Origin: Ignavibacteriota bacterium
GTDB taxonomy: Bacteria; Bacteroidota; Ignavibacteria; UBA10030
Assembly: GCA_003142575.1 (NCBI GenBank)
Contig: PLMS01000114.1
Span: forward strand, 8,227-69,777
Reading direction: 5' to 3'
Length of the DNA stretch: 61,551 nt
In this document: positions 1 through 61,551 of the stretch, piece after piece
Numbering within the stretch: the first letter of the stretch is position 1
Layout of the letters: each line of letters opens with the position of its first letter
Program-made: the position numbers and the translations under genes
The notes under the pieces: model-generated
Databases searched by the model: none
Seen by the model: only the letters and a program-made list of their open reading frames with translations
Told to the model about the DNA's origin: nothing

Positions 1-1003
1 AAGATGTATCGCCTTTCACTTCAGCAGTAACTGTAACCAAACCCCCAATAGGTGGATTTCCACCACCACTCGTTAAGGTAGCACTAGCCATACCGTTGCT
101 TGTAAATGCATTATTAGTTATCCCGCCTCCATTTGTAACAAAACTTACTGGAGTTCCATCATCGACAGGATTTCCAAATTGATCATTTACAGTCATCGTT
201 ATCTTTGTGCTTAAACCATCATAAACACGGCCAGCAATATTGAACTTTGAGGCAGCAATAGAAACATGATTACCATCAGGTAATCCAGTGCCTTCGGTTA
301 AACTCGCTGTTGCAGTAATTTTATGAATCGGATCAATCACCTGTGCAGTCACAAGAATGGCATTGGGTTTTGTGCCGCTAAAAACTATTGTTGAAACTTG
401 CCCAGTCAATGGATCGGTTTGACCAGTATCCGGTTTAATGTATTCCCCACTCGGATTTGATACACTGATCGAGAATTTTACTTTACATCTATTTGTACCT
501 GTAACAGGACGATTTAAAGAATCCACAACTAAAAATGTTAAAGTGCAAGACTGATTAATACCGCCTTTCAGCAGAATTGATTTTGTTGTTTGATTCATTA
601 ATCCAATGCTTGCTGCTCGTCCTGAATTACCACTAATAATTTTACTTGAATCCACTATTTTCATATGGATATTAACACCTGTTTTGTTGTCGCTTGGTGT
701 CAAGCTTACTTTTTGTGTATCAGATGAATAGCCTGGCAAAATTGCATATACAGATGTATTATAATTGTCGCTTAATTCCATCGTAAGTGTATAGGAACCA
801 TCTGTTTTTGATGTATCAACTTGTGCTAGAGATCCTATATCGATAACGCGAGCAAATACAAGAGGATTATTCCCCGCATCAAGCACTGTTCCGCTTATGG
901 AAGAGGCCTTCGTTGTAGTCGGTTCTGTGGGATTTTCTTTACATCCTGCAACCATCAGTACTATAACAATATACACCTTAAGTAAATTGGCACGAAAACT
1001 CAT
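1..1003 (-). CDS. Lipoprotein with carboxypeptidase-regulatory-like and bacterial Ig-like repeats (3' end cut by window edge)
   Basis: Not in the ORF track because no stop lies in the window. My own translation from ATG at 1003 (GAGGAG upstream) gives MSFRANLLKVYIVIVLMVAGCKENPTEP, a signal peptide plus lipobox Cys. It continues with ISGTVLDAGNNPL and repeated Big-like segments. The frame stays open to position 1. Confidence 0.6.
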   Translation of the reverse strand, partial: MSFRANLLKVYIVIVLMVAGCKENPTEPTTTKASSISGTVLDAGNNPLVFARVIDIGSLAQVDTSKTDGSYTLTMELSDNYNTSVYAILPGYSSDTQKVSLTPSDNKTGVNIHMKIVDSSKIISGNSGRAASIGLMNQTTKSILLKGGINQSCTLTFLVVDSLNRPVTGTNRCKVKFSISVSNPSGEYIKPDTGQTDPLTGQVSTIVFSGTKPNAILVTAQVIDPIHKITATASLTEGTGLPDGNHVSIAASKFNIAGRVYDGLSTKITMTVNDQFGNPVDDGTPVSFVTNGGGITNNAFTSNGMASATLTSGGGNPPIGGLVTVTAEVKGDTS

Positions 1004-1055
1004 AACATACTCCTCAGGAAAGGATCCCTGTTTTATGAAAAATCAATTGTTGACC

Positions 1056-2408
1056 TTATTTCTCTGTTCTGCGTTTGATGAGGTCTTTGTCCATCTCTTC
1101 CGTTGTTCTTTTGATGATATCTTTTCCTGTCTGTGGTTTTATCGCACGGTCTTCCAACGATGGAAGTATTTCTGCTTTGAGAAGAACAATAAGTTCCCGT
1201 TTCACAATGTTTTTATTATCATACCCAAAGAGGTAGCGGAGCCCAAATACCCACCACGGCAAATCTTTTAGAAAAGGTACTCCCTGTCGAACGATTGTTT
1301 CCGAATTGGAATACATCCCACCGATATAACTTTCCTCACCGTTCAGGAGTGTCAAAGAACCTGATGTAGAAGTCTTATGAATAATAGTTGTCACTGTGCT
1401 CGCTTCAAAAGTACTTTTTTCAACTTTATATTGGATATCTATAAATTCCATTTCGCCAACTTTGAAAATTCTCGGTTTAATGTTAAGAATTGTTCCCGTT
1501 GGATAAAAATGTTGGACTGTGTTTCCAGAAAAATCTTTCTCTAACACAGAAAAATCATCTCCAACTTGAAGCATGCTGCTTAAACCTGAACGGACTGGAA
1601 TCTTAGAATTTGAAATCACTTCACCAATCTGATCGGCTTCAAACATCTCGAGTGCTGCGTGGATATCCACTCCAAGGTTATTACCTGTTGGATCTATAGT
1701 TGCACTCGCGAATTCATTTCCGAGCCTACTGGTCGTAGCTGCTGAAGATGCGCCTGTAGCTGCGGTTGTAGCCAATGGATTAGTTGCACCAAAAATATTC
1801 ATTCCGAGATTCAAATTACTTCCGCGGAAAATAGAGAAATTCATCCCCTCCTCTAACAACTTTGTTCTATTCAAATCAAAGAACACACACGAGATGGAAA
1901 TATCGCGCACTTTGGAAAAATACTCGCTGGAGTCGACAACCACGGCAACCTGCGGAGGCATAATCGTAGGGACAGTGCTTGATGATGGTGTTCGGGAAAT
2001 ATCTCTAGAAGGATTCTGCGCTTGTTCACCTTGCTTTTTTCCGATTTCTTCGAATGAAGCAATTTCCATATACTCCGGATAGTCTATATACCACAGTTGA
2101 TTACTCCTGAGAATAAGTTCTAATGCATCCTTCCAGTACATCGATTCAATGTTAATCCCGATGGTTTTATCTTTCCCTTGCAAGGGTGATCGGTCAATAA
2201 CCAATCTTCCATCGAGTTTTTTACTCAATTCTCCGAGCGCTTGTATCGCTTTTGTATATGGGACATCGGACTTAAATGAAACCAGTGCGTCCTGATCGAC
2301 AATTTTCCCCTTTGCTTTGCGTTCAATCGATTGTTCAGTCTGTGCTTCCACAAGTTGCGCAATCGCGGCGATAATCAGAAAAAGAAATAATAAAGAGCGT
2401 ACTCTCAT
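1056..2408 (-). CDS. Secretin-family outer-membrane channel (PilQ/GspD-like)
   Basis: N-terminal signal peptide MRVRSLLFLFLIIAAIAQLVEA. C-terminal secretin signature GVPFLKDLPWWVFGLRYLFG...RELIVLLKAEIL. Same operon as the PilM/N/O-like and PilT-like genes. Confidence 0.8.
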   Translation of the reverse strand: MRVRSLLFLFLIIAAIAQLVEAQTEQSIERKAKGKIVDQDALVSFKSDVPYTKAIQALGELSKKLDGRLVIDRSPLQGKDKTIGINIESMYWKDALELILRSNQLWYIDYPEYMEIASFEEIGKKQGEQAQNPSRDISRTPSSSTVPTIMPPQVAVVVDSSEYFSKVRDISISCVFFDLNRTKLLEEGMNFSIFRGSNLNLGMNIFGATNPLATTAATGASSAATTSRLGNEFASATIDPTGNNLGVDIHAALEMFEADQIGEVISNSKIPVRSGLSSMLQVGDDFSVLEKDFSGNTVQHFYPTGTILNIKPRIFKVGEMEFIDIQYKVEKSTFEASTVTTIIHKTSTSGSLTLLNGEESYIGGMYSNSETIVRQGVPFLKDLPWWVFGLRYLFGYDNKNIVKRELIVLLKAEILPSLEDRAIKPQTGKDIIKRTTEEMDKDLIKRRTEK

Positions 2409-2410
2409 AG

Positions 2411-3301
2411 TTACCTCGTTTGTTTATCAAACATTATTTTCTTTGTCAGTTTTCGTACAACTCCACCTTCATCTAGAGTAAACTCCACAGCGCTTTCCGC
2501 TGGATTGACACGTGTCATATTTCCACGCCACACCTTATCGCCAAGATGCAAAACGATAAGCGCATTATTTGCAAGCACAAATGCTTTTCCCGGCAGGACT
2601 GCTTTCACCTCCAATTTATCTGCATCCACTTCACCAATAGGAGCCTCCGTAGAGAGAGTTTGAGTAATCATGTTCCGGAAAGGATCGTATGGAGATACAA
2701 TCATCGTCAGAGACTTAGCTGCTAATGATGTGCCAAGTTCAGGAATGCTTCGAACAAAAAATGCGTGAATTTCCATATCAAATGCAATCCACTTTGTGAC
2801 ATCTTTTGTATCAGGATCGATTGCTTCTTTTTGTTCCAGCTTCATCGAAGAAATTTTATACAATCGTTGTCCGTTTTCGAGAAAGTACACAAACTTAAAA
2901 AGATTCTCGAATTGTGCCTCGCCAAGATCTAACTTATAGGCGTTGTACCCCCAGCTTATTTTTTCACTTGTTCCTAAAAATTTCATATCGAACTTCAAGA
3001 ACCCTGCTTCATCGATGCCGCGGCTCATATACTCATAGGTTTGTGAAGAAATGTCAAACTGAGGTATCTCCTTACTTCGAGAATCGTATCGCCGCTTTAC
3101 ATCCTGATACTGCGTTGTTAAACGTTGAACCTCATCCGTCAACCCCGGCAGGTCCTCCAACTCCTTGTTGATTGCTTGGACTTCTTTATCGATTTTTTTT
3201 AACTGACGTGGCTGCCACCACCCCCACCACCCCCCTCCTACTACTACAAAAACAAGAAAGACAGCAAAAAGAATAAGTGTATTTCTAAGTTTATTAGTCA
3301 C
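2411..3301 (-). CDS. PilO/PilP-like pilus assembly membrane protein
   Basis: One N-terminal TM (LILFAVFLVFVVVGGGWWGWW), then a coiled coil and a beta-rich C-terminus. Lies between the PilM/N-like gene and the secretin. The call rests on position and architecture only. Confidence 0.4.
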   Translation of the reverse strand: MTNKLRNTLILFAVFLVFVVVGGGWWGWWQPRQLKKIDKEVQAINKELEDLPGLTDEVQRLTTQYQDVKRRYDSRSKEIPQFDISSQTYEYMSRGIDEAGFLKFDMKFLGTSEKISWGYNAYKLDLGEAQFENLFKFVYFLENGQRLYKISSMKLEQKEAIDPDTKDVTKWIAFDMEIHAFFVRSIPELGTSLAAKSLTMIVSPYDPFRNMITQTLSTEAPIGEVDADKLEVKAVLPGKAFVLANNALIVLHLGDKVWRGNMTRVNPAESAVEFTLDEGGVVRKLTKKIMFDKQTR

Positions 3302-3316
3302 GGTTCTCTCGCCCCC

Positions 3317-4924
3317 TTATCTTGCACCAAAATTGGGTTCGGGAATATCATATTTATCAACCTTTTCAATAACAATGTCAAATTCATATAATATTTTTTT
3401 GCGTATTGTGATGGTGCGTACCTCCCTTAATGTCGCTGTTTCAAAGATGCTTGCAATGCGCGGTATGCGTGCGCGATAGATGGACCTACCCGAGATAATG
3501 ATATTCTGCGAATTTCTGTCATCAGGTCTCAGACTGTAAATCCACAGGGAATTCAGATCCTCTATACTATTTGCAAGATAATGTAGAATTCGGCTCCACC
3601 GATCACTCCCCGGAGCGATAGAATCGTAGACAGTGGTTGCATGACTATAGCGGTTAATATCCTCAGTCAATGCCGATCTTCGCTGACGGAAAACGTCCAG
3701 TTCACCCAATTTCTGCCGCTTTTGCACAAGATCCCCTTTAGCTCGTCTGATTTCAGCTTCACGTCCTGTAATCAGAACAACGAAGAATGGAATCACTAAG
3801 GATATAAGAAGAGCCACTGCCCAGCCAGGCAAACCCAGCGCTAATGTTCGTTGGCCTTCCAGAACAAAATGCGGAACGAGGTTGATATTATAAAAACCGG
3901 GAAGGGTGGGTTGAAGCGTGCGCCATGCTGTCATAATCGGAATAACATATTCTGACACTGCCTCACCAATAGAGCTCTCGAATTCACCAATATCGAGAGT
4001 AGGGGCTTTCATATATTCCACAAGAGCGCTTGAGAATTGCGGAGCGATTGCTTCTAACAAATTCACTTTATGGCTTTCACCAGCCAGTAAAATTCGATCG
4101 ATGCGCGTCAATGCAATATTATCTTGCTCGAGTAGAATGCGACTGTAGATAGTGTTCTCAATATTGGGCGATTCATATCCTTCACTAATAATAGGGGCAA
4201 AGTGAAGATAGTTTTGACCCTGCATAAAAATCAAACGGCTAAAATCATGACCTACATAGACAAGCACGGAAACTTCTTCTTCTTGAGGTTCATATTGGGT
4301 CCGCACCATTTCCATCAATACTGTATCTGCACTGTCTATGAGCTTTATATTAGGAACACGCCCACCCATAAACGGCTTAACTTCCATCAGGAGATCATAA
4401 ATGTGCATACCATCTTCACGGATGATTGAGAGTAAGCCGCCTGACGCTGTTGGGACAACATCTATCGCATCTATCGCTGGAGCAGAGGCACGCATCATTG
4501 AAAGTTCTTGAGAGATCTTTTTCTTAAGCTTATCTCCTTTTAACCCAAAGTCTCCCTCAAACTCTTGATAGGTCACAGCCGGTTCAGAGATAGCATAGGA
4601 AAGTAAATATTTCCTTGGAGAGCCAACTTCGTTTTCGCTTAATAGGCCAAGCAATACAGATGCATTGGTATTGCCTTCTTCACTTGGAGATTCAAGCGCC
4701 CCGGCAGACGAGAAAGAATCTCCCGACGAAATATCGCTAAATGATGGGCCTTCGCCAGCTGCCGCACTGGCTTGCTTTTCTTCAAATTTTCGCACCAAAG
4801 CAACGGTTTTAAAATCTCTCAGCGTTACCTTATTTCCTTTGGCAGAAAGGCGTACGAACTTAAGTTCTAGTCCGTCCACAAATAAGGCAACCGCTGTTTT
4901 TCCTTCTCCTGCTTTAATAGGCAT
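3317..4924 (-). CDS. PilM-PilN-like fusion (actin-like ATPase domain + TM/coiled-coil)
   Basis: 535 aa. The N-terminal part resembles the PilM actin-like fold (VLVYVGHDFSRLIFMQG). Internal TM LPGWAVALLISLVIPFFVVLITG followed by a coiled coil, as in PilN. Operon context supports the call. Confidence 0.5.
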   Translation of the reverse strand: MPIKAGEGKTAVALFVDGLELKFVRLSAKGNKVTLRDFKTVALVRKFEEKQASAAAGEGPSFSDISSGDSFSSAGALESPSEEGNTNASVLLGLLSENEVGSPRKYLLSYAISEPAVTYQEFEGDFGLKGDKLKKKISQELSMMRASAPAIDAIDVVPTASGGLLSIIREDGMHIYDLLMEVKPFMGGRVPNIKLIDSADTVLMEMVRTQYEPQEEEVSVLVYVGHDFSRLIFMQGQNYLHFAPIISEGYESPNIENTIYSRILLEQDNIALTRIDRILLAGESHKVNLLEAIAPQFSSALVEYMKAPTLDIGEFESSIGEAVSEYVIPIMTAWRTLQPTLPGFYNINLVPHFVLEGQRTLALGLPGWAVALLISLVIPFFVVLITGREAEIRRAKGDLVQKRQKLGELDVFRQRRSALTEDINRYSHATTVYDSIAPGSDRWSRILHYLANSIEDLNSLWIYSLRPDDRNSQNIIISGRSIYRARIPRIASIFETATLREVRTITIRKKILYEFDIVIEKVDKYDIPEPNFGAR

Positions 4925-4979
4925 GAGTTGGTATTTCCTCGCTCGTTAATATTTAGAAAATTGTCATAGGCTACGAGAC

Positions 4980-6347
4980 CTATGGCCCAGTAGCACCTAC
5001 ACGACTAGAACTTAATTCTGTTGTTTGTAATTGTAAAAGTTGTTGAAGACGCCGTTTGTTATTCGCAAAGTTCATAGCGTTTTCCATCGAAATCTTCTTC
5101 TGCAAGTACAGGCGTTTTAAGTCTTGTTCCATGGTGATCATACCAAGTTCTGTGCCTTCTGCGATCATTTGATAGATCTCGCTTACATTATTATTCTTGA
5201 TGGCGGCATACACCGAGGGAGTTCCAAGCATCACTTCCTTCGCGAGTACACGTTTACCATCTAAACTGGGAATAAGTTTTTGCGAAATAACACATCGGAG
5301 CGTCTCTGCTAAACGATTCCGTACCCGTTCTTGTTCAATAGGCGGCGTCTCGCCGATGATACGGTCGATACTCTCAACTGCCGATGCCGTATGCAGCGTA
5401 GAAAAGACTTTGTGACCGGAATCTGTAATTTCCAATGCTGCTAAAATTGTGTCAGCATCTCGCAATTCACCAACCATAATAATATCTGGGTCTTGTCGTA
5501 ATGCCTGCACTGCACCATCTCTAAAGGAAAGCACATCTCTTCCAACTTCTCTATGCCTGATGATGCATTTATCTGATTTATGAACAAATTCAATAGGTGA
5601 AGCAATAATAACAACATGTCCTTCTACACTATGATTGTTGGCATCGATAATGGAATCCAGCGTGCAACTCTTCCCCGATCCGGTTATACCTGTGACGAGA
5701 CAGAGCCCCTCCTTCGTATGTGCCAGACTGAGCACTTTTGTGACATTTGAGTGCAACTCCAGTCCTTTATAGGGACGAAGTGTATTATTGATTGCGCGCA
5801 TATTCAGCGCAAGCTGATCCAAGTCAAAATATACGTCCGCACGGAACCTTCTGAAATCTGAACTTTCCATATAAAGCATATGAGAGAAGTCAAGATTTCT
5901 GTTCTCAAATAGAAATGCTCTTTGCCGTTCTCCAACAATGCTTTGGATAAGAACATTAATTTCGTCCTGTGAATATTTTCCAAGCGATGGATCTGATCTT
6001 TTTGAACCATACACTCGATACCAGATATAGCCTTGCGAACCATATCCTCCCATATCAATATCAGAAGCGTTGATCGTAAACATACGAGTGAGAAAATGAT
6101 TCACCAGAGCCAACAGCTTCATTTTCGTTGTTTCATCAGTCCGCGTCATGATATCACTAATCATCATCTGCCGCTCAAGTCCCGTAACTGTCTTTGGGAA
6201 TTGAGATGCCATCTCTTTCAGGATTTTTTGTGCCTCGGTAACGACCGGCGGCAAGTCTGATGATACAGCAACAACGGATGGTATATTTGGAGATGGAATT
6301 TTGACTTGTGCTGCCATGTAATTGAATTCTCTTATGTAACTTGACAA
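4980..6347 (-). CDS. PilT/GspE-family secretion ATPase with N-terminal extension
   Basis: Walker A GITGSGKS, Asp box DIIMVGELRD, His box FSTLHTASAVESIDRI. First gene of the pilus-like operon. Confidence 0.85.
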   Translation of the reverse strand: MSSYIREFNYMAAQVKIPSPNIPSVVAVSSDLPPVVTEAQKILKEMASQFPKTVTGLERQMMISDIMTRTDETTKMKLLALVNHFLTRMFTINASDIDMGGYGSQGYIWYRVYGSKRSDPSLGKYSQDEINVLIQSIVGERQRAFLFENRNLDFSHMLYMESSDFRRFRADVYFDLDQLALNMRAINNTLRPYKGLELHSNVTKVLSLAHTKEGLCLVTGITGSGKSCTLDSIIDANNHSVEGHVVIIASPIEFVHKSDKCIIRHREVGRDVLSFRDGAVQALRQDPDIIMVGELRDADTILAALEITDSGHKVFSTLHTASAVESIDRIIGETPPIEQERVRNRLAETLRCVISQKLIPSLDGKRVLAKEVMLGTPSVYAAIKNNNVSEIYQMIAEGTELGMITMEQDLKRLYLQKKISMENAMNFANNKRRLQQLLQLQTTELSSSRVGATGP

Positions 6348-6538
6348 CTAAAGTTCAAAGTTTTTTCAGTATCTCTCATTTCCATGGTCGGTTAGATAAT
6401 AAGGAACTCCAATTAAAAAAGCAAATGATGAAAAGGATTTTTTTCAGTGTCTGTAATAGCTCATTAAGAATGTCCGGTTTGCGTATGTTAGAAGTCCTCA
6501 AAAGAGAAAGGGCTTCTGGAATGGGACAAACCATAACA

Positions 6539-6960
6539 ATGAGCATGAAAGAGATGGAAACCGATTGAAAATGACAGTACGGATCAAAGAAGGCAAAATC
6601 ACCGTGTTAGACGCAGCCGAGAGCATACATCTCAGCGAGCGGCAGATGTATCGTGTGTTAACCCGCTACCGAACACAGGCAGAAGTGTGGACTGGTGCAT
6701 CGACTCCGCGGGGCACGAGTTCTCATCGAGGATATTCGAAAGAGACGCGGAAGGTCTATAATGACTATACCATTACTCTGCACAGTCAGTTTATTCAGTT
6801 TCTTCGCTCAGAAGTACCTCTGCCACCTCCGTGCCCTACGCTGCTCCTGCGGCAGTGGCTCGATGGCTCTTTGCATATATTCTGGAATGAACATGAATTG
6901 GACTTTCAAGTATGTGCTTCTCGCCCACATCCAAAGAGTCAACCCTTAGTTTCTCCTGTG
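6539..6960 (+). pseudogene. Decayed ISNCY-type transposase remnant (HTH N-terminus joined to C-terminal tail, catalytic core missing)
   Basis: MSMKEMETD is followed by a stop and frame change, then KMTVRIKEGKITVLDAAESIHLSERQMYRVLTRYR (typical IS HTH). LVHRLRG appears only in another frame (ORF 6695..6949). The tail LRQWLDGSLHIFWNEHELDF resembles ISNCY C-termini. No DDE core is present. Confidence 0.5.
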
Positions 6961-7188
6961 ACAAACCATCCGTGGCGTAAAAAGTTTGTCGGTTGTAGTA
7001 TTGCTATGCGGCATAAAGAAAAAACTCTTGCGTTAAAACGAAAAGCGGTGTATTCTATGACAGCAGTGGGTTCAGAAAAAATAGGTAATCGAAGGAAAGA
7101 CTCCACTCGCTACGCTCGTTCCGTCTTTCCTTCGAGCGATACTTCACCCTGTCATTTCTATTGAGCTTCTACAACTCAATATGACTTA

Positions 7189-10100
7189 TTATTTTTTTAT
7201 ATTATAGTTTGGGTAGAGTTTTGCTGCACAGTCCGGACAAATGCTGTGGCTAAACTTCGCATCTGATCGGTCTTGGATATATGATTCGATTTGCGTCCAA
7301 TATCCTTGATCATCACGGATCTTCTTGCAACTCGCACAGATAGGAACCAATCCACTTAACAACTTAACGTCGGCAAGCGCATCTTGAAGTTCGGCGATAA
7401 GACGTTCACGTTCAACTTCTGCTTTTTTACGTTCAGTGATGTCGCGGCCAATACCAACCAGACCAATGGTTTGACCTTCTTCATCTCGTAATGGAATCTT
7501 TGAAGTGACCAGCCAACGTTTCTGGCCCTGTTCATCAATCACATATTCTTCTCTGTTGATCACCGGCTGTCCGGTTTGTATCACTGTTCGGTCGTCAGCA
7601 ACAAAACCTTCCGCTAATTCTTTCGGAAATAATTCAAAGTCGTCTTTGCCTAAAACTTCTGTTTCAGATCGGAGGCCTATATTATGGACATCGGCTAAGT
7701 TGGCGATGGTCTTGCGATAGGCGGTATCTTTTACATAAATTGCATCCGGAATGTTATCGATTAATGTACGTAGAAGATTGCGTTCCTTTGTAAGGGCTGT
7801 ATCCATCCGTCTTTGTGCTGCTAGATCTCTGGCTTGCACACGCCACTTGTAGACCCAGAAGACAACGCCTGCCATAACAGCAAGCAGTATGACTCTGAAC
7901 CAAAGAGTCTGCCACCAAGGAGGTGTTATCGTAATTCGTATAGCCGTTCCTTCTTCATTCCAGATGCCATCGTTGTTGGAAGCCTTCACCCGGAAAACGT
8001 ACTCTCCAGGATCTAAATTGGTATAGGTCGCGGTGTGTTTTGTACCAACATAATTCCATTCCTTTTCAAATCCCTCCATCTTATAAGCGTACTGATTTTT
8101 CTCGGGAAGCAGAAAATTCAAAGCAGAAAATTCAAACGTGATGACATCATTTGCATAAGAGAATTCTAAAGAGTCCGATAATCCAATTTGCTGTTGAAGA
8201 GGTGAACCGTGTTCACCAATGGGTACATCCTTGTTAAAAATCTTGAAATTAGTAAGAACGACCCTCGGTACCATGGAATTGTTTATAATTCTGTCCGGAT
8301 TGAATATGTTGAACCCGTTGTTGCCACCAAACAACATTTCGCCGCTTTTAGTTTTAAAGCAGGAGCCGACTCTGAATTCACCACCCTGAAGTCCATCGCT
8401 GATGTCGTAGTTGTGGAATTCCGGTTTAGGGGTAAGCTGAATCGCACCTTTAAATATCGATAGACCTTTAGCTGTTCCAATCCAAAGATTTCCTTGACCA
8501 TCTTCCAAAAGACTAACGATTTTATTGTCTGGAAGACCATCTTGTTGGGTGAAATGATCGAATGTCCGGTCTTTGGGTTTGAATCGATCTAAACCGTAAT
8601 TAGTTCCAACCCAGAGATTGTCTTTACTGTCGATATAGAGACTAAGAACATTTGAACTTTTAAGGCTTTTCGGATTATTCGGTTCGTTCTGATAATGGTC
8701 AACCGTGCGCTGGTTTGGGTCGATACAGTACAGATTGATACCATAACCACCAACCCAGAGCTTTCCCTCTTTGTCCTCAACCAATGCAGTCAAATTGGTC
8801 ATATTTAAATTTGATTTACAGATATCGGAAATCGAAGTAAATGTTCTTCCATCCGGATTCATCCGGACAAGCCCGTTATCCGTAGCGACCCACAAGTTCT
8901 TCTGGTGATCTTCGAATATTTTTCTGACATTATTATTAGGCAAACTTTTACTGTCTTGGGGATTGTGCAGGAAACGAGTGAATCTACCCGTGGACCGGTC
9001 AAACAGATTGAGACCGCCCAAATATGTCCCCACCCAAAGTCTGTCGCGGCTGTCTTCGAATATCGTCAGCACAGCATCGGATCCCAGACTGGCGGGATAT
9101 TTAGAGTTGCACCGGTAATTCGAAAACCGATTTGTTTTTCGATCCCAGTAATTCAGCCCGCCGCCGTCAGTACAGATCCACACGTTGCCCCAGCGATCTT
9201 CCATGCAACCAAGCACAATAGGACTATTTAATCCCTTTTTAGTACTTTCAACGTGTATGAATCTCTGAAGGTATGGACTCGAAAAGTTCACTCCGCCATT
9301 TTCCGTGCCTACCCATAATGTACCTTCTGCATCGTAATATACAGCTGGACAAGAGAAACTACTTATGCTGGCAGGGTTGTCGATATCGGGAATGTAGTGA
9401 GTGAAGCGTCCAGTCTTTGTATCGAAAACATTCAATCCGCCGTTTTCCGTGCCGATAAACAAATTTCCTTCGCCATCACCGGCGAGACCATAACCTCTAT
9501 TCACGCTGATGGAGTTGGGATTAGACTCATTGTGCTGGTATCGCGTAAAAATTTCAGTCTTGAGGTTTAGACGGTTCAAGCCGCCTCCAAGCGTTAAAAT
9601 CCAGATATTCCCCTCATTGTCTTTGTATAACTTGGAACAAGAGTTATTGCTCAAGCTGTGCGGATTCGATGGATCATTAATGTATCGCGTGATTTTTTTT
9701 GTTTTTTCATCAAGAGCATTTAATCCGCCTTGTGTGCCGATCCAGAGACGACCCAGATCATCCTCTGTAATATCCCAGATGAAATTATTGCTTATCGTAT
9801 TCGGATTAAGAGGGTCGTACCGGTAATGGACGAATGTCGATGTGGAAGGATTAAAACAATCTAACCCATTCTCTGTGCCAATCCAAAGCGCGCCTTCGCG
9901 GTCCTGGTAAATCCCGTGGATGCTATAATTGGGGCTAACAGGATTGTCAACGTTATTCTGGTAAACGATGAAACGATCCAATTTTCTATCGTACAGAGAT
10001 AGTCCATCAATGGTCCCAATCCAGAGGTTACCCTCATGATCCTCGAAGAGATTATTGATAATATTATTGGAAAGACTATGAGGATCGTTAGGGTCATTTT

Positions 10101-10317
10101 TATAAATGACAAACTTGTAGCCATCATAACGATTCAAGCCGTTGTATCCAGTACCAAACCACATAAATCCGTACCGATCCTTCAGGATGCACTGCACCTT
10201 ACTTTCAGAAAGACCATTTTCGACGGTCAAATGGTTAAATTTTATGTTATCCGCTTGGGCAAACAGATTGGTCGATAAGGTGAAGAGAATCAAGAATAAT
10301 TGAATAATATTTTTCAT
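7189..10317 (-). CDS. Periplasmic beta-propeller/Y_Y_Y sensor - TM - PAS - Cys-rich C-terminal module
   Basis: Signal peptide; many Reg_prop-like repeats (LWIGT..GL..); Y_Y_Y end YVFRVKASNNDGIWNEEG; TM PPWWQTLWFRVILLAVMAGVVFWVY; one PAS. Ends in LVPICASCKKIRDDQGYWTQIESYIQDRSDAKFSHSICPDCAAKLYP. No kinase domain. Confidence 0.8.
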   Translation of the reverse strand: MKNIIQLFLILFTLSTNLFAQADNIKFNHLTVENGLSESKVQCILKDRYGFMWFGTGYNGLNRYDGYKFVIYKNDPNDPHSLSNNIINNLFEDHEGNLWIGTIDGLSLYDRKLDRFIVYQNNVDNPVSPNYSIHGIYQDREGALWIGTENGLDCFNPSTSTFVHYRYDPLNPNTISNNFIWDITEDDLGRLWIGTQGGLNALDEKTKKITRYINDPSNPHSLSNNSCSKLYKDNEGNIWILTLGGGLNRLNLKTEIFTRYQHNESNPNSISVNRGYGLAGDGEGNLFIGTENGGLNVFDTKTGRFTHYIPDIDNPASISSFSCPAVYYDAEGTLWVGTENGGVNFSSPYLQRFIHVESTKKGLNSPIVLGCMEDRWGNVWICTDGGGLNYWDRKTNRFSNYRCNSKYPASLGSDAVLTIFEDSRDRLWVGTYLGGLNLFDRSTGRFTRFLHNPQDSKSLPNNNVRKIFEDHQKNLWVATDNGLVRMNPDGRTFTSISDICKSNLNMTNLTALVEDKEGKLWVGGYGINLYCIDPNQRTVDHYQNEPNNPKSLKSSNVLSLYIDSKDNLWVGTNYGLDRFKPKDRTFDHFTQQDGLPDNKIVSLLEDGQGNLWIGTAKGLSIFKGAIQLTPKPEFHNYDISDGLQGGEFRVGSCFKTKSGEMLFGGNNGFNIFNPDRIINNSMVPRVVLTNFKIFNKDVPIGEHGSPLQQQIGLSDSLEFSYANDVITFEFSALNFLLPEKNQYAYKMEGFEKEWNYVGTKHTATYTNLDPGEYVFRVKASNNDGIWNEEGTAIRITITPPWWQTLWFRVILLAVMAGVVFWVYKWRVQARDLAAQRRMDTALTKERNLLRTLIDNIPDAIYVKDTAYRKTIANLADVHNIGLRSETEVLGKDDFELFPKELAEGFVADDRTVIQTGQPVINREEYVIDEQGQKRWLVTSKIPLRDEEGQTIGLVGIGRDITERKKAEVERERLIAELQDALADVKLLSGLVPICASCKKIRDDQGYWTQIESYIQDRSDAKFSHSICPDCAAKLYPNYNIKK

Positions 10318-10342
10318 TTTTTCCCTTACGCCCAGGTTCGTT

Positions 10343-12220
10343 TCAATTCTCTTGTTTGACGTTTGGATAGAGTTTCTTTATACAATCAGGGCAAATACCG
10401 TGACTAAAGCGAGCCTGCGATCGCTCTTGAATATACGATTCAATTTGTGTCCAGAATCCTTTATCATCACGAATCTTTTTACAATTTGCACAGATTGGAA
10501 CAAGCCCGCTTAGTGTTTTGATATCGGCAAGGGCATCTTGAAGTTCTTTGATCATCCGTTCACGTTCGGCTTCGGCATTTTTTCTTTCCGTGATGTCGCT
10601 TGCGATACCAACCATGCCGATAACCTTCCCCCGACTATCGACCAAGGGAATTTTACTTGTGAGATGCCAGCGCTGTTCACCTGTATCTCGATGAAACGCT
10701 AGCTCCTCCCTTTCATACAATGCCTGACCTGTTTGAACAACCTTCATTTCATCCTCGGAATACTGCTTTGCTAATTCCGGCGGGTTGAAATCAAACGTTG
10801 TTTTGCCGAGGGCATCTTCTTGACGTTGTACTCCGATGGACCGAAGGTGCGGGAGATTATTGAGGACATATCGCCCTTCAGTATCCTTCGAGAAAATGAG
10901 GACGGGTAAATTATCGATTAATGTCCGGAGCAAATTGCGCTCATGCTCGAGTGTTTCTTCGTAATGTTTCCTGTCAGTAATATCGCGGCTAATCGTAATA
11001 TAGCTTGCCACTTTCCCTTGATTATCCTTCAGCGGAACTTTACTGGTAAGATGCCAATGTTTTTCACCGGTATCGTGGTGAAAAACTATCTCTTCTTTAT
11101 CGAGCACTGCTTCCCCAGTCTTAAGAACCTGCATTTCATATTCGTAATACTGCTGCACTAATTCGGCGGGGTGGAAATCAAACATTGTTTTCCCCAGCAC
11201 ATCCTCCTGATGTTCGACTCCAAGAGACCGCAAATGCGCAAGATTGTTGAGAAGATATCGACCTTCTAAGTCTTTATAATTGACTAGTTCAGGCATAGTA
11301 TCAATCAATGTTCGAAGAAGGTTGCGTTCATGTTCAAGCGCTTCCTGCACTCGTTTCTGCTCGGTGATATCATGGCTGATGCAAATAAAACCTGTTACTT
11401 TCCCTTTGCTATCCTTGACTGGTATTTTACTTGTAAGATGCCAATGCATTTTACCCGTATCCCTGCGAAAACATAACTCTTCTTTACGGATCATCGCCTC
11501 GCCGGATTGAACAACCTTCATCTCGTCTACAAAGTATTTTTCTGCTAATTCACGGGGGTGGTAATCGAATGTGGTTTTTCCAACTACATCTTCCTGACAC
11601 TTCGCCCCAATCGAACGCAAATGTGCAGGATTGTTGAGAATATAACGGCCTTGTTCATCTTTGTAATAAAATAGATCCGGCAAATTGTCAATCAGTACAC
11701 GGAGAAAGTTGCGTTCATGTTGGAGAGCTTCTTCGGCACGTTTACGAGAACTGATAACCTTAACCGCCGATATAACTGTTGGTTTTCCCTTCAACTCAAA
11801 TAAATGATTACTCACCTCAACTGGAATTCTATGACCATTTTTTGCAAGATGTATCCCTTCCCACACCATATATTTCTGTGTCATAAGTTTTTTCATCATC
11901 GCTTCAACGTGAGGGATGGTCTCGGGGGCATGAATGTCGTATGGACTTTTTTGGAGAAGTTCCTTCCGGGTGTACCCTAATTGTTTGCAGGCAACTCCAT
12001 TCACTTCGAGAAACTTAGAAGGCACCCCCCCTTGATTGGGAAATTCATAGACAAATATTTCATCATGAATACTATTGAAAAGAAGATTGTATAACTCAGT
12101 AAAAGGCAGTAGTACTGTTTTTGTCCTTTTGTTTGATGCGGCCTCATTTTTTTTTACGCGCTTGCGCAATCGAGCAACTTCGTTAAGAAGTTGAGCCTTT
12201 GTTTTGGTCATATGTTTCAT
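10343..12220 (-). CDS. Cytoplasmic 4xPAS protein with the same Cys-rich C-terminal module
   Basis: Four tandem PAS units, each ending ...HERNLLRTLID / ITERK. C-terminus LVPICANCKKIRDDKGFWTQIESYIQERSQARFSHGICPDCIKKLYP. No kinase, GGDEF or HTH domain. Confidence 0.8.
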   Translation of the reverse strand: MKHMTKTKAQLLNEVARLRKRVKKNEAASNKRTKTVLLPFTELYNLLFNSIHDEIFVYEFPNQGGVPSKFLEVNGVACKQLGYTRKELLQKSPYDIHAPETIPHVEAMMKKLMTQKYMVWEGIHLAKNGHRIPVEVSNHLFELKGKPTVISAVKVISSRKRAEEALQHERNFLRVLIDNLPDLFYYKDEQGRYILNNPAHLRSIGAKCQEDVVGKTTFDYHPRELAEKYFVDEMKVVQSGEAMIRKEELCFRRDTGKMHWHLTSKIPVKDSKGKVTGFICISHDITEQKRVQEALEHERNLLRTLIDTMPELVNYKDLEGRYLLNNLAHLRSLGVEHQEDVLGKTMFDFHPAELVQQYYEYEMQVLKTGEAVLDKEEIVFHHDTGEKHWHLTSKVPLKDNQGKVASYITISRDITDRKHYEETLEHERNLLRTLIDNLPVLIFSKDTEGRYVLNNLPHLRSIGVQRQEDALGKTTFDFNPPELAKQYSEDEMKVVQTGQALYEREELAFHRDTGEQRWHLTSKIPLVDSRGKVIGMVGIASDITERKNAEAERERMIKELQDALADIKTLSGLVPICANCKKIRDDKGFWTQIESYIQERSQARFSHGICPDCIKKLYPNVKQEN

Positions 12221-13142
12221 AGTGTAACTCCAACAAAATCTACAATACTATAGTCTCATACCAGCTTTTTCTGCTGCTCAATACTGCAAGCAATGAACAA
12301 AATAAAGAGAAGAAGCATTATAGAAATAGGCTTCATAAAAGTATCTATAAGATGAGAATGAATAATCGCGTAACTGTAGTTGGAAGAGTTCCACAAGGAA
12401 ATAACCCATATTCCTTTTCTCTTACGGTGATAACAGTCACAGCAGCGCCGGATATACATCTCTGCATACTGCGCGGGAATATCAGAAATGATGAATGAGA
12501 CAACAGCAGAATGGATATTCGCATGTGCATACGATGCAATGCTTACCTCTGTTCCCCTTTTTCACCGAGATGTGCATTATGGCATTCAACAATAAAATCT
12601 TCTGAAGAATCACCAAGACATCATCTGGTGGTAATTTTCGGCAAGACTCTTATCATCGTCAATGCCGAATGTACATAACCATTATTATTTGTACAAATGT
12701 ACTTTATATCCTCTTCAAAATCAAAAAATGTTGAAAAATAGAAGGTGAGGATAAAGAGCAATGAAACTTGCTCGCTCGACCCACGAGAAGTTGCAATTGT
12801 AGCGAAATTATGAGGCTTTCTAAACGTCTTATCTTAAAAAAAATATTTGTATCGACACCTCATCCCTTCCGGACTACCATTTTCTTGATAAGCTTTTTCA
12901 GGACGGCAACAACTAGCCGTTGATTTTATGAGATAGACCAAAAGAAAGAGTTTTTCTCAAACCCCTGCCTCAAAGATGGAAATACTATGGAGACAAAAAT
13001 AATGGTCATAAAATAACATTAACTTCTTAATAATTTTAAATCTTTGCTTCATTACTTTGTTTCATTATATCACATTTAAGCACGATTCTCTTGTTTTTTG
13101 TTCTTGATATTGAACTCCGCAATATCGAGATCCTGAATATAC

Positions 13143-13799
13143 CTACAAAACCGTTTTATATTCGATTGCGAACTTGAGGAGGGAATGACTTCCGTGGATT
13201 TCAAGCTTGTTGCAGATATTGGTTCGATGATTCTCGACGGTCCGATAACTGATATGTAACTCATCTCCGATTTCTTTACTCGTTTTGTTTCCCGAGATGA
13301 GGCGTAGTACTTTGCGTTCGGTGGCTGTGAGGCTCTCCAACTGAGGTTTCTTCTTGAGCAGTGAACGGGCGTAATCACCTCTGCTGATGAGGTATTCTGA
13401 GATAGACGGACTGAGGTAGTACCGTCCATTTGCAACGGTCTTGATAGCGGCAACAATATCACTTACTGCGCTTTCCTTCAGTACATACCCTTTCACTCCA
13501 AGATCCATCGCCTCGTTGAACATATCTTCTTCTTTGTACATCGTTAAGAAGACAATATGAGATGGGAGATGTCGCCTGATGATTTCCTCTGCAACCTGAA
13601 GACCGGTCAATCCCGGCATTTCAATATCAAGTACGATGACATCCGGTTTGAGTTTTTCCGTAAGATGCAGTGCTTGTTGTCCGTCCTCCGCTTCACCGAT
13701 GATTTCTATGGAACGTTCAGATCCAATTGCTAAGAGTAGGCCTTTGCGAAATATCGGATGATCATCTGCGATGATGATTCGTAATTTAGTTTTCGCCAT
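13143..13799 (-). CDS. NarL/LuxR-family response regulator (REC + LuxR HTH)
   Basis: REC motifs IIIADDHPIFR, PDVIVLDIEMPG, YVLKES. C-terminal LTATERKVLRLISGNKTSKEIGDELHISYRTVENHR is a LuxR-type HTH. Confidence 0.9.
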   Translation of the reverse strand: MAKTKLRIIIADDHPIFRKGLLLAIGSERSIEIIGEAEDGQQALHLTEKLKPDVIVLDIEMPGLTGLQVAEEIIRRHLPSHIVFLTMYKEEDMFNEAMDLGVKGYVLKESAVSDIVAAIKTVANGRYYLSPSISEYLISRGDYARSLLKKKPQLESLTATERKVLRLISGNKTSKEIGDELHISYRTVENHRTNICNKLEIHGSHSLLKFAIEYKTVL

Positions 13800-14724
13800 C
13801 TATTCTATCGTACGTTTTAATTGTTATTAATACTCTGGTTCCTTTTCCAGGGTTCGATTCAATTCTCATCGTTCCTCCAATAAATCGAGTACGTTCTACA
13901 ATTCCCTGTAATCCTATCCCGCGTTCATTTTGAGTTCGCTGCTGTGAAACATCAAATCCGGTACCGTTATCTTCTACGTCAATGTTCAATCGATTATACC
14001 ATCGCTTGATGGTAACTTTTCCGGCAGTCGCATGCGCATGTTTGATGATATTATTGACGCATTCCTGTATAATTCTATAGACATGAATTTCCATTTCTTT
14101 TGGAATAAGATTATCAATGGGATCGATATCTGATGCAAAGGAAATCGTCGTCGTCTGCGCTGCCCTATTGATAATCGATTCGAGCGACTTCTTCAATCCT
14201 AATCTATCAATCTGGTAGGGACGAAGATTATTCGTGATCTCTCTGGTTCCTTGGATTGCTTGCGATGCTGTATGAGAAATCTCATCGAGTTGTTCTCGCA
14301 CATTTTTCTTATTCTTCAGATCACTTAATGCCAACAATGCCCTGTTCTTAATGATGAGAAGCTCCTGGCCAATGCTGTCGTGCAATTCAGTAGCTATGCG
14401 TTTTCGTTCTGCTTCCATCGAATCAATCAATTGCCGTGTAAATACATTTTGTTGCTGTAAGGATCGACGACGACGCTTTCGCTGAAAATAGAATGCATAT
14501 CCAATCAGAGCGAGAATACCAATCAGCATAATCTGGAAATACAACGTTTCCCAAAATGGTGGTTGGTCTACAAAAAAAACTGTCGTCATGAAGTCTAATT
14601 GAATAATAATCTTCTGCCCCATAGAAATAATCGAAAGGATAAAATAACTCTTTTCACAAGCATAGTACGAGAAAAACGTAGTAGTGTCAAGAAAGGGATT
14701 GAAGAGAAGAGGAAGACTCTTCAT
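13786..14724 (-). CDS. HisKA_3/HATPase_c sensor histidine kinase (NarX/DegS type), short N-terminus
   Basis: TM LYFQIMLIGILALIGYAFYF. H-box ERKRIATELHDSIGQ. N, G1 and G2 boxes (ECVNNIIKHA, DNGTGF, GIGLQGIVER). Overlaps the downstream regulator by 14 nt. Its start codon lies 4 nt from the prophage end. Confidence 0.85.
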   Translation of the reverse strand: MKSLPLLFNPFLDTTTFFSYYACEKSYFILSIISMGQKIIIQLDFMTTVFFVDQPPFWETLYFQIMLIGILALIGYAFYFQRKRRRRSLQQQNVFTRQLIDSMEAERKRIATELHDSIGQELLIIKNRALLALSDLKNKKNVREQLDEISHTASQAIQGTREITNNLRPYQIDRLGLKKSLESIINRAAQTTTISFASDIDPIDNLIPKEMEIHVYRIIQECVNNIIKHAHATAGKVTIKRWYNRLNIDVEDNGTGFDVSQQRTQNERGIGLQGIVERTRFIGGTMRIESNPGKGTRVLITIKTYDRIDGEN

Positions 14725-14774
14725 TAATGTACGCGATCACATTAAAGCATGGTACCCATCACATTATTTGAGAG
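14724..14774. repeat. Left prophage end: terminal inverted repeat plus two ATCACATTA sites
   Basis: TTAATGTACGCGATCACATTAAAGCATGGTAC (14724-14755) aligns with the reverse complement of 55778-55808. ATCACATTA occurs at 14736-14744 and 14758-14766. Confidence 0.6.
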
Positions 14775-14888
14775 TCCCAATTTAGGACACTTGACAGATT
14801 GTCAGGAGTGATTCAAGAATATTGTCTGCCAAATTTTCGCAAAATTTACCGACCATCAAAGGCAGTTCAAAGACGATTCAGCCTCGCT

Positions 14889-15686
14889 TCAAGCCGGTGC
14901 TGGGACGGTATACCCGCCCGGCAAGCTCGTTGCGATGCCTACGCGTTCCTCGTCGAACTCGATGCCACTTACAGGAAATGCGACATTGCCTTTACCGACC
15001 CACGGCAAATAGTTCTTTTTAAAACGTACGAAGTGCCAATTGCCGTCCATATCGCAGAACCAAAAAGGATATTGCATCCCATTCACAGCTCTCACTAATC
15101 GAACCCATCCATAGAGCTGCAAGGCTGTCAAACTTTTAGAGTTTATCATCCACGTCTCGCGGTCACCGTGCATAGATGATCCATATTTTAATCCACTCAT
15201 CGATTCTACTACCACGGCATCTGCCTGGGGGCCGCGCTCAGGAGAATTAAGATAGAGCGACATATCTGCACGCGCACCAAAATATAATAACCCAACTTGC
15301 GGTATAGCACTTAATGCGCTCGATTTTACAAATGCTAATCGTGCATATGCATTAAAAGTGTTAGTGAATGGAATATATAATGGATCAGGAAAACTCGTTA
15401 AGGTTGCCACCTGTTTCCAATCCGATCCATTTGTAGCTACGTCTATCTCTAATAATGTTAGTCCCAAGTTCGCAAGATTATGATTAGCAATTAGTGCATT
15501 ATCTATATTTTTTGCGATTATAAATTGTGCCTGCAGTGTTTGATTCTGTGCAGCCGATCCGCTCTTCCATAGCGTATCATATCGATCGTCCTGCAATTGT
15601 GTGGTCGGGAAGCCGGTTGCACTTCCTGCAGACGCTGTCAACGTCGCGGCTTTCACACCTTCAAAAACGAAAATTGGATTACTCAT
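14889..15686 (-). CDS. Distal tail protein, possible carbohydrate-binding (discoidin-like) receptor-binding protein
   Basis: Last ORF of the tail arm, overlapping the 858-aa ORF by 4 nt. TTQLQDDRYDTLWKSG resembles the F5/8 type C motif. The function is inferred. Confidence 0.4.
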   Translation of the reverse strand: MSNPIFVFEGVKAATLTASAGSATGFPTTQLQDDRYDTLWKSGSAAQNQTLQAQFIIAKNIDNALIANHNLANLGLTLLEIDVATNGSDWKQVATLTSFPDPLYIPFTNTFNAYARLAFVKSSALSAIPQVGLLYFGARADMSLYLNSPERGPQADAVVVESMSGLKYGSSMHGDRETWMINSKSLTALQLYGWVRLVRAVNGMQYPFWFCDMDGNWHFVRFKKNYLPWVGKGNVAFPVSGIEFDEERVGIATSLPGGYTVPAPA

Positions 15687-18259
15687 ACTACCACCTCAAA
15701 TTCAGTCGTTCCATCTCGCGAGATACCCTGCCCAATAATAGGTCCGCTTGCCGGCACAGATTCTACAAGTGTATTTATCTTTCCGGAGAAATCCAGGTTC
15801 GCTCCATCGAAGGGTTCAAACTGGAAAAAAGGAATTACCGGCGTCGGAACCTGATAGCGAGTCTTGCTCGTCTTCCAATAATTGTAATACCAATCAGCAA
15901 AGTCTTTCAGTAAATTATCGGCGATGAATCTGCAAGAAACTTGAAGCTCTTTGTCGTCTCCCATCGCAACCGCATCAAATCCATTTGCATCGCACGAAAC
16001 GCTATTCACGCCATTATCGACAGTGACGACATCATAAGCGTCTCCATAACCGGTATCTTCTGAAATATTCTTTGCCTTGTCCGCATCGAGCGTTACTGTA
16101 TTACCTGTTGTGACGGGCAATCCATTCTCATCGAATCGTCTATAAGCAAACGCTTGCTTCTGACCGCTGATGCGAGGCATAAGATTGAAACCAAAAAGCT
16201 CTTTCAATGCGTCGTAAATTGTTGTGGAACTGTAATCGGCTTCTGCTGCGATATACATCGAGATGGTAGAAGCGAATTCGAATAACAATCCAAGGGGAAG
16301 TGAAAGACCAATTAACCTATTGTTGACCGTATCACAACAAACTTGATTTGCGGAAACTACTTCGTCGACATTAATACCTACCGGCAAAGGATCACCAATT
16401 TGGGTAGCTGAATCACCATCCGTGGTGTTATTTATTCTATGGATTTTTTGCTGAACGGCACCTTTGTCAAACCAATAGACCCATGCATTCGCTTCGCCAG
16501 GAACAACATATTCAGCGGCAACAAATCCGACCGGTTCTAATTGCGAAGAGTCAACAAGTGAAGACTCGTCTGTAAGAGAATTGTTTGCCACTGGGTCCCA
16601 TTTCACAAACTCCCAGTATGTAGTGAATATGGTCTCGTAATCCGCCAGGTAACACTTTGCTCCCATCCACAATCCAAGCGTGTGAGAATACACCGCCCTG
16701 AGAATCGGAACATCGCAATGAGCATGCATTGTGGTTAAATGAAATGTCCCGCCACTATATGATACTTTTGTAAAATCAGTACTAAAAATTATCTGATAAT
16801 AATAATTCCCCGAGCCATCGCAGAATGCAGGCCAGTTCAACGATTGACCGCTTGCATCAGCCGTTGTGTGAGTCACTTCCGTGAGAGTGTTTAGAAGAAA
16901 AAGATTCGTCGTGATATATGTAACCCAATTAAGATAAAAGATACCGCGTGTTGTCAGATCGAGCGCGAAGTTCGCCTCTGAACCTTTTACAGTTGTAGTG
17001 CGCGTTATCGTATAGGTATCGATTGAAGCTCCCGATATGCCAAGTCTGACTATCTTGTGCGCGCCTGCCGCATTCCGGCAAACGCCCCAAATAAATCCGG
17101 ATGCAGAATCTTCGCTCCATAATTTTACAATGGCATAGCCGGTCGGTAGCGTGCCAATGAGAGTATAGAGATGCGTTGATAAATCATGCTTATAAATTCT
17201 ATCTTTGATTCCGATCCAGAGCAAATTATTCGTATTGTCACATGCAATTGCACTGGGTTTATCATAATAACTATCGCCGGGCGGAACATCCCAAAATGAT
17301 ACTACGCGCCTACCGTCAAACGTCTTAATTCGGAAGTTATCGAACGTGTAATTCGTAATTCCGATTTGTTCGAACATTCTTCGAAGCAATTGAAAAACCC
17401 AAAAATGATTAAACCATGTCTGCGGCAATGCATCGCCCGTTACATTTTGGATAATTCCCTGCGTTACCGCTGTAATCAATGGTTGAAGTTCCAACACCTT
17501 TATGTAGATCAAAACCTTCTGTGTATCAAATTCGTTAATATCGCCTACCGATCCATTTCCATTGCCGAGTGTAATGGTCCCATTCGTCGTCGGAAGTGTT
17601 ACCTCGATGCCGCCATCTAAACTTGCAGTCCATACATTCGGAGTTCCAGCCGTGTAACTTAGTTGGAGAGAATGTATTCCCTTCTTTAGTGGGAAGTAAG
17701 TCACATTGGAACTGGTGAGATAGAGTCCTGAAAGTTTTTCAAGCCTTAATCCAACCAGGGAAGCACCATCTGTATTGTTATCTAATATTTGTATCGTTAT
17801 TGCAACCGCACTCGTGCGTGCTGCATATTCCAAATATCCCGCAACTGAAAATACAACGGTATCCGTTGCCTCATCGCTCGTTACGCACCAGTTGCCGTCT
17901 TTTTTCTTATCGATCCATCCGCCAAAAGGAGTGATTGTATCTGAGGTCAAATCGTTCAGCCAAAACTCTACTTTTAACTCTAAATATTGTGTCGCATTAA
18001 AAATATTCGCCTTCCACCATGCAATATCGAGACCTTTAAAACTCAAAACCGTCGTCGCAAATTGTCCCATCAGCAATTCAATCGATTCGGAGATTTTATC
18101 CGGCATCGTATTATCGAGATGGTCGGTCACATCGATCCACGTGCCCACAGATTGCGCTTCATTGAGTACCGCGACTTTCTTCACCGATACCTTCCAATGG
18201 ACCGTCTTTCCGGCGGCGATTGCATACACATCATAATCTGCTGAAACTGCTTTTCTCAT
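15683..18259 (-). CDS. Large tail tip / host-specificity protein
   Basis: 858 aa, immediately downstream of the tape measure gene on the same strand. Beta-rich with no enzymatic motifs that I recognised. Call rests on position and size. Confidence 0.45.
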   Translation of the reverse strand: MRKAVSADYDVYAIAAGKTVHWKVSVKKVAVLNEAQSVGTWIDVTDHLDNTMPDKISESIELLMGQFATTVLSFKGLDIAWWKANIFNATQYLELKVEFWLNDLTSDTITPFGGWIDKKKDGNWCVTSDEATDTVVFSVAGYLEYAARTSAVAITIQILDNNTDGASLVGLRLEKLSGLYLTSSNVTYFPLKKGIHSLQLSYTAGTPNVWTASLDGGIEVTLPTTNGTITLGNGNGSVGDINEFDTQKVLIYIKVLELQPLITAVTQGIIQNVTGDALPQTWFNHFWVFQLLRRMFEQIGITNYTFDNFRIKTFDGRRVVSFWDVPPGDSYYDKPSAIACDNTNNLLWIGIKDRIYKHDLSTHLYTLIGTLPTGYAIVKLWSEDSASGFIWGVCRNAAGAHKIVRLGISGASIDTYTITRTTTVKGSEANFALDLTTRGIFYLNWVTYITTNLFLLNTLTEVTHTTADASGQSLNWPAFCDGSGNYYYQIIFSTDFTKVSYSGGTFHLTTMHAHCDVPILRAVYSHTLGLWMGAKCYLADYETIFTTYWEFVKWDPVANNSLTDESSLVDSSQLEPVGFVAAEYVVPGEANAWVYWFDKGAVQQKIHRINNTTDGDSATQIGDPLPVGINVDEVVSANQVCCDTVNNRLIGLSLPLGLLFEFASTISMYIAAEADYSSTTIYDALKELFGFNLMPRISGQKQAFAYRRFDENGLPVTTGNTVTLDADKAKNISEDTGYGDAYDVVTVDNGVNSVSCDANGFDAVAMGDDKELQVSCRFIADNLLKDFADWYYNYWKTSKTRYQVPTPVIPFFQFEPFDGANLDFSGKINTLVESVPASGPIIGQGISRDGTTEFEVVV

Positions 18260-18288
18260 TTACGATTCATCTCTTCCCCTTTTCTATT

Positions 18289-18332
18289 CTCTCCCCCTTT
18301 TAGGGGGAGATGCAAGAGGGGGTTCGGGTGGG
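18289..18332 (+). repeat. TCTCCCCC-hairpin / purine mirror element, copy A
   Basis: CTCTCCCCC-TTTTA-GGGGGAGA, then TGCAAGAGGGGGTTCGGGTGGG. Lies between the 858-aa ORF start and the tape measure stop. Confidence 0.7.
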
Positions 18333-18333
18333 T

Positions 18334-20622
18334 TCAAACATTCTTCCATTTATTAATAAACACTTCATCAATTGAGGAAGCACCAAGCTCTCGCATTAAC
18401 TTCTCTAATGCCGGTTTTAAATTGTCGCGCACATATTGATCTGTTCCAATAACAGTGTTCACATTGACATTCAGGTGCACCTGATTGTTTCCAGCACCGC
18501 CTCCGGATGCGCCTCCGGATTGGTTTGATATTGCAATCTGCGCCTTTACCGCTTCCACTGCTGCATCTCGCAGATCTTGCTGTCTCAATGCTGCCGGAGC
18601 GGCCATCGTCTGTTTGTTGATCGTCGGTAGATAAGTATTCCGCATTGCGGATTGCACATTTACTTTTTCGCCCGAGCTGACACCGATCATAAAATTATCT
18701 TTGTCATATCCGGGTGGAACAATAAAACCTTCCGGTGGTGTGCCTTGCGCAAACTTGGGAACCAAACTGAGAACTTGTGAAGTCGCGAAGGTGGTGGCCA
18801 TACCTGCATCCGCTGCTATGTCTGCTGCTCCGAAACTTGCTATCGAAACCAATGTTGCAGCGGGAAGTGCCGCCGCCGCTATTGTTGTCATCGAGGTGGT
18901 GACTGCTGTGGTGCTTGCAATTGCACTTGAATCACTAATTGCGGCATTGGCAATAGCCGCTGTTGCCCATTTCGCTACATAGTCCGCAAGAAAATCTACC
19001 AAAGATCCCTTCATACTTTGCCAGACAGTATTCCATGTCACGGCAGCGCCTTTCAATCCTTCCGCCCATGATGCTATCCCTGCTCTCATAGGACCAATGA
19101 TGTATTGATGCTCATCAGTCCACGCCTTTATTTCTTTGGCTTTTTGTTTAGCTGTTTCATCCGCAAGTTTGGCAACGTAACTTACTAATTGCTGTTCTAT
19201 CGCCTTAACCTTATTTGCATTTTCCGCTTTGTCGGCAGCCATCTTCGCATCGATAGCACTTATTTGCTTAGCAAGATCTGCCTGCTGCTTTATTTGCCCG
19301 GCATCGTTAACATCAATAATCGCATTGAGCACATTGAGACTGTTTTGCAATCGCGCTCGCTGTGCAGTCATACTCTGTGTATCGATTTCTTCCTGAGTCA
19401 ATCCTTTTTGGATGCCTTGGATGCGCATAGTATTCAGATCGCGCTCAAACCATGAGTCCGATGCCGATTGTTTTGCGTTTGCTAATTGCTCGGCTGCTTT
19501 TTCGGCTTTCTGATCTTCCTGATCAGATTCCTTTTGGTCCTTGTCAGCTTGTGCTTTTTCCTGATCGTCATATTTTTTGTTTATCTGAGCTATTAGCGCA
19601 TTGTGTTTTTCGGTTGAAGCGACAAGTGCATCGTGATGACCCTTCCATTCGTCCTGCTCTTTATTATATGTCAGCGTTGCGTCGGCAAGTTCTTTTTTAC
19701 GGCTATCGGCAATAGCATCAACTTCTGCTTTGACTGTAAATGCGATCGCTTCTGCAGTGCTTTTTGTTTTAGATTTTAATTCTGCATCGGCAGCATCACG
19801 AAGTTTAGTCTCTGTATCAAGACGTTCTTGCTCATTTTTGATAGATTTTTTTAAAGCCTCACCTTCGTCATCTATCATCATTCCATGCTGCTTCAGATGT
19901 TCTTTCATCTGGTTAATATCTTTTTGTCGAATATCTATATTTTTTTGCAAGCCATCACGATAGGATTGTAAATCTGTTATCGACACGCCCCTCATGGCTA
20001 CCGATAATTCATCGAGGGCTTCTTTTTGTCGGTTCATTGCCTCGGTGTTATCGTTAAACACTTTGGCGAGTGTTATACCGACAGTGACAACTAAACCTAT
20101 AGCGATTGCGAGAACTCCCAATTCCGGATTGACCATCAAGAGCATCATTGCCACTTCAAATCCTGCCCCTACGCCTTCTTTTAATCCCTTGGTGAGCGAA
20201 CTGGTTTTCTTCTCGGCGCCATCGGCACTATCGCCCATTTGCTGCATACTCATCATGAGAAATGATAAAGCTCCCATGCCCATCATTGCTTCGCGCCGCA
20301 TACCGCGCAGTGTATCGGATTTTTTAAATAATGCTTTTTCGGCTTTGCCGGTTTCGTTTGTTAAATTTTGTTCAACCGGAATAGCAGTCTGATTCGAAGC
20401 AATGCTGCTTTGATTCGCCCCTACATATTCTTTGGTGCGATCTGCAAGCCCCTTCAATTGCGCTTCGAGTCCCGAATAATCCGGTGGTTTCGCATTAACC
20501 GTGAGAAGCTGATTGAGCTGTTGACCGGTTGTCTCCGTCATCGAGAGCATAGTTTTCAACCCATCGACAAATGGCGCCAGGTCAACTGTGAAAACTGTTT
20601 TTACTTCGCTAACAGGAGACAT
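18334..20622 (-). CDS. Tail tape measure protein
   Basis: 762 aa. Long A/K/E/Q-rich coiled-coil centre with hydrophobic segments (LGVLAIAIGLVVTVGITLA). Directly downstream of the frameshifted chaperone pair. Confidence 0.8.
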   Translation of the reverse strand: MSPVSEVKTVFTVDLAPFVDGLKTMLSMTETTGQQLNQLLTVNAKPPDYSGLEAQLKGLADRTKEYVGANQSSIASNQTAIPVEQNLTNETGKAEKALFKKSDTLRGMRREAMMGMGALSFLMMSMQQMGDSADGAEKKTSSLTKGLKEGVGAGFEVAMMLLMVNPELGVLAIAIGLVVTVGITLAKVFNDNTEAMNRQKEALDELSVAMRGVSITDLQSYRDGLQKNIDIRQKDINQMKEHLKQHGMMIDDEGEALKKSIKNEQERLDTETKLRDAADAELKSKTKSTAEAIAFTVKAEVDAIADSRKKELADATLTYNKEQDEWKGHHDALVASTEKHNALIAQINKKYDDQEKAQADKDQKESDQEDQKAEKAAEQLANAKQSASDSWFERDLNTMRIQGIQKGLTQEEIDTQSMTAQRARLQNSLNVLNAIIDVNDAGQIKQQADLAKQISAIDAKMAADKAENANKVKAIEQQLVSYVAKLADETAKQKAKEIKAWTDEHQYIIGPMRAGIASWAEGLKGAAVTWNTVWQSMKGSLVDFLADYVAKWATAAIANAAISDSSAIASTTAVTTSMTTIAAAALPAATLVSIASFGAADIAADAGMATTFATSQVLSLVPKFAQGTPPEGFIVPPGYDKDNFMIGVSSGEKVNVQSAMRNTYLPTINKQTMAAPAALRQQDLRDAAVEAVKAQIAISNQSGGASGGGAGNNQVHLNVNVNTVIGTDQYVRDNLKPALEKLMRELGASSIDEVFINKWKNV

Positions 20623-20633
20623 CTTCTTTCCTC

Positions 20634-20672
20634 AATCACCCAATCACTCAATCTCCAAATCACAAATCACTC
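20634..20672 (+). repeat. Octamer array (AATCACYC)n, 5 units
   Basis: AATCACCC AATCACTC AATCTCCA AATCACA AATCACTC, between the chaperone stop and the tape measure start. Confidence 0.85.
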
Positions 20673-21271
20673 TTCATTTTTTGCCGGTCTTCGTTCTGCT
20701 TTTTCTTGCATAATAAATAACTGTTTATAAATATCTTCAAGATTCATTTTCTTCACCAGATTGAACTTTGTGCCGTCGTTGCCGGAAAGCTCATAGGCAA
20801 TCCGGTCCTGCGAGCTAACGGGGCAATCTAACTCATCATCGGACTGGTCAAAGATTGCGGCGTACTTACTCCGAAGGCGCCGCTTCTCTGAAAAAAAAGA
20901 TTGACCAGCTCCGAGGCCTCTTTGCGACAATCCTGCTTTCCAAAGAAGATCATCTTCTCAGTTATATCCTTTGCATCAAATTCTTTTTCCTCTTCAACCA
21001 ATAAGGTTGCCATAATCCTTTGCGCGTAACCTTTCGCATAGACCCATGCATTCAACTTCATCGCATCGAAGCCGATTTGTAATAAATTTGTTTTTAAAGA
21101 TGTGGATGTCGGTTCTTGCTGCATGTCGACCATCGCGTTTGCCGATGAAGAAAGCAAAGTTGAATTTTCTTTCAACATCTCAAGAACGATGGGCGCCAGC
21201 AATTCATCCTGATCCAGCGAGAGAGCGAACCGAAACTTCCGTCCGCCTATTTCATAAATCTTTTGTTCCAT
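20667..21271 (-). CDS. Tail assembly chaperone pair (G-like 20828..21271; G-T extension to 20667 by -1 frameshift)
   Basis: Two overlapping minus-strand ORFs just upstream of the tape measure gene. The T8 run (plus-strand A8 at 20891-20898) reads C TTT TTT TTC in the ORF1 frame, giving a T_TTT_TTT slippery heptamer. The -1 frame continues ...FFSEKRRLRSKY... to 20667. Confidence 0.65.
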
Positions 21272-21293
21272 GCGAGCTCCTATATAATTGTAA

Positions 21294-21316
21294 GGGCAAG
21301 GTCACCTCGCCCCTAC
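21294..21316 (-). repeat. GTAGGGGC-hairpin element (reverse orientation)
   Basis: The minus strand reads GTAGGGGCGAGGTGACCTTGCCC. Lies between the tube gene stop and the chaperone start. Confidence 0.7.
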
Positions 21317-21362
21317 CGTTTACCTTTATTTGCGACGCACCTCCAAGGTGCACTGCAAATTG

Positions 21363-21773
21363 TTACGACAGCGTCAGCGTCAACAGATCTGTCTCGCTGC
21401 CTGCGAAGCCGGATCCCAGCAGAATACGTTTCCAATTTTTGGCGACTTCGGTCGGCTGCAACTCCACTATACCCATCACAAGTTTCAGCACCAGCGATTG
21501 CGCCGTATTAATACCTGTGATCTTTACATAAAACGGTGTCGAAGCTGCCTCATATCCGCGAAGTGTTGCCCATGGTGTATCATTCAGATCTTTACAGACG
21601 ATCGTAAAATCGACCGATTTGCCGGTTGAACCGACGCGTCCAGCCGCATCTTCTTCTGTCGGAGTTTTGAATGTGATTTTTGTCTCTTTCATCACGCCCT
21701 GAAGCTCCGTGCCTGGAAAACTATTTGTCGCAGCAAATTCGAACTTGCTGATACCGCCTGGAAATAATATCAT
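21363..21773 (-). CDS. Tail tube-like protein (short paralog)
   Basis: 136 aa, just upstream of the chaperones. The N-terminus MILFPGGISKFEFA...KTPTEEDAAG parallels the 287-aa neighbour. Confidence 0.5.
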   Translation of the reverse strand: MILFPGGISKFEFAATNSFPGTELQGVMKETKITFKTPTEEDAAGRVGSTGKSVDFTIVCKDLNDTPWATLRGYEAASTPFYVKITGINTAQSLVLKLVMGIVELQPTEVAKNWKRILLGSGFAGSETDLLTLTLS

Positions 21774-21816
21774 GACTTGCTCCTTTTAATTTGTGGTTAT
21801 TTATTTGCTTGTCTTC

Positions 21817-21870
21817 TCAATCGTTCAATGACTCAATCATTCAATGACTCAATCGCTAAATCTCTCAATA
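21817..21870 (+). repeat. Octamer array, variant unit TCAATSNY, about 7 units
   Basis: TCAATCGT TCAATGAC TCAATCAT TCAATGAC TCAATCGC TAAATCTC TCAATA. Confidence 0.8.
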
Positions 21871-21873
21871 GTT

Positions 21874-22737
21874 TTACATAGTCAAACTTATCAAATGGCT
21901 TTCGTCCACTGCAACTCCGCTGCCTGTTACCTTCATCGCATTAAATTTCCCGATCTCATTCTCTTCAAATTCAACCTGTGCTAAAACATTATTTACAATA
22001 ATGTTCGGAATGCCGAATCTCATATCATCGAACTTTAAAGTAAGTGCACCTAAGTCCGACACCTGCGCAATTCCCCAACTTGCTATAACGGTTGCAGAGG
22101 GGGAGGATATTGTCAATGTGATATTTACGAGCGTCCAAACTCCAGCTGATAATGCCGGTAAGTATGCATATCCGAAAAGTCCAGTTCCACCTGCTTGAGA
22201 ATAAAAATTTATTTTCAATTGGTTAGCTGGGACATCTATACTACTCTTGACCCAGAAATTCCTTACGGTCCCATTAATATTAATAGGCGTATCGAAGTTC
22301 ACACCACCCAATACACCGACTCCGGCATTATCTGCTATTGTTAGAATTCTCGAATGCGTGCCAACCACACAATCTGTGCTCACATCAACCGTTACACCGG
22401 TGAATGTAAAGCTGGATAATCCTGACTCGCAATCATCTATCAACGCGCCTTGCTTTAATATTGTTGTAAACCGAAAATATAATGGTGTGGCGGCAATCTC
22501 TGCAGCCTTCAGCAATGCATAAGCGGACCCGGCGGCATTATCTACATTCGCACTGCGGATGCTAATATCCATTTGTTTCAGCACAGCACCGATCGTGCCA
22601 TCCGCAAACTCTTCTGTCGGTGTCTTTGGTACAATACTTGTGCCGGCTTTCAAAAGTTTGGTTATTTGAGTTGCAGTTGGAAACGCCGGATCGCTGTCGA
22701 ACTCTACTAAACTAAAACCACCTGGTACTGTTTTCAT
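21874..22737 (-). CDS. Tail tube-like protein (long paralog with about 150-aa insertion)
   Basis: MKTVPGGFSLVEFD...KTPTEEFADG and the C-terminal ...MKVTGSGVAV...LISLTM align with the ends of the 136-aa ORF. The middle part has no counterpart. Confidence 0.5.
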   Translation of the reverse strand: MKTVPGGFSLVEFDSDPAFPTATQITKLLKAGTSIVPKTPTEEFADGTIGAVLKQMDISIRSANVDNAAGSAYALLKAAEIAATPLYFRFTTILKQGALIDDCESGLSSFTFTGVTVDVSTDCVVGTHSRILTIADNAGVGVLGGVNFDTPININGTVRNFWVKSSIDVPANQLKINFYSQAGGTGLFGYAYLPALSAGVWTLVNITLTISSPSATVIASWGIAQVSDLGALTLKFDDMRFGIPNIIVNNVLAQVEFEENEIGKFNAMKVTGSGVAVDESHLISLTM

Positions 22738-22760
22738 ATATTCACCTCGTTTTATTTTCT

Positions 22761-22792
22761 AATCACTAAATCACCCAATCACTCAATCACAC
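22761..22792 (+). repeat. Octamer array, 4 units
   Basis: AATCACTA AATCACCC AATCACTC AATCACAC. Confidence 0.85.
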
Positions 22793-22800
22793 AATTTTAT

Positions 22801-23232
22801 TCAATCATACACCGAGAACACAACGGCATACACCACAAGCCCATCGCCGCCATCGATAGGTTCAATCGATTTTAAACCAAACATTACCGGTTCACCATCG
22901 ACCGTCAATACTTTTCCATCGTACAGAGTTCTGATGTCATCTATGATCGAAAGACAATTACGCTGAGCTTTATATTTTCGCAGCAATGTTGCAGCTCCGA
23001 CGATAAGTATAAACTGATGCTCTAATATTCCGCTTCCGCCTGCAGCATCGCGTTCGGTCTCAACAGGCTTTGGCATACGATATGATCCGATCACGAAGGG
23101 AGTAAGTATAATCAATTCCTGAAGAGTCTTTACGCTAAACTCACCTTCCATCACGTCCACGGTTTTTAGACCGGTGACTTTCGCTTTTACATCCGCTATC
23201 AGCGCATCCTGTGTATTTGCAATCGAGATCAT
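22801..23232 (-). CDS. Mu gp37-like (DUF1834-like) head-tail completion protein
   Basis: 143 aa. Position and N-terminus (ALIADVKAKVTGLKTVDVMEGEF) resemble Mu gp37-family proteins from memory. Confidence 0.45.
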   Translation of the reverse strand: MISIANTQDALIADVKAKVTGLKTVDVMEGEFSVKTLQELIILTPFVIGSYRMPKPVETERDAAGGSGILEHQFILIVGAATLLRKYKAQRNCLSIIDDIRTLYDGKVLTVDGEPVMFGLKSIEPIDGGDGLVVYAVVFSVYD

Positions 23233-23786
23233 GACGGCTGCCTAATAATATAATCGCATAGAATTTGTCCCATTGTCTCGCTCGCATCATCTGGGACATA
23301 TGTATAGTTGTAAGGGAATAGCTTCGTTGCATGCGCACCGAATTTCATTCCACGAAGCCCAACATCTTCTTCCGTTCCTGTTTTAAATTGTCCCTTGTGA
23401 ATTCCCCTTGACTTTCTTTTGCGGAAAAATATTTCTTGTCGTTGATAATGTTGTATCTCAGCGCCAAAATTAAGAGCTGCAAGAATTCTCGGATCGGTTA
23501 AATGCTTCCTTCCAACTGCAGATGGCCCGACATTAACACCATCCGGCGTTACTTCATAATCTATCGAGTTCCTTAACGTTCCACTATCTCGCAGCGTCTG
23601 GCCGCCATGTCTTTGCACACGCTGGGATTCCGGCCAGGTATCGGGCCTGCCGCCTTCATCAAAATTCTTTTTCATTTCACTACTCATGAACATCCCGATT
23701 TCTGCGAGGGGTTTCGAAAGATCGCCCGCGCGCGCCAGCATCTCGCCGAGAGTTCTATTGAGATTTGTAAAATTTGAATTACCCAT
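23229..23786 (-). CDS. Phage virion morphogenesis protein (Mu G-like)
   Basis: LGEMLARAGDLSKPLAEIGMFMSSEMKKNFDEGGRPDTWPES is typical of the Mu G / virion-morphogenesis family. 4-nt overlap with the next gene. Confidence 0.6.
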   Translation of the reverse strand: MGNSNFTNLNRTLGEMLARAGDLSKPLAEIGMFMSSEMKKNFDEGGRPDTWPESQRVQRHGGQTLRDSGTLRNSIDYEVTPDGVNVGPSAVGRKHLTDPRILAALNFGAEIQHYQRQEIFFRKRKSRGIHKGQFKTGTEEDVGLRGMKFGAHATKLFPYNYTYVPDDASETMGQILCDYIIRQPS

Positions 23787-23793
23787 ATTGTTT

Positions 23794-23833
23794 AATCACC
23801 CAATCACTCAATCGCTCAATCACCAAATCGCAT
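23794..23833 (+). repeat. Octamer array, 5 units
   Basis: AATCACCC AATCACTC AATCGCTC AATCACCA AATCGCAT. Confidence 0.85.
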
Positions 23834-23835
23834 TA

Positions 23836-24231
23836 TTACTTCTTTGTTTTTGCGACGGGGTTCTCCACCACCTCATTATCCTCGATCACGGATTCTTTTA
23901 TCGCATCGACCGACGCGCCGGTGAGCTTACAATACAGTGATATGATTACCGAATTCCCGATCGGCAGCCACCCTTGCGCACTCAAGTGTTCAAAATGTTT
24001 TTTAAGTATCGACTTCTCGAGTTTACCAAAAATAACATCTTTATCTTTTGCTTTTTTCTCACTCCAAGTGAGTCCGGATTTTCCATCACTCCTCAATTGT
24101 ATGCGGCGCACTTCATCGTTTTTTATTTCCACCTTTTCACGTATCATCGGCAAGGCGACCGCATTTTCGATACTGCCGGTGGACGGCAAATTGTTTATGA
24201 TCATAAGTCGTTCGAATATAGAGAGTTTCAT
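23836..24231 (-). CDS. Hypothetical head-completion region protein
   Basis: 131-aa ORF in the late arm, on the same strand as its neighbours. No recognisable motif. Confidence 0.35.
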   Translation of the reverse strand: MKLSIFERLMIINNLPSTGSIENAVALPMIREKVEIKNDEVRRIQLRSDGKSGLTWSEKKAKDKDVIFGKLEKSILKKHFEHLSAQGWLPIGNSVIISLYCKLTGASVDAIKESVIEDNEVVENPVAKTKK

Positions 24232-24412
24232 TGGTTTCTCCTTTTTAACTTGACTTTCTCATGCCCAATTCTTAGCTTTCTTAAAGAGTTTCGTCACCGA
24301 CTGATGCACCTAACAAAAACTGAAAATAATATGTCCGCTGTCTTTCTGCGTAACTCTCTCCTTAGTCGGTGATAGACTCGGAGAGGCGGCGGACTTCATT
24401 TTGGAGGTCGTT

Positions 24413-24817
24413 ATGAAAAAATCTCTATTCATTCTCGTTCTTTCTTTACTGCTCATCTCTTGCAAAGAGAAAGATAACATTGTCTCGGTTCCGCAAGAAC
24501 CAGATTACAAAGAATATGTCGCGCTCGTTTATCAAAACGGAATCAAAGCTCCAGTCCCAACTATACTCTCCAATACATTCTCAGATACTCTCATTTGGTC
24601 TCGTCAATCTATCGGAACATATCTTGTAACATCAAAGCATGAGTTCACAATAGATAAAACTATAATATTAATCTCAGGTGGAATGGGAGAGGGTGAACTC
24701 ATACAATCCTTTTGGTATGATGGTACTCGTATCATGATTTATACATTTTCTTCAAATGGGACATCGGAAGACAATCTCCTTGCAAATGCTTCTGTAATGA
24801 TTCGTGTTTATAAATAA
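24413..24817 (+). CDS. Small lipoprotein, opposite-strand moron
   Basis: GGAGG lies 5 nt before ATG 24413. MKKSLFILVLSLLLISC is a signal peptide plus lipobox. It is the only plus-strand gene inside the minus-strand late arm. Confidence 0.6.
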   Translation: MKKSLFILVLSLLLISCKEKDNIVSVPQEPDYKEYVALVYQNGIKAPVPTILSNTFSDTLIWSRQSIGTYLVTSKHEFTIDKTIILISGGMGEGELIQSFWYDGTRIMIYTFSSNGTSEDNLLANASVMIRVYK

Positions 24818-24844
24818 TATTGCGTTTCAGTTTCATTGTTTCTC

Positions 24845-26554
24845 TTAGGGCGTTGAATAAAGATTATACGTCACGCCATTAATTGTTATCGGTATAATAT
24901 ATACCTGTGTAGTTACTGCACCGCCAGACGATCCGGCGACATAAAGACTTGCTCCAGAATGTGATCCAAAACTTGCACCATGACTCGCTGGTGCAGCCCA
25001 AGATGTCCAAGGTGTGCCGGTTACATATCCTGCACTTGCATGATTGCCCCAACCATAAGCTGTATTCCAATTCGATATTGCAAGATTACTTCCTGTGACC
25101 GCACCTGTGAAAGTTCCCGCACCAGCATTATATACGTCGCCTGCCGCACCATAGAAAGAATAATTGGAAGTTCCACCGATGGCATAGCCATAAACAGCAT
25201 AATTATTCCCACTCCCAGTAGCATGAAAAGCACCTGCATAAGCATTGGGATAACCAGTCGAGACGCCATAAATAGCATTTAAACCATCAACTGTTGTAGA
25301 AGAAAATAATACGCCATCAGTTATTGTTATACCGGGAAAAGATGAAGAGACATTCGATCCAATTCTCACTTTCGATCCACTCGCCTCAAAAAACTCCAAC
25401 TCATTGTCGGAACTTCGCATCTCAACTCGCTTGCCCGAAGCCGCTGTTTGAAATGTAAACCCTGTAAATGTTCCCGCCGTTACTTGCCCTGCTATGATAT
25501 TTCCTGCATATACACCAGAACCGTCCATATAGACCGAGACAATATCCCACGTCGTGCCATTCCAACGGTTCATTTTATACTGACCGGGAACATATGTGTT
25601 AAACCAAAAATCTCCTACTCTCGGCGAGACTGGCGCCGTGCTGCTGTAATATGTCTTATTTCCAAGATCACCACCAGTTATAAAACCAGCGTCATTATTA
25701 AATCCGGAAATATTAATCGAGCCTTGATTGGTCATTACAACCTTACCTTTTATATACACATTGCTTCCGTAAAATCCATAACCGGTTAATGCACCGCCAA
25801 AATCTGCATCAGTGATGCCGTTAAGATTTCCAAATCTTGCTTTTACGACGCAGCCGGTTGCGGGATGTCCGGTCCATGTTACTGTTTGTGCATATGGACT
25901 ATTGGCGCCATTGACTCCATCGACAGCAGTTACTTCGTAATATCCGTTTCCGCTCACGCCGTAATCGAGCGCAACCGTTCCTTTGGGAATTGTCCCGGAA
26001 CCGGTGCCGGCATTGGGTGCTGCAGACCGTGTAAAACTATACGTCTGTGTTGTGGGGTTTGCATTTGCATTTCTCGATGAGTACATAACCGTTCCCCATA
26101 CATCCGCAACGGTGATCGAGGTATTATCAGCGCGACTCATGATCCGCAGACGAACAATATCTCCCTGGGCAAAAACATGTCCGAGAAAATTGGCAAATTC
26201 TTGCACAACTAATGGCGATGATGCGCCTGCAGACGGGACTGTAAAGTCAGCCGCTACCGGACTGCTTGACGGGGAAATAATCTCCGAACCATTCATTGCC
26301 CGCTCTATATCTGTAACAAAAACTTTTACATGCATTTGATCTGCATAGAGGTATCGGAAGTCTCCCTCACCCGCTGCGGATATTCTATAGCCGGTCATTT
26401 GCGAAACATAACTATTGCTGCTTATGCCGCCGCAATTTGTTATCGCATTATTCGCAGAGCTGCCGACAGTTATCATTGAAAAACCGAATTGACCCGCACC
26501 CGGGTCCTTAAATGCTGCCTTGCGTCCTGTTTTTTCAAATATTGGAATTTTCAT
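24845..26554 (-). CDS. Fibre-like Gly/Ser/Thr/Ala-rich structural protein
   Basis: 569 aa. Contains fibre-type segments (GNIIAGQVTAGTFTGFTF, repeated GxxG/YG stretches). Sits in the head-completion region rather than at the tail end. Confidence 0.45.
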   Translation of the reverse strand: MKIPIFEKTGRKAAFKDPGAGQFGFSMITVGSSANNAITNCGGISSNSYVSQMTGYRISAAGEGDFRYLYADQMHVKVFVTDIERAMNGSEIISPSSSPVAADFTVPSAGASSPLVVQEFANFLGHVFAQGDIVRLRIMSRADNTSITVADVWGTVMYSSRNANANPTTQTYSFTRSAAPNAGTGSGTIPKGTVALDYGVSGNGYYEVTAVDGVNGANSPYAQTVTWTGHPATGCVVKARFGNLNGITDADFGGALTGYGFYGSNVYIKGKVVMTNQGSINISGFNNDAGFITGGDLGNKTYYSSTAPVSPRVGDFWFNTYVPGQYKMNRWNGTTWDIVSVYMDGSGVYAGNIIAGQVTAGTFTGFTFQTAASGKRVEMRSSDNELEFFEASGSKVRIGSNVSSSFPGITITDGVLFSSTTVDGLNAIYGVSTGYPNAYAGAFHATGSGNNYAVYGYAIGGTSNYSFYGAAGDVYNAGAGTFTGAVTGSNLAISNWNTAYGWGNHASAGYVTGTPWTSWAAPASHGASFGSHSGASLYVAGSSGGAVTTQVYIIPITINGVTYNLYSTP

Positions 26555-26565
26555 TTTATCTTTTC

Positions 26566-26629
26566 AATCACCCAATCACCAATTCACTCAATCTCCCACT
26601 CACCCGATTACTCAATCTCCCAATCACTC
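26566..26629 (+). repeat. Octamer array, 8 units
   Basis: AATCACCC AATCACC AATTCACTC AATCTCCC ACTCACCC GATTACTC AATCTCCC AATCACTC. Confidence 0.85.
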
Positions 26630-26640
26630 ATTTTTTTTCA

Positions 26641-28107
26641 TCACCATTCTATTCTTTTCTTACCGCCAACCCATCCACCCGTGTTTGTCACACTTGCGGG
26701 TGGAGTTATTGCTCCATCAATTACGGCTTTGCCAGCAGCTACTTTTTGTAAAAAGGAATCTGAATTGTCGAACATTTTACGATATGTCTCCGGCACATCG
26801 CCGCCGGTATTCATGGATCGTTTTTCAAACAATTTAAACGTCGCGAGATCTGCGCTCAGACTTCTCACCTTCGATGGAACGGGATTCATCGGCACAATAT
26901 ATTTTTTGGCGGCATAACTATTTATATGATCGTCAGCCCATTCTATCGCCTCATCGATGACGGATTGAATAACGATTGTTTCAGAATCGCCGGTAAGCTG
27001 GCGGAGCTGCTCGAGACTTATCCGCGCCGGTGCAATATCGCCGTCGGCAGATCCATCCTGCGTGCAATAACCATCATACTGTGGTGCAGCTTCCGCTTCG
27101 ATCGATGCAGCTGGAATTCTTGTTTGCAGAAGTCCGATCACTGTGATCTTCGCGCAAGCTAATGCGGCCGAAAGATTGCCATCAACATCAACGGATTGGA
27201 TCGTAAACGTTTTCGATCCCACTATATCACTGAACCATCGGCAAGATTGGAACGATCCTTCGTAAACAATTTCTCCACTATCAGAAGTTACTCGTGTCTT
27301 CATCCAGCGTGTAGTTTTGAAGTCTACCCAGGAAAGAATCACCGATAAATTATCCAAGCTTTTTGTCGCGATAATTTCGGTAGGTATGCCCAAATCGAGA
27401 GTATTAATATTTTTTGTAATATCTGGACGTCCAAAACCATCCGCTTCCGTCCAGAGAGGATAAAGACTGCATATCTGTCTTAGATGTTGGCGTGCATCGT
27501 AATAATTATATTCCGGATGCGCATCGATGATCGCTGCAAGTTTCGACGCAACAACACCGACCGCTATACTCTCACCGATTATTAACCAATCGGAAAGAAA
27601 GTCGAAAAGCTCTAATCCCGGTCCCCATGACATAGTATTGTACGCTTCACCCCATCCACAGGTAATCGCACTATAAAGATATGGTGGTGCTTGTGGATAT
27701 GTAATTGGATCAGCATAACGATTATTATCGTCTGCATCATGCCCTGCGACAATATAGATGCCGGCATCATGCATCTGATCAATATTGAATTTATCTGAAA
27801 AAGCAGCTGAGACGGGTTCGACAGCGATTAAATAATTATTGGCAATTAAGTATTCTCCGAAATTACTACCATTGTCACATTTATAATAGTCGGGCGGGTT
27901 GTTGATTTGTGCATAACTAGTTGCATCGATAATCAAATCGAAATCCCAACCTGAAGGCATGCCACTAAGAAATGCTGCTCTCACGGCGTTGGAATGCGAA
28001 AGAACGCTGCCGACCCATGTAGCTGATATGCCTACTTTTTTTGACATGATATTTTTATTTGTAGGAACACAATATATTATGCCCGCTTTTGTAGGGACAC
28101 GATACAT
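26641..28107 (-). CDS. Mu gp36-like (DUF1320) adaptor domain fused to about 330-aa N-terminal domain(s)
   Basis: The C-terminal YCTQDG...ISLEQLRQLTGD...AIEWADDHINSYAAKKYIVPM...LSADLATFKLF matches the DUF1320/gp36 pattern. The start is uncertain: the first 20 codons translate the hairpin repeat, and an alternative ATG lies at 28047 (MSKKVGIS). Confidence 0.55.
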   Translation of the reverse strand: MYRVPTKAGIIYCVPTNKNIMSKKVGISATWVGSVLSHSNAVRAAFLSGMPSGWDFDLIIDATSYAQINNPPDYYKCDNGSNFGEYLIANNYLIAVEPVSAAFSDKFNIDQMHDAGIYIVAGHDADDNNRYADPITYPQAPPYLYSAITCGWGEAYNTMSWGPGLELFDFLSDWLIIGESIAVGVVASKLAAIIDAHPEYNYYDARQHLRQICSLYPLWTEADGFGRPDITKNINTLDLGIPTEIIATKSLDNLSVILSWVDFKTTRWMKTRVTSDSGEIVYEGSFQSCRWFSDIVGSKTFTIQSVDVDGNLSAALACAKITVIGLLQTRIPAASIEAEAAPQYDGYCTQDGSADGDIAPARISLEQLRQLTGDSETIVIQSVIDEAIEWADDHINSYAAKKYIVPMNPVPSKVRSLSADLATFKLFEKRSMNTGGDVPETYRKMFDNSDSFLQKVAAGKAVIDGAITPPASVTNTGGWVGGKKRIEW

Positions 28108-28114
28108 CGTGTCC
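28061..28114 (+). repeat. GTAGGGGC-hairpin elements, tandem pair (first degenerate)
   Basis: GTAGGAACACAATATATTATGCCC, then GTAGGGACACGATACATCGTGTCC. Confidence 0.7.
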
Positions 28115-28222
28115 GCTTTATCTTTTAGAAATCCGGAGAGGTGTTACTCCTCTCCGGACTTGAAGGAGGCTCACCGTCCCGCCGGCTATTGGGAACCGAC
28201 GAGACGTTCAGCATCCTTAAAA

Positions 28223-28257
28223 CTCTCCCCCTTTTCTAGGGGGAGAAATAGAGGGGG
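28223..28257 (+). repeat. TCTCCCCC-hairpin / purine mirror element, copy B
   Basis: CTCTCCCCC-TTTTCTA-GGGGGAGA-AATAGAGGGGG. Confidence 0.7.
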
Positions 28258-28258
28258 T

Positions 28259-29257
28259 TTAGCTTGCGCCTGTGCTACCATACGTGAGCTGATGCAAACC
28301 GACACCTGCATTCCATCTTACACGCACGCCATAAATATAGAGATCATGCATGAAGACAAGATCGCTCTGATTCGGATTTGTCTTCTCGACAAATTCCGGA
28401 GCAATACGCGTCTGATGAATGAGCGGCATCAAACCGGCAAATGGCCGGATAAGGAACCATGCCGTTGCGCTTGTGATCTGCGGACTTACAACTAAGTCGG
28501 CTGAATTTTTCCACGGGTTGTTTTGAGTGCTGCCGCTGGCAATAGAAATAAAATCAGCATTCAAACCGGTCCGTGCTTTTTCATCCATTTCCGGACCTAC
28601 AACAAGAATATCTCTTTCGCTGCCGTAGAAGAGCGGGCGTCCTTCACTATCCTTCACACGTCCCAAAGCGGCTTTGGCAATTGCATAACTGCCTCCGGTT
28701 GCGAAACTCAATGCGGCTACAGCTGTATTTGATCCACTCGCATGATTGGCCGAATAAAGAGTATAACCGTCGTAACTTTTTATAGTAGTGAATCCACCGT
28801 TGAGTAATCCGAATATAAGTTCATCCGGATGCAGCCGAACGGACGTTCCCATAGCAGCCATCATCATTCCATAGACACCGTATTGATCGTCTTCAATTGC
28901 AGCGCGTTCGACCTGCACGGTGCTTTCGAATGTTTTATTTCTAATAGTATAATTATTTGCTGCTAATTTTTTAATCTGGCGTTCGCCGATGAACTCGCGC
29001 AGTTTCGGCCACGCGCCAAGCCATGCATATCCTTGGTCCAATGTTGTCGATGGAATTTCCATCGCAATTTTTTGCCATTGCGGCTGGGCTGCAGAGAGCG
29101 CTTGATTAAAAATCGTGTTCCATGATTTATAAAGTCCCTGGATGTTTGCAGGATTAATAACTATTCCCGCTGCAAGCATTCCGACCGCGCCCGCCGGATG
29201 CGCAAAGAATGCGACAAACGCAAGCACGATCAAAGTCCATTTCAAAATTCGTTTCAT
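28259..29257 (-). CDS. Major capsid protein, Mu gpT family
   Basis: NIQGLYKSWNTIFNQAL...YAWLGAWPKLREFIGERQIKKLAANNYTIRNKTFESTVQVERAAIEDDQYGVY closely follows the Mu gpT pattern. AAGGAG lies 7 nt before ATG 29257. That ATG adds a hydrophobic 26-aa extension; Met27 is an alternative start. Confidence 0.85.
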   Translation of the reverse strand: MKRILKWTLIVLAFVAFFAHPAGAVGMLAAGIVINPANIQGLYKSWNTIFNQALSAAQPQWQKIAMEIPSTTLDQGYAWLGAWPKLREFIGERQIKKLAANNYTIRNKTFESTVQVERAAIEDDQYGVYGMMMAAMGTSVRLHPDELIFGLLNGGFTTIKSYDGYTLYSANHASGSNTAVAALSFATGGSYAIAKAALGRVKDSEGRPLFYGSERDILVVGPEMDEKARTGLNADFISIASGSTQNNPWKNSADLVVSPQITSATAWFLIRPFAGLMPLIHQTRIAPEFVEKTNPNQSDLVFMHDLYIYGVRVRWNAGVGLHQLTYGSTGAS

Positions 29258-29297
29258 ACTGCTTCTCCTTAAATTGTTTGTTTTGTTTTTTATTTTC

Positions 29298-29361
29298 CAT
29301 CACTCAATCGCCCAGTCACCCAATCTCCTCCCCTTATTTCTAAGGGGAGGGAAGGGTGGGG
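29298..29361 (+). repeat. Octamer array (4 units) merging into TCTCCCCC-type hairpin copy C with a G-quadruplex motif
   Basis: CATCACTC AATCGCCC AGTCACCC AATCTCCT, then CTCCCC-TTATTTCTAA-GGGGAG. GGGGAGGGAAGGGTGGGG lies at 29344-29361. Confidence 0.8.
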
Positions 29362-29367
29362 TTGTTT

Positions 29368-30294
29368 TTATGTCGCAATCAAAATTGTAACCGTGCATCC
29401 CGTCGCTACCGAATTTGAACCGCCGACGGTAAAATTAATATCGCTTCCAATCGCGACCGTATTCGCAGCAGAAGGAGAACACACGTTCACCTGACCTGCG
29501 GCTGATCCGGCTTGAACCAATGTAACGACGCCGGTTGTAATTGCTACCGCCGCGATCTGACCGGTCAAAGTTGCATTACCGGTCCCGAGAGCGGCTTTCA
29601 AACTCGTTTGTATTTTCGTAATCGTTCCGGCAACGGGCGATGCAATGCGATATACTGCCGTGCCATTAAGAAGAGCAACATCGAGCGTTAATGCGACAAG
29701 GTTTGCGCCGAGATTCGCGCGGGCAGTGGGTTTGCTCGTCACATCGCTGAGATTATTTGTCGAGACTAAATCGCCGCTGATCGAAATCGTATTGCCCGGC
29801 ATCAATACCCAGACATAACTTGCATCGACGTCAACAATTTTACCAGCAACGCTGCGTGTACCAACGCCATCCGTCTTTGCGACTGTGTTATCGTCGACGA
29901 TATAACATGCATCTCCGATCTCAGTCTGCGCAATTAAATCTGCGGCTGCACTGTTATTGTAGGCGAAGACGCCGCGTTTTACCCGCACAAACAGATCGCC
30001 GGATTGACCAAGCGTATTATCTATTTGCTGCGTCGATCGTCCGCAACAAATAAGACCTGTGCCGGGGACTCCAGGCTTTGCATAGCCGGCTGCATCGAGC
30101 ACAACGATTGCATTTTCATAAATTAATACTCCGGTGAGAACAGGATAAGAAAAGAATTCACCTTCGCGTTCCGAACCCGTCCAGTCCTGAGCCAATACCG
30201 TCATCGCAAATGGAAACACCGTTCCGCCGGTGACCTTCTGAATCAACAGCGCAGCTCCGAAAAGCAGCGCCAGAATAATCAAACTGTGTATCAT
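29368..30294 (-). CDS. Head-associated protein (decoration/cement-like candidate) with hydrophobic N-terminus
   Basis: 308 aa, between the protease/scaffold and capsid genes. AAAGGAG lies 6 nt before the ATG. The N-terminus is MIHSLIILALLFGAALLIQKVTGG. The C-terminal half is Ala/Thr/Gly-rich. Confidence 0.4.
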   Translation of the reverse strand: MIHSLIILALLFGAALLIQKVTGGTVFPFAMTVLAQDWTGSEREGEFFSYPVLTGVLIYENAIVVLDAAGYAKPGVPGTGLICCGRSTQQIDNTLGQSGDLFVRVKRGVFAYNNSAAADLIAQTEIGDACYIVDDNTVAKTDGVGTRSVAGKIVDVDASYVWVLMPGNTISISGDLVSTNNLSDVTSKPTARANLGANLVALTLDVALLNGTAVYRIASPVAGTITKIQTSLKAALGTGNATLTGQIAAVAITTGVVTLVQAGSAAGQVNVCSPSAANTVAIGSDINFTVGGSNSVATGCTVTILIAT

Positions 30295-30360
30295 ATTAAA
30301 CTCCTTTAAAAATGTGAATAGATATTTTATTTTGCTCGATACTCGAAACTCGTTACTTTT

Positions 30361-31542
30361 CTACTTCTTCGCCGGATTGTATTTTGCAACATCTTCAGGT
30401 TTCAGCTTGAAGGTTGCTGCGATTGCTTTGTCAGCATCGGTCAATCCATCTTTTCCAGCAACGATCTGTTCACCGCCTTCAGGCAGCTTTCCGCTCGGCA
30501 GAATCACCGGCGCGGCCGCAAGGTACGTCTCGAATGCTTTTATGTCTTTCGCGGCAAAAATGCGCATCGCATCTTTTGTCGCAGGAGTGATCTTGCCATC
30601 GGTAATTCCTTTTGCAACAATCGCGTCGACTGCCGCATTGACTTCCTTCGTTTTCAATGCATCGAGTTCGGTTTGGAGCGTTACTACTTTTGCCGCGCTC
30701 TCTTTTGCAGCGATGTGAATTGCGGTAGCTTCCTCGATCGTCGCGCCATCTTTCGCGCAGATCACTTTTACGAGATCGGTTTTGGCGGCAATGGCGATCT
30801 TGGCGCCCGAGATATACATGAGCACATCTTTTGCTGCGATCTCGGTCGTAGCAGCCAGGGCTGTCTTTACGTTCGCTGCGAATTCCGTAAACTTCGCCGC
30901 AACCGTTTGTTCGTCTGCGGTCTCGGCAATCCCGAGAAACGCACAGAGTTTTTTAATGACTTCGTTCATACTGGTATCCTTTCCTGAAATGGTTTGAAAA
31001 TATTGTTTAGCTACTATTGGCTGTAATTCGTCGATCAAAGGTTCGTTCGTGAGAGCAGCACTGAGAATCATGCAGGGGAAAATCTCGCCGGTGACTTTAT
31101 CTCTTCCATTCAAAGCAAAGACAGGTGAGACATATCGATATTCATGATTCTTTAAATATTCATTCGCTTTACTTGTCCATTCGCTCATCTGTGCGCGCAA
31201 TACTTTCTTGCCATCGCGTACTATAGAGACAAGACCGTTCATCCAGCCGGCAGCCGGAGCTTGAATGTCTTTTAAAGTCTGATGCTCATAGTCCACAACG
31301 AGATCTCTTTTGGGCGCGCGTTCTCGTCTTTGAGCAAGATGCCTTACGGCAGAATCAATATGCTCCGCTGTGATAATAAATGGCTGAATCTTTCCATTGA
31401 TGTCTTTTGCTTTTGGATATGCTGCACCTTCGACGAGGAGGTCAAATTCCAGCGGTACAACCGGATCGGCTTGACCGATTTTTAATACCTGACTGGATAA
31501 ATCCGTTTCGCTTCCAAAAATCACGATTTCTTTTTTATTCAT
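30361..31542 (-). CDS. Mu gpI-like prohead protease / scaffold
   Basis: The N-terminal half (DYEHQTL...APAAGWMNGL...YVSPVF) resembles Mu I-family proteases. The C-terminal half is Ala/Lys-rich and helical, like a scaffold. Directly upstream of the capsid module. Confidence 0.75.
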   Translation of the reverse strand: MNKKEIVIFGSETDLSSQVLKIGQADPVVPLEFDLLVEGAAYPKAKDINGKIQPFIITAEHIDSAVRHLAQRRERAPKRDLVVDYEHQTLKDIQAPAAGWMNGLVSIVRDGKKVLRAQMSEWTSKANEYLKNHEYRYVSPVFALNGRDKVTGEIFPCMILSAALTNEPLIDELQPIVAKQYFQTISGKDTSMNEVIKKLCAFLGIAETADEQTVAAKFTEFAANVKTALAATTEIAAKDVLMYISGAKIAIAAKTDLVKVICAKDGATIEEATAIHIAAKESAAKVVTLQTELDALKTKEVNAAVDAIVAKGITDGKITPATKDAMRIFAAKDIKAFETYLAAAPVILPSGKLPEGGEQIVAGKDGLTDADKAIAATFKLKPEDVAKYNPAKK

Positions 31543-31556
31543 CGCATTCTCCGTAC

Positions 31557-31579
31557 GGGCGAGGTCACCTCGCCCCTAC
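31557..31579 (-). repeat. GTAGGGGC-hairpin element (reverse orientation)
   Basis: The minus strand reads GTAGGGGCGAGGTGACCTCGCCC, just upstream of the protease start. Confidence 0.7.
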
Positions 31580-31840
31580 TTTCTTTTTCATCGCTTCAAA
31601 TTTCCAATGCATAATCTTTTGTATATCCTGATCTTGTAATACTTTTTGCAGCACTGCCTGCACGAGATGCTCAACAATAATATCCAGCAGCCACTTGATT
31701 CGAAACGCCACATTGATCGTCAGCGTTATAAGCACCACCGCGGTTATTAAATAAAGCTTCAGCAGATCTTCCAGCCAGGGCGTGAGTAATATGCTGAGGG
31801 TGATCGATGTGTTGGCAAGAATATAAAGAGCGCGGTTCAT
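31565..31840 (-). CDS. Small two-TM membrane protein (holin candidate)
   Basis: 91 aa. Two hydrophobic helices (LYILANTSITLSILLTPWL and LYLITAVVLITLTINVAF) followed by a charged tail. Downstream of the endolysin. Confidence 0.4.
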   Translation of the reverse strand: MNRALYILANTSITLSILLTPWLEDLLKLYLITAVVLITLTINVAFRIKWLLDIIVEHLVQAVLQKVLQDQDIQKIMHWKFEAMKKKVGAR

Positions 31841-31843
31841 TCA

Positions 31844-32104
31844 CTATCCTTGTCCGAGTTCCCTTTCTATCACTTCAATCTCAATAGATATTTTCTTAAG
31901 CTCGCGCATCTTGCGTTCGATTGTCGACACGTTCACCTTCAACCGTTCCGGTATAATGTTCTTCACATATTCGAGATCTTGATCGAGCGGCTCGAAGTGA
32001 AGAATGATTCCCTTCGCTGCAGTGTCGATTTCAATTTTCAAAGTCTCAAGGCGAAGTTGATATTCTCTCTGCCGTCCGAGCAATGTCGTTCTACCTGTGA
32101 TCAT
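31844..32104 (-). CDS. Small coiled-coil protein of the lysis cassette
   Basis: 86 aa, charged and helical, between the endolysin and the membrane protein. Confidence 0.3.
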   Translation of the reverse strand: MITGRTTLLGRQREYQLRLETLKIEIDTAAKGIILHFEPLDQDLEYVKNIIPERLKVNVSTIERKMRELKKISIEIEVIERELGQG

Positions 32105-32107
32105 GTT

Positions 32108-32770
32108 TTACTCCAGTTTGTATCTTCGCATGAGCGTGACCAGCTTTATTGCATATTCCGGATCCGCTGCGTAATGCTTAGCGAGTTCCATTGCAAATTT
32201 CTCCGGCTGATCCGAATGTTTGAATGCGTTCGCGTAGAGCTTTGAACCCTGAATGTATTGTCCGTACACGTTGAAACATTCCGCAATATTTTTGAAGCGA
32301 GCAAAGCGGACAATCTCCGGAATCGCAATTCCGTTCACAAACCTTTTGTCCTGTTGTATAACATACTTCGGTTGTTGCATGTATTTTTTCACCGCTGCCA
32401 ATGTCATTCCGAAGTAATTCTCCGCTCCCAAACTGCATAGTCCCCACTTTGATTCTAGGATCCATTGTGCAATTACCACGCCTTTCGGAATTTTACAATA
32501 TGCTTCGATGTGAGATGCCAGAGCACGGACTGTGTCTGGAATTTTCCGCAACTGAAATATTCCGGATTTGTCGCGATGGATGATACCTGCAACCAGAATT
32601 GAGTCAGGTTCCGGATTCGTCCATTCTCCAATGACGAAATCCAGGATTTCTTTTGAATCATCTTTGCGTACTTGCTCCGGAGGGTTTTTAAATAGAAGGA
32701 AAAGGATAATGCCGCCAAGCATAAAGCCAAGACACATACCGAGAGATAACCAGCCAATTTTTGATCGCAT
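32108..32770 (-). CDS. Endolysin, glucosaminidase (FlgJ-like) domain with N-terminal signal-anchor
   Basis: GGAG lies 9 nt before ATG 32770; the TTG start at 32809 in the ORF track overlaps the terminator T-run. TM WLSLGMCLGFMLGGIILFLLF. VVIAQWILESKWG...ENYFGM matches the glucosaminidase motif. Confidence 0.75.
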   Translation of the reverse strand: MRSKIGWLSLGMCLGFMLGGIILFLLFKNPPEQVRKDDSKEILDFVIGEWTNPEPDSILVAGIIHRDKSGIFQLRKIPDTVRALASHIEAYCKIPKGVVIAQWILESKWGLCSLGAENYFGMTLAAVKKYMQQPKYVIQQDKRFVNGIAIPEIVRFARFKNIAECFNVYGQYIQGSKLYANAFKHSDQPEKFAMELAKHYAADPEYAIKLVTLMRRYKLE

Positions 32771-32807
32771 AAATCTTTCTCCGGCATTTTCGTTTTCACT
32801 TTTAAAC

Positions 32808-32856
32808 AAAAAAAAATGCCGAGTCTGCTTTCCTCATTTGGAAAACAAACTCGGCA
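32808..32856 (-). terminator. Intrinsic terminator directly upstream of the lysis/late arm
   Basis: The minus strand reads TGCCGAGT-(24-nt loop with inner TTTCC/GGAAA stem)-ACTCGGCA followed by T9. The T-run ends 37 nt before the endolysin ATG. Confidence 0.7.
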
Positions 32857-32965
32857 CCTTATGATCGGTTTACCGAATATCTAAAGCTTATGTCGTTCCC
32901 GCATAAGCGGGAGTCTTATTCAAATACTGCTACAACGTACGATTTGGTATTTTAAAAGTCAATAG

Positions 32966-33259
32966 CTATCTACATATCCAATTCTTAACGCCGCCATGAG
33001 AAGAACAAGCTCCGCTTCCAGTCGCGGTGCTTGTGGTGCCATCATTACAAATTGCGCCGGTTCTGTTTGCTGCAGCGCAATCAGTTGAAACAGGATTATT
33101 ATTCGGGACTGAATTGTCGGTTGAAATAGAATTGCTACCGTTCTTACATGAATGAAAAATAACCAAAAGAAGAATGGCGACAACAAATAATAAACCTGCT
33201 TCCCAAATATTTTTGAAGCGAACCATATTGTCCATTTTAAGATAAATGGAAATATTCAA
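32966..33259 (-). CDS. Small membrane-anchored protein with DUF3761-like Cys motif
   Basis: TM GLLFVVAILLLVIF. C-terminal CNDGTTSTATGSGACSSHGGVKNWI resembles DUF3761. Confidence 0.5.
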   Translation of the reverse strand: MNISIYLKMDNMVRFKNIWEAGLLFVVAILLLVIFHSCKNGSNSISTDNSVPNNNPVSTDCAAANRTGAICNDGTTSTATGSGACSSHGGVKNWICR

Positions 33260-33648
33260 TACTTCTTTTGATAGACCTTGCGGCCGCTCTTACTATAATG
33301 ATAAATACCTCCTCGGGGTCCTTGATATAGAGTCTTCCCTGTCGGCGTCGTTCCAATCTGCGTTTCTTTTGATGACGTGGAACTGTTCTTTTGAATTTTG
33401 GAAGTTGATTTTTTCTTTGATAGAGTAGATAGAACGGGTGGAGCACAGCGAGAACAAGGTGAATATTTTGCGCTCGCTTCCGACAATTTCATCGGTATCG
33501 AACTCCTCTTCAGATAGGAACAACCGGCTGAGTGATACTTGCTTCCGGTTCGAGTGACATAGACTATTTGATCTTCCTGACTTTGGGAAAAGAGAATCGC
33601 TGAGAATAGAATGATGAATAGTGAAAAAGAAAATAAATGTTTCTTCAT
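33256..33648 (-). CDS. Secreted small protein: Cys-motif domain plus basic GPRGG.Y tail
   Basis: AAAGGAGGG lies before ATG 33648. Signal peptide MKKHLFSFSLFIILFSAILFS. YVTRTGSKYHSAGCSYLKRS...YSPCSRC motif. The C-terminal GPRGGIYHYSKSGRKVY resembles the PBCV-type basic adaptor motif. Confidence 0.5.
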   Translation of the reverse strand: MKKHLFSFSLFIILFSAILFSQSQEDQIVYVTRTGSKYHSAGCSYLKRSSIPMKLSEASAKYSPCSRCAPPVLSTLSKKKSTSKIQKNSSTSSKETQIGTTPTGKTLYQGPRGGIYHYSKSGRKVYQKKY

Positions 33649-33714
33649 GACAAACCCTCCTTTGAATTGTGCCTTGAGAATCATTCAGTAATGCAAATAA
33701 AATTCTATAGGTCT

Positions 33715-34062
33715 CTACCAGCCGCTCTTAGACTTACCGGCAAGCGCCGGATGGGAAGAAAGTTCGCTGAAGAATTCTGTGATCAATTTCTGTGCTCTTC
33801 CACTCGTTGCTAATCCCTCTGCAGCTGATGCGCTGCCATGCACCATTGTTCCTTCTCCGGATTTTGAGATCTGCAATATTAACTCTCGATTTGCATTCAT
33901 ACTAAACATCGGTGCCTTCGCAGAGATCATACCGGTCTGAGGTGAGAACTCACTTAATTTTAATCCCATCGATTGGATTATTTCACGACAAGCATCCGCA
34001 ACGATACTTCCTTTGATAGAATATTCGGACGAATATTCTGCTTTAGATTGGCTCAGTCCCAT
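33715..34062 (-). CDS. Hypothetical protein co-transcribed with the repressor
   Basis: 115-aa ORF starting 3 nt after the repressor stop. No recognisable motif. Confidence 0.35.
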   Translation of the reverse strand: MGLSQSKAEYSSEYSIKGSIVADACREIIQSMGLKLSEFSPQTGMISAKAPMFSMNANRELILQISKSGEGTMVHGSASAAEGLATSGRAQKLITEFFSELSSHPALAGKSKSGW

Positions 34063-34064
34063 AA

Positions 34065-34526
34065 TTATTTCCTCCTCTTTTTAGTTACACCATATTTTAC
34101 CTGCGGCTCTGCAACCATTTTATATTGATGCGACTTTCCGGTCCCTTTTTTAATTTTATCCTGCACTGCTTGTGCGTAATCAAAGTAAATATGAAAATCG
34201 ATTGGTTCGGCTATTTCTAATGTACGAAGAATTGCGACAATCTCCATCTCGCCCTTCGTAAGTTCTTGTTGAGAGATCCGCGCGACCATCTCGCTGAATT
34301 TTTTATTCGTTTCTTCTTTGTCTAATCCCGTCATCAGCCAATCAATGTCGCAGCCGAGAGCGCGTAATTTGTCCTGCATCTTGTTCCCGGGACGCGCCTT
34401 GCCGCTGAGATAAGGCGATATTCCTTCTGACACTATTCCGAGTGCAGAAGCGAATGCACCCACGCTCCCATACTTACCAATACCCCACTTTCGCAGCCTT
34501 TTTCCAATTTCTACATGCTTATTCAT
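34065..34526 (-). CDS. Phage repressor (XRE-type HTH)
   Basis: IGKRLRKWGIGKYGSVGAFASALGIVSEGISPYLSGKARP is an HTH_3-like motif. Divergent from the early operon. Its start abuts an operator palindrome. Confidence 0.7.
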   Translation of the reverse strand: MNKHVEIGKRLRKWGIGKYGSVGAFASALGIVSEGISPYLSGKARPGNKMQDKLRALGCDIDWLMTGLDKEETNKKFSEMVARISQQELTKGEMEIVAILRTLEIAEPIDFHIYFDYAQAVQDKIKKGTGKSHQYKMVAEPQVKYGVTKKRRK

Positions 34527-34528
34527 AG

Positions 34529-34580
34529 ATAGAAGATTTTCTATTTTTTACTTGACAGTCGATAGAAGGTTTTCTATCTT
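34529..34580 (+). promoter_or_regulatory. Immunity region: two 16-bp operator palindromes flanking/overlapping the early promoter
   Basis: ATAGAAGATTTTCTAT (34529-34544) and ATAGAAGGTTTTCTAT (34562-34577), centres 33 bp apart. TTGACA (34552-34557), 17-nt spacer, TATCTT (34575-34580). Confidence 0.6.
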
Positions 34581-34618
34581 CCTATAGGTTCACTTTAGAA
34601 CACTCTACAAGGAAGTAT

Positions 34619-34846
34619 ATGAAACATAAAAACAAAAAACAACGCCGGTTGAATCGCGCGGCGCTCTTTTTGAAAATGCGTGGCAACGGTTGGAAACAAA
34701 AAGAAGTTGCCGCCAGAATTGGTAAAAGCGCCAGAGGAGTTGGCCGTGCATTCCAAGGCGAAATGCCATCGCTCCTTCCTGCGATTAACAAGGTTATCAG
34801 CAAGCCATATTCCAAACCAGTTGAGACATCCGATGCAGCCCTCTAA
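34619..34846 (+). CDS. Ner/Cro-like small HTH regulator
   Basis: First early ORF. WKQKEVAARIGKSARGVGRAF is HTH-like. AAGGAAG lies upstream. Confidence 0.5.
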   Translation: MKHKNKKQRRLNRAALFLKMRGNGWKQKEVAARIGKSARGVGRAFQGEMPSLLPAINKVISKPYSKPVETSDAAL

Positions 34847-34906
34847 AAGCCATTTCCTGCCTCCCTTAGGGGGGCTTGAATTTTCCAAGTGGGCGGAGGA
34901 CTCCCA

Positions 34907-35182
34907 ATGACATCTCTTGCCGGAAAGATTCGCGCTAAGGGCAAATCTGTGCATAGTGTCGCTCGCGAGATCGACATCGATGATTGTCACGTTTTTAATT
35001 ATATCGCGCGTCGATATTCCAAAATATCCAAAGCCAATCGTAAAAAAATTCGTCTTCATTTTATTTCTATCGGAGTTCTTCCTGCTCCCAAACCGCGCCC
35101 GAAACATGATTGTCCGCTCTGCAATAAAACTCACACTATCAAAAAGCATTCTCATCGGGAGCTCCTCAATGTCGAAAAATAA
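34907..35182 (+). CDS. Small HTH DNA-binding early protein
   Basis: GGAGGA lies 6 nt before ATG 34907. KSVHSVAREIDIDDCHVFNYIARR is HTH-like. Confidence 0.45.
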   Translation: MTSLAGKIRAKGKSVHSVAREIDIDDCHVFNYIARRYSKISKANRKKIRLHFISIGVLPAPKPRPKHDCPLCNKTHTIKKHSHRELLNVEK

Positions 35183-35510
35183 ATTAACCCATCTCCCCAT
35201 CCCCGAATCTTTCCATCTCCCGGACTGTAAATTCTGCGGCTGTTTGGATCCACTCGGCCCTCTGCCGGAACCTCTGTCATATAAAGAGATGCGTGTTATA
35301 GCCAACCGTTTAAATTTATCCCAGAAAGAGATTACCAATAATACTTTGCTACCTAAGTCCTCAGTGGCTTGGGTTATGACCGGACGGATGAAAAGCGGCG
35401 GCATTTTTATGAAAGTCCAAGAATATTTATTGACCATGCTGCGTCAATCTAAACAATCCACTCCATCCGCGCAATGCAAATCGCCTGAAAATCTTATCGC
35501 AAAGAAATGA
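35169..35510 (+). CDS. Early protein with Cys cluster and HTH-like segment
   Basis: In-frame ATG within track ORF 34917..35510, overlapping the previous stop. Contains CKFCGC and LSQKEITNNTLLPKSSVAWVMTG. Confidence 0.4.
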   Translation: MSKNKLTHLPIPESFHLPDCKFCGCLDPLGPLPEPLSYKEMRVIANRLNLSQKEITNNTLLPKSSVAWVMTGRMKSGGIFMKVQEYLLTMLRQSKQSTPSAQCKSPENLIAKK

Positions 35511-35848
35511 ACATTCCTCACACAATACTTTATGCAACAATCGCACAGTGGGAACTCACCGAGAGATTGCGGAGAGATGAACCGGCATTCGACGGCTGGA
35601 AATTTATCGCGGAAAAAATCGGACACAAGAGCGCATCGACGCTTCGCAAGATGTGTCTCGAACGCTCCATCGCTAACGCCGCGAAACTTGGGTACGACGA
35701 AGCAATAATTATCATGTCCCTTACGAACGACTATAGACTTTTACATGCTATGAAGGCACGGCTCATCGAACTGCGGCGCTCTGAGGCAGAGCGGCGCAAT
35801 CAACTCAATCTTTTTTCCGAGCCCATCCGCTCTCTGGAGATGCAATGA
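35507..35848 (+). CDS. CII(CP76)-like regulatory protein candidate
   Basis: AAKLGYDEAIIIMSLTNDYRLLHAMKARL resembles the phage CII/CP76 family from memory. 4-nt overlaps on both sides. Confidence 0.35.
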   Translation: MNIPHTILYATIAQWELTERLRRDEPAFDGWKFIAEKIGHKSASTLRKMCLERSIANAAKLGYDEAIIIMSLTNDYRLLHAMKARLIELRRSEAERRNQLNLFSEPIRSLEMQ

Positions 35849-37752
35849 TAGATAATAATATAGAAGTTATAACCCATAACTCATCACTCGAAACTCGTCA
35901 CTCGGAACTTTCTATTCCAACCGTATCAATTTCTAAGTTGACGTCCGAAATTATTTCTCGCACGAATGCGATCGTCTCTCTCGTTAACGAAAAAATAACT
36001 ATCGAGCAAGTTGCTTCCGAAACGGGTATCGCTCTGCCGACAATGTACCGGCATCTTACGAAACTGCGTAAACTTTTTGAGCTTCCTTTGCGAGAGAAAC
36101 TTTTTATGATCTCGAACCATCCGCAGCTTCACCAGGCAATTGAATATTTATTAACACGCCGCGACCGTACCGATGAAGGTTCATTGAGAAGTGCGAAAGA
36201 CCTCAGTGTCGTGGTTCCGACCAACGGCGAATTACTTTCTGTCGAAGACTTTTTGAAGTCACTTTATCCACGCGAAGGTGTAAACGCCTCCAGTTGTTAT
36301 CGTGCGCTCCGCGCTCGATGTATAAATCGCCAAATCATCAAATCTCCAAATCACCAAATCTCTCAATCACCCAATCACGAAATCGCCTCTCTCGAAGATC
36401 TTCCCAGCGAACAGAGCATCACCCGCTTCCTTCGTCAATGGCGTGAAGAATACATTTCCGTCCGCCGCGGCCGCGCGCGCAAGAATGATTTTGAATCTCA
36501 GCAGCAACCGTACGTCACGCGCGATGTCACGCAGTACCTGCCAGGACAGCTCTGGATCGGCGATCATACCGAGCTCGATTTTATGGTCCTGAATGAAAAA
36601 GGAGTTCTCGACCGACGATGGATTTCTTCTTTTATCGACATCCGCACCGGACTCATTATAGGGTATCACTTATCCTGGCAGCCGAACTCGCAGACAGTTT
36701 CGCTTGCATATCGCAATGGCGTTCTGGGTTCGCAGATAAAAGCATTCAACGGTTCGGCATACGTGCAGATCCCGCTCGTCAATGTGCCGGAAGAAATTAT
36801 GATCGATAACGGTAAAGATTATCGCTCCAATTACACGCAGCGCATTTTCGGCAAGATAGATTTCGAAGACACCGCACGACTCAGTATCCAGCGCATGACA
36901 AAACTTCATTACACGCTTCCGTATCACGGTCAATCGAAAGCACAGCAGGAGAGATGGTATAAGACAATTCAAACGATGCTAAAGTATTTGCCGGGGTACA
37001 AGGGGAATCGTTACCAGAATAAACCGGACTCTCTTAAAGATGAAATGAAGCAAGGTGCATGCTTATCGGTCGACAAATTTGACGCGCTCGTTGCTATAGG
37101 CATCAATACTTATAACAACCGCGTGCACCGCTCGCTCAACGAACAATCGCCGATACAATGTTATCTCTCTAATCAACCACATCAGCGCGCGATCGATATG
37201 CGTGTGCTTGACTTCCTGATGCTGAAAGTGCAAGGCAGAAAAATCCGGCGCTGCCAGGTTGCACTCAAGAACGCAGATTACTACAGCGATGCGCTGATGC
37301 CCTATAACGACAAGCCGTGCGACGTGTATTACGATCCGAACGATATGGGTATGGTCTCTATTTATGTGGACGGAGAATTTGCCGCAGTCGCAGTGAGCAA
37401 AGAAATGATCGGGCAGACGGAACGCGGCTGGGAAAAAATCCTGCACGATCGCACACGCGGCGAAAAAGGAATGCAGAAGGAGCTTCAAACGTATCGTAAA
37501 GGCATCTCGAATGCTGATGCAAAGAGGATGCTCCTGGAAGGCGAGCTGATGAATGCTTCACCGGTTTCCCGCGAGCTGCTCATGACCAGTGCACCGACAA
37601 TCACTATGATCACCGGCATCGAACAGCAAGCCGCGCAGAATAAAAATGAATTGGATAGTACAGCAGCTGACATTGAAAAACAAAAAGAAGCACGCAAGCG
37701 CGCGAAACAATCGCCGCTCTCGCTTGCAATGGTGAACGATCGGATAAAATAA
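35845..37752 (+). CDS. MuA-type DDE transposase
   Basis: N-terminal HTH segments. rve-type core with D (LWIGDHTELDF), D (IMIDNGKDYRS) and E (HGQSKAQQERWY). Mu-transposase-like C-terminal region. Followed by the MuB-like ATPase. Confidence 0.85.
   Translation: MIDNNIEVITHNSSLETRHSELSIPTVSISKLTSEIISRTNAIVSLVNEKITIEQVASETGIALPTMYRHLTKLRKLFELPLREKLFMISNHPQLHQAIEYLLTRRDRTDEGSLRSAKDLSVVVPTNGELLSVEDFLKSLYPREGVNASSCYRALRARCINRQIIKSPNHQISQSPNHEIASLEDLPSEQSITRFLRQWREEYISVRRGRARKNDFESQQQPYVTRDVTQYLPGQLWIGDHTELDFMVLNEKGVLDRRWISSFIDIRTGLIIGYHLSWQPNSQTVSLAYRNGVLGSQIKAFNGSAYVQIPLVNVPEEIMIDNGKDYRSNYTQRIFGKIDFEDTARLSIQRMTKLHYTLPYHGQSKAQQERWYKTIQTMLKYLPGYKGNRYQNKPDSLKDEMKQGACLSVDKFDALVAIGINTYNNRVHRSLNEQSPIQCYLSNQPHQRAIDMRVLDFLMLKVQGRKIRRCQVALKNADYYSDALMPYNDKPCDVYYDPNDMGMVSIYVDGEFAAVAVSKEMIGQTERGWEKILHDRTRGEKGMQKELQTYRKGISNADAKRMLLEGELMNASPVSRELLMTSAPTITMITGIEQQAAQNKNELDSTAADIEKQKEARKRAKQSPLSLAMVNDRIK
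36325..36388 (+). repeat. Octamer array, 8 in-phase units, inside the transposase CDS
   Basis: AATCGCCA AATCATCA AATCTCCA AATCACCA AATCTCTC AATCACCC AATCACGA AATCGCCT. Translated as ..NRQIIKSPNHQISQSPNHEIAS... Confidence 0.85.
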
Positions 37753-37883
37753 TGATGACGCCCTGGCAATTATTTCGGTGGATGATTTGGAACGCCTCTG
37801 AATATTTTGAGTTGCCTCTCGGCAACCTCGCTCCTTATGCATTTAAATGGATGATAGGTTATAAGGCAGAGCGCATAAAATAA
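37752..37883 (+). CDS. Small Trp-rich ORF (43 aa)
   Basis: Found by hand because it falls below the track cutoff. The ATG overlaps the transposase TAA (TAATG). Translation MMTPWQLFRWMIWNASEYFELPLGNLAPYAFKWMIGYKAERIK. Ends just before a hairpin element. Confidence 0.3.
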   Translation: MMTPWQLFRWMIWNASEYFELPLGNLAPYAFKWMIGYKAERIK

Positions 37884-37889
37884 TTTTTT

Positions 37890-37913
37890 GTAGGGGCACG
37901 ATATATCGTGCCC
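37890..37913 (+). repeat. GTAGGGGC-hairpin element
   Basis: GTAGGGGCACGATATATCGTGCCC followed by GTTTT. Confidence 0.75.
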
Positions 37914-37944
37914 GTTTTAAAACGATCCTGAAGGAGGATTACGA

Positions 37945-38895
37945 ATGGCACCAACAGTTAACAAGTTCTCACTTTTAGAAGACGACGATCCGGGCCGCAA
38001 GAGCAACGAAGAAATTAAATCCACGCTTCGCGGTCTCATTGAATCGAAAGAGCTCACACTCCGCGACATTGGAAAATTTATCGGCTATTCTACTCCAACC
38101 GTATCTCAAATCCTGAGCGATTCTTACCCGGGCGAAAAAGAAAAGATGGACGAACTTCTCGCCCGTTTCTATCGCAACTGGGTAGCGAGTAATCTTATCG
38201 TCGACACTTCCGTCGTAAAACAGATACACGGCACGATGATGCTCGCGTGGAAAAGAAAACTCATCTGCGAGATCACCGGACACTTCGGCTGCGGAAAATC
38301 AAAATCGTCCGCGCGATTCGTTGCGCTCAATCCGGAAATTTCAAGCTATGTCGAGCTCACCAGCACGACATCGCCTTCGTCGCTTCTCCATCGCATCGGT
38401 GAATCTCTGAATATCGAAAGCCAGATGTCGGGCAGCCAGGACGATCGGCTCTTCGCAATTATCCGCAACCTGCAGCGCAAGCCGCGCCAGCTCGTCATCG
38501 ACGAGGCGGATAATCTTAAAGCGCGCACGCTCGCAATCCTGAAAGACATACACGGCGGTGAAGAAAAGGGGAGATGCTCTATTGTATTGATCGGCACGAG
38601 CCGGCTGAACAAGCTCCTGCAGGATCCGGTGCTCGGCTATCTCAAGCGGCGAATCAGTTTGAAATGCGAAGTCGGCGACATTGGATTCGATGAAGCAAAA
38701 AAGATCGCTGATTTCTGGCCGCACAAATTGGAGCGGGATGAATTGAAAAAAGCATGGGATTGGTCGCTGCGGAAATTCGGCGTCGCAACACTCGTGGTAT
38801 TAATGGCACGCGCTTACGATGTCATGCAGATGCACGAAGAAAAGAAAATCGATGATGACTGCATCCTGATTGCACAAGGAATGGTAGCGGATTAA
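37945..38895 (+). CDS. MuB-like AAA+ transposition ATPase
   Basis: N-terminal HTH (LRDIGKFIGYSTPTVSQIL). Walker A GHFGCGKSKS. Walker B LVIDEADNL. Directly follows the transposase. Confidence 0.75.
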   Translation: MAPTVNKFSLLEDDDPGRKSNEEIKSTLRGLIESKELTLRDIGKFIGYSTPTVSQILSDSYPGEKEKMDELLARFYRNWVASNLIVDTSVVKQIHGTMMLAWKRKLICEITGHFGCGKSKSSARFVALNPEISSYVELTSTTSPSSLLHRIGESLNIESQMSGSQDDRLFAIIRNLQRKPRQLVIDEADNLKARTLAILKDIHGGEEKGRCSIVLIGTSRLNKLLQDPVLGYLKRRISLKCEVGDIGFDEAKKIADFWPHKLERDELKKAWDWSLRKFGVATLVVLMARAYDVMQMHEEKKIDDDCILIAQGMVAD

Positions 38896-38905
38896 AAACG
38901 CTTTT

Positions 38906-38929
38906 GTAGGGGCACGACACGTCGTGCCC
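38906..38929 (+). repeat. GTAGGGGC-hairpin element
   Basis: GTAGGGGCACGACACGTCGTGCCC, followed by GAAAGAGGAG and ATG 38945. Confidence 0.75.
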
Positions 38930-38944
38930 GAAAGAGGAGAGAAT

Positions 38945-39181
38945 ATGCTCATACGGAAATCGATTTTACACAATAAAAAAGAAACGTTCAAAATGACACT
39001 AAAGCAGGACACAGGAAAATATCCGCGGCCATTCAGGGTTACTTACACGCGCCGGATTGGGTGGGAAACATATCTCGTGATCAACGAGCAGAATTTTAGC
39101 ACCCTCCAGGATGCCGATGCTTTTTTTCTTATACACTCTTCAATATTAATGCAATTGAATTTTTCAAACGAAAACGAATAA
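38945..39181 (+). CDS. Hypothetical early protein
   Basis: AGAGGAG lies before ATG 38945. 78 aa. Confidence 0.35.
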   Translation: MLIRKSILHNKKETFKMTLKQDTGKYPRPFRVTYTRRIGWETYLVINEQNFSTLQDADAFFLIHSSILMQLNFSNENE

Positions 39182-39715
39182 ATGAATCGCACAATCACCA
39201 AATCTCGCAATCTCTTAATCCAAAGAATCCACGTTCTCAAGCGGGATCTCTCGCTCGATGATGAAACGTACCGCGTTATCCTCCGATCCATTTGCGGCAA
39301 GGATTCCTGCGCCAACATCGACGATGAATATCTTAATCTTATCAAGCAGCAGATGGAGAATATGCTTGATCGCATGCGCTCCGGATCCAACTTAAAATTG
39401 AAGAACGCACAGGAACACAAGAAGATTGCGAAGCTCGGCTACCTGCTCGGATGGAACTGGAATGACATTGCCGGATTCTGTTTCAAAGAAACAAAAAAGA
39501 AGTCGACACAGAGCTGCACCGCAGCCGAGCTCGGGAAAATAATAAACGGCATGATCGCGCTGATCAACGATGGACTCGCAAAAGGCACATTGAAATTCGC
39601 GCATCCGGACTTGCAAGCGTTTCTAAAATATTCTCAATCGCCCAGTCGCACAATCACTAAATCACAAATCACCCAATCACAAAATCGACAATCACCTAAT
39701 CACTCAATTTCTTAA
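39182..39715 (+). CDS. GemA/gp16-like (DUF1018) protein
   Basis: RNLLIQRIHVLKRDLSLDDETYRVILRSICGKDSCANIDDEYLNLI matches the GemA pattern. Both termini are encoded by octamer arrays. Confidence 0.6.
   Translation: MNRTITKSRNLLIQRIHVLKRDLSLDDETYRVILRSICGKDSCANIDDEYLNLIKQQMENMLDRMRSGSNLKLKNAQEHKKIAKLGYLLGWNWNDIAGFCFKETKKKSTQSCTAAELGKIINGMIALINDGLAKGTLKFAHPDLQAFLKYSQSPSRTITKSQITQSQNRQSPNHSIS
39185..39224 (+). repeat. Octamer array, 5 units (codes the GemA-like N-terminus)
   Basis: AATCGCAC AATCACCA AATCTCGC AATCTCTT AATCCAAA. Confidence 0.75.
39636..39713 (+). repeat. Octamer array, 10 units (codes the GemA-like C-terminus)
   Basis: AATCGCCC AGTCGCAC AATCACTA AATCACA AATCACCC AATCACAA AATCGAC AATCACCT AATCACTC AATTTCTT. 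Confidence 0.85.
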
Positions 39716-39725
39716 TGGAGCATTT

Positions 39726-40076
39726 ATGGATCTCACCACAATAGGTTTATCTCTTATCGTCGTCGGCATAGGCGGCGCATGGATTACCAGAATCTTGCGC
39801 AACCGCCGCAATAAAACAATCGCTCCATCGTTCGAATCGTTGTATGACAACGAACGGCTTGAGCAGCTCATCAATATCGCGGGCGGCGATTCCATCGCGC
39901 AGATGGTGCGGCTTTATAATATACGCGGTACAGATCTGGCATTTGCCAATCAAGGTACGGATTTATATAAAATCCGTTCGCTCACGCGCGATCGCATTTT
40001 GTTATTCCACGAAATCAACCGACTCAATAAGTTGCAGCAGGAAAAGACAGTCAATTATTCTCTCATCCCTCACTAA
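39726..40076 (+). CDS. Small N-terminal-TM early protein
   Basis: TM IGLSLIVVGIGGAWITRIL. 116 aa. Confidence 0.4.
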   Translation: MDLTTIGLSLIVVGIGGAWITRILRNRRNKTIAPSFESLYDNERLEQLINIAGGDSIAQMVRLYNIRGTDLAFANQGTDLYKIRSLTRDRILLFHEINRLNKLQQEKTVNYSLIPH

Positions 40077-40078
40077 AT

Positions 40079-40101
40079 GTAGGGGCGAGGTCGCCTCGCC
40101 C
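40079..40101 (+). repeat. GTAGGGGC-hairpin element (GAGG variant)
   Basis: GTAGGGGCGAGGTCGCCTCGCCC, followed by GGAAAGG and ATG 40114. Confidence 0.75.
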
Positions 40102-40113
40102 GGAAAGGTTTCT

Positions 40114-40473
40114 ATGAACGCGATCCAATTATATGCCAAACATCTTATTAAGGAAAAAGCGCATGCAGAGATATGTGCCGACGTTAAAGAGCAAGCGCTG
40201 CGTGAATTGCAGCGCCTCGAAGATGGTAAAGCAGAGGCCTTCGGTGTTGAGTTTCATCTGACCACCAAAGTCACAACCAAATATGCGAAGGATATTGCCG
40301 ACATCCTGAAAGACCTGAAGGCACAGGAAGAGCAGCAGAAAAAGTTAGCGAAAGAAAGCGCAAAATACCGTGAGAAAAGAACTCCGACATTCGATGCATC
40401 GATTCCAAAGTCGACGGAAGAAACCATTCTCGCCGGTGTGCCGGATTACCGTAAACATTTCGGAATAAAATAA
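40114..40473 (+). CDS. Coiled-coil early protein
   Basis: In-frame ATG after the hairpin. Translation MNAIQLYAKHLIKEKAHAEI..., charged and helical. Confidence 0.4.
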   Translation: MNAIQLYAKHLIKEKAHAEICADVKEQALRELQRLEDGKAEAFGVEFHLTTKVTTKYAKDIADILKDLKAQEEQQKKLAKESAKYREKRTPTFDASIPKSTEETILAGVPDYRKHFGIK

Positions 40474-40478
40474 TTTTT

Positions 40479-40532
40479 GTAGGGGCGCATCGCATGCGCC
40501 CTGTTTTCGTAGGGGCACAATATATTGTGCCC
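40479..40532 (+). repeat. GTAGGGGC-hairpin elements, tandem pair
   Basis: GTAGGGGCGCATCGCATGCGCCC, then GTAGGGGCACAATATATTGTGCCC, followed by AAAAGGAG and ATG 40551. Confidence 0.75.
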
Positions 40533-40550
40533 GCATAAAAGGAGATCACC

Positions 40551-40955
40551 ATGATTGAATTAGCACCAGAAGAACGCCGCAACACCATCATCCGCAACTG
40601 CGGAGCCAGACCGATCGGCGAAAGATCGATCACACAAAACGGAGCCGATGTATTTGCATACTTTCTCGATCCGCTTACCAAGTCGACATTATTCTTACCG
40701 GTCGAAGAAGTGACCGCGTATAATGTCAGGCGCAAATTGCAGGAAGCGCGGACAAGATTTGGAGCAGCAATTATCGAGTTAGCACTGATCGGCAACCTCG
40801 AACTCATCGAGCAGTTTAAACTCTTTATTCTTTCTCTCGAGCGGACGAAGAATTTGCCAGAACCGGTCGTGAATGCCGCTGCTAATGCTGCCGTCATGGA
40901 AATCTATTCATACGAATCGGCAATCATGGAGCCGGAAAATGCCACGGCAATATAA
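40551..40955 (+). CDS. Hypothetical early protein
   Basis: 134 aa with AAGGAG upstream. Confidence 0.4.
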   Translation: MIELAPEERRNTIIRNCGARPIGERSITQNGADVFAYFLDPLTKSTLFLPVEEVTAYNVRRKLQEARTRFGAAIIELALIGNLELIEQFKLFILSLERTKNLPEPVVNAAANAAVMEIYSYESAIMEPENATAI

Positions 40956-41568
40956 ATTAAAATACACCAACGAAGATCTTCTCAATGCCGCATGTGAGTT
41001 CTATAAAAAGAATAATACTCCGCCGCGCATTGCCGACTTCACTCCTGGTTATGCCGTGACAGTCAAGAAAAGATTTGGGTCATGGTCCGCCTATATCGAT
41101 GCGGCGCTCAAGATGCGGTCTAATTACCATATCTGGAAGCCGGAAGAATTAACACTTCTTGTATGTGCGTTTTGGAATAAGCACCATCGCTTTCCAGCCT
41201 ACACCGAGCTTGCAGAAGACGGCAGGGACATCCACGCGATCATTGCGAAACAATTCGGATCGATGAATAAATATTTTGAGAGCGCTCTCGGCACAAGTCC
41301 GCGAGTTGAAGTTCTCCGCGCTATACAGGAGCTCACGCCTCCCGGGTGCGATGTTGCTACACCATCGGAGATCATTGCGCAGATAAGAAAGAAAATGATC
41401 TTCCCAACGAACCTCTGCAGGATAACAATTCGCTTTCTTGCCTCTGACGGGTACATAGTCAGCGGCAAATACGACAGAACAAGATGGCACAAGCTCACCC
41501 CATCCGGCAAAACATTTCTCAATAAATTTCTCCCCCTTAACAAGGGGGAGACTAAGAGGGGGTCATAA
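40939..41568 (+). CDS. Early protein with duplicated FGSW/FGSM helical repeats and winged-helix-like C-terminus
   Basis: NTPPRIADF...VKKRFGSWSAYIDAAL and HHRFPAYTEL...IAKQFGSMNKYFESAL resemble homing-endonuclease-associated repeats. The C-terminus overlaps a TCTCCCCC element. Confidence 0.4.
   Translation: MPRQYKLKYTNEDLLNAACEFYKKNNTPPRIADFTPGYAVTVKKRFGSWSAYIDAALKMRSNYHIWKPEELTLLVCAFWNKHHRFPAYTELAEDGRDIHAIIAKQFGSMNKYFESALGTSPRVEVLRAIQELTPPGCDVATPSEIIAQIRKKMIFPTNLCRITIRFLASDGYIVSGKYDRTRWHKLTPSGKTFLNKFLPLNKGETKRGS
41529..41562 (+). repeat. TCTCCCCC-hairpin / purine mirror element, copy E
   Basis: TCTCCCCC-TTAACAA-GGGGGAGA-CTAAGAGGGGG. Confidence 0.7.
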
Positions 41569-41798
41569 TGATTGAATTACAAAAAACACCTTGCAACCAC
41601 ATCCATGACTTCACACCGATCATTGAAGGAGGCGAAACAGTTGGAATGATTTGCATCCTCAATGGATGTGGTTTCTCCGTGCGCGAGGACATGACGCGCA
41701 GCAATATCACTATCTCTGCAAATACCGATTTACAATTAAGCGATGTCCTTCCTAATCTTTTCTCTTCTCATAACGGACAGAAGGGCGGGAGATTCTGA
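41568..41798 (+). CDS. Hypothetical early protein
   Basis: 76 aa. The start overlaps the previous stop (TAATG). Confidence 0.35.
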   Translation: MIELQKTPCNHIHDFTPIIEGGETVGMICILNGCGFSVREDMTRSNITISANTDLQLSDVLPNLFSSHNGQKGGRF

Positions 41799-41971
41799 TG
41801 GAGTGCGTCAGCATCATCTCGGCCGATGATGGTTCCTGCTGCACTATCCTCGTGCGAGACGGTGCGGACGTTGTTGAGTTGGCGGGAAAAAATAATGCCT
41901 GGCGGACTCTTTTAAAAGCGGTGATGAAAATGAAAATATTGAAACTGCGAAAACTCTTTGCGATTGTCTGA
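41798..41971 (+). CDS. Small ORF (57 aa)
   Basis: Found by hand. ATGA overlap with the previous stop. Translation MECVSIISADDGSCCTILVRDGADVVELAGKNNAWRTLLKAVMKMKILKLRKLFAIV. Confidence 0.3.
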   Translation: MECVSIISADDGSCCTILVRDGADVVELAGKNNAWRTLLKAVMKMKILKLRKLFAIV

Positions 41972-41982
41972 GGAAAAATAAT

Positions 41983-42165
41983 ATGGAAACAAAAATAACT
42001 TTTGAAGAATGGAAAAAACAAGCCATTGAATATCTCCATAGTAAATTTGGATCTGATAAGTATAATTGGATTCTCGGAGACGACGAAGATGTGATACGTT
42101 ACGGCTACAATGAAGGTGAAACGCCCCAGGAGTATGTGGATTATCAAATTGAATGCGCACAATAG
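41983..42165 (+). CDS. Hypothetical early protein
   Basis: 60 aa with GAGGAAAA upstream. Confidence 0.35.
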   Translation: METKITFEEWKKQAIEYLHSKFGSDKYNWILGDDEDVIRYGYNEGETPQEYVDYQIECAQ

Positions 42166-42168
42166 GAA

Positions 42169-42588
42169 ATGACAAGCTTCGCAAAAAATAATTTACGCGC
42201 AGATCATATCCGAAGGTTCGGACAGACGAGCGGAACGCCGTTATTCGACTCCGTAGGGGCGAGGTCTCCTCGCCCGACAACCACGCAGCAGACCCGGTTT
42301 GAAGCCGCACCAAAGTCCATTCCAACGGGCGCTGAGACGCGCAAGCTCGCGTATGCGCTTCTCAATCATGATCAACTGCACCTCGGAGAAATGTGCGAAA
42401 AGGTCTGGCTGACATTTGCCGAGTTCGGTCCCGCAACAAACTTTGAGATCGCGCAACGCCTCGGCAAAGAATCCGGCTGGGTCTCAGCTCGCAATAACGA
42501 TCTGCGCAAATTAGGATTACTCACCGCCGATGTGAAGCGAAAATGCCGCGTGACCGGCAACGTGGTGCAGACCTGGAGAGTTTTATGA
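42169..42588 (+). CDS. Winged-helix DNA-binding early protein
   Basis: FGPATNFEIAQRLGKESGWVSARNNDLRKLGLL...VTGNVVQTW is wHTH-like. The N-terminal part contains a hairpin element, so the start is uncertain. Confidence 0.4.
   Translation: MTSFAKNNLRADHIRRFGQTSGTPLFDSVGARSPRPTTTQQTRFEAAPKSIPTGAETRKLAYALLNHDQLHLGEMCEKVWLTFAEFGPATNFEIAQRLGKESGWVSARNNDLRKLGLLTADVKRKCRVTGNVVQTWRVL
42253..42275 (+). repeat. GTAGGGGC-hairpin element (GAGG variant, inside an ORF)
   Basis: GTAGGGGCGAGGTCTCCTCGCCC. Confidence 0.7.
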
Positions 42589-42680
42589 AACAAATTCAGC
42601 GTGAAAAATTTGCTCTTTCATTTTTATCCGGCATCTGCTCCGGAATTATTCTCTTAATCGTTCACTGGATTATCGGATGA
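42585..42680 (+). CDS. Tiny membrane peptide (31 aa)
   Basis: Found by hand. ATGA overlaps at both ends. Translation MKQIQREKFALSFLSGICSGIILLIVHWIIG. Confidence 0.35.
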   Translation: MKQIQREKFALSFLSGICSGIILLIVHWIIG

Positions 42681-42964
42681 GCAAGATTATCTTCTATCCC
42701 GGTTCTTCGTTTTTATGTCATAAGCATCTAAAGCCTGTTTATGATGAACAATTATCGTCTATCGGATTTCAACTTGAATTATTAAAAATATTCATGCTGG
42801 ATGAAAGAATAATCGACTTTACAGACAGACATACTTCGCCGATTGCAGCCAAAGCATACAATGATGCATTAGCCGTTTACTCACCGGTCTGTTGTTTCCT
42901 CGGTGATGAAAAAGTAAGCGGAGTTTACCAGGTGTTGCGAAATATTAAGAAGAACCCACAATGA
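42677..42964 (+). CDS. Hypothetical early protein
   Basis: 95 aa, translationally coupled on both sides. Confidence 0.4.
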   Translation: MSKIIFYPGSSFLCHKHLKPVYDEQLSSIGFQLELLKIFMLDERIIDFTDRHTSPIAAKAYNDALAVYSPVCCFLGDEKVSGVYQVLRNIKKNPQ

Positions 42965-43548
42965 GCCAAATCACCGACGATGCCGGCGAAGTGATCGTGC
43001 GCTACTTTGAGCTTTTCAAAGCCCGTTACCATGAGCATTGGAAACCCTCGACCGACCATGTCGCCGCAACGATAGATCTTCTCCGCAGTCCCATGCCTGG
43101 GATCCCCGGCTACAAGAAAGAAGATCTGCTCGCGCGCCTCGATGCATTTTTCCGCTGCAAAGAGGATTGGATTTTGAGCACGAAGCACAATTATTTAGTC
43201 TTTTGTAAGCACGTACACCGCTGGCTGCCGGCAAAATCAACGCAACCAATTTCTCCCCCTCATTTACGAGGGGGAGATAAAGAGGGGGTCTATAAATGCG
43301 ATTGCGGCAACGAACTGCACCACGGCGAGATCTGTCTCAAATGCTTTCCTCTCTGCAGCAATTGTGGGTACCAACATGCAGCATCTGAAACGTGTGAGGA
43401 GGTTGCTAAACGCGAGGAGAGATTGAAGAGGATGTTCGGCTCTCCGGAAAAGCGCGACGGTAAAATAAAAACACTCTCGGGAGAGGATGCATTCGACGAG
43501 AAAAAAGAATTCACAGAAAAAGACGGCAAGCTGCTGAGGAGTAAATAA
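42961..43548 (+). CDS. Early protein with C-terminal zinc-ribbon-like Cys cluster
   Basis: CDCGNELHHGEICLKCFPLCSNCG. Contains TCTCCCCC element F in frame. Confidence 0.4.
   Translation: MSQITDDAGEVIVRYFELFKARYHEHWKPSTDHVAATIDLLRSPMPGIPGYKKEDLLARLDAFFRCKEDWILSTKHNYLVFCKHVHRWLPAKSTQPISPPHLRGGDKEGVYKCDCGNELHHGEICLKCFPLCSNCGYQHAASETCEEVAKREERLKRMFGSPEKRDGKIKTLSGEDAFDEKKEFTEKDGKLLRSK
43252..43288 (+). repeat. TCTCCCCC-hairpin / purine mirror element, copy F
   Basis: TCTCCCCC-TCATTTACGA-GGGGGAGA-TAAAGAGGGGG. Confidence 0.7.
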
Positions 43549-43583
43549 CCAAATCACCAATCACTAACCGAAGGAGAATCACC

Positions 43584-43937
43584 ATGGCATTCAAATCAGA
43601 TGACGACCGGCAAGTCGTGATAGACATGATCAAAGCCGGACAAAGCATGGCGGAAATTATAGTTTTAGATGTCTGCAATCAAGCAGACGTTTATAATTTG
43701 CGTCACATTTTAAAAGCCGATGGAGTTGTAATTAAAAAGGCTTCAAAGTCGACAGGCGATGAAACTTCCTCGAAGGTAACAAAAGCAAAAAACGATTTAA
43801 AAAATACAAAGCAGAATTGTCCCGCTTGGCTGGAAGGACTTCTCCGCGAACAAGAACGATTGCGGGAACATCTTCGCAGGATCGATGCACTGGCTGCAAT
43901 GTACGACGATAAAATACCATTGAACTTGCATCATTGA
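43584..43937 (+). CDS. Hypothetical early/middle protein (possible HTH)
   Basis: 117 aa with AAGGAG upstream. VVIDMIKAGQSMAEII is HTH-like. Confidence 0.35.
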   Translation: MAFKSDDDRQVVIDMIKAGQSMAEIIVLDVCNQADVYNLRHILKADGVVIKKASKSTGDETSSKVTKAKNDLKNTKQNCPAWLEGLLREQERLREHLRRIDALAAMYDDKIPLNLHH

Positions 43938-43941
43938 CCAT

Positions 43942-44307
43942 ATGAAAATAATTTCTTTTGCCTGGACAACGCCTGCACTCATTGCCGGCGCGAAGACCTG
44001 CACTCGCCGCGATTGGAAACCGGAGTATGCGATACGATTCCATAAAGGAGATATTTGTCTCGCTTACGATAAGCAACCGCGGTTTAAAGGAAAGCCCGTT
44101 GCGAAAATTCGCCTGACGGTGGATCCGGTTTTTGAAAGCACGAAGCTCGCTCCGGATTCCGACTATGCAGCCGAAGGGTTTGCCTGGTTGAAAGCGCACG
44201 ATATAAAAGTAATCGGAAAATACGAAGTCGACATGCTCTGGAAAGTCTGGCGCATGGGAGACTTCGATAAATGGGTTGTGAGATTTGAACTTTTGGAGGT
44301 TCTATGA
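43942..44307 (+). CDS. ASCH-like domain protein
   Basis: MKIISFAWTTPALIAGAKTCTRRDWKPEY follows the ASCH N-terminal pattern (..G.KT.TRR.W). Confidence 0.55.
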   Translation: MKIISFAWTTPALIAGAKTCTRRDWKPEYAIRFHKGDICLAYDKQPRFKGKPVAKIRLTVDPVFESTKLAPDSDYAAEGFAWLKAHDIKVIGKYEVDMLWKVWRMGDFDKWVVRFELLEVL

Positions 44308-45992
44308 AATTAATTCATCTTGGGTACGAAATCGGGACCGGCAACGCGGTCGGCGTTCCTCTTTCTCATCTTATCGTTACCGGACTCACACAGCTCTCCG
44401 GAAAAACAACGACGCTCGAGGCGCTTATCACTCGCAGCGATCTTAAAGCGATCGTCTTTCGCACTAAGCCCGGCGAGCGCGGGTTTGCAAACGCCCAGCG
44501 CATTCCTCCTTATTTTAAAGAGCGATCCGATTGGCAATACGTCTCCGCGCTCCTGGAGGCAACACTGAAAGAAAAAATGCGGTTCGAGCGTTCATGGATT
44601 ATGACCGCCTGCAAGGGAACAAGTTCTCTCCTGGAAGTGAAAAGAAATATCGAAACAGCGCTTGCCAATCCAAAAACGAATTCGCTCAGCCGCAGCGTGT
44701 ACACAACGCTCGATGAATATTTAAATTTAATCCTTCCTCAGATCTCCGTAACGACATTCAGCAACACACTCGAACTACAAACCGGCATCAATGTCATGGA
44801 CCTTGAACGGCTGCGCGAGGAGCTGCAATCGCTCATCATCCGAAGTGTGCTCGAAATCGTGCTGAAGGAAATGCACGACGTTATAGTTGTAATTCCCGAG
44901 GCGTGGAAATTCATGCCGCAGGAGCGAGGCAATCCATGCAAGCAACTCGCAGAAGAGTTTATCCGCCAGGGCGCGACAAATCATAACTACCTCTGGATCG
45001 ATTCACAGGATATGAGCGGCGTCGACAAGACGCCTTTGAAACAGGTTTCAACCTGGATACTCGGACTTCAATCCGAACGAAATGAAGTACGGCATACTTT
45101 AGATCAGATGCCTATCCCCAAAAAACTGCGGCCGGCCGAAGATGAAATCATGACATTAAAGCGCGGACATTTTTATGCATGTACTCCGCAGTGGAGCAAA
45201 AAGATTTATGTGCAGCCATCCTGGTTGGATGATGAAATGGCGAAGGCGATCGCAATTGGCGAAAAGAGTGTCGATGAAATTCAACGTCCTCTTCTGGCAA
45301 CTTTGCCTCCGCTGCCGTCCATGCCAAAACAGATTCCGGATGAAAAGCTTATCGCGCTCGAACAACTGCAGAAAGAAATCCAATCCATTCGAAAGGATTT
45401 CTTCGGACAGGTGCAGCAGCTGACAGATTATGTCCGCAAGGTTTCGGAAAGCATCGCAACTGTTCAGCCGATGTCGCTGCCATTGCAAGCGATGGATGCT
45501 GATCATATCGCACTCGAGGTGATGCAGAAACTGCCGAACAAAGAGATTCTTGTCGCCGAGATAACCAAGGCAGTTCTTGCTCAGATTCCTAAAGGCGGGA
45601 CCGGCGGCGCCGTGCAATATGAAGTCGCGCCGATAGCTGCTCTGCAGAAGAAATTCCTGCAGGAAGCGAAAGAAAGATTGGTGCAGCTTATCAAAGCTCT
45701 TCCGGAAGATCAAAAGAAAGCGCTCCTCTTTGTGGAGAGCCTTGCAAAGGGAGTGGAGCATGGTCAGATCTGCGAGAAATGCTTCGGATGGAAGACGAGC
45801 GGAGATTACAGCACGAAGGTAAAAAATATGCGACTCGCCTTGAAAGCGGCCGGACTGCTGCGCGTCGATAATAAAGCGCGATCGTTCCCGTATCTGAAAG
45901 AAAAGATACGATCTGAAATCGCGCTGCACGGCGCTACCGACGAAGAAATAGATCAGCTTTACAATCACATCCTGGCGGAAGTACTAAAATGA
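44304..45992 (+). CDS. HerA/DUF87-like P-loop ATPase with atypical Walker motifs
   Basis: TGLTQLSGKTTTLEAL (P-loop), VIVVIPEAWKF (Walker B position with P instead of D), NYLWIDSQDMSG. The C-terminal roughly 200 aa are helical. ATGA overlap with the ASCH gene. Confidence 0.5.
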   Translation: MKLIHLGYEIGTGNAVGVPLSHLIVTGLTQLSGKTTTLEALITRSDLKAIVFRTKPGERGFANAQRIPPYFKERSDWQYVSALLEATLKEKMRFERSWIMTACKGTSSLLEVKRNIETALANPKTNSLSRSVYTTLDEYLNLILPQISVTTFSNTLELQTGINVMDLERLREELQSLIIRSVLEIVLKEMHDVIVVIPEAWKFMPQERGNPCKQLAEEFIRQGATNHNYLWIDSQDMSGVDKTPLKQVSTWILGLQSERNEVRHTLDQMPIPKKLRPAEDEIMTLKRGHFYACTPQWSKKIYVQPSWLDDEMAKAIAIGEKSVDEIQRPLLATLPPLPSMPKQIPDEKLIALEQLQKEIQSIRKDFFGQVQQLTDYVRKVSESIATVQPMSLPLQAMDADHIALEVMQKLPNKEILVAEITKAVLAQIPKGGTGGAVQYEVAPIAALQKKFLQEAKERLVQLIKALPEDQKKALLFVESLAKGVEHGQICEKCFGWKTSGDYSTKVKNMRLALKAAGLLRVDNKARSFPYLKEKIRSEIALHGATDEEIDQLYNHILAEVLK

Positions 45993-46222
45993 CAGAAATA
46001 CAAAACGCGGGGCTAACTAAACTCTTTGCCGATATGCCTCTCGAAGAAAATTATTTATTTGAAGAGGTTAAAGGGCTGATTCGCACAGCGTTTGAACTCG
46101 GCTTAAAACTTGGCAGCAAGGGAAAAAAGAAGAAACATTTCAAGCGTCCTGCAGGACATCCGGAAGGATGCCTATGCGAGATCTGTTTTGCGCCCGTGCA
46201 CGAAGCCGCGAGGAAATTATGA
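45989..46222 (+). CDS. Small basic Cys-containing protein
   Basis: 77 aa. KGKKKKHFKRPAGHPEGCLCEICFAPVH. Confidence 0.35.
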   Translation: MTEIQNAGLTKLFADMPLEENYLFEEVKGLIRTAFELGLKLGSKGKKKKHFKRPAGHPEGCLCEICFAPVHEAARKL

Positions 46223-46239
46223 TTCCTCTTCATTCGACC

Positions 46240-46270
46240 AATCACCAAATCACTAAATCGGAAATCGCAC
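46240..46270 (+). repeat. Octamer array, 4 units
   Basis: AATCACCA AATCACTA AATCGGA AATCGCAC, running into ATG 46272. Confidence 0.75.
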
Positions 46271-46271
46271 A

Positions 46272-46595
46272 ATGACCACCAAACCAATCAAGCAACTCGA
46301 CGATGCAATGCTCGCAGAAATGCAACGAGAGAATAGAAACGGACTCAGTTTCCGCGAGATAAAAAAAATATGCAAGGATGTAGTGCCGTTTCTTGAATGC
46401 TATGGTAAAGAAGTATTGGAAGGCAGCCCATTTGTCCATGCGGTGCTTTCATACATCGAAAATCTTGAAAACAACGGATTGGTAAAAGTAACGCGCAGAG
46501 GCAAATTTATTCTCCGCATCGATCTGACCGAGCGTGGAAAGGAATTAATCAAGAACACAATTTTCTCTGATAAGGATGAAAGAGCAAAGCATTGA
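46272..46595 (+). CDS. Winged-helix protein, last early gene (late-regulator candidate)
   Basis: LSFREIKKICKD...LSYIENLENNGLVKVTRRGKFILRIDLTERG is wHTH-like. Sits just upstream of the late-control region. Confidence 0.4.
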   Translation: MTTKPIKQLDDAMLAEMQRENRNGLSFREIKKICKDVVPFLECYGKEVLEGSPFVHAVLSYIENLENNGLVKVTRRGKFILRIDLTERGKELIKNTIFSDKDERAKH

Positions 46596-46620
46596 AAATC
46601 TTTCGTTTTTTCATTATACT
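46592..46620 (+). promoter_or_regulatory. Sigma-70-type promoter
   Basis: TTGAAA (46592-46597), 17-nt spacer, TATACT (46615-46620). Confidence 0.55.
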
Positions 46621-46635
46621 ACAATCGTTCAAATG

Positions 46636-46732
46636 CTGTACCGGTTCGCCTCTCCGACACGGGGTGGATGTCCAGGTGTTTTTTGCCCGGGCAACCTTCC
46701 CGTTTACCGTGAGGGGCGGGGCGTCGGTACAG
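46636..46732 (+). ncRNA. Candidate structured RNA / leader element
   Basis: About 10 nt downstream of the predicted transcription start. CTGTACCG (46636-46643) pairs with CGGTACAG (46725-46732). Inner CGCCUC/GGGGCG and CACGG/CCGUG pairings are possible. By hand count about 62 of 97 nt are G/C, against AT-rich flanks. No ORF. Confidence 0.3.
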
Positions 46733-46794
46733 TGGCGTGAACAAAGATTGTCCGGACAAGTTCCATTTTTACGTGCCAAATCACCCGGGGAGAA

Positions 46795-47001
46795 ATGCTG
46801 ATGCCGAGTCTTAACGACCTTATCAACTTATTGGATAAAATATCTAAAACAAAATACCCGCAAAAGATCGAAGAAATTAATTATAATGGACACGGTGAGT
46901 TTCATTGGAAATTTCTGGAACAAGATGTGCTCGCGAGCGAATATACTCCTCGTGCACCAAGACAGCATGAATGCAGTCATGCCGCCGAATCTAAGACATA
47001 A
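46795..47001 (+). CDS. Hypothetical small protein
   Basis: 68 aa (or 66 aa from ATG 46801, with GGGGAG upstream). Confidence 0.35.
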   Translation: MLMPSLNDLINLLDKISKTKYPQKIEEINYNGHGEFHWKFLEQDVLASEYTPRAPRQHECSHAAESKT

Positions 47002-47008
47002 CTTTGCA

Positions 47009-47037
47009 TTGACATACGGTTAAGAAGTTAGTAGATT
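47009..47037 (+). promoter_or_regulatory. Sigma-70-type promoter upstream of the terminase arm
   Basis: TTGACA (47009-47014), 17-nt spacer, TAGATT (47032-47037). Confidence 0.6.
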
Positions 47038-47073
47038 AGACATAGTTTAATACCGGGTTATCGGATCATAACG

Positions 47074-47137
47074 AGCCCCAATCTTTTTGTAAGGATTTGA
47101 TTAATCAAATCCCCACAAGAGGGTTGGGGCTTTTTTT
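47074..47137 (+). terminator. Intrinsic terminator in the leader of the terminase arm
   Basis: AGCCCCAA (47074-47081) pairs with TTGGGGCT (47124-47131), followed by T7. An inner perfect hairpin GGATTTGATTAATCAAATCC lies at 47093-47112. Confidence 0.65.
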
Positions 47138-47143
47138 GTTTTT

Positions 47144-47167
47144 GTAGGGACACGATATATCGTGTCC
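47144..47167 (+). repeat. GTAGGGGC-hairpin element
   Basis: GTAGGGACACGATATATCGTGTCC, followed by GAAAGGTGAGG and ATG 47186. Confidence 0.75.
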
Positions 47168-47185
47168 GATGAAAGGTGAGGTTGT

Positions 47186-47659
47186 ATGGCACACAAGAAC
47201 GAACGAATCGATGCCAAACGTTTCTACATCGAAGAAGGTCTCGATGTTGCCGCGATTTCAAAGCGCATCAATATCCCTGAAACTACAATCTACCGATGGA
47301 AATCGGATGATGTGACAAGCGGAAACGATTGGGATAAAGAACGCGAAGCAATCGGACTCACTTCGTTCTCCGCAACAAAAAGCATGCTCGCCATCGTTGT
47401 AGAGCGCATGGCACAGATGGTCGAAGAGATTAAGACTTCAAAGAAAATTAATCCATCGGAAGTATACGCAATCCGCCAGCTGATGCTCTCCGCGAAAGCG
47501 CTGCAAAAAGATGTCGACAATTACGGCAATGTGCTTCTGATGACCTCTGAGCTGACAGAATTCCTCGCCGAGCGAGATAATGAAACCTTACAGCTTATTC
47601 AACCGCTGCTGATAGAGTTTGGAAATGCAATGAGTAAAAAATACGGCAAGAAACGATAA
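47186..47659 (+). CDS. Small-terminase-like HTH protein (DUF1804-like)
   Basis: RFYIEEGLDVAAISKRINIPETTIYRWK is an HTH. Directly upstream of the large terminase. Confidence 0.55.
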   Translation: MAHKNERIDAKRFYIEEGLDVAAISKRINIPETTIYRWKSDDVTSGNDWDKEREAIGLTSFSATKSMLAIVVERMAQMVEEIKTSKKINPSEVYAIRQLMLSAKALQKDVDNYGNVLLMTSELTEFLAERDNETLQLIQPLLIEFGNAMSKKYGKKR

Positions 47660-47664
47660 CCAAT

Positions 47665-47696
47665 CTCCTCTCCTTTAGGAGAGGGTTAGGGTGAGG
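47665..47696 (+). repeat. TCTCCCCC-type hairpin element, copy G (degenerate)
   Basis: CTCTCC-TTTA-GGAGAG-GGTTAGGGTGAGG, immediately before ATG 47701. Confidence 0.6.
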
Positions 47697-47700
47697 TTTT

Positions 47701-49353
47701 ATGTTGACTCAGAAAGACTTTGAAAAGCAATATAGCGAACTGATGCAGCGCATTCAGAAGCAAGCGACGCCGTTTCCGAACGACAGCGCCGAGAAAAAAC
47801 GCGCGCGTATTGCTCGCGCTAAAGTCGACAAGTTCTTTTTCTGCATAACCTATCTGCCGCATTACTGCGAAACTAAAGAGGAGTATCGGACGATATGGAA
47901 GACTCCGGATGCGCCGCTGGATCCAATCGATGCCGGTTTCTCTCCGATTCATCCTGAATTTTTTAAGATCGCGGAGCTGCCAAATATATTTTCTATTGTA
48001 GCTGCCTTCCGCGAATCCGCAAAAGATACACTCCTCGGCAAAGCCGATCCGCTGCATAAGTTGTTGTTTGCCGAACGATGGTTCGTCCCGATTATTGCCA
48101 AGACGCAGGATAAAGCCGAAACGAAATGCGTTCCGATAAAGCTCGAGTTGGAAATCAACGAGCGTATCAAGAATGACTTCGGCAAATTGCAGGGAAGTGT
48201 CTCATGGGAGTTCGGTGACTTCATAACCACCACGGGCCGCAAGGTGAAGGGCTACGGACGCGAGCAATCGCTGCGCGGCGAGGAAAATTTCGGACATCGT
48301 CCGGATCATATAATTTTAAACGACATTGACGATCCGACAAAGCCGGATTCTCCGGCACTCGTTCAGAAATTTATAGATAGTGTAAAGCAGGACATTCTCA
48401 AAGCTGTTAACTCTCCTCACTGGAGCGCGTTGCTTCTTTGTAATTTTACGGTCAAAGGAAATATCATAGATGAGCTGATGACCGGAAAATACACATCGCA
48501 TTTTAATAAACGCATCTTCCGTGCTCTCGTTGAAAATCCTCTGGCAACAAAAGACGATCGCGCAATTGCTAAAAAATGTAGAGAAGCCGGCTTTACCGAC
48601 AGCGAGAAGAGCGCCTGGGAGTTCCGACATCCGACATTGAAGCTTCTGCAGGACCGTAAAAATGATCCGGAAACGTTCCAACCGGAAATGCAGATGATGC
48701 CGCGCAGTCGAAGGGACCAGAAATTTAAAGACCATTATTTCCGCTTCCACACACGCGAGCAGCTCGCAGCGCGAACTTACACGAATTATACTTTTGTGGA
48801 TCCATCGGCTAATGATGCCGGCGATTACAAAGCTGTCATCACCGTTGGCGTTGCAGGATTGCCGGATGGCACGATCCATATTCCGGTCCGTCGCGCCTGG
48901 ATTCAACAAGGACCTATCGATGAAATGATCGATGCGACATATCGCCAAAGGCGTGAGTTCCATTCAAAACTTGTCGGCGTCGAAACGAACGGATTTCAAA
49001 TCCTTCTTAAACGCGAATACATGCGGCTTCAAAAGAAGTATAAAGAGTTGCTGCCGTTCTTCGAGGTCGTTCACACCGGCGAGAGTAAAGAGAGCCGTAT
49101 CGAGCGGATCGTTCCATTCGTGAAAGAAGGAATTATCACATTCGACCAATCCGATCCGGATCAGGAATTACTCATTCGGCAATGCAAAGCGTTTCCGCAA
49201 GGTGGACAAGTTTCTGCAGGCGGGCTCGGTGATGATGGTCCGGATACGCTTGCCGGTTGTGTTGAACTGATCGAAAAATTCCCGCACGCCGGTGAAGTAG
49301 CATATGAGAGTGTCTCAAAACGTGAAGCCGTTTTTGAAAAAGGCGCATGGTGA
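47701..49353 (+). CDS. Terminase large subunit (Mu gp28-like)
   Basis: 550 aa. The C-terminal nuclease-like motifs are FVDPSANDAGDYKAVITVGV, GVETNGFQ and GDDGPDTLAGCVE. Position supports the call. Confidence 0.75.
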   Translation: MLTQKDFEKQYSELMQRIQKQATPFPNDSAEKKRARIARAKVDKFFFCITYLPHYCETKEEYRTIWKTPDAPLDPIDAGFSPIHPEFFKIAELPNIFSIVAAFRESAKDTLLGKADPLHKLLFAERWFVPIIAKTQDKAETKCVPIKLELEINERIKNDFGKLQGSVSWEFGDFITTTGRKVKGYGREQSLRGEENFGHRPDHIILNDIDDPTKPDSPALVQKFIDSVKQDILKAVNSPHWSALLLCNFTVKGNIIDELMTGKYTSHFNKRIFRALVENPLATKDDRAIAKKCREAGFTDSEKSAWEFRHPTLKLLQDRKNDPETFQPEMQMMPRSRRDQKFKDHYFRFHTREQLAARTYTNYTFVDPSANDAGDYKAVITVGVAGLPDGTIHIPVRRAWIQQGPIDEMIDATYRQRREFHSKLVGVETNGFQILLKREYMRLQKKYKELLPFFEVVHTGESKESRIERIVPFVKEGIITFDQSDPDQELLIRQCKAFPQGGQVSAGGLGDDGPDTLAGCVELIEKFPHAGEVAYESVSKREAVFEKGAW

Positions 49354-49364
49354 TTAATTCTTTT

Positions 49365-49388
49365 GTAGGGGCACGACATGTCGTGCCC
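49365..49388 (+). repeat. GTAGGGGC-hairpin element
   Basis: GTAGGGGCACGACATGTCGTGCCC, followed by GAAAGGTGA and ATG 49405. Confidence 0.75.
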
Positions 49389-49404
49389 GAAAGGTGAATG
49401 TAAA

Positions 49405-49665
49405 ATGAAGAGACGAATCAAAGCTTTTTTCATCGCAACGCTCTCATTCATATTTCCGGTGAGCTGGAGGCATGGATTAAGAAGGCGCTGCCATTTTGGA
49501 AAATTAAACTCATTCGATCATCCCCTCTTTGTGAAATTTCTCGGATTGTTTTTCGATGTGCGCACGAGTGTAAAAGGAAATGTCGAGTTTTGGTTCGGTG
49601 AAAGAGAAAAAGTGAAGCAGAAGAGACGTTTTAGAAAATTATTAAAGCGAATCGTGGCACAATGA
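49405..49665 (+). CDS. Small basic protein
   Basis: 86 aa with an Arg/Lys-rich C-terminus (KQKRRFRKLLKRI). Confidence 0.35.
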   Translation: MKRRIKAFFIATLSFIFPVSWRHGLRRRCHFGKLNSFDHPLFVKFLGLFFDVRTSVKGNVEFWFGEREKVKQKRRFRKLLKRIVAQ

Positions 49666-49760
49666 AGCATTGGTTATTAATATTAATTTTATTCATCGTT
49701 CAAACGTCCTCCTCGGATGCTGTAAAAACAACACATCATCCACCATCACAGGAGTACTGT

Positions 49761-50558
49761 ATGAACAAACTTTTTGCATACCCGGGCGGCAAGTGGCCGA
49801 TCCGTCATCTCGTCATTTCAGCATATCCTCCACACACGACTTACGTCGATGTGTTTGGCGGGTCCGCTGCACTGATTATCTCTAAAGAGAAGAGTGCCGG
49901 CGAAGTCTTCAACGATAAGAACGAAGAACTCGCTAACTTTTTCCGTGTTGTCAAGCATCGGCCGGCTGAACTTGCCGAACGCGCAAAACACTGGCTGCAT
50001 AGCCGAGCGCTGTGGAATGAATTGAAAAAGGCACAGCGCTCTCCTGATGAAATAGAACGCGCTTTTGTATTTTGGGTTTCTCTGGCAGATAGTTTCGGCG
50101 GCATGGGAAAGAACTTTGGAACTGCCAAATCTGGCATTCGATCTGTTACGCATTCAAGAGAATATCTTTCGGCTGTAGCGGAAAGATTCGCTGGTGTCCA
50201 TGTGGAATGTCTCGACTTTCGCGGATGCATCCGCGTTTATGATTCACCGGAAACATTCTTTTATATCGATCCGCCATATCCGGATACGCGAGGCGGTTCT
50301 TCAAATTACGATCTCCTCACCGAACAGGATTGGATCGATCTGCGCGACCAATTGAAGAGCATCAAAGGAAAGTTTTTACTTTCCTCGAACGATCATAAAC
50401 TGGTGAAGAAATTGTTTGCCGAATTCAATATTCGGAAGATTAATGTTCGTGTCACGCTGCCAAAAAATAATAGCAACGCGATGCGAAAGGAACTGCTCAT
50501 CAGTAATTATACTCTGCCTCCTCTTTGCACGAAGGAAAAACTGTCAAAATCTGCATGA
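49761..50558 (+). CDS. N6-adenine DNA methyltransferase (Dam-like, D12 class)
   Basis: AGGAG lies 7 nt before ATG 49761. MNKLFAYPGGKWP. FVDVFGGSAA (AdoMet motif). FFYIDPPY (catalytic DPPY). Confidence 0.8.
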   Translation: MNKLFAYPGGKWPIRHLVISAYPPHTTYVDVFGGSAALIISKEKSAGEVFNDKNEELANFFRVVKHRPAELAERAKHWLHSRALWNELKKAQRSPDEIERAFVFWVSLADSFGGMGKNFGTAKSGIRSVTHSREYLSAVAERFAGVHVECLDFRGCIRVYDSPETFFYIDPPYPDTRGGSSNYDLLTEQDWIDLRDQLKSIKGKFLLSSNDHKLVKKLFAEFNIRKINVRVTLPKNNSNAMRKELLISNYTLPPLCTKEKLSKSA

Positions 50559-50696
50559 AAAAGTATTTTAAATACGGCATCTGCCTGTTTATAACGCTCA
50601 CAATCGCGTACGTTTGCACCACGTTGCGTAGTTGTGGCGAGTCCGGGCAAATATCCGACCAACAACTATTTATCTAATAATCAAAGGAGTATTATC

Positions 50697-51272
50697 ATGG
50701 TGCCAACTTCATTAACTGCGATACTCATCCTGTTTGTATTCGCATTTGTTATAAAAAAAATCACCGGCATGCCTGTATTCGCCTGTGCGATGATGGCTGG
50801 TAAATCCGATTGGCTCGAGAATAAGCTCATTGACTTTTTATTTAGGGGTCAAACATTGCCGCTTACGGGCGCAACGGCGTCATGGTCGGCAGCGCCTGCG
50901 CTGTTTATTGCTCTTGGCACCGCCGCATCAGATGCATCATTCACAGAGTTACCGGCTACCGGCAGTTACGCGCGTGTAAAAATATGCGCCGGTGCAGCAA
51001 TGGCGCTAACCGACATGGCGGGTACACAAGCAGCCGCATCAACGACGGCTTCGAGCGGCACGAGCGGACAAACAAGCAATAATAATGCCGTCACATTTCC
51101 AACCGCGACCGCAGATTGGAATAGCGCGGCGATAATAGGTTACTTCGCAATTTACGACGCCTTAACAAATGGCAATCTGCTTTACTGGGCAGCATTGACA
51201 ACGGCACGTGCAGTAACCAATGGCACGACTGCTTCCTTCGCAGCAGCAGCATTGACCGTCACGGAAGACTGA
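50697..51272 (+). CDS. Conserved phage protein with hydrophobic N-terminus and fibre/collar-like beta domain
   Basis: AAAGGAG lies 6 nt before ATG 50697. N-terminus MVPTSLTAILILFVFAFVIKKITG. The pattern LIDFLFRGQ...GSYARV...TSNNNAVTFPTATADW...FAIYDALTNGNLLYWAAL recalls a common phage family, from memory. Confidence 0.45.
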   Translation: MVPTSLTAILILFVFAFVIKKITGMPVFACAMMAGKSDWLENKLIDFLFRGQTLPLTGATASWSAAPALFIALGTAASDASFTELPATGSYARVKICAGAAMALTDMAGTQAAASTTASSGTSGQTSNNNAVTFPTATADWNSAAIIGYFAIYDALTNGNLLYWAALTTARAVTNGTTASFAAAALTVTED

Positions 51273-51286
51273 TAATATTGAGATGA

Positions 51287-52489
51287 ATGATGCCTGAGAT
51301 AGTTGATTCATATAGTGAAAGCAATTGGAGTCAATCGGCTAATTGTAACGCATCAGCTTACATCGGAGAGGCTCAATGCTTTACCGGCAATGGCGATAAA
51401 CTATCTAGTGTGAAATTTTATTGTTATAAAATAGGCTCGCCAACGGGGAATGTTTACGCAAAATTATATGCGATGACTGGAACCTATGGATCAACTGGAA
51501 CCGCAACGGGAAGTGTCTTGGCGACATCCAGTCCCGTTGATATAGGCTCTAGTAATTTTCCAACAACAAAAAATTTAGTAGAATTTACTTTTGATGGCAC
51601 ATATCCATTAGGAAATGGAGTCCATTATGTCGTTGAAATTGAATATAATGGTGGAGACGGCTCGAACACACTTGCGGTAGGAAAGGATACGACGTCACCT
51701 ACGCATGGTGGCAACAATGTCCAACTATATAATACTGGAATATGGTATGCTCGAGCCGTAAATGATTTATGTTTTTATATTTATGGTGCAACATCTACTA
51801 TTGTTCTTGCTGGTAATATTTCTGCTGTCGCATCTTCCGCCGGCGACCTTTGTGGATCTGTTTCCATTGGCGGTGGCATATCTGCTTCAAGTTTTTTAGC
51901 AGCTCTTCTTTCTAAATCTCTTTCTATTGCAGGAAACATTTCTGCTGTCGCGTATTCTACTGGCGACCTTTATGGATCTGTTTTTATCGGCGGTGGCATA
52001 TCTGCTTCAAGTTTTTTAGCGGCTATTCTTTCCAAATCTCTTTCGATTGCCGGAATTGCCGCTGGGTCTGCTATAATAACCGGATCGATGTTTCAGACTC
52101 TTTCTATTAATGGAGTTGCTTCCGGATTTGCAACGGCAACTGGCTCTATGTTCCAAACTCTTTCGATTGCCGGAGATATTTCAGCATCGTCTGTCTTGTC
52201 GGGTTTATTTGGCTTCCATCTTTCTTTGAATGGCAATATGTATGGGATCTCGTACTTATTGGGTGAGATTCTTATTACACCTTTGTCGTGGTTGGAGAAA
52301 TTGCGATGGATAGCAAAGAGAATAGACGTCGGCGCTCAACGTCGATCAGCAAAGAATATTAATGTGAACGCACAGCGATTATCAGCAAAAGATATTGATG
52401 TGAACACACAGCGATCCTCTGCAAAGACAATCGGTATCGAAACTCAGCGCAACGCAGCAAAAAATCTGGATAACTATACCAACAGGTGA
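51287..52489 (+). CDS. Repeat protein: N-terminal beta domain + 8 x 20-aa repeats + 4.5 x 12-aa basic repeats
   Basis: The 20-aa periodicity is S-I-x-G-x-x-S...L. The C-terminal repeat is AK.I.V.AQR.S. The underlying DNA carries 120-, 60- and 36-bp tandem repeats. Confidence 0.5.
   Translation: MMPEIVDSYSESNWSQSANCNASAYIGEAQCFTGNGDKLSSVKFYCYKIGSPTGNVYAKLYAMTGTYGSTGTATGSVLATSSPVDIGSSNFPTTKNLVEFTFDGTYPLGNGVHYVVEIEYNGGDGSNTLAVGKDTTSPTHGGNNVQLYNTGIWYARAVNDLCFYIYGATSTIVLAGNISAVASSAGDLCGSVSIGGGISASSFLAALLSKSLSIAGNISAVAYSTGDLYGSVFIGGGISASSFLAAILSKSLSIAGIAAGSAIITGSMFQTLSINGVASGFATATGSMFQTLSIAGDISASSVLSGLFGFHLSLNGNMYGISYLLGEILITPLSWLEKLRWIAKRIDVGAQRRSAKNINVNAQRLSAKDIDVNTQRSSAKTIGIETQRNAAKNLDNYTNR
51809..52228 (+). 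repeat. Intragenic tandem repeats (2 x 120 bp, then 60-bp units)
   Basis: 51809-51928 and 51929-52048 are near-identical. 52049-52108, 52109-52168 and 52169-52228 are related 60-mers. 36-bp units follow at 52313-52489. Confidence 0.8.
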
Positions 52490-52493
52490 CAGC

Positions 52494-53216
52494 ATGAAAA
52501 ATTTAATTCAATACATAAGCGGTCTCATTAAGTCTGTTTCTCCGATCGTTGAGAAGGTTCTCGCTGTGAAAGACATTGTCAAATATATATCCATCGGCAT
52601 CACGGCAATAAGTATCCTCATTATTTCTTTGCGAGGTTGCGAACATAAAACGACACAGACGGTACAGAATAAGGTTGTCCAATCGAAAGATTCTGGTTTT
52701 GTTTCAATTATAAAACACGATTATCGCCGGGCGTCAATTCCTTTTTTGGAACACCCTTCAAAGCCTCCTGTGAGGTTGCCTAAAGGTATGCTTGAAAGTG
52801 ACGTAAAAAATGTTCTCATTGTCGTCAAGTCTTTGCGACTCAACGACTCATCGGCTCATAGACTCATAGACTCAACGGCAATTATCACAGCAAAAGATGG
52901 CAGCATCTATATCGACACAGCGCAAGTCAAGTCAGTCGAGATGATCGCCTATGAAGAGCCGATACTTCGGTTCGGCTCTTTCATTTCTCTCGGTGTCGCA
53001 TTGTCGCTGCAGCAAGGATTGCATCTCACTCTGGCGGCTGCCTTTTCTCCATTGCAGATATGCGGAGTCGTCCAATTCCCGCTCCTTGCGCTCGATACCG
53101 AAGGTGTCGGTGCGGGTGTAGCCGCGCGTACGCACGAGATCTCATTGGGCATTTTGTTTCATCAACCATTCACCGGCGATCGGCAGTTGAAATTGTCGTT
53201 CACTTATAATCTCTGA
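52494..53216 (+). CDS. Membrane-anchored hypothetical protein
   Basis: AGGTGA lies upstream. TM YISIGITAISILIISL. The C-terminus is beta-rich and ends LSFTYNL. Confidence 0.4.
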   Translation: MKNLIQYISGLIKSVSPIVEKVLAVKDIVKYISIGITAISILIISLRGCEHKTTQTVQNKVVQSKDSGFVSIIKHDYRRASIPFLEHPSKPPVRLPKGMLESDVKNVLIVVKSLRLNDSSAHRLIDSTAIITAKDGSIYIDTAQVKSVEMIAYEEPILRFGSFISLGVALSLQQGLHLTLAAAFSPLQICGVVQFPLLALDTEGVGAGVAARTHEISLGILFHQPFTGDRQLKLSFTYNL

Positions 53217-53273
53217 GAGCAAGCTGCCTAAAAATGATACGCGCACAGCGCGGAACAAATTCAAAGGACCATT

Positions 53274-54692
53274 ATGAAAAAAAAGAGTAACCCGACATCT
53301 AAAATAAAATCGAAGTTGAGCGATCAGTTAACCGAGCGAATTCCTGTCGTCAGTATCACCGATCGGTTCTCAGATTATCCTGGACGCCACTTAACACCGC
53401 GCCGGCTTGCAGAAATTCTCGAAGAAGCCGACTCCGGATATGTTCACCGGCAGAATGAATTGTTCTCGGAGATGTTAGAGAAAGATGCCAAGCTTTTGGC
53501 AGTTTTTCAGGCCCGCAAATTATCGGTTATCCGCAGGAATAGGACCGTTATTCCTTATTCGACAGCTCCAAAAGACCTGAAAATAGCAGAAGATGTTCAG
53601 ATTAACTTTAAAGGTTTGAGGCATTTAAATTTTATTATCGGCAACATTGCCGATTGCGTGCCCAAGGCCTACTCTGTGAATCAAATCAACTGGAATCAGA
53701 GAGATAGAAAATACATGTTCGATGATATAACTTTTGTCGATCCGAAAAAATTCCGTCTTGGAAAGGCCACCGATCTCTATAGCGATCCGAATGAATTGCG
53801 CATGCTGATAGATCCGAATCGAATCCAATATTATAAAGGAATATTCAGCGATGAGGAACTTGCGAATAGTCCTGTCGATGGTGTAAGTATAGAGAACGAT
53901 CCGATGGTAAGACAGCGATTTATTATCGCACATTCAAATGCAATGAGTGGATTAGTAGCGCGAACCGCACTCATGCGTCCATTAACATATCTTTATCTTT
54001 TTAAAAACTACGATATTAAATGGTGGCTGAAATTTGCTGAGACCTTGCTTGGCTATCGAGTTGGAAAATACGATACATCCCAACCGGATCAGAAGGCACT
54101 ATTGATTACAGCAATACAGGGATTAGCAGAAGATTCGGCGGCTGTGATTTCAAAAGAATCTGATATTACATTTGTGCAAATGGCAGCGCAAGCGGCAAGC
54201 CATCTTGTTTATGGTGACCTGCAGAAATGGGTAGACGATACATACGGACAACTTGTCCTGGGCCATACCGGATCGTCACAAGCCACACCCGGAAAACTTG
54301 GCGGCGAGGACATGGCGAAGGAGGTTAAACAGGAATTTGTTGAAGCCGATGCGGCTGTTATCGATGAAGCAATCTCTGATGATCTTTTTAAACCTTATGT
54401 CATCGCGAATTACGGTCCACAAGACGGCTATCCTTATTGTCAAACCGATGTATCGCAAGCGCTTGATATGCTGAAGGAAACAAATATCGATTTAAATTTA
54501 CAAAAAATGGGGTTCCCTTTAACATTGCGCTACGCGAAGGAGAAATATGGACGGCCGCTTCCAAATCCTGACGATCCAGAGGATAAAATACTTGTTCCAT
54601 CGCCAGTTGCATCTCCCAACAGCTTTCAGAATCAAGAAAACGATAAGACAGTAGCTGCTGACGGTAAAAAAAAACTTCTAACACAACGGTAG
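53274..54692 (+). CDS. Portal protein, Mu gp29/DUF935 family (frame-0 product)
   Basis: LTPRRLAEILEEADSGYVHRQNELFSEMLEKDAKLLAVFQARKLSV matches the DUF935 N-terminal pattern. Ends 18 nt after an A9 run. Confidence 0.8.
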   Translation: MKKKSNPTSKIKSKLSDQLTERIPVVSITDRFSDYPGRHLTPRRLAEILEEADSGYVHRQNELFSEMLEKDAKLLAVFQARKLSVIRRNRTVIPYSTAPKDLKIAEDVQINFKGLRHLNFIIGNIADCVPKAYSVNQINWNQRDRKYMFDDITFVDPKKFRLGKATDLYSDPNELRMLIDPNRIQYYKGIFSDEELANSPVDGVSIENDPMVRQRFIIAHSNAMSGLVARTALMRPLTYLYLFKNYDIKWWLKFAETLLGYRVGKYDTSQPDQKALLITAIQGLAEDSAAVISKESDITFVQMAAQAASHLVYGDLQKWVDDTYGQLVLGHTGSSQATPGKLGGEDMAKEVKQEFVEADAAVIDEAISDDLFKPYVIANYGPQDGYPYCQTDVSQALDMLKETNIDLNLQKMGFPLTLRYAKEKYGRPLPNPDDPEDKILVPSPVASPNSFQNQENDKTVAADGKKKLLTQR

Positions 54693-55534
54693 ATGAGTCT
54701 GCCTACGAAAAGCGCGTCAACGATGTCACCGAAAACGCAATCGAAGGCGCTATACCCATCTATCAACCCCTCGTTGAAAAGCTCTCAAAGGTTATTCGAA
54801 AGGCGGATAATTTTGAGTCCGCACAGTCCGCACTAATTAAATTTACCGACAAAGACTTCTTAAAATCTTTTTCCGCATACCTTCTTAATACACTCGAGAC
54901 ATCGGCAGCTCTCGGCGCCAGCCTTATAGTCCAAAAGGACGCTGCGCTCAGTGGAGAACAGAAAATCGTAGGGAAAAACATCGGCGACGATTGGTTTGTC
55001 TGCGATAATAACGGTGTGAATATCTCATTTAATGTTACATCGAAAGAGGTATTGGATTACCTGCGTGAGAAATCTATAAAGATTGCTGGAGTAGAACAGA
55101 AGGAATTGCTCGAGTCGATCAAGCAAGAGTTAATAAAGGCTGTTGAGGATGGAAAGAGTTTTGATGAATTGAAAGCTAATATCGATGAGCTATTTGACAG
55201 TGCGGGCGTGACAAAATTGTCGTATAGTCACATCCAATTGGTTTTTCGGATGAATACATTCGCGGCTTATTCGGTGGGACAAGCACAAAAAGTCGCGGAT
55301 ATGATCGATCAATTTCCATTGGCGTACTTCTCGCCAATCCATGATGGTCGATCACGTCATTTGCCACTCGAGGGCTATTACAATACAGATTCAATTCCGC
55401 TTCCGCCGATAAATTATAATTGCCGATGCGGCGTCCGATACATCCATATATCACAGATTACCGGCAACGAGGAAGTTTATGAGACGCCGCCAGCACCAGA
55501 ACTGATCGTTTTCGATCAGCGCGACGGCATGTGA
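54668..55534 (+). CDS. Start-less open frame: portal-C-terminus-like segment plus Mu F / SPP1 gp7 head-morphogenesis domain
   Basis: 289 codons are open from 54668, with no ATG/GTG/TTG before GTG 55016. The frame is reachable from the portal frame by a -1 slip on A_AAA_AAA (54668-54674). MuF motifs: QLVFRMNTFAAYSVGQ, FSPIHDGRSRHLPLEG, NCRCG. Confidence 0.6.
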   Translation, partial: KKTSNTTVDESAYEKRVNDVTENAIEGAIPIYQPLVEKLSKVIRKADNFESAQSALIKFTDKDFLKSFSAYLLNTLETSAALGASLIVQKDAALSGEQKIVGKNIGDDWFVCDNNGVNISFNVTSKEVLDYLREKSIKIAGVEQKELLESIKQELIKAVEDGKSFDELKANIDELFDSAGVTKLSYSHIQLVFRMNTFAAYSVGQAQKVADMIDQFPLAYFSPIHDGRSRHLPLEGYYNTDSIPLPPINYNCRCGVRYIHISQITGNEEVYETPPAPELIVFDQRDGM

Positions 55535-55655
55535 CACAAAGTCAGAAGCGAAAAAAATGCGCTCGCTGGTTTCTCCGCGATTCTATTTTAAATTCGCGTG
55601 TTTTGGTTTTACTGTAAACTTTGCAAATCGGCGATTTCACGCACCAATCGGTAGC

Positions 55656-55809
55656 GACCATGCAATAATGTGATCATGCGTTTTCAAAAAGTCGCAAAAC
55701 TTCGCATTATTCTCGTTTAATGTGATAGGCATAAATCCCCTAACCACTTTAAAACTCGCGACTTAGTAAAAAGCTCGACCATGCGTTAATGTAACCCCTT
55801 ACATTAAAC
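55656..55809. repeat. Right prophage end: three transposase-site-like repeats including the terminal inverted repeat
   Basis: GACCATGCAATAATGTGATCATGCG (55656-55680), CTCGTTTAATGTGATAGG (55712-55729), GACCATGCGTTAATGTAACCCCTTACATTAAAC (55777-55809). Confidence 0.6.
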
Positions 55810-55938
55810 AACCGTTGAAGACATCATTGCTTTGTTGTATATTGAAATTAAGATTTAAGATACACGATATGAGAACTTATTTGCTCCATATCTGAAATTG
55901 CTCGTTCTCGACCACGAATAAAAGACTGTATATTGCCG

Positions 55939-57951
55939 ATGTCATTCCAGCTCATCTCAGACCTCACACCTTCCGGCGATCAACCAGAAGCAATTCGACA
56001 GCTTGTCGAGGGGGTAGAACGCGGCGATCGGCATCAGACACTGCTCGGCGTTACCGGCAGCGGAAAAACCTTCACCATTTCGAATGTCATCACACACATC
56101 GATAAACCTGTGCTCGTGATGTCTCACAACAAGACGCTCGCAGCACAATTATATGCTGAGTTTAAAAATTTCTTCCCCAATAACCGCGTCGAGTTCTTCA
56201 TCAGCTACTACGATTATTACCAGCCGGAAGCATACGTTCCGACTACCGATACCTACATTGCCAAAGATTCATCTGTCAATGATGAAATCGACCGTCTGCG
56301 ATTACGTGCGACGAGTGCCTTGCTCAGCGGCGATCCCAATGTTATCGTCGTTGCTTCAATCAGCTGCATTTACGGCATTGGCGCACCTGATGAATGGATC
56401 AGCCAGACATTAACACTGAAAAAGGGGGATCATCTTGGTCGTCAAGGATTGCTCAAACGACTTATCGACTTATTGTATATACGGAACGACTATGAGTTCG
56501 CTCGCGGGACATTTCGCGTGCGAGGTGATGTGGTAGAAGTTATCCCCAGCTATGAGAATGAAGAGGCGATACGTATCGAATTTTTCGGTGATGAAATTGA
56601 GCGTATCTCGTACATCAATAAAGTGGATGGCCGAGTTGTCGGAGAAGCTGATTTTGAAATGATTTATCCTGCCAAACAATTCATTACGTCGCGTGAAACC
56701 ATTGAGCGGGCGATGGATGGCATCTATACAGAATTGCGTGAGAGAACAACTGAACTCCGTTTTCTCGGGAAACTCGTCGAAGCACAGCGAATTGAACAAC
56801 GAACACGGTTCGACATGGAAATGTTGCGCGAAGTCGGTTATTGTTCAGGCATTGAAAATTATTCACGCCATTTCGCAGGCAGGCCGCCGGGTTCACGTCC
56901 ATCATGTTTGTTGGATTATTTCCCGAAAGATTTTCTTACCATTATTGACGAATCACATGTTTCTGTACCGCAAATCGGCGGTATGTATGCCGGTGACCGT
57001 TCGCGTAAAACAACCCTTGTAGAGTACGGCTTCCGACTCCCATCAGCGCTCGACAATCGACCATTGACATTCGACGAATGGGAAGCGATGGAGAAACAAA
57101 TCATTTTTGTCAGCGCAACGCCGGGACCATACGAACTGCAGAAATGTCAAGGCATCTTTGTGGAACAAGTTATCCGCCCCACCGGCCTGATTGATCCGGA
57201 TGTCGAAGTTCGTCCAAGCAAACACCAGATTGACGATTTGATTGCGGAAATTCGAACGCGCACAACACGAAAAGAACGCACATTGGTAACCACCTTAACA
57301 AAGCGCATGGCTGAAGACTTGACAGAATATCTGACGAATATTGGAATCAAAGTCCGGTATATCCATTCAGAAGTGGATGCATTGGAACGCGTGGAAATAC
57401 TGCGTGATTTGAGATTGGGCGAGTTCGATGTTCTCGTTGGTGTGAATCTGCTACGGGAAGGGCTCGATTTACCAGAAGTTTCTCTCGTTGCCATTATTGA
57501 TGCGGACAAAGAAGGTTTTCTCCGATCCGAACGCTCGCTCATCCAAACTGCAGGCCGCACAGCGCGCAACGCAAACGGGCTAGTTATCCTCTATGCCGAT
57601 AAAATGACCGGTTCAATGGAACGCATGATCAGTGAAACAAATCGTCGTCGCACAAAACAGATCGATTACAATACGAAGCATAATATCACACCTGTTACAA
57701 TTTATAAAACGGTAGAAGAAATTCTCGCCGCTACATCTATTGCAGATGTGAAGATGAAGCGAGATGAGCGCTATCAGAAATCCAAACCTCTGGCTATTGC
57801 CGAGACAGTAGCAAAGTACCTCACGAGTGACCAGAAGAAAGATCTGCTGAATGAATTAAAAGCGGAGATGAAACGGGCTGCAAAAGATTTGGAATTTGAA
57901 CGTGCCGCGGAATTACGGGACGAAATTGAAAAGTTGGAAAGGAAAATCTGA
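55939..57951 (+). CDS. uvrB: Excinuclease ABC subunit B
   Basis: [29 protein letters not shown] (Walker A), helicase motifs and the C-terminal UVR motif [17 protein letters not shown] 55939 is preferred over the track's TTG at 55933. Confidence 0.95.
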
Positions 57952-58120
57952 CCAAGTCTGGAAAAGGAACAAAAGAAGAAATTGAGTACATTTGTAAAGA
58001 AGAAGAATTGTTGATATCTTTTCTCCAGCTTACGAGGCCGCCAAACAAACCCAGATAAGAGTGCAGCATTAGTCTATTCGTTCGACGGTTTTTTAGGTTA
58101 CAACATCGCGCCTTATAACA

Positions 58121-58834
58121 TTGCACTTAACAATATTGATTATCGCCAAGTCCATAATAAATCCTTTACTCGATTTCATCTACCCACCAGTGTGCATCTC
58201 TTGCAATACGCCGCTGCCGGATGGGAGCCAGAAGATCTGCCGGAACTGTTGGGATGCCATTCCTGCTCTTACCAAAGACCATTCTCTTTATCAGGAAACC
58301 CGCGGCAAACTTCTCGCCGAAGGGTGTATTGACGATCTTATTTCATGTTACGTATTCGAAAGAGAAGGACCGTTTCAACACATTGCACATGCACTGAAGT
58401 ATCAAGAGTACAAATCATTTGGAGTAGAATTGGGAAAACAGATTGGTGGATTAGTTCGGGATTGGAATGTGGAAGTCGACATTATCGTTCCAGTACCGCT
58501 GCATCGAATCAAACATCGCGAACGCGGCTATAACCAGTCTGAATTTATTGCACAAGGCATTGCTTCGATCATCGGCAAACCAATTATAGTGGATGCGGTT
58601 CGACGAACACGTCACACACAAACGCAAACTACGTTGACTCTCGAAGAGCGTTATAAGAATATGAAAGACGCGTTTGAAACTGTACCGGGTGCTTCCAAAA
58701 AACTTTATGGAAAAACCTGTCTTCTGGTAGATGATGTGATCACCACAGGGGCAACAACGAATTCCTGTGCCAGAGAGATCCTTGCGGCAGGCGCCAAGTC
58801 TATCAATGCCGCTTCTGCGGCTCTTGCAAAATAG
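58121..58834 (+). CDS. ComF-family phosphoribosyltransferase-domain protein
   Basis: N-terminal Cys pairs (PPVCISC...CRNC) and PRTase motif CLLVDDVITTGATT. Confidence 0.8.
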   Translation: MHLTILIIAKSIINPLLDFIYPPVCISCNTPLPDGSQKICRNCWDAIPALTKDHSLYQETRGKLLAEGCIDDLISCYVFEREGPFQHIAHALKYQEYKSFGVELGKQIGGLVRDWNVEVDIIVPVPLHRIKHRERGYNQSEFIAQGIASIIGKPIIVDAVRRTRHTQTQTTLTLEERYKNMKDAFETVPGASKKLYGKTCLLVDDVITTGATTNSCAREILAAGAKSINAASAALAK

Positions 58835-59174
58835 TTTCCGTATTGTTCAAAAAATTCCTGTAGGAGTAAGTTATTCTTGAAATGTATAAATAACTGATGG
58901 TACGCAAAGCGGAAAAGAACAACTGTCATTCCCGCACGTTTTTAGCAAGAATCCAGAAAAATGGATGCCCGACTGAAGCATTCGGGCATGACGACTTTAT
59001 TTTGTCAGGCGCTGTGCTTACCCAGTGAATAATGTTGTTTTTCTTGAGTTTTCATTAAAAAACGTTAAATTTCGGCGTTTGTAAAAAACCATATGTGACG
59101 AAGGACACATTTTTTGAAGACGAACGTGTTGATATTTGTTCCATATCACATTGTGAATGTGAAGGAGTAACGCC

Positions 59175-60302
59175 ATGACAAAGCCCGACATTCAACAAGA
59201 ACAACCAATGACATCTCAAGTAGGCCCTTCTCGGAGCGACTCAATAAAATTAGTAAGCGAAATTCTTAAACGGACAAACCAATTAATTCAAAAAGGTGAT
59301 CTTGATCGTGCACAAGGAGAATTGTTGCTTGCTAATCGGACAGCAAAAGAACAATATAGAACACCCCCTTTTTCTTTACTGGTTAATGATAAATTTGTTG
59401 CATCTCAAACACCACTTGCACCTCTGCCATTAGCGCCCATGGAAGCGATGATGGCTGTGATTTCATCCTCAAAACAAACCGACAACGTTTTGCCTTGCGC
59501 AACAACACAAACCCCAGAAGCTCTAACCGAGAAACCACAGGTTCCGCATCCAGAACAAACCAACGATCGAAGCATTGAATTCAAATGTTATCGCGAAGCA
59601 CTTGCAAAAGCATGGTGCGATGGAGCACCAACAGATGATGAAGAACGGCATTTACAAGAATTACGGACCGTACTGGAGATTTTAGATGTTGAACATAAAG
59701 TGTTTGAGAAGGAAATTAAGTATTCTTGTTATAAAGAGACTATCGCCAAGCATGTATCCAACGGTGCGGTCGAATTAGGTGACGCCAAGTCACTCGCCAA
59801 TCTTCAAAAAGCATTTCATATCTCACAGGAAGAGCAATTGCAGATTTTAGGCCCCTCCGTACAAATAAAGCAACATAAACAGCCTGATAAAATTCTTGTC
59901 ATTGACGATGATGATGAATTCTTGAATATGCTCGCCAGCTCAATGACGGAAGACGGATTTGATGTCATTGCAGTGGCGACATCCGATGAAGCCTATATGC
60001 TTTTACATAAATACATTCCCGATCTCATTCTGTGCGACATCAATCTTAAGACCTCAACAATGAATGGATTCGTTCTTTACGAAAAAGTCCAAGCGAATAA
60101 ACAACTTCAAAACATTCCTTTCGTTTTCCTAACGGGACTTATGGATGAAAAGTTAGCTTGGACAGGAAAAGAACTTGGCGCCGATGACTACTTATTAAAA
60201 CCAATTTCCAGGCATACACTGCTTTCTACACTTCACGGCAGATTAAAACGCTTTAGGCAGCTCAGAGGATTCTCTTCAACCCCCACACCAGCGTTTTGCT
60301 GA
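59175..60302 (+). CDS. Response regulator with long N-terminal helical/TerB-like region and C-terminal REC domain
   Basis: KILVIDDDDEFL...PDLILCDINL...DDYLLKPI is a REC domain. No output domain was recognised. Confidence 0.7.
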   Translation: MTKPDIQQEQPMTSQVGPSRSDSIKLVSEILKRTNQLIQKGDLDRAQGELLLANRTAKEQYRTPPFSLLVNDKFVASQTPLAPLPLAPMEAMMAVISSSKQTDNVLPCATTQTPEALTEKPQVPHPEQTNDRSIEFKCYREALAKAWCDGAPTDDEERHLQELRTVLEILDVEHKVFEKEIKYSCYKETIAKHVSNGAVELGDAKSLANLQKAFHISQEEQLQILGPSVQIKQHKQPDKILVIDDDDEFLNMLASSMTEDGFDVIAVATSDEAYMLLHKYIPDLILCDINLKTSTMNGFVLYEKVQANKQLQNIPFVFLTGLMDEKLAWTGKELGADDYLLKPISRHTLLSTLHGRLKRFRQLRGFSSTPTPAFC

Positions 60303-60546
60303 GGAATGTCTACAACACACGGTCTTTTTAGAAAAGATCGAGAAGATCTTACCTGTTCCTATCTTTCTGCAGGAATTACTTTTCTACAATCTCTAAGCAA
60401 ATTACCTATGAGGGGGTAGCAATCCTTTAAAAACCCTCGAATTCTTCTTGTTTTTTGACCCTCATTGCTTCATAATAGACCTAGTATGGCATCAAAAAGT
60501 CGGAACAGTTATTGAGGTATTAGTCCTAAGTGACAAAAAAAGGAAT

Positions 60547-61551
60547 ATGAAAATGGTTAGTCAAAATATACCACAGCAAAATCTTCAATCGATGCACGAA
60601 CTTACACCTCGTGACGACAATAAGAAAATCGTCAGCGAGGTCTTGAAACACGTTGATCAATTGATCCGGAAAGGCGAACTGGATTGTGCACAGAGAGAAA
60701 TTATTAAAGCCAAAGAACTTGACCCTCGAAACGCCTACGCATTTGCATTGGAAGAACGAATTTCCGCCCTTAAAACAGAGTTCGAATGTACTAAAATAGA
60801 GACCGAATGTACGGAGGATATAAAACGTCTTGATGAATTTATACAATCAAGCATTACTTCCGAGCTTCCCCAACCTGTAGCCGAGACTCTGTCGATGCCG
60901 CCTTTATCGAGACCCGCACCGATTGTCACAAGTAAGACACTCGTTCCATTAACAGCAACTTTACCATCGCTCCCATTCGATGGACCTACAAATAGGGCAA
61001 TAAAAAACTATGAACCGCAGCAAGAGCGTGTTGTTGATCGGAGTATTGAGTTGGAATCTTATCGTAAGACACTTGCTGAGATGTGGTATGACGGGACATT
61101 GACACCAGATGAAAAGCATCGTCTCAATGAGTTACGGACATTGCTGGAAATTACAGACGCTGAACATGAGGGAATCGAAAAGAATGTGAAGCGAGAATGC
61201 TACAAGAGTGTCATTATTCGGCAATTATCTAATAATCCAATTTCTTTATCCGATGCGAAATCTCTTTCTGATCTACGAAGTACATTTCAAATCTCCGAAG
61301 AGGAACATGTGCAAATTCAAACGCAGTTGATGAATGTTTTTCAACATAAACAGAGGAACAAGATTCTCGTCATCGACGATGACACACGGCTTTTAGAATT
61401 ACTTGAAGCATCGTTGGAAGACAATGGGTTCGATGTCACAGCGTTATCAACATCCGACGAGGCATACGCGTTACTCCGAAAGTTTGTCCCTGATCTGATT
61501 CTCTGTGATATTAATCTTGAGACCTCAACTATGGGCGGTTTTACATTCTAT
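60547..61551 (+). CDS. Paralogous response regulator (3' end cut by window edge)
   Basis: Not in the ORF track because no stop lies in the window. My own translation from ATG 60547 gives MKMVSQNIPQQ...YRKTLAEMWYDGTLTPDEKHRLNELRTLLEITDAEHE...KILVIDDDTRLL...PDLILCDINLETSTMGGF. It is collinear with 59175..60302. Confidence 0.65.
   Translation, partial: MKMVSQNIPQQNLQSMHELTPRDDNKKIVSEVLKHVDQLIRKGELDCAQREIIKAKELDPRNAYAFALEERISALKTEFECTKIETECTEDIKRLDEFIQSSITSELPQPVAETLSMPPLSRPAPIVTSKTLVPLTATLPSLPFDGPTNRAIKNYEPQQERVVDRSIELESYRKTLAEMWYDGTLTPDEKHRLNELRTLLEITDAEHEGIEKNVKRECYKSVIIRQLSNNPISLSDAKSLSDLRSTFQISEEEHVQIQTQLMNVFQHKQRNKILVIDDDTRLLELLEASLEDNGFDVTALSTSDEAYALLRKFVPDLILCDINLETSTMGGFTFY

Follow-up and report, generated by a model that had tools for sequence, protein, structure and literature searches.

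Octamer arrays in a Mu-like prophage of an Ignavibacteriota bacterium: recent amplification from Shine–Dalgarno or single-unit seeds

Tandem arrays of an 8-nt unit (consensus AATCACYC) lie on one strand of a Mu-like prophage, and comparison with an orthologous prophage shows that they were recently amplified from Shine–Dalgarno (SD) sequences or single-unit seeds. The reading that we tentatively prefer is that of amplified extended-SD repeats acting on mRNA, with the strand-locking as a by-product of coding constraints. The prophage lies in a window of 61,551 nucleotides (the whole stretch of DNA analyzed) and is bounded by imperfect terminal inverted repeats (14724–14753 and 55778–55807). Its late arm on the minus strand encodes lysis functions, protease I, capsid protein gpT, and tail proteins, and its early arm on the plus strand encodes MuA, MuB, GemA, terminase, portal, and Mu F.

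Octamer arrays in the two prophage arms

All eleven arrays that a sequence-only reading had listed were present, each within the prophage (about 14.7–55.8 kb) and all in the same orientation as claimed (plus strand, 11 of 11; binomial p = 0.001). They were correctly described as neither CRISPR nor palindromic. The features are as follows:

14724–55807, Mu-like prophage of ~41 kb with divergent arms, holding all arrays
20634–20672, plus strand, 5-unit array, 11 nt before the ATG of a 762-aa putative tape-measure gene (18334–20622)
21817–21870, plus strand, variant array with a 16-nt alternation of AATGACTC and AATCATTC, 43 nt before the ATG of gene 21363–21773
22761–22792, plus strand, 4-unit array, 23 nt before the ATG of gene 21874–22737 and followed by the SD GAGGTGA
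23794–23833, plus strand, 5-unit array, 7 nt before the ATG of a gpG/tail_S-like gene (23229–23786)
26566–26629, plus strand, 8-unit array, 11 nt before the ATG of a 569-aa gene (24845–26554)
29298–29329, plus strand, degenerate 4-unit array with a hairpin on one side and the A-rich leader of capsid gene gpT (28259–29257) on the other, 40 nt from its ATG
36325–36388, plus strand, 8-unit array, translated as a 21-aa insert (NRQIIKSPNHQISQSPNHEIA) in a MuA-like transposase (35845–37752)
39185–39224, plus strand, 5-unit array, translated from codon 2 of GemA (39182–39715)
39636–39713, plus strand, ~10-unit array with some internal 7-nt steps, encoding the GemA C-terminal tail
43552–43566, plus strand, weak intergenic 2-unit array with 7-nt spacing, 17 nt before the ATG at 43584
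46240–46270, plus strand, 4-unit array, 1 nt short of the ATG of a winged-helix-like gene (46272–46595; 107 aa)
52836–52874, plus strand, twelfth period-8 array, (CGACTCAT)n, inside ORF 52494–53216 and absent from the earlier list

The late-arm arrays are intercistronic in six of six cases, with a stop codon or hairpin on one side and the next ribosome-binding site on the other, and in the late mRNA they read (GnGAUU)n, 7–43 nt before the ATG. Their distances of 11, 43, 23, 7, 11, and 40 nt bear out the claim that each minus-arm array sits 5' of a start codon. As to the genes themselves, the capsid (gpT) and gpG/tail_S-like assignments held, whereas the proposed tube paralogs and fibre-like gene were not confirmed. 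In the early mRNA, the arrays read (AAUCnC)n, and three lie within ORFs, one in frame in the hypervariable linker of the MuA-like transposase and two at the N- and C-termini of GemA, in agreement with the claim that three arrays are translated. The final unit of the second GemA array (AATTTCTT) lies 12 nt before the next ATG (39726), and the winged-helix-like gene has no SD. The twelfth array is conserved in ortholog L548 and may be a distant member of the octamer family.

Two consecutive AATCACYC units (≤2 mismatches) were matched 23 times, all 23 on the plus strand, against 0.21 matches expected from shuffles. The pattern AATCN4AATC gave 29 plus-strand matches inside the prophage and two scattered minus-strand matches in the whole window. 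The unit logo, built from 59 units, is A-A-T-C-n-C-n-n with G almost absent, and the plus strand of the arrays (472 nt) contains 36% C and 4% G. The AATC positions are nearly invariant, position 5 is variable (A 63%, G 19%, T 17%), and mismatches cluster at positions 5, 7, and 8, by more than 10-fold (chi-square p = 9e-19). Both prophage arms share this logo of a fixed AATC.C and three free positions, although their RNAs differ. TRF revealed higher-order periods of 16 and 24 nt, and neighboring units are seldom identical. Ten independent metagenome copies displayed no copy-number polymorphism of the arrays, Rfam returned no match for them, and no predicted promoter or terminator site coincided with them, except that one weak promoter-like match (9/12) reaches the border of array 26566 with its first hexamer.

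The window's host portions (1–14.7 kb and 55.9–61.5 kb) are array-free, as had been claimed for the host flank, but 20 kb of host DNA beyond the window ends contained a single small array of this family (L551, 14400–14450). The arrays are ~10-fold enriched in phage versus host, rather than phage-exclusive. A scan of 1.4 Mb of unrelated bacterial DNA yielded no period-8 array.

Array turnover in relatives and occurrence in other genomes

In a related host, the orthologous prophage, which has only two arrays, occupies the same site of the chromosome (flanks 92–95% identical). Positions of window arrays are taken in the ortholog by an ordinary SD (GGAGGTGA) or one unit alone, and the window arrays are therefore recent local amplifications. 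At the junction homologous to 26566–26629, ortholog L334 reads GGAGGTGAAAAGATAAGATG and the window ...GGGTGATTGAAAAGATAAAATG, with the SD GGAGGTGA aligning exactly with the last array unit. At junction 22761–22792, L334 has one GAGTGAAT unit, and an array of the same variant type as 21817–21870 occupies the orthologous junction (L334, 11889–11937). Neither L326 (79% capsid identity) nor L334 has array 29298–29329 at the corresponding junction, and ortholog L548 has a normal AGGAG leader at 46240–46270. Regarding the translated arrays, L337 has a shorter version of the MuA array at the same place, array 39185–39224 of GemA is expanded compared to L337 and L548, and array 39636–39713 is shorter in L337, with only a possible single unit (CAATCTGA) in L548. 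The GemA and MuA arrays thus display stepwise growth, from no clear array in L548 over ~4 units in L337 to 8–10 units in the window. Most arrays are also missing from phages with 59–79% capsid identity.

Arrays of the same unit adjoin start codons in unrelated phages and bacteria, either solitary or as inverted pairs; the AATCAC core recurs in several phyla, and similar arrays precede unrelated chromosomal genes there. AATCAC arrays are 3–6 times commoner than a control octamer of equal composition. In unrelated phages, (GGGTGATT)n stops 3–4 nt short of an ATG that has no other SD; at intercistronic junctions behind portal and capsid genes, further arrays precede a canonical SD. Both senses are usually paired in cis in other phages, as G-arm/C-arm hairpins immediately before start codons. 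Every genome uses a unit dialect of its own; by inspection, the AATC.C core is near-constant in unrelated phages and the other positions vary. A crude count of orientation relative to the downstream ORF gave 43 G-rich and 35 C-rich cases in other genomes, and hence there is no universal SD-like sense.

Candidate roles of the arrays

According to the preferred reading, the arrays would act, where active at all, on polycistronic mRNA. Each late array would be a tandem amplification of an extended SD segment whose GGUGAU(U) is predicted to pair with GAUCACC of the 16S rRNA 3' tail. Occupying the spacer from the upstream stop codon or hairpin to the next ribosome-binding site, it would offer 30S subunits a number of weak landing sites, either immediately before the SD or doubling as the SD, and its closed frames (TGA) would keep most stray ribosomes from reaching the next cistron. 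In genes 23229–23786 and 24845–26554, the terminal array unit (GGGUGAUU in the former) is the only SD-like sequence, and its pairing with the 16S tail, calculated with an assumed host 16S 3' end, amounts to −10.6 kcal/mol, which equals the strength of the canonical SDs of neighboring genes. In the G-rich sense, at least two frames are closed in all eleven arrays and all three in six of them, mostly by TGA; for the late arrays, the corresponding fractions are 6/6 and 4/6. The C-rich sense leaves all three frames open in 7 of 11 arrays. Since the G-rich sense is laden with stops, arrays within plus-arm ORFs can only be of the C-rich sense, and strand-locking need not imply a strand-specific DNA function. 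It could instead result from two independent filters, in that plus-arm ORFs could read only the C-rich sense, and only the G-rich, SD-like sense would be harmless or useful in minus-arm leaders; array growth and spread through slippage and through template switching that preserves orientation may contribute. The early sense (AAUCnC)n is G-poor, has few stops, and is predicted to be nearly structure-free (about 0 kcal/mol, compared to −4 to −15 for random phage segments), and would therefore be tolerated in disordered linkers, termini, and short leaders. Ribosome binding, a benefit for expression, and the mode of array spread are what we infer.

Recurrence of the core in several phyla would be accounted for by the 16S tail, which is conserved universally. 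Support for the earlier proposal of standby or ribosome-loading sites is confined to the late arm, where arrays fill spacers and two genes have no SD-like element besides the terminal unit; the proposal leaves the early-arm arrays unexplained. Five arrays are anti-SD-like in early mRNAs, two of them in leaders where an SD-like sequence would help. Genome-specific dialects are not predicted by an invariant rRNA partner and, like the mixed orientation in other genomes, count against the SD reading, and the variable position 5, central to the pairing with the 16S tail, together with the fixed AATC helix end, fits better with recognition by a protein.

Such recognition is the basis of a possible but doubtful alternative, in which a small oligomerising DNA-binding protein would occupy each octamer with one dimer. 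The resulting lattice would provide distributed operators or roadblocks for prophage silencing, or a scaffold for transposition or packaging, with coding constraints alone setting the orientation. Its logic is akin to that of omega, ParG, pESBL ParB, and MetJ, and the silencing to that of L5 stoperators. Omega binds 7–10 contiguous WATCACW heptads (PMC9499535), which have the AATCAC core in common with the window unit, and pESBL ParB binds octamer repeats, seven direct or 4 + 4 opposed, with one protein per octamer (PMC7602700). Contiguous 7–8-bp repeats in runs of 4–10, direct or opposed, are a known ribbon-helix-helix (RHH) binding architecture. The shared logo in arms with different RNAs, the dialects and inverted array pairs of other phages, and arrays forced into coding sequence where the early arm is without spacers also argue for a lattice. 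The earlier lattice proposal agrees with the 8-bp period, with how the unit is conserved, and with precedents in the literature, but no binder was found: about 30 small prophage ORFs yielded no RHH, omega, ParG, MetJ, Arc, or CopG domain and no ParA partner. The winged-helix gene directly follows 46240–46270, and weakly similar genes flank the largest arrays in L208, L220, and L223; however, L337 and L548 keep this gene without an array at that position. Furthermore, generic Mu-like head genes were the only protein families found in both the window and the array-rich viral loci, the late-arm gene content of the orthologous prophage is largely that of the window and its early genes partly so, yet its arrays are few, and a lattice is at odds with the arrays before unrelated chromosomal genes and with their position in stop-to-RBS spacers, away from predicted promoters.

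It is unlikely that the arrays are a self-propagating repeat without a dedicated function. Short seeds (GGTGA, which is SD-like, or AAT-CGN codons) would have grown into arrays through slippage, and these would have spread by polarity-keeping ectopic template switching or gene conversion, and persisted where harmless, i.e., in spacers, disordered linkers, and protein termini. The fast turnover among relatives, the single-unit seeds at homologous positions, the higher-order periods, which point to block duplication, and the homogeneous dialect within each genome are consistent with this, as is the GemA N-terminus, which has inserted arrays in the window and a hairpin element in L548. The coding filter would account for which sense survives where. 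However, neutral decay does not predict mismatches focused on positions 5, 7, and 8, similarly in unrelated phages, and the scarcity of identical neighbors, the invariant copy number in the metagenome copies, and the excess over the control octamer also speak against it. Moreover, a single lineage would have undergone eleven parallel expansions of one unit and none of other units.

With all arrays on one DNA strand and divergent transcription of the arms, early (AAUCnC)n could pair in trans with late (GnGAUU)n in any register. Acting as an early-to-late switch, such pairing could mask leaders (late ones, or early C/A-rich ones) or generate substrates for RNase III. We regard this as quite improbable, even though it is the only model in which absolute strand-locking would itself be functional, late–early array duplexes are predicted at −45 to −65 kcal/mol (random early-arm segments, −15 ± 7, minimum −41), and the cis hairpins of other phages make the two senses look like natural partners. 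The complementarity follows automatically from arm geometry, variable positions did not co-vary between arms in the cis pairs inspected, and relatives have arrays confined to one arm (L334 with L548; L337).

Recombination linkers, i.e., short shared homology at gene borders that would promote module exchange or insertion between related phages, are a very unlikely role, and this earlier suggestion was mostly unsupported. One cassette fits it:

43584–46222, 2.7-kb cassette with genes of 117, 121, 562, and 77 aa, flanked by arrays 43552–43566 (left) and 46240–46270 (right)

It is bracketed by near-identical 19-nt array pieces (CCAAATCACCAATCACTAA and CCAATCACCAAATCACTAA) and missing from L548, and its 562-aa gene is 84% identical to a gene at a different position in L338. 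The gene-by-gene identity to the ortholog is strongly mosaic (32% to 97%). However, nucleotide similarity is uninterrupted across arrays 20634, 21817, and 26566, the breakpoints fall within genes (about 21975, 23232, 27099, and 29211) and none at arrays, and the junctions of the cassette relatives in L338 are without arrays.

Scarcely credible are Rho-loading (rut) sites that would cut off antisense or read-in transcripts crossing the late arm and make the early operon polar: the C-rich, G-poor plus-strand RNA with its MFE of about 0 would suit them, and they would account for strand-locking and for a need for intergenic late-arm copies, but this reading draws on composition alone, most arrays are short for a rut site (30–40 nt), and other phages have the C-rich sense in sense mRNAs directly before start codons.

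Whichever role applies, the arrays belong to a wider family of start-codon-associated repeats in phages, which has apparently been undescribed so far.

Octamer arrays in a Mu-like prophage

All eleven octamer arrays put forward in the sequence-only reading could be recovered, nine of them as period-8 repeats by Tandem Repeats Finder and two (29298-29329 and 39185-39224) by pattern search and direct reading. Their common orientation was equally clear: all 23 matches to two AATCACYC units (at most 2 mismatches) lay on the plus strand, with 0.21 expected, and AATCN4AATC matched 29 times on the plus strand within the prophage, compared to two scattered minus-strand matches across the window. The 59 units phased by the AATC anchor, with internal units unfiltered, gave the logo A(57) A(55) T(59) C(55) n C(54) n n, in which the conservation of positions 1-4 is partly circular because of this anchoring and C6 is free of it. 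G accounted for 19 of 472 unit bases, and mismatches to the consensus clustered at unit positions 5, 7, and 8 (chi-square p = 9e-19). Arrays comprise 4-10 contiguous units, except for the weak array 43552-43566 with two units only, and 21817-21870 is a 16-nt alternating variant (GAGTCATT/GAATGATT). An additional, twelfth period-8 array on the plus strand, (CGACTCAT)n at 52836-52874, lies inside ORF 52494-53216; it carries GACTC (GANTC) in each unit and is kept in the orthologous prophage (L548 17094-17140). Close to it, ORF 51287-52489 (400 aa) contains coding tandem repeats of 120 nt (x2.1; 51807-52055) and 36 nt (x2.3; 52345-52427).

The host parts of the window are free of arrays, as the sequence-only reading had stated. 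The 20 kb past the window ends held one small array of the same family (14400-14450 of L551, the host chromosome beyond the window), some 3.3 kb past the right end, at the 5' terminus of an NTP-transferase gene of the host; its units read AATGATC AATGATC AATCCCAA AATCATTT AATCACCA AATCGCAG in the sense of the gene. Across 80 unrelated genomes, uvrB neighbourhoods totalling 1.4 Mb contained no period-8 array of at least four units. The prophage is thus strongly enriched in arrays, and the array family is not strictly viral.

The prophage is Mu-like by Pfam, with the following assignments.

Genes of the prophage assigned by Pfam
30361-31542, minus strand, protease I
28259-29257, minus strand, capsid gpT
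minus strand, gp36-like gene
23229-23786, minus strand, gpG/tail_S-like gene
35845-37752, plus strand, MuA-like transposase
37945-38895, plus strand, MuB-like ATPase
39182-39715, plus strand, GemA
plus strand, DUF1804 small terminase, 550-aa terminase-like ORF, and Dam-like methylase
53274-54692, plus strand, Mu portal (Mu F also on the plus strand)

The minus-strand late arm and the plus-strand early arm diverge at 34527-34618, with an HTH repressor-like gene on one side and a Ner/Cro-like gene on the other. The transposase genes thus lie mid-element between divergent arms, a layout shared by the related phages L338, L339, and L546. The prophage is delimited by a terminal inverted repeat of 30 nt that is imperfect (14724-14753 and 55778-55807), and TAATGTGAT-type sites at both ends (14736, 14758, 55666, and 55718) are putative MuA binding sites. 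The host flank comprises PAS, two-component, secretin, and uvrB genes, the last with 73% identity to a Bacteroidota MAG and 66% to Kapaibacterium.

Several further elements of the prophage were recorded. A strong intrinsic terminator with a 20-bp stem followed by a T run (32814-32859, minus strand) divides the repressor-side genes from the lysis/late operon, and a plus-strand lipoprotein-like ORF of 134 aa (24413-24817), a candidate moron with a homologue in L334, the late arm of the orthologous prophage, sits inside the minus-strand late arm. Just past the capsid gene, a non-coding element of about 100 nt (28110-28215, minus strand; …GGATGCTGAACG…GTGAGCCTCCTTCAAGTCCGG…GGATTTCTAAA) is kept in L334 and the related phage L326; a structured RNA downstream of gpT is conceivable here, and Rfam gave no match. 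The related phage L338 contains a tRNA-like sequence (…GTAACTCAGTTGGTAGAGTAGC…GGTTCGAATCC…) immediately after its capsid gene (1048-1227). Hairpins of a second repeat family, REP-like and of the GTAG type (TTTTGTAGGGGCAC...GTGCCC), occupy at least eight gene junctions and are also present in L326, L334, and L546.

Approximate positions of the REP-like hairpins
37890, 38900, 40080, 40490, 40515, 47140, 49360, early arm
21300, late arm

Several known element types were compared with the octamer arrays. CRISPR had been dismissed from the outset, and rightly so: the units are contiguous 8-mers without spacers, compared to repeats of 23-50 nt with unique spacers of similar length. Palindromic REP or MITE elements were ruled out by direct inspection. 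A phase-variable simple-sequence contingency locus was rejected, given that the units are degenerate and that all arrays are free of indels in ten near-identical metagenome copies (at least 99.96% identity over the aligned parts); what looks like a truncation or frameshift in one copy (L237) is a scaffold gap, i.e., a run of N. As decoys of MuA end sites or of the enhancer the arrays were likewise rejected, sharing only GTGAT with the TAATGTGAT-type terminal repeats, and comparison by eye with the IHF, DnaA, CRP, and Bacteroidetes promoter consensus sequences showed mismatches at key positions. No promoter- or intrinsic-terminator-like site coincided with the arrays except for a weak promoter-like match (9/12) bordering the array that starts at 26566 (hexamer at 26567), scored against a sigma-70-like consensus that may not be the host's. 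Rfam 15 gave no match at gathering thresholds for the whole window and nothing relevant at E ≤ 1 for 18-48 kb.

Array position, coding potential, and RNA properties

Nine arrays stop 1-43 nt short of an ATG and one begins at codon 2. The described location 5' of late-arm start codons applies to all six arrays of that arm, which are intercistronic and end 11, 43, 23, 7, 11, and 40 nt before the ATG. At these junctions the stop codon is followed by the array, in some cases with a CCCC...GGGG hairpin in between, and then by SD and ATG, in some cases after an A-rich leader. Units in the G-rich sense, (GnGAUU)n, which is the sense of late mRNAs, are complementary to the 16S tail. For 23229-23786 and 24845-26554, there is no SD besides the terminal unit GGGUGAUU, whose pairing with a generic 16S tail (-10.6 kcal/mol) equals that of the canonical SDs of neighbouring genes.

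In the early arm, where mRNAs carry the C-rich sense (AAUCnC)n, the arrays 43552-43566 and 46240-46270 form short leaders, and the three arrays reported as translated are indeed coding. Array 36325-36388 is an in-frame insert of 21 aa in a hypervariable linker of MuA, and 39185-39224 and 39636-39713 encode N-terminal and C-terminal extensions of GemA, respectively. In the G-rich sense, every array has two or more frames interrupted by stop codons, mostly TGA, and 6 of the 11 (four of the six late arrays) have all three interrupted; in the C-rich sense, seven of the 11 leave all three frames open. Arrays within plus-arm ORFs are therefore restricted to the observed orientation. Early-arm arrays are also nearly structure-free, with MFE of 0 to -1 kcal/mol, whereas random phage segments reach -4 to -15. 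At position 5, the share of the non-SD-like variant did not differ significantly between late and early arms (3/26 vs. 6/27).

Comparison with the orthologous prophage and other genomes

Among related phages, those with 59-79% capsid identity lack the window's arrays; at the capsid junction of L326, hairpin and leader are kept and the array is missing. The closest relative by MuA (83%) and GemA (69%), L337, has shorter arrays at both coding positions. An orthologous prophage (L334 and L548, its late and early arms) occupies the same chromosomal site in a related host, with flanks of 95% (left, 13055-14734) and 92% identity (right, 55790-56117, including uvrB). Its phage genes share 70-87% nucleotide identity and a mosaic 32-97% protein identity with those of the window; its capsid has been replaced (32% aa identity). 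As this is a randomly transposing phage, the shared insertion site points to long vertical residence with internal mosaic replacement.

Apart from the GACTC-containing repeat, just two arrays are present in the ortholog. They lie in the late arm and read in the mRNA as in the window; the early arm has none. One of the two belongs to the variant type and occupies the junction that corresponds to 21817-21870. At the place of the eight units 26566-26629, the ortholog shows a hairpin and then GGAGGTGAAAAGATAAGATG, and the last unit and leader of the window array, GGGTGATTGAAAAGATAAAATG, are homologous to the ortholog's SD. The four units at 22761-22792 correspond to a single GAGTGAAT, and the winged-helix gene, preceded by a normal AGGAG in the ortholog, has an array abutting its ATG and no SD in the window. 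Taken together, these comparisons indicate that short seeds, several being the SD itself, were recently and locally amplified into arrays step by step. Alignment of orthologous junctions, as proposed in the sequence-only reading, thus revealed variation in unit number; most arrays were not conserved in place. A CTCCCCC...GGGGGAG hairpin element was seen inside the ORF of the GemA N-terminus at L548 3460-3530, so that intergenic-type elements also land in a GemA coding terminus.

Two-unit pattern matches in genome and viral collections were near chance in number among the matches listed, although many of them fell within genuine arrays, and only array-level features of these matches were used. 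At least three units of the exact core were found in 17 of 108 viral loci, compared to 5 of 97 for a composition-matched control octamer, and several separate arrays in 18 of 108 vs. 3 of 97; CAATCAYC x2 was left out as a control because it overlaps the real unit in phase. Members of the family are found in Acidobacteriota, Bacteroidota, and Burkholderiales and also in unrelated phages that have HK97-type capsids or SPP1-type portals, and two architectures recur. The first is the solitary array in an intercistronic spacer: for example, (GGGTGATT)n follows portal and capsid genes in four unrelated viral loci (L154, L160, L164, and L228) and ends 3-4 nt before an ATG that has no other SD, and in a further locus, L137, C-rich sense arrays ending in AATTTCTT are followed by 3-4 nt and an ATG. 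The second is the inverted pair, always in the order G-arm, C-arm, just 5' of a start codon. Both the variant unit (GAGTCATT/GAATGATT) and the terminal unit AATTTCTT of the window recur in unrelated viral contigs. Each genome has its own dialect at unit positions 5, 7, and 8, with AATC.C constant, and the downstream genes are mutually unrelated. By a crude count of orientation relative to the nearest downstream ORF in these other genomes, the G-rich sense scored 43 and the C-rich sense 35. Searches of the paper library by exact repeat sequence, keywords, and octamer-repeat terms yielded no description of such arrays, which apparently belong to a broader, so far undescribed family of gene-junction octamer repeats.

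Possible functions of the arrays

The arrays are real, statistically robust, phage-enriched, and recently amplified. What they do is a matter of graded probability, and our tentative preference is for SD amplification at the mRNA level, a possibility we hold short of confidence. Late arrays would then be amplified extended-SD units serving as ribosome landing or standby sites, and their TGA would at the same time close two or more frames, all three in four of the six. This mRNA-level reading of the late arm draws on array position, SD homology with the ortholog, genes whose sole SD is the last unit, and the occurrence of similar arrays in other phages. The earlier proposal of standby ribosome loading hence became the best-supported reading there, and the C-rich sense leaders of the early arm and of other phages speak against extending it further. 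Strand-locking could result from two independent filters, i.e., ORF compatibility in the plus arm and a preference for SD-like over anti-SD-like sense in minus-arm leaders; agreement of both on one absolute strand would be as probable as a coin toss, and orientation-preserving spread may add to it.

Standby sites are unstructured sequences upstream of the SD that aid ribosome recruitment. C/A-rich translational enhancers, e.g., ACA motifs, are likewise unstructured elements just 5' of the SD that increase ribosome recruitment (PMC3879156). Complementarity between G/U-rich and C/A-rich sequences could silence such sites; known examples of either type are neither periodic octamer arrays nor repeated genome-wide. 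The closest conceptual relatives, by analogy, are the SAS/ESAS of Cluster K mycobacteriophages, phage-specific repeats of unknown function at the RBS position with an SD core (PMC3203893). Like the arrays, they are short, scattered through the genome, nearly absent from the host, and placed a few nt from start codons, with an SD-complementary core and sometimes preceded by inverted repeats with variable spacer. In contrast to the tandem 8-nt arrays, SAS are single 13-bp copies of fixed orientation to the gene and are confined to non-structural genes (PMC3203893), which separates the window arrays from SAS/ESAS membership. Furthermore, the sense of the arrays relative to genes flips between arms, three of them are translated, and the segment of the rRNA tail that their core pairs with is GAUCACC, as opposed to CCUCC.

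ParG and the MetJ metboxes exemplify another principle, in which contiguous, non-palindromic repeats of 7-8 bp, in direct or opposed runs of 4-10, are read by one dimer per unit. Such repeats are a binding architecture of small dimeric proteins (PMC9499535, PMC7602700): omega of pSM19035 binds 7-10 WATCACW heptads in direct or inverted order (PMC9499535), and pESBL ParB binds octamers in sets of seven direct or 4+4 opposed copies (PMC7602700). All arrays except 43552-43566 have the contiguous 7-8-bp units, at least four per site, of the omega, ParG, and pESBL-ParB repeats, and the unit shares its AATCAC core with the omega heptad. Three facts tell against pure ribosome pairing, namely the variability at position 5, C-rich leaders in early-arm genes as well as in other phages, and the genome dialects, and they make a DNA-binding lattice of this kind a serious competitor. 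However, the omega period is 7 bp rather than 8, the arrays are all direct in the window genome, and omega-type systems have one to six sites at promoters, whereas the eleven arrays are dispersed over stop-to-RBS spacers and ORFs. Omega-type systems also encode an RHH protein and usually ParA, and no cognate protein was found: Pfam searches of about 30 small prophage ORFs at E ≤ 1 gave no RHH_1, Omega_Repress, ParG, MetJ, Arc, CopG, or ParA domain, remote homologues being possible, and all-against-all BLAST for a binder common to array-rich viral loci gave only the Mu-like protease and the terminase. The winged-helix gene lost weight as a candidate binder because its homologues in L337 and L548 lack an array. 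We regard the lattice as rather unlikely.

Cluster A stoperators, bound by the immunity repressor (L5 gp71), are single asymmetric 13-bp sites whose orientation follows transcription (PMC9283540, PMC6550527). They resemble the arrays in being numerous asymmetric sites spread over the two arms of a temperate phage genome, largely in small gaps between genes, and by this analogy a silencing or roadblock role is conceivable. The arrays differ as tandem octamers of one DNA orientation, so that their orientation relative to transcription is opposite in the two arms. The operators at 34527-34618 are palindromes unrelated to the arrays.

Non-functional, selfish spread of the repeats fits part of the data, and we consider it unlikely. 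The same partial fit applies to the remaining rivals. Early-late RNA pairing would draw on array duplexes predicted to reach -65 kcal/mol (controls, -15 ± 7); for repeats on one strand, divergent transcription produces such complementarity by geometry. The suggestion of recombination linkers was mostly not borne out, as similarity breakpoints between window and ortholog are not at arrays; however, a cassette at 43584-46222 is bracketed by near-identical 19-nt direct repeats built of array units. This cassette, missing in the ortholog, comprises four genes (117-aa HTH-like, 121-aa, 562-aa with a weak AAA_10 match, and 77-aa); part of it occurs elsewhere in L338, with 84% identity for the 562-aa gene. 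Rut sites would agree with C-rich, G-poor, unstructured sequence, and only three arrays reach their length of about 60-80 nt.

In the boldest version, which we rate as a long shot, the arrays would be one case of a widespread, undescribed class of phage and bacterial gene-junction elements, (GnGAUU)n and (AAUCnC)n, mimicking the SD and the 16S 3' tail. The two senses would be paired in cis in most genomes and split here, so that early and late mRNAs cross-regulate in trans by leader masking or RNase III; alternatively, an octamer-reading protein would coat both arms.

The two orthologous prophages, one array-rich and one array-poor, provide a ready-made natural experiment. If the arrays act on translation, phages would tune or couple cistrons by turning an extended SD into periodic landing pads, a device that is simple, evolvable, and overlooked by gene callers and RBS models. 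If they bind a protein, repeat reading of the omega/ParG type would be extended from plasmid centromeres to genome-wide phage regulation. As the unit recurs near starts in unrelated phages and several phyla without a description in the paper library searched, a systematic survey could define a new class of gene-junction elements, comparable to the SAS/ESAS sites of mycobacteriophages.

Follow-up and report, generated by a model that had tools for sequence, protein, structure and literature searches.

How does a Mu-type phage turn on late genes that lie behind a terminator? The question is raised by a locus in which two late operons are each preceded by a predicted promoter, a short leader and an intrinsic terminator. 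The window, meaning the whole stretch of 61,551 nucleotides (61.5 kb) analyzed here, encodes a Mu-type transposable phage, as judged from its gene content. The genes include a Mu transposase C-terminal domain (35845..37752), a MuB/TniB-like AAA protein (37945..38895), and GemA (39182..39715). The late genes are divided between two divergent arms. The right arm on the plus strand encodes TerS, the large terminase subunit TerL (47701..49353; phrog_38, E = 1.4e-54), a Dam-type methylase, a fibre-like protein, the portal (53274..54692), and a MuF-like protein (55016..55534). The left arm on the minus strand encodes the endolysin, followed by the head protease, major head protein, adaptor, and tape measure and tail genes. 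A search for cultured relatives by DNA returned no match in 50,697 phage records, and the best TerL identity to cultured phages is ~27%, to Mu-like phages of Helicobacter, Campylobacter, and Rhodobacter. A tRNA/tmRNA search returned nothing.

An earlier note on this DNA placed a promoter of the form TTGACA-17-TAGATT upstream of the right arm, and the element is present as described (47009..47037, plus strand). The -35 hexamer TTGACA (47009-47014) is separated from the -10 hexamer TAGATT (47032-47037) by a 17-bp spacer, and the hexamers and their spacing are kept in relatives. The zero-mismatch sequence TTGACA-17-TAGATT occurs only here within the 61.5-kb window. Transcription is predicted to start near 47044, which gives a leader of ~95 nt that ends in a 60-nt hairpin (47073-47132) with a T7 tract. 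The stem segments reported for this hairpin, AGCCCCAA/TTGGGGCT and an inner GGATTTGA-TTAA-TCAAATCC, are present in the sequence, but the outer stem is longer than described. On folding, it extends to 18 bp (47073-47090 with 47115-47132) and stacks on the 8-bp inner stem with its UUAA loop. The complete intrinsic terminator occupies 47073..47137 on the plus strand, and its T7 tract (47131-47137) is followed by a G and then by T5. The terminator hairpin alone has a folding energy of -36.3 kcal/mol. The 147-nt segment 47044-47190 has a minimum free energy (MFE) of -57.4 kcal/mol (z = -7.0), and 0/200 shuffled sequences fold equally well.

A second hairpin, a Shine-Dalgarno sequence (SD), and the start codon of the small terminase gene had also been described downstream of the terminator, and all are found where they were placed. 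The second hairpin is a 20-bp perfect palindrome, GGACACGATATATCGTGTCC, at 47148..47167 (plus strand), between the terminator and the SD. The palindrome is a repeated intergenic element, with three copies in the window compared with 0.01 expected by chance, and it is not kept in the leaders of relatives. The SD GAAAGGTGAGG (47171-47181) precedes the ATG at 47186 of a small terminase-like gene (47171..47659 including the SD, plus strand) that matches DUF1804, the Mu gp27 family, and opens the right late arm.

The left arm mirrors this arrangement on the minus strand, as the note had claimed. The predicted late promoter (32934..32962) consists of TTGACT (32962-32957), a 17-bp spacer, and TACGTT (32939-32934), and the leader is ~120-130 nt long. 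The intrinsic terminator (32808..32859) has a core stem UGCCGAGU...ACUCGGCA (32856-32817) followed by a T9 tract (32816-32808). With 20 pairs and a folding energy of -28.7 kcal/mol, it far exceeds in strength every other minus-strand terminator between positions 1 and 40000, and the scan of this strand revealed no further strong terminators in the left arm. The first gene of this arm is a membrane-anchored glucosaminidase-type endolysin (32108..32770, minus strand) that begins with the ATG at 32770. For both arms, promoter activity and termination efficiency are predicted from these sequence elements, and promoter function in hosts labelled Bacteroidota is assumed from their conservation.

Neither promoter-like nor terminator-like single matches are enriched in the window (17 promoter-like matches compared with 17.5 expected). 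Single promoter- or terminator-like matches are therefore uninformative on their own, and the case that the elements did not arise by chance rests on conservation. Relatives were found by TerL, TerS, and DNA-pattern searches. These uncultured phages come from peat, sediment, and other metagenomes, some in metagenome-assembled genomes labelled Bacteroidota, Kryptoniota, and Chitinophagaceae, and their TerL identity to the window protein ranges from 94% down to ~44%. The order of promoter, leader, terminator, and late gene recurs in more than 20 related Mu-like phages in which the stems differ in sequence. The shared promoter form is TTGAC[AT] (occasionally TTGATT or TTGAAT), exactly 17 bp, and TA[GATC][AG]TT. 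Across 17 promoters aligned from right and left arms, both hexamers and their 17-bp separation are conserved, the spacer and flanks vary, and all but four promoters, which have TTGATT or TTGAAT, carry TTGAC[AT] as the -35 element. The left arm of the closest relative (L069) is preceded by the same promoter as the left arm of the window, and TTGACA-17-TAGATT or near variants (TAAGTT, TACATT) stand before the left arms of L064, L066, L063, L068, L070, and L025. The leaders of the relatives vary in length and sequence, and in each the hairpin is followed by a T-run, an SD, and the start of TerS or the endolysin gene.

The T-run is often just 11-22 nt from the start codon in the relatives, which leaves no room for a further promoter. 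This spacing upholds the view that both late arms sit behind a promoter and a terminator with no promoter in between. With no space for a separate promoter, transcription of the late genes has to pass through the terminator. The upstream operon of L025 has a terminator of its own ahead of the late promoter, which indicates that the late terminator is a separate device and not merely the end of the upstream operon. The earlier note recognized no Mor/C homolog, and the searches agree, with no PF08765 hit in ~30 ORFs or in the 12-member o42169 family. Regulated read-through is the natural reading of these findings, given that a promoter and a terminator precede both arms, that there is no room for another promoter, and that a Mor/C homolog was not found. 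The layout has exceptions. There is no leader before TerS in L019, L020, L034, and L041, and the proximal module of L025 has a poor U-tract.

Comparison of the leaders revealed a conserved RNA hairpin directly 5' of each terminator. The hairpin is newly recognized, and the motif is absent from Rfam. It has the form GGGU[UA]UCC[GAUNANAA]GGA-GCCC and is located at 47055-47078 on the plus strand and at 32875-32852 on the minus strand. Seven base pairs make up the hairpin: P1 is a 4-bp helix (GGGU/GCCC), P2 is a 3-bp helix (UCC/GGA), and they are separated by a 2-nt bulge that is usually UA. The loop consensus is GAU[A/C]A[N]AA. Most loops are 8 nt long, and those of the L009 phage and L023 are 5 nt long. 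In the right-arm hairpin (47055..47078), a putative antiterminator, P1 pairs GGGU (47055-58) with GCCC (47075-78), the UA bulge is at 47059-60, and P2 pairs UCG (47061-63) with CGA (47072-74) around the loop GAUCAUAA (47064-71). The corresponding putative antiterminator of the left arm (32852..32875, minus strand) reads CGGU[AA]ACC[GAUCAUAA]GGU-GCCG. The two hairpins of the window thus differ by compensatory changes in both P1 and P2 and have an identical loop. As a sequence motif, the box occurs exactly twice in the window, both times at the leaders.

Covariation supports the bulged hairpin. An initial model with a 6-bp helix (alignment columns 8-13 with 30-35) gave 78% paired cells and was replaced by the bulged 4+3-bp model, which gives 98-99%. 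In 19 distinct leaders, 99.2% of cells are paired, and 18 double-change cells are distributed over five of the seven pairs. When left arms are added to give 28 distinct leaders, 98.5% of cells are paired and 21 are double-compensatory. None of 500 shuffles reached the covariation score in either set, and control windows slid along the alignment gave 35-60% (19 leaders) and 35-61% (28 leaders). Individual leaders illustrate the changes. The consensus P2 UCC/GGA is UCG/CGA in the right arm of the window and GAC/GUC in the left arm of L069, and the left arm of the window has CGGU/GCCG as P1 and ACC/GGU as P2. A G-C pair of P1 becomes A-U in L047 and L007.

A covariance model built from the alignment was used to search the 61.5-kb window. 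It returned two hits, the right-arm hairpin (38.5 bits, E = 1.7e-8) and the left-arm hairpin (36.7 bits, E = 5.7e-8), and the next hit scored 8.3 bits. The model also detects copies that were not in the training set, including the opposite arm of several relatives, and the module is found on both divergent arms in at least six relatives, as it is in the window. A scan of IMG/VR with the stem consensus and any loop identified 56 viral stretches. Eight of these are the group's own modules, which had already been seen with terminators. The other 48 lie outside the phage group, and inspection of each one found a terminator after none, so this generic pattern yielded no new true copies in IMG/VR. 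A box match in L020 falls within a coding region and was taken as chance. The distant relatives L008 and L051-L054 keep the promoter and terminator, and the canonical hairpin is absent. Rfam gave 0 hits at the gathering threshold over the whole window, and a search of 46400-47300 at E <= 10 returned only weak generic-hairpin hits.

The loop type is the same on the two unlinked arms of a single phage. The window carries GAUCAUAA twice, the L004 phage carries GAUCAAAA twice, and the L009 phage carries AACUA twice. Matched loops on unlinked arms are what one phage-specific, trans-acting reader predicts.

The position of the hairpin relative to the terminator is its defining feature. The 5' arm of the terminator begins with the same 5-6 nt that form the 3' strand of the hairpin; in the right arm of the window, the two structures share 47073-47078. 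The hairpin and the complete terminator are therefore mutually exclusive. The promoter lies anywhere from about 18 to 110 nt away from the hairpin, while the hairpin is invariably adjacent to the terminator. Folding of the nascent RNA that ends at 47078, and of RNA that ends 5 nt into the terminator arm, gives the hairpin as the MFE structure, and folding of the complete leader gives the terminator. The hairpins have energies of -5.6 to -9.3 kcal/mol and the terminators of about -20 to -42 kcal/mol. From these energetics alone, the short hairpin would need a clamp to persist. These results establish that the elements are present and conserved, and that a covariation-supported hairpin overlaps the terminator. 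It is the terminator, not the promoter, whose position the conserved element follows, and this anatomy fits a terminator-specific antiterminator/terminator switch.

With moderate confidence, we read the late arms as terminator-specific attenuators in which the late genes are on when a factor holds the hairpin. In each arm, a sigma70-type promoter close to consensus, a short leader, and a strong intrinsic terminator would together form an attenuator. In the default state, the far more stable terminator would win, and RNAs of roughly 95-130 nt would be released. Read-through from upstream would be blocked as well, from the early operon at the right terminator and from the repressor-side operon at the left one. 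Late in infection, a trans-acting and probably phage-encoded factor would recognize the loop and bulge, which by their conservation would be a natural recognition surface, and clamp the hairpin. The clamped hairpin would leave the base of the terminator stem unpaired beside the U-tract. RNA polymerase would then continue into the terminase and portal genes on the right and into the lysis, head, and tail genes on the left, and both arms would be expressed together. That such a factor exists, which protein it is, and which way the switch runs are inferred. In metatranscriptomes, fragments were found in six runs. In the four runs examined, five contigs map to 46300-47800, which is not enough for an assessment of termination; one of them covers 46924-47065, across the right promoter.

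The region immediately upstream of the right promoter contains two conserved elements. A small protein of ~65 residues, ORF68, is encoded directly upstream of the promoter (46795..47001, plus strand), and ORF68 or a homolog occupies this position, where lambda has Q, in most relatives. An initial homology search found only ORF68 itself, and a profile search gave 23 homologs. Upstream of ORF68 is a ~140-nt conserved structured RNA with a candidate pseudoknot (46622..46762, plus strand), preceded by a sigma70-like promoter, TTGAAA-17-TATACT (46592..46620, plus strand). The structured RNA is supported by covariation and is present in the window and in L001, L004, L005, L007, L022, L023, and L048. 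The left arm has no copy, and L009, L010, L013, L039, L043, and L050 lack the RNA near the leader. Pairing between this RNA and the hairpin region was considered and rejected, with RNAduplex z scores for cognate pairs of -2.2 to +0.9, no better than those of non-cognate pairs.

A protein that reads the hairpin was sought among the phage genes. Searches of ~30 ORFs against Pfam, and of smaller sets against PHROGs and NCBIfam, gave no match to Q, N, NusG-like, CAT/PRD, ANTAR, or Mor/C proteins. Sequence searches against the PDB likewise pointed to no such factor, and for the early and immunity-side ORFs all of these searches together returned winged-helix hints only; three winged-helix proteins are encoded (42169..42588, 40873..41568, and 46272..46595). 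ORF68 is the best candidate for the hairpin-binding factor, and the support for this assignment is weak. L009 and L023, which have 5-nt loops, share a distinct ORF68 subtype, their two ORF68 proteins are mutual best matches, and the L009 phage has this 5-nt loop on its unlinked left arm as well. The TerS proteins of L009 and L023 are 46% identical, compared with 83% identity between the TerS proteins of L009 and L010. The link between ORF68 subtype and loop is weak because it represents essentially one evolutionary event. The AF2 model of ORF68 is a helix with a β-hairpin at low confidence (pLDDT 68), and Foldseek found no structural neighbor of the model. ORF68 proteins are not notably basic, and the family is also present in relatives that lack a TerS leader. 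We suggest only tentatively that ORF68 and the bulged hairpin constitute a new RNA-binding antiterminator system that synchronizes two divergent late operons in a new Mu-type clade of FCB-group bacteria, with production of the factor gated by the pseudoknotted leader RNA at 46622-46762.

The earlier note likened the locus to the lambda PR'/tR' logic and proposed Q-type or RNA-mediated processive antitermination. The overall layout is borne out, but the processive mechanism is unsupported, with the conserved element abutting the terminator. In Q-type, promoter-loaded antitermination, a protein would engage polymerase paused near the promoter, and the hairpin would be incidental or a secondary loading signal. 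The lambda PR'-tR' layout is matched by the consensus promoter, the short terminated leader, and the small conserved ORF68 upstream, and the promoter spacer is partly conserved, which may simply reflect shared ancestry. Pause-like -10 words after the start site, which the note proposed to look for, are mildly enriched, with TAnnnT in the first 30 transcribed nt of 11/17 leaders compared with 7.1 expected (P about 0.03). However, these words have no fixed position and are absent from 6/17 leaders, including the left arm of the window. Pfam, PHROGs, and NCBIfam gave no Q-family hit, the ORF68 model did not match the Q structures in the PDB, and no additional strong terminators, for which processivity would be needed, were seen in the left arm. 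With the conserved element bound to the terminator and not to the promoter, we consider Q-type control unlikely. An RNA-based version, similar to the put/EAR elements, is very improbable. Here the RNA at 46622-46762 would modify its own polymerase, which would then pass the terminator at 47132. This RNA is conserved and covariation-supported, lies on the same strand with its own promoter upstream in the window and seven relatives, and is spanned by one metatranscriptome contig that matches its bounds. Nevertheless, the left arm has the same terminator module and no copy of the RNA, the six relatives listed above lack it near the leader, and the hairpin and promoter that lie between the RNA and the terminator would be left unexplained.

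Two other explanations accept the hairpin and assign it a different role. The logic could be reversed, with a hairpin that by default lets some polymerases pass and with a lysogeny-phase or host factor, or the kinetics of transcription, destabilizing it to enforce termination. The overlap fits either direction of control, and the hairpin is the MFE structure of the nascent RNA before the 3' arm of the terminator emerges. The terminator is nevertheless 15-35 kcal/mol more stable and has only 4-6 bp to displace, the strong U-tracts argue for efficient termination by default, and the loop and bulge are kept like the recognition surface of protein-stabilized antiterminators. Reversed control therefore seems improbable, if somewhat less so than either processive scheme. 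Alternatively, the leaders could be small-RNA genes of ~95 nt (right) and ~120-130 nt (left), with the hairpin as a regulator, decoy, or sponge and the late genes reached by leaky read-through or by a general modification of polymerase. A promoter, a structured element, and a Rho-independent terminator are the standard anatomy of a bacterial small RNA, each phage has two copies with the same loop, and one copy (L062) precedes tRNA genes and not late genes. In opposition, the window contains no complementary target (the core CSGATCATAA and its complement have 12 hits compared with 11 expected), and no cognate pairing with the neighboring structured RNA was detected. The element stands before late operons that have no other promoter, and what is conserved is the overlap with the terminator. 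We regard this explanation as no likelier than Q-type control. The production of small RNAs is compatible with attenuation. Lambda 6S RNA is also made.

The attenuation that we favor has precedents in bacterial operons. Like the RAT sequences read by BglG, SacY, and LicT, the hairpin is short and imperfect, has a conserved loop and bulge, and lies directly 5' of the terminator, overlapping its 5' arm. In both cases the terminator is the structure expected by default, polymerase should read through only when a factor stabilizes the hairpin, and the effect would be specific to one terminator and not processive. Unlike RAT, the hairpin has an unrelated sequence and shape (4 bp, 2-nt bulge, 3 bp, 8-nt loop), the scanned ORFs gave no CAT_RBD or PRD hit, and the element would control the late genes of a phage on two divergent operons instead of a sugar or nitrogen operon. 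PyrR-type and ANTAR attenuators have a looser likeness to the module. ANTAR systems use an ANTAR-domain protein and two tandem hexaloop hairpins, the second of which overlaps the terminator. The present module differs from the AmiR/NasR/EutV systems in having a single hairpin with an 8-nt (rarely 5-nt) loop and no ANTAR hit.

The likeness to phage antitermination lies in the arrangement of the genes. As in lambda PR'-tR', a strong and apparently unregulated promoter is followed by a short terminated leader and promoterless late genes, and a small gene lies upstream. Lambda Q uses a recognition element at the promoter and a sigma-dependent pause, and it modifies polymerase processively. In the present phages, the conserved element instead overlaps the terminator, and neither a Q-like protein nor a fixed pause element was found. 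The lambda N/nut system uses a small conserved hairpin (boxB) in the nascent transcript as a cis-acting antitermination signal, the role that the present hairpin would have. The nut sites do not overlap a terminator and come with boxA. Terminator overlap is the defining conserved feature here, no boxA was noticed on inspection of the leaders, and no arginine-rich N-like protein was identified. In HK022 put/EAR systems, each operon that has to be antiterminated carries a structured RNA just downstream of its promoter, whereas the left arm and many relatives lack the RNA at 46622-46762. Lambdoid phages already show the logic of a promoter and a terminated leader ahead of late genes, and bacterial attenuators that of an antiterminator that overlaps a terminator. 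The defining proteins and sequences of neither family were found, and the module thus appears to work like lambdoid leaders and bacterial attenuators without belonging to either.

The covariation-supported hairpin is a compact RNA motif absent from Rfam, and it may help to annotate the starts of late operons in uncultured phages of Bacteroidota and Kryptoniota. The sigma70-like promoters and intrinsic terminators should work in Escherichia coli reporters, which would allow a clean experiment. The analysis also leaves a short list of candidate readers. Should the reader prove to be a new small RNA-binding protein, it would add a family of antiterminators and an orthogonal switch with swappable loops. 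The phage resembles Mu in its MuA-like transposase, MuB-like ATPase, GemA, and DUF1804/gp27-like terminase subunit, and in late genes that must be switched on after replication. In textbook accounts, Mor and C are the activators that time late gene expression in Mu-type phages. Late activation by Mor/C in Mu has been extended to the beta clamp (PMC12867686). In the present phages, no Mor/C protein was found, a consensus -35 element takes the place of an activator site, a terminator lies between the promoter and the genes, and the late genes form two divergent arms. This clade thus appears to depart from the Mor/C paradigm and to use terminator control, with one RNA signal on both divergent late arms.

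The late genes of the window are divided between two arms, a layout that is unusual among Mu-type phages. The rightward arm (47186-55534, plus strand) encodes the terminase, portal and MuF proteins, and the leftward arm (1056-32770, minus strand) encodes the lysis, protease, major head and tail genes. The repressor/transposase region separates the two. The two-arm layout is kept in the related uncultured Mu-like phages L064, L025 and L058/L063. The right late arm also contains a D12-class N6-adenine (Dam-type) methyltransferase gene (49662..50558, plus strand), and GATC is present in the hairpin loops of the late leaders in the window and in several relatives. A link between this enzyme and the loop GATC is unlikely, because many relatives carry GATAAC instead.

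Other copies of the hairpin-terminator module were found outside the window. The left side of the relative L025 has two of them in succession, at 1290-1460 and 470-600 (minus strand). The distal module comes after a terminator that belongs to the upstream operon and a TTGACA-17-TAGATT promoter, and an extra gene of approximately 219 codons follows it. The proximal module has a poor U-tract and no obvious promoter. The module at 4650-4746 (minus strand) of L062, a 26-kb viral contig, scored 30 bits against the covariance model of the hairpin and lies upstream of two apparent tRNA genes that were called by eye. The module is therefore not confined to terminase or lysis genes, given these apparent tRNA genes. 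In the relatives L063 and L069, inserted HNH/AP2-type endonuclease-like genes separate the left-arm terminator from the endolysin gene; judging from this pair, the late leader appears to be an insertion hotspot.

A second structured RNA of approximately 140 nt, with its own sigma70-like promoter, lies at 46592-46762 (plus strand) between ORF 46272..46595 and ORF68, the small ORF directly upstream of the right late promoter. The RNA is conserved in relatives (L001, L004, L005, L007, L022, L023 and L048) and had no match in Rfam. Its long outer helix has double changes at 9 pairs. A candidate pseudoknot, 86% paired, joins the 3' tail GAUUGUCCGG (46751-46760; GGUUGUCCGG in the relatives) to the internal segment CCGGGCAACC (about 46692-46701); the internal segment is also claimed by a competing apical helix. 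One metatranscriptome contig has bounds of exactly 46622-46762.

Two further short elements were identified. The 20-bp palindrome GG[A/G]CACGATAnATCGTG[T/C]CC occurs in perfect or near-perfect form at 28095-28114, 37894-37913 and 47148-47167, three copies versus 0.01 expected by chance. All three are in intergenic gaps, a degenerate second copy adjoins the one at 28095, and the palindrome is not conserved in the leaders of relatives. The hairpin CTCCTCTCC-TTTA-GGAGAGG, followed by GTTAGGGTGAGG, is located immediately 5' of the TerL start (47664-47698) and is resembled by elements in L013, L019 and L048-L050. Similar CCTCTCC...GGAGAGGG...GGGTGAGG elements in relatives precede the start codons of various genes and may represent a repeated translation-initiation or REP-like element.

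Two plus-strand genes encode winged-helix proteins. The 40873..41568 product carries a C-terminal AspA/PadR-like winged helix in addition to two homing-endonuclease-associated repeats (PF18780). Relatives having the leader module encode it as well, and it is missing from the gemA-TerS interval of the leaderless relatives L019 and L020. An HNH-repeat protein is encoded directly upstream of the late promoter in L001, L008 and L056. The 42169..42588 family (11 homologues, alignment A10) is kept in nearly all relatives and combines an N-terminal basic motif whose final PLF is invariant (RFGQxxGLPLF[D/E]) and a C-terminal Lrp/MarR/TFE-like winged helix. The Mu late-gene activators C and Mor were recently demonstrated to need a beta-clamp-binding motif, QL[SD]LF (PMC12867686), which the LPLF of this family resembles. 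The 42169..42588 proteins could be analogous, but not homologous, to Mor/C.

What the first reader, a model, noticed from the sequence alone, without database searches (positions are those of the whole stretch)
54660..55016. A9 slippery run links the portal frame to a start-less frame encoding a portal-C-terminus-like segment plus the MuF domain
The portal ORF ends ...GGT AAA AAA AAA CTT CTA ACA CAA CGG TAG (stop at 54690-54692).

The -1 frame is open from 54668 to 55534 (289 codons). It has no ATG, GTG or TTG until GTG 55016, and that GTG has no SD. Its first 116 codons look like real coding sequence (..DESAYEKRVNDVTENAIEGAIPIYQPLVEKLSKVIRKADNFESAQSALIKFTDKDFLKSFSAYLLNTLETSAALGASL..). From memory this resembles the C-terminal segment of DUF935 portals. 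The Mu F/SPP1 gp7 domain follows.

A_AAA_AAA (54668-54674) is a classical -1 slippery heptamer in the portal frame.

There are two explanations. The first is a homopolymer sequencing error or mutation: A10 would fuse the frames. The second is that the phage makes two products, a 472-aa portal and a ~750-aa portal-MuF fusion, by programmed frameshifting or transcriptional slippage. The second would set a fixed low stoichiometry of MuF per portal ring, analogous to G/GT.
Basis: partly seen in the sequence, partly recalled or inferred. Interest (0 to 1): 0.7.

Follow-up and report, generated by a model that had tools for sequence, protein, structure and literature searches.

The report
Slippery A9 run fuses portal to MuF
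A conserved run of nine A's near the end of a Mu-like prophage's portal gene most likely lets a fraction of portal chains shift frame, so they regain the missing portal tail and carry the MuF head protein, which has no start codon of its own; no recoding site in a portal gene turned up in the literature I could search.

Summary
The portal ORF (53274-54692) contains AAA AAA AAA at 54666-54674. The -1 frame opens at 54668 and runs to 55534 with no ATG, GTG or TTG before 55016.

It is not a sequencing error. Nine independent assemblies carry the identical sequence. Twenty-three diverged relatives (MuF 38-99% identical) keep an unbroken A9 or A10 run, the same -1 relation, and a portal stop 24 nt after the run (22 of 23).

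Eight relatives with a broken or absent run all have an ATG or GTG for MuF overlapping the portal stop (Fisher p = 1e-6; at least four independent switches).

The start-less codons are under purifying selection (dN/dS 0.11-0.28). They are homologous to the C-terminal segment of standard Mu-type portals (hhalign 96.6%). In Mu that segment is absent from the mature virion and thought to be cleaved off. The MuF domain that follows matches Mu gp30 (97.9%).

Best explanation: programmed recoding at the run, by RNA polymerase slippage and/or -1 ribosomal frameshifting. It would yield a 472-aa short portal and a 753-aa portal + C-module + MuF fusion. No expression data exist. I found no prior report of recoding in a portal gene.

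The parts
53274..54692 (+). Frame-0 portal ORF (472 aa, 'short portal'). The Portal_Mu domain covers residues 62-426. The ORF ends ...AADGKKKLLTQR*.
   Evidence: Pfam PF06074 at 198.7 bits against a cut-off of 23.9, covering profile positions 2-335 of 336. phrog_113 portal, E = 1.3e-73. The identical protein is found on at least 23 public contigs.
54665..54667 (+). TAA stop in the -1 frame immediately 5' of the run. It sets the upstream limit of any shift into the MuF frame.
   Evidence: Read directly from the sequence.
54666..54674 (+). A9 run (AAA AAA AAA = KKK in frame 0): the proposed recoding site. The heptamer A_AAA_AAA is 54668-54674.
   Evidence: Invariant in 23 of 23 distinct run-bearing relatives, whose flanks are mostly below 50% consensus. 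All 69 Lys codons in the run are AAA, although AAA makes up only 27-81% of Lys codons elsewhere in these genes (P about 1e-18 if independent).
54679..54681 (+). TAA stop in the +1 frame, two codons after the run. A8 or A11 transcripts would give a near-normal short portal ending KKNF*.
   Evidence: The +1 frame stops at this same position in 14 of 23 relatives and within 9 codons in 22 of 23.
54690..54692 (+). Frame-0 TAG stop of the short portal. It overlaps the GTA GAT (V D) codons of the -1 frame.
   Evidence: The stop lies exactly 24 nt after the start of the run in 22 of 23 relatives.
54668..55534 (+). -1-frame ORF (288 codons) with no start codon of its own. It is read only after a shift at the run. 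The trans-frame product is 53274-54674 joined to 54674-55531, 753 aa.
   Evidence: No ATG/GTG/TTG before 55016. The fusion sequence was built. The first in-frame start codon is not at a conserved position in relatives.
54701..54931 (+). Portal C-terminal module, encoded in the -1 frame (AYEKRVNDVTENAIEGAIPIYQPLVEKL...ETSAALGASLIV). It is homologous to the last ~77 residues of standard Mu-type portals.
   Evidence: hhalign A5 vs A6: 96.6%, E = 5.1e-10, 77 columns. A6 vs Mu gp29 residues 390-509: 96.8%. dN/dS is 0.11-0.28. The last 124 residues of Mu gp29 are absent from the virion structure (PMC11915804).
55016..55018 (+). GTG that gene callers use as the MuF start, giving a 172-aa product. It is probably not a real start.
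   Evidence: No SD-like motif precedes it. Homology and purifying selection extend 114 codons upstream. The position of the first in-frame start varies among relatives.
55034..55447 (+). MuF (Mu gp30 / SPP1 gp7-like) minor head protein domain, including the PPINYNCRCG motif.
   Evidence: hhalign A1 vs Mu gp30 residues 14-192: 97.9%, E = 4e-13. tblastn hits Mu, D108 and SfMu gene 30. phrog_220, E = 2.6e-14. Pfam PF04233 at 28.0 bits, below the 29.6 cut-off for this copy, but 10 of 10 family members hit, best E = 2.5e-11.

Best explanation
The A9 run is a programmed recoding site inside what is, by homology, one long Mu-type portal reading unit.

Standard decoding stops 5 codons after the run. 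It gives a 472-aa short portal that lacks the canonical C-terminal module.

A set fraction of products shift into the -1 frame at the run. This can happen in two ways: RNA polymerase adds one A (A10 mRNA), and/or two tRNA-Lys slip back by one base on A_AAA_AAA. The two routes give the same protein. That protein is 753 aa: portal core + linker (KKK-TSNTT) + canonical portal C-terminal module + MuF minor head/pilot protein.

This is the only evident way MuF is made in this phage.

Inferred consequences:
- The long chains co-assemble into the portal dodecamer with their C-termini facing the capsid interior. MuF is thus delivered covalently, in a number set by the slippage rate.
- By analogy with Mu gp29, whose C-terminal 124 residues are missing from the virion, the head protease may later cut the module and MuF free.

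Shown here: the anatomy, the conservation, the covariation with start codons, selection on the start-less codons, and the homologies.
Inferred: that shifting happens in vivo, which machine slips, the ratio of products, co-assembly and cleavage.
For: 1. Reproducibility. The identical 935 nt with A9 occurs in 9 independent assemblies.

2. Conservation. Twenty-three distinct junctions from relatives (MuF 38-99% identical, synonymous sites largely saturated) keep an uninterrupted A9. Two have A10 by substitution, which leaves the frames unchanged. MuF is always in the -1 frame. The portal stop is at +24 nt in 22 of 23.

3. Codon choice. All 69 run codons are AAA against a 58% background (1e-18 if independent).

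4. Covariation. All 8 junctions with a broken or absent run have ATG or GTG overlapping the portal stop. Only 1 of 23 run-bearing junctions does (Fisher p = 1.1e-6). A neighbour-joining tree suggests at least 4 independent switches.

5. The start-less codons are translated. dN/dS is 0.11-0.28, and there is no conserved internal start.

6. Colinearity. The module right after the run is homologous to the C-terminus of ordinary Mu-type portals. Mu gp30 lacks that module, because its MuF domain begins at residue 14. The trans-frame product therefore restores the canonical portal order.

7. Known precedents.
- Bacterial RNA polymerase slips efficiently on runs of 9 A or T (PMC5009743).
- In-frame portal-MuF gene fusions exist in Microbacterium phages (PMC7302621).
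- SPP1 gp7 is carried into procapsids by binding the portal, in a few copies (PMC6316719).
Against: - There is no transcript or protein evidence. Everything is comparative.
- No conserved RNA structure flanks the run (RNAalifold found 0 pairs), so there is no classical -1 frameshift stimulator. This is neutral for polymerase slippage.
- The KKKLL motif is partly a protein-level constraint. Run-less relatives keep K-x-K/R-L-L, so some of the run's conservation reflects the portal tail peptide.
- In run-less relatives the module + MuF is a free-standing protein, so a covalent link is not obligatory.
- L008 has both a run and a GTG at the stop. L073, from another clade, has A10 plus ATGATG.
- The relatives are phylogenetically related, so the quoted P values are upper bounds on significance.
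- An A9 run as such is not rare in the window.
Confidence: 0.8

Rival explanations
1. MuF (with the module) is translated on its own from a non-canonical start near the portal stop, such as GUA at 54689. This would happen by termination-reinitiation or by weak near-cognate initiation. Under this view the A-rich run is only a lysine motif or an A-rich leader.
For: Run-less relatives make the same protein as a separate polypeptide from an ATG at exactly this position. Only a few copies of MuF may be needed (PMC6316719). The frame-0 KKKLL peptide motif is itself conserved.
Against: - The codon at that position is GTA, ATA or TTA in 22 of 23 run-bearing relatives, not a usable start.
- No SD precedes it, although this host uses SDs.
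- It does not explain why the run is never interrupted (never AAG) when no start is present, yet always interrupted when an ATG or GTG is present.
- It does not explain why the module is colinear with the portal C-terminus.
Confidence: 0.08
2. The run is a heritable DNA-level phase-variation site. Phage genomes would switch between A9 (separate frames) and A10 (fused gene) during replication, rather than being recoded at the RNA or ribosome level.
For: Homopolymers of 9 or more bases are hypermutable. A10 would fuse the frames exactly.
Against: All 9 assemblies of this phage and all 23 diverged lineages are in the same out-of-frame state. No in-frame fused allele was found among close relatives. 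The two A10 cases arise by substitution and keep the frames apart.
Confidence: 0.05
3. Only the 172-aa product starting at GTG 55016 is made, as gene callers annotate it. The 116 upstream codons would be an untranslated remnant.
For: Public gene calls use this GTG. It lies just before the Pfam MuF domain.
Against: - The upstream codons have dN/dS of 0.11-0.28.
- They are homologous across the family and to portal C-termini.
- The first in-frame start codon falls at a different position in nearly every relative.
- No SD-like motif precedes the GTG.
Confidence: 0.04
4. The arrangement is a sequencing or assembly error, or a decaying prophage. Under this view the true gene is an in-frame fusion, or MuF is a pseudogene.
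For: Homopolymers are error-prone. One near-identical contig (L022) has an unrelated 1-nt deletion nearby.
Against: The run is identical in 9 independent assemblies, including Illumina-based ones. It is conserved in 23 lineages with dS of about 0.5 up to saturation. Both ORFs are under purifying selection. The prophage has intact head, tail, transposase and terminase genes.
Confidence: 0.02

Closest known systems
Phage lambda G/GT-type tail assembly chaperone frameshift (Levin et al. 1993; Xu, Hendrix & Duda 2004; cited in PMC2628397 and PMC7302621)
   Same: A conserved slippery site near the end of a phage structural gene gives a short product and a C-terminally extended product in a fixed ratio. 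Often no stimulatory RNA structure is present. The site was recognised by conservation across diverged phages.
   Different: The genes are different (portal and MuF, not tail chaperones). The site is a 9-nt homopolymer, which also suits polymerase slippage. The extension is an entire second virion protein. In relatives the frameshift alternates with a separate start codon.
Programmed transcriptional realignment on A9/T9 runs (Thermus thermophilus dnaX, IS elements; review PMC5009743)
   Same: The run length is exactly 9, matching the RNA-DNA hybrid length. Extra A's in the mRNA give access to another frame by standard translation. No stimulator is needed.
   Different: It has not been described for a phage portal or any head gene in the literature I could search. 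Here the +1-A product is a fusion of two structural proteins. The heterogeneous mRNA has not been shown.
In-frame portal-MuF fusion genes of Microbacterium phages, clusters EA3/EA5/EA8/EB (PMC7302621)
   Same: The same two functions sit on one polypeptide, with portal at the N-terminus and MuF at the C-terminus. This shows the covalent arrangement is viable.
   Different: Those are single uninterrupted ORFs, so every subunit carries MuF. Here the frames differ and only shifted products are fused. The portals are unrelated in sequence family (not shown to be Portal_Mu).
Phage Mu gp29 (portal) and gp30 (F, minor head protein/DNA pilot)
   Same: The families are homologous and the gene order is the same. 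The module after the run corresponds to the gp29 C-terminal region (residues ~440-509). That region lies within the 124 residues absent from the Mu virion. The MuF domain matches gp30 residues 14-192.
   Different: In Mu the module is part of the portal ORF. gp30 has its own start, overlaps gp29 by 20 nt, and lies in the +1 frame. Here the ORF boundary sits ~110 codons earlier, the module is joined to MuF, and no start codon exists.
SPP1 gp6-gp7 (portal and MuF-like minor capsid protein)
   Same: MuF-type protein is targeted to the procapsid interior through the portal, in a few copies (PMC6316719).
   Different: In SPP1 the link is non-covalent binding of a separately translated protein.
C-terminally extended head proteins made by frameshifting (for example the Lactobacillus phage A2 major head protein, -1; cited in PMC10885494)
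   Same: Recoding yields a minor, longer version of a head structural protein that is built into the capsid.
   Different: Those extend the major capsid protein with a short domain. Here the portal is extended with its own missing tail plus another protein.

Membership tests
Portal_Mu (PF06074 / DUF935, Mu gp29-like portal) | Significant match to the Portal_Mu profile over its full length | tested here: met
   198.7 bits against a cut-off of 23.9. Residues 62-426 match profile positions 2-335 of 336. phrog_113 portal, E = 1.3e-73.
Portal_Mu (PF06074 / DUF935, Mu gp29-like portal) | C-terminal ~80-120-residue segment ending in the ...A-x-L-x-GR motif, as in Mu gp29 residues 390-512 | tested here: not met
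   The frame-0 ORF stops before this segment (alignment). The segment is present only in the -1 frame after the run (hhalign 96.6%). The feature is therefore met by the trans-frame product, not by the annotated ORF.
Portal_Mu (PF06074 / DUF935, Mu gp29-like portal) | Context: a Mu-like transposable phage with the terminase upstream | tested here: met
   Mu transposase C-terminal domain, a MuB-like AAA protein, DUF1804 small terminase and a large terminase lie upstream.
Phage_Mu_F (PF04233; Mu gp30 / SPP1 gp7-like minor head protein) | Match to the family profile above the curated threshold | tested here: inconclusive
   The window copy scores 28.0 bits against a cut-off of 29.6 (E = 3.9e-6). 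All 10 family members scanned hit PF04233, best E = 2.5e-11.
Phage_Mu_F (PF04233; Mu gp30 / SPP1 gp7-like minor head protein) | Homology to Mu gp30 itself, including the PP-x-x-x-NCRC motif | tested here: met
   hhalign 97.9%, E = 4e-13 to gp30 residues 14-192, aligning PPINYNCRCGVR with PPNGWNCRCRVR. tblastn hits gene 30 of Mu, D108 and SfMu.
Phage_Mu_F (PF04233; Mu gp30 / SPP1 gp7-like minor head protein) | Gene located immediately downstream of the portal gene | tested here: met
-1 programmed ribosomal frameshift (X_XXY_YYZ tandem slippage) | Heptamer in the correct phase within the overlap of the two frames | tested here: met
   A_AAA_AAA at 54668-54674 lies between the -1-frame stop (54665) and the 0-frame stop (54690).
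-1 programmed ribosomal frameshift (X_XXY_YYZ tandem slippage) | Conserved downstream stimulatory structure or upstream SD-like element | tested here: not met
   RNAalifold on 23 sequences (-30 to +99) predicts no conserved pair. This is not obligatory, since many phage tail frameshifts lack stimulators (PMC5009743).
-1 programmed ribosomal frameshift (X_XXY_YYZ tandem slippage) | Trans-frame protein demonstrated from unedited mRNA | not testable with these tools
   Needs reporter assays, mass spectrometry and RNA sequencing.
Programmed transcriptional realignment (RNA polymerase slippage) | Homopolymeric A or T run of about 9 or more, conserved in length across diverged relatives | tested here: met
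   A9 in 21 and A10 in 2 of 23 distinct relatives. The run is never shorter and never interrupted. The slippage threshold comes from the literature.
Programmed transcriptional realignment (RNA polymerase slippage) | Heterogeneous run length in mRNA but not in DNA | not testable with these tools
   The DNA is uniform. No RNA data are available.
In-frame portal-MuF fusion genes (Microbacterium phage type) | Portal and MuF domains in one uninterrupted ORF | tested here: not met
   The frames differ by -1 in the window and in all close relatives. No fused protein was found among close relatives.

The most novel reading that the evidence does not exclude
This may be the first programmed recoding site found in a phage portal gene. 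An A9 slippage site splits a Mu-type portal so that most subunits are made short. A fixed minority carry the canonical, protease-removable C-terminal module plus the MuF pilot protein, which is thereby metered into the procapsid by a covalent tether. Across this phage lineage, evolution has switched repeatedly between this solution and a separately initiated MuF gene. Distant Mu-like phages may use a third state, a permanent in-frame fusion.
Probability: 0.7. Interest if true: 0.78.

Novelty: new variant of a known kind. Interest (0 to 1): 0.72.

Why it matters
How minor internal head proteins such as MuF/gp7 get into capsids in small, defined numbers is only partly understood. A slippage-set portal-MuF fusion would be a simple dosing device, analogous to Gag-Pol or G/GT, but at the unique portal vertex.

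It would also have these consequences:
- It shows that the cleaved-off C-terminal segment of Mu-type portals is a mobile module. It can sit on the portal, on MuF, or bridge both, which hints at its function as a portal-MuF coupling or capsid-targeting segment.
- It adds the portal to the list of phage genes that use recoding.
- It gives a natural test set of 23 run-bearing and 8 run-less relatives for separating transcriptional from translational slippage.
- It corrects systematic mis-annotation. Public gene calls truncate this MuF to 160-240 aa from spurious internal starts.

Tried and rejected
- **RNA structure around the run.** Single-sequence folds of the 70 nt downstream differ from sequence to sequence. 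RNAalifold on 23 sequences (-30 to +99) gave zero conserved pairs. No stimulator can be claimed.
- **Rfam.** No match in the whole window.
- **AlphaFold.** The -1 ORF with a 10-sequence alignment gave mean pLDDT 44.7, so it was unusable and no fold search was run.
- **PDB sequence search** with the MuF family profile: no hit.
- **Direct hhalign of the module (A5) against Mu gp29 alone.** Not significant. The link holds only through the profile of standard portals.
- **Are the ~710-760-aa distant Portal_Mu proteins in-frame portal-MuF fusions?** There are only sub-threshold Pfam hits to PF04233 and PF06152. hhalign to the MuF family, to the module and to Mu gp30 is weak or not significant. tblastn against phages found nothing. 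This is left as a possibility only.
- **Chance occurrence of A9.** The run is not unusual by itself, so the argument rests on conservation.
- **SD usage.** I first assumed the Bacteroidota host would not use SD sequences. This was rejected: 15 of 30 starts in the window have SD-like motifs.
- **sigma-70 promoter and terminator scan of 53.0-56.2 kb.** Counts were at shuffle level.
- **Literature.** Searches for portal + frameshift or slippage found no report of portal recoding. The large Atkins 2016 review has no mention of 'portal' in the held text. Sharma et al. 2011 could not be retrieved.
Full report
**1. The observation**

The window carries a Mu-like transposable prophage. It has a Mu transposase, a MuB-like ATPase, a DUF1804 small terminase, a large terminase, a Portal_Mu portal and a MuF-like ORF. 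The right end lies next to uvrB.

The portal ORF (53274-54692, frame 0) ends GGT AAA AAA AAA CTT CTA ACA CAA CGG TAG. The A run is 54666-54674.

The -1 frame has TAA at 54665-54667. It is then open from 54668 to 55534, and its first ATG/GTG/TTG is GTG 55016.

Any shift into the MuF frame must occur between 54668 and 54689. An A9 run alone is not improbable: the window has 3, with 4.6 expected.

**2. It is not an error**

The identical 472-aa portal is recorded on at least 23 public contigs. Nine loci from different samples and assemblers are identical to the window over 935 nt, including the A9.

A search with the hypothetical 753-aa fusion found no in-frame fused protein among close relatives. 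All portals at 44-100% identity are 464-478 aa long.

**3. Relatives**

I collected about 31 distinct portal-MuF junctions from these searches:
- a protein search;
- contig look-ups;
- scans of metagenome, genome and viral collections.

The hosts are Bacteroidota MAGs, including Ignavibacteriales.

In every relative with a long upstream portal ORF, MuF lies in the -1 frame relative to the portal.

Twenty-three distinct junctions (MuF 38-99% identical to the window) have these features:
- An uninterrupted A9. Two have A10 through a C-to-A or flanking substitution that leaves the frames unchanged.
- The run is the only fully invariant block, and the surrounding columns are mostly below 50% consensus.
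- The frame-0 stop lies exactly 24 nt after the run starts in 22 of 23.

Elsewhere in these genes AAA accounts for 27-81% of Lys codons, yet all 69 run codons are AAA. That gives P of about 1e-18 if the sequences were independent. Relatedness weakens this figure, but dS between the window and its nearest distinct relative is already about 0.5, and it is saturated for most pairs.

**4. Covariation with a start codon**

Eight distinct relatives lack the run. Their sequences at that position are AAAGTTAAA, AAAATAAAA, AAAATAAGA, AAATTAAAA, AAAATTAGA and AAAATAAGC, or no run at all. Every one has an ATG or GTG for MuF overlapping the portal stop, in ATGA, TGATG, TAATG or GTGA arrangements.

Of the 23 run-bearing junctions only L008 has such a codon, a GTG. 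Fisher's exact test gives p = 1.1e-6.

On a neighbour-joining tree of MuF the run state spans the whole tree, and the start-codon state appears at least four times. This is a crude tree, so the count is approximate.

In run-bearing relatives the first in-frame start codon lies 12 to 360 nt past the portal stop, at non-homologous positions. Gene callers consequently truncate the protein to 160-240 aa.

**5. What the start-less codons are**

They are translated. dN/dS for codons 10-116 is 0.11-0.28 in ten pairwise comparisons.

They align with the N-terminal region of the free-standing MuF proteins of run-less relatives.

They are also homologous to the C-terminal segment of ordinary 510-545-aa Portal_Mu proteins:
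- hhalign of 23 N-terminal segments against 17 portal C-termini gives 96.6% probability, E = 5.1e-10, over 77 columns, running up to the terminal ...LGR motif.
- That portal C-terminal profile maps to Mu gp29 residues 390-509 of 512 (96.8%).
- The cryo-EM study of Mu reports that the last 124 residues of gp29 are absent from the virion, consistent with cleavage by protease I (PMC11915804).

The MuF family profile matches Mu gp30 residues 14-192 (97.9%, E = 4e-13). Mu gp30 therefore lacks this module.

The arrangement in Mu is [portal core + C-module] then [MuF], with a separate start. Here it is [portal core] - A9 - [C-module + MuF]. The trans-frame product restores the canonical portal order and then continues into MuF.

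It is also the strongest single argument that the two frames are meant to be joined.

**6. Mechanism**

Adding one A to the mRNA (A10) and -1 tandem slippage on A_AAA_AAA give the same 753-aa protein (...AADGKKK-TSNTTVDESAYEK...).

Bacterial RNA polymerase slips efficiently on runs of 9 A or T, and the product is biased towards insertions. Thermus dnaX uses this (PMC5009743).

Several observations fit polymerase slippage somewhat better than ribosomal frameshifting:
- The run is always 9-10 bases.
- It never contains the AAG variant, which would still give an A_AAA_AAG heptamer.
- No conserved RNA structure is present.

They do not exclude ribosomal frameshifting, and both may contribute.

The third frame, reached by A8 or A11 transcripts, stops two codons after the run in 14 of 23 relatives (KKN[FS]*) and within nine codons in 22 of 23. 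All three frames therefore give defined products.

**7. Function (inferred)**

SPP1 gp7, a MuF-type protein, is carried into the procapsid by binding the portal, in a few copies, and it supports the start of infection (PMC6316719).

In-frame portal-MuF genes exist in Microbacterium phages (PMC7302621). Portal C-termini face the capsid interior (established portal architecture; my own knowledge).

A minority of long portal chains would thus place MuF inside the head at a dose set by the slippage rate. The module, as in Mu, may be removed by the head protease encoded at 30361-31542 on the minus strand.

Run-less relatives achieve the same end with a translationally coupled, separately initiated module + MuF protein.

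**8. Rivals**

- Independent initiation at a near-cognate codon. It does not explain the unbroken run, the exclusivity with start codons, or the colinearity with portals.
- DNA-level phase variation. No in-frame allele was seen in any assembly or lineage.
- Initiation only at GTG 55016. This is contradicted by selection and homology upstream, and by the non-conserved position of the first start.
- Error or decay. This is contradicted by reproducibility and conservation.

**9. Known or new**

Full-text searches found no report of recoding in a portal gene. The held text of the comprehensive 2016 review of frameshifting and slippage never mentions 'portal'.

No cultured phage has a close relative. 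The best tblastn hits are gene-30 homologues at 23-29% identity.

I rate this a new variant of a known kind: programmed recoding in phage structural genes, but in a new gene pair and with a new logic.

**10. Limits**

There are no expression data. The relatives come from metagenomes. The tree is a simple neighbour-joining tree. The P values ignore shared ancestry. The structure prediction failed. The identity of the C-terminal extension in long distant portals remains unproven.

Noticed in passing
window 14730-14770 and 55660-55730: The motif ATCACATTA[AT][AT], partly followed by GCATGGT, occurs twice near 14736 and 14758. It occurs twice more in inverted orientation near 55664 and 55716. These are candidate transposase-binding terminal repeats and would put the prophage at about 14.73-55.73 kb (~41 kb). 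Exact ends and the target-site duplication were not resolved.
   Followed up: partly
window 15683-34526 (minus strand) and 35507-55534 (plus strand): The layout is unusual for a Mu-like phage. Head protease (30361-31542), major head protein (28259-29257), head-tail adaptor (26641-28107) and tape measure (18334-20622) are on the minus strand of the left arm. Transposase, MuB, terminases, portal and MuF are on the plus strand of the right arm. Portal and MuF are thus the last genes at the right end, far from the other head genes. MuF is also within about 1 kb of the contig end in several IMG/VR relatives.
   Followed up: partly
L073:2970-3100 (IMGVR_UViG_3300010330_000143): A more distant Portal_Mu clade (37% identity) has an A10 run 8 codons before the portal stop. 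It also has an ATGATG start for MuF overlapping that stop, and the -1 frame is open through the run. This could be an intermediate state or an independent second case.
   Followed up: partly
P0057-P0093 (about 20 proteins); loci L081, L086, L087, L089, L093, L095, L102, L114: Distant Portal_Mu proteins of 703-774 aa carry a ~290-aa C-terminal extension ending ...LPPYHPHCHG-x-VIKR. The extension gives only sub-threshold hits to Phage_Mu_F and Phage_min_cap2. These may be natural in-frame portal-MuF fusions in Mu-like phages, including ones from Syntrophales MAGs.
   Followed up: partly
window 53274-55531 (PHROG hits): phrog_10231, of unknown function, matches both portal residues 294-462 and MuF-ORF residues 143-184. 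Some phage proteins in that family may therefore span both genes.
   Followed up: no
L022:1270-1300: A contig 99% identical to the window has a 1-nt deletion (TTT to TT) in the portal about 45 nt upstream of the run, which breaks the portal frame. This is probably a low-coverage assembly error. The A9 itself is intact.
   Followed up: no
window 51287-52489: A 400-aa ORF between the fibre-like gene and the portal contains internal tandem repeats (GNISAVA.S.GDL.GSV.IGGGISASSFLAA.LSKSLSIAG, and a C-terminal RRSAKNINVNAQ-like unit about four times). It matches no Pfam or PHROG family.
   Followed up: no
window 12147-12155 (minus strand) and 32808-32816 (plus strand): There are two further A9 runs in the window. 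The first lies about 65 nt inside the listed ORF 10343-12220 (minus strand). The second lies at the start of ORF 32108-32809 (minus strand). Neither was examined for recoding.
   Followed up: no
window 49662-50558: The Dam-like DNA methyltransferase ORF starts with a hydrophobic 33-residue extension (MKHWLLILILFIVQ...) before the conserved region. The real start is probably the internal Met at about residue 34.
   Followed up: no
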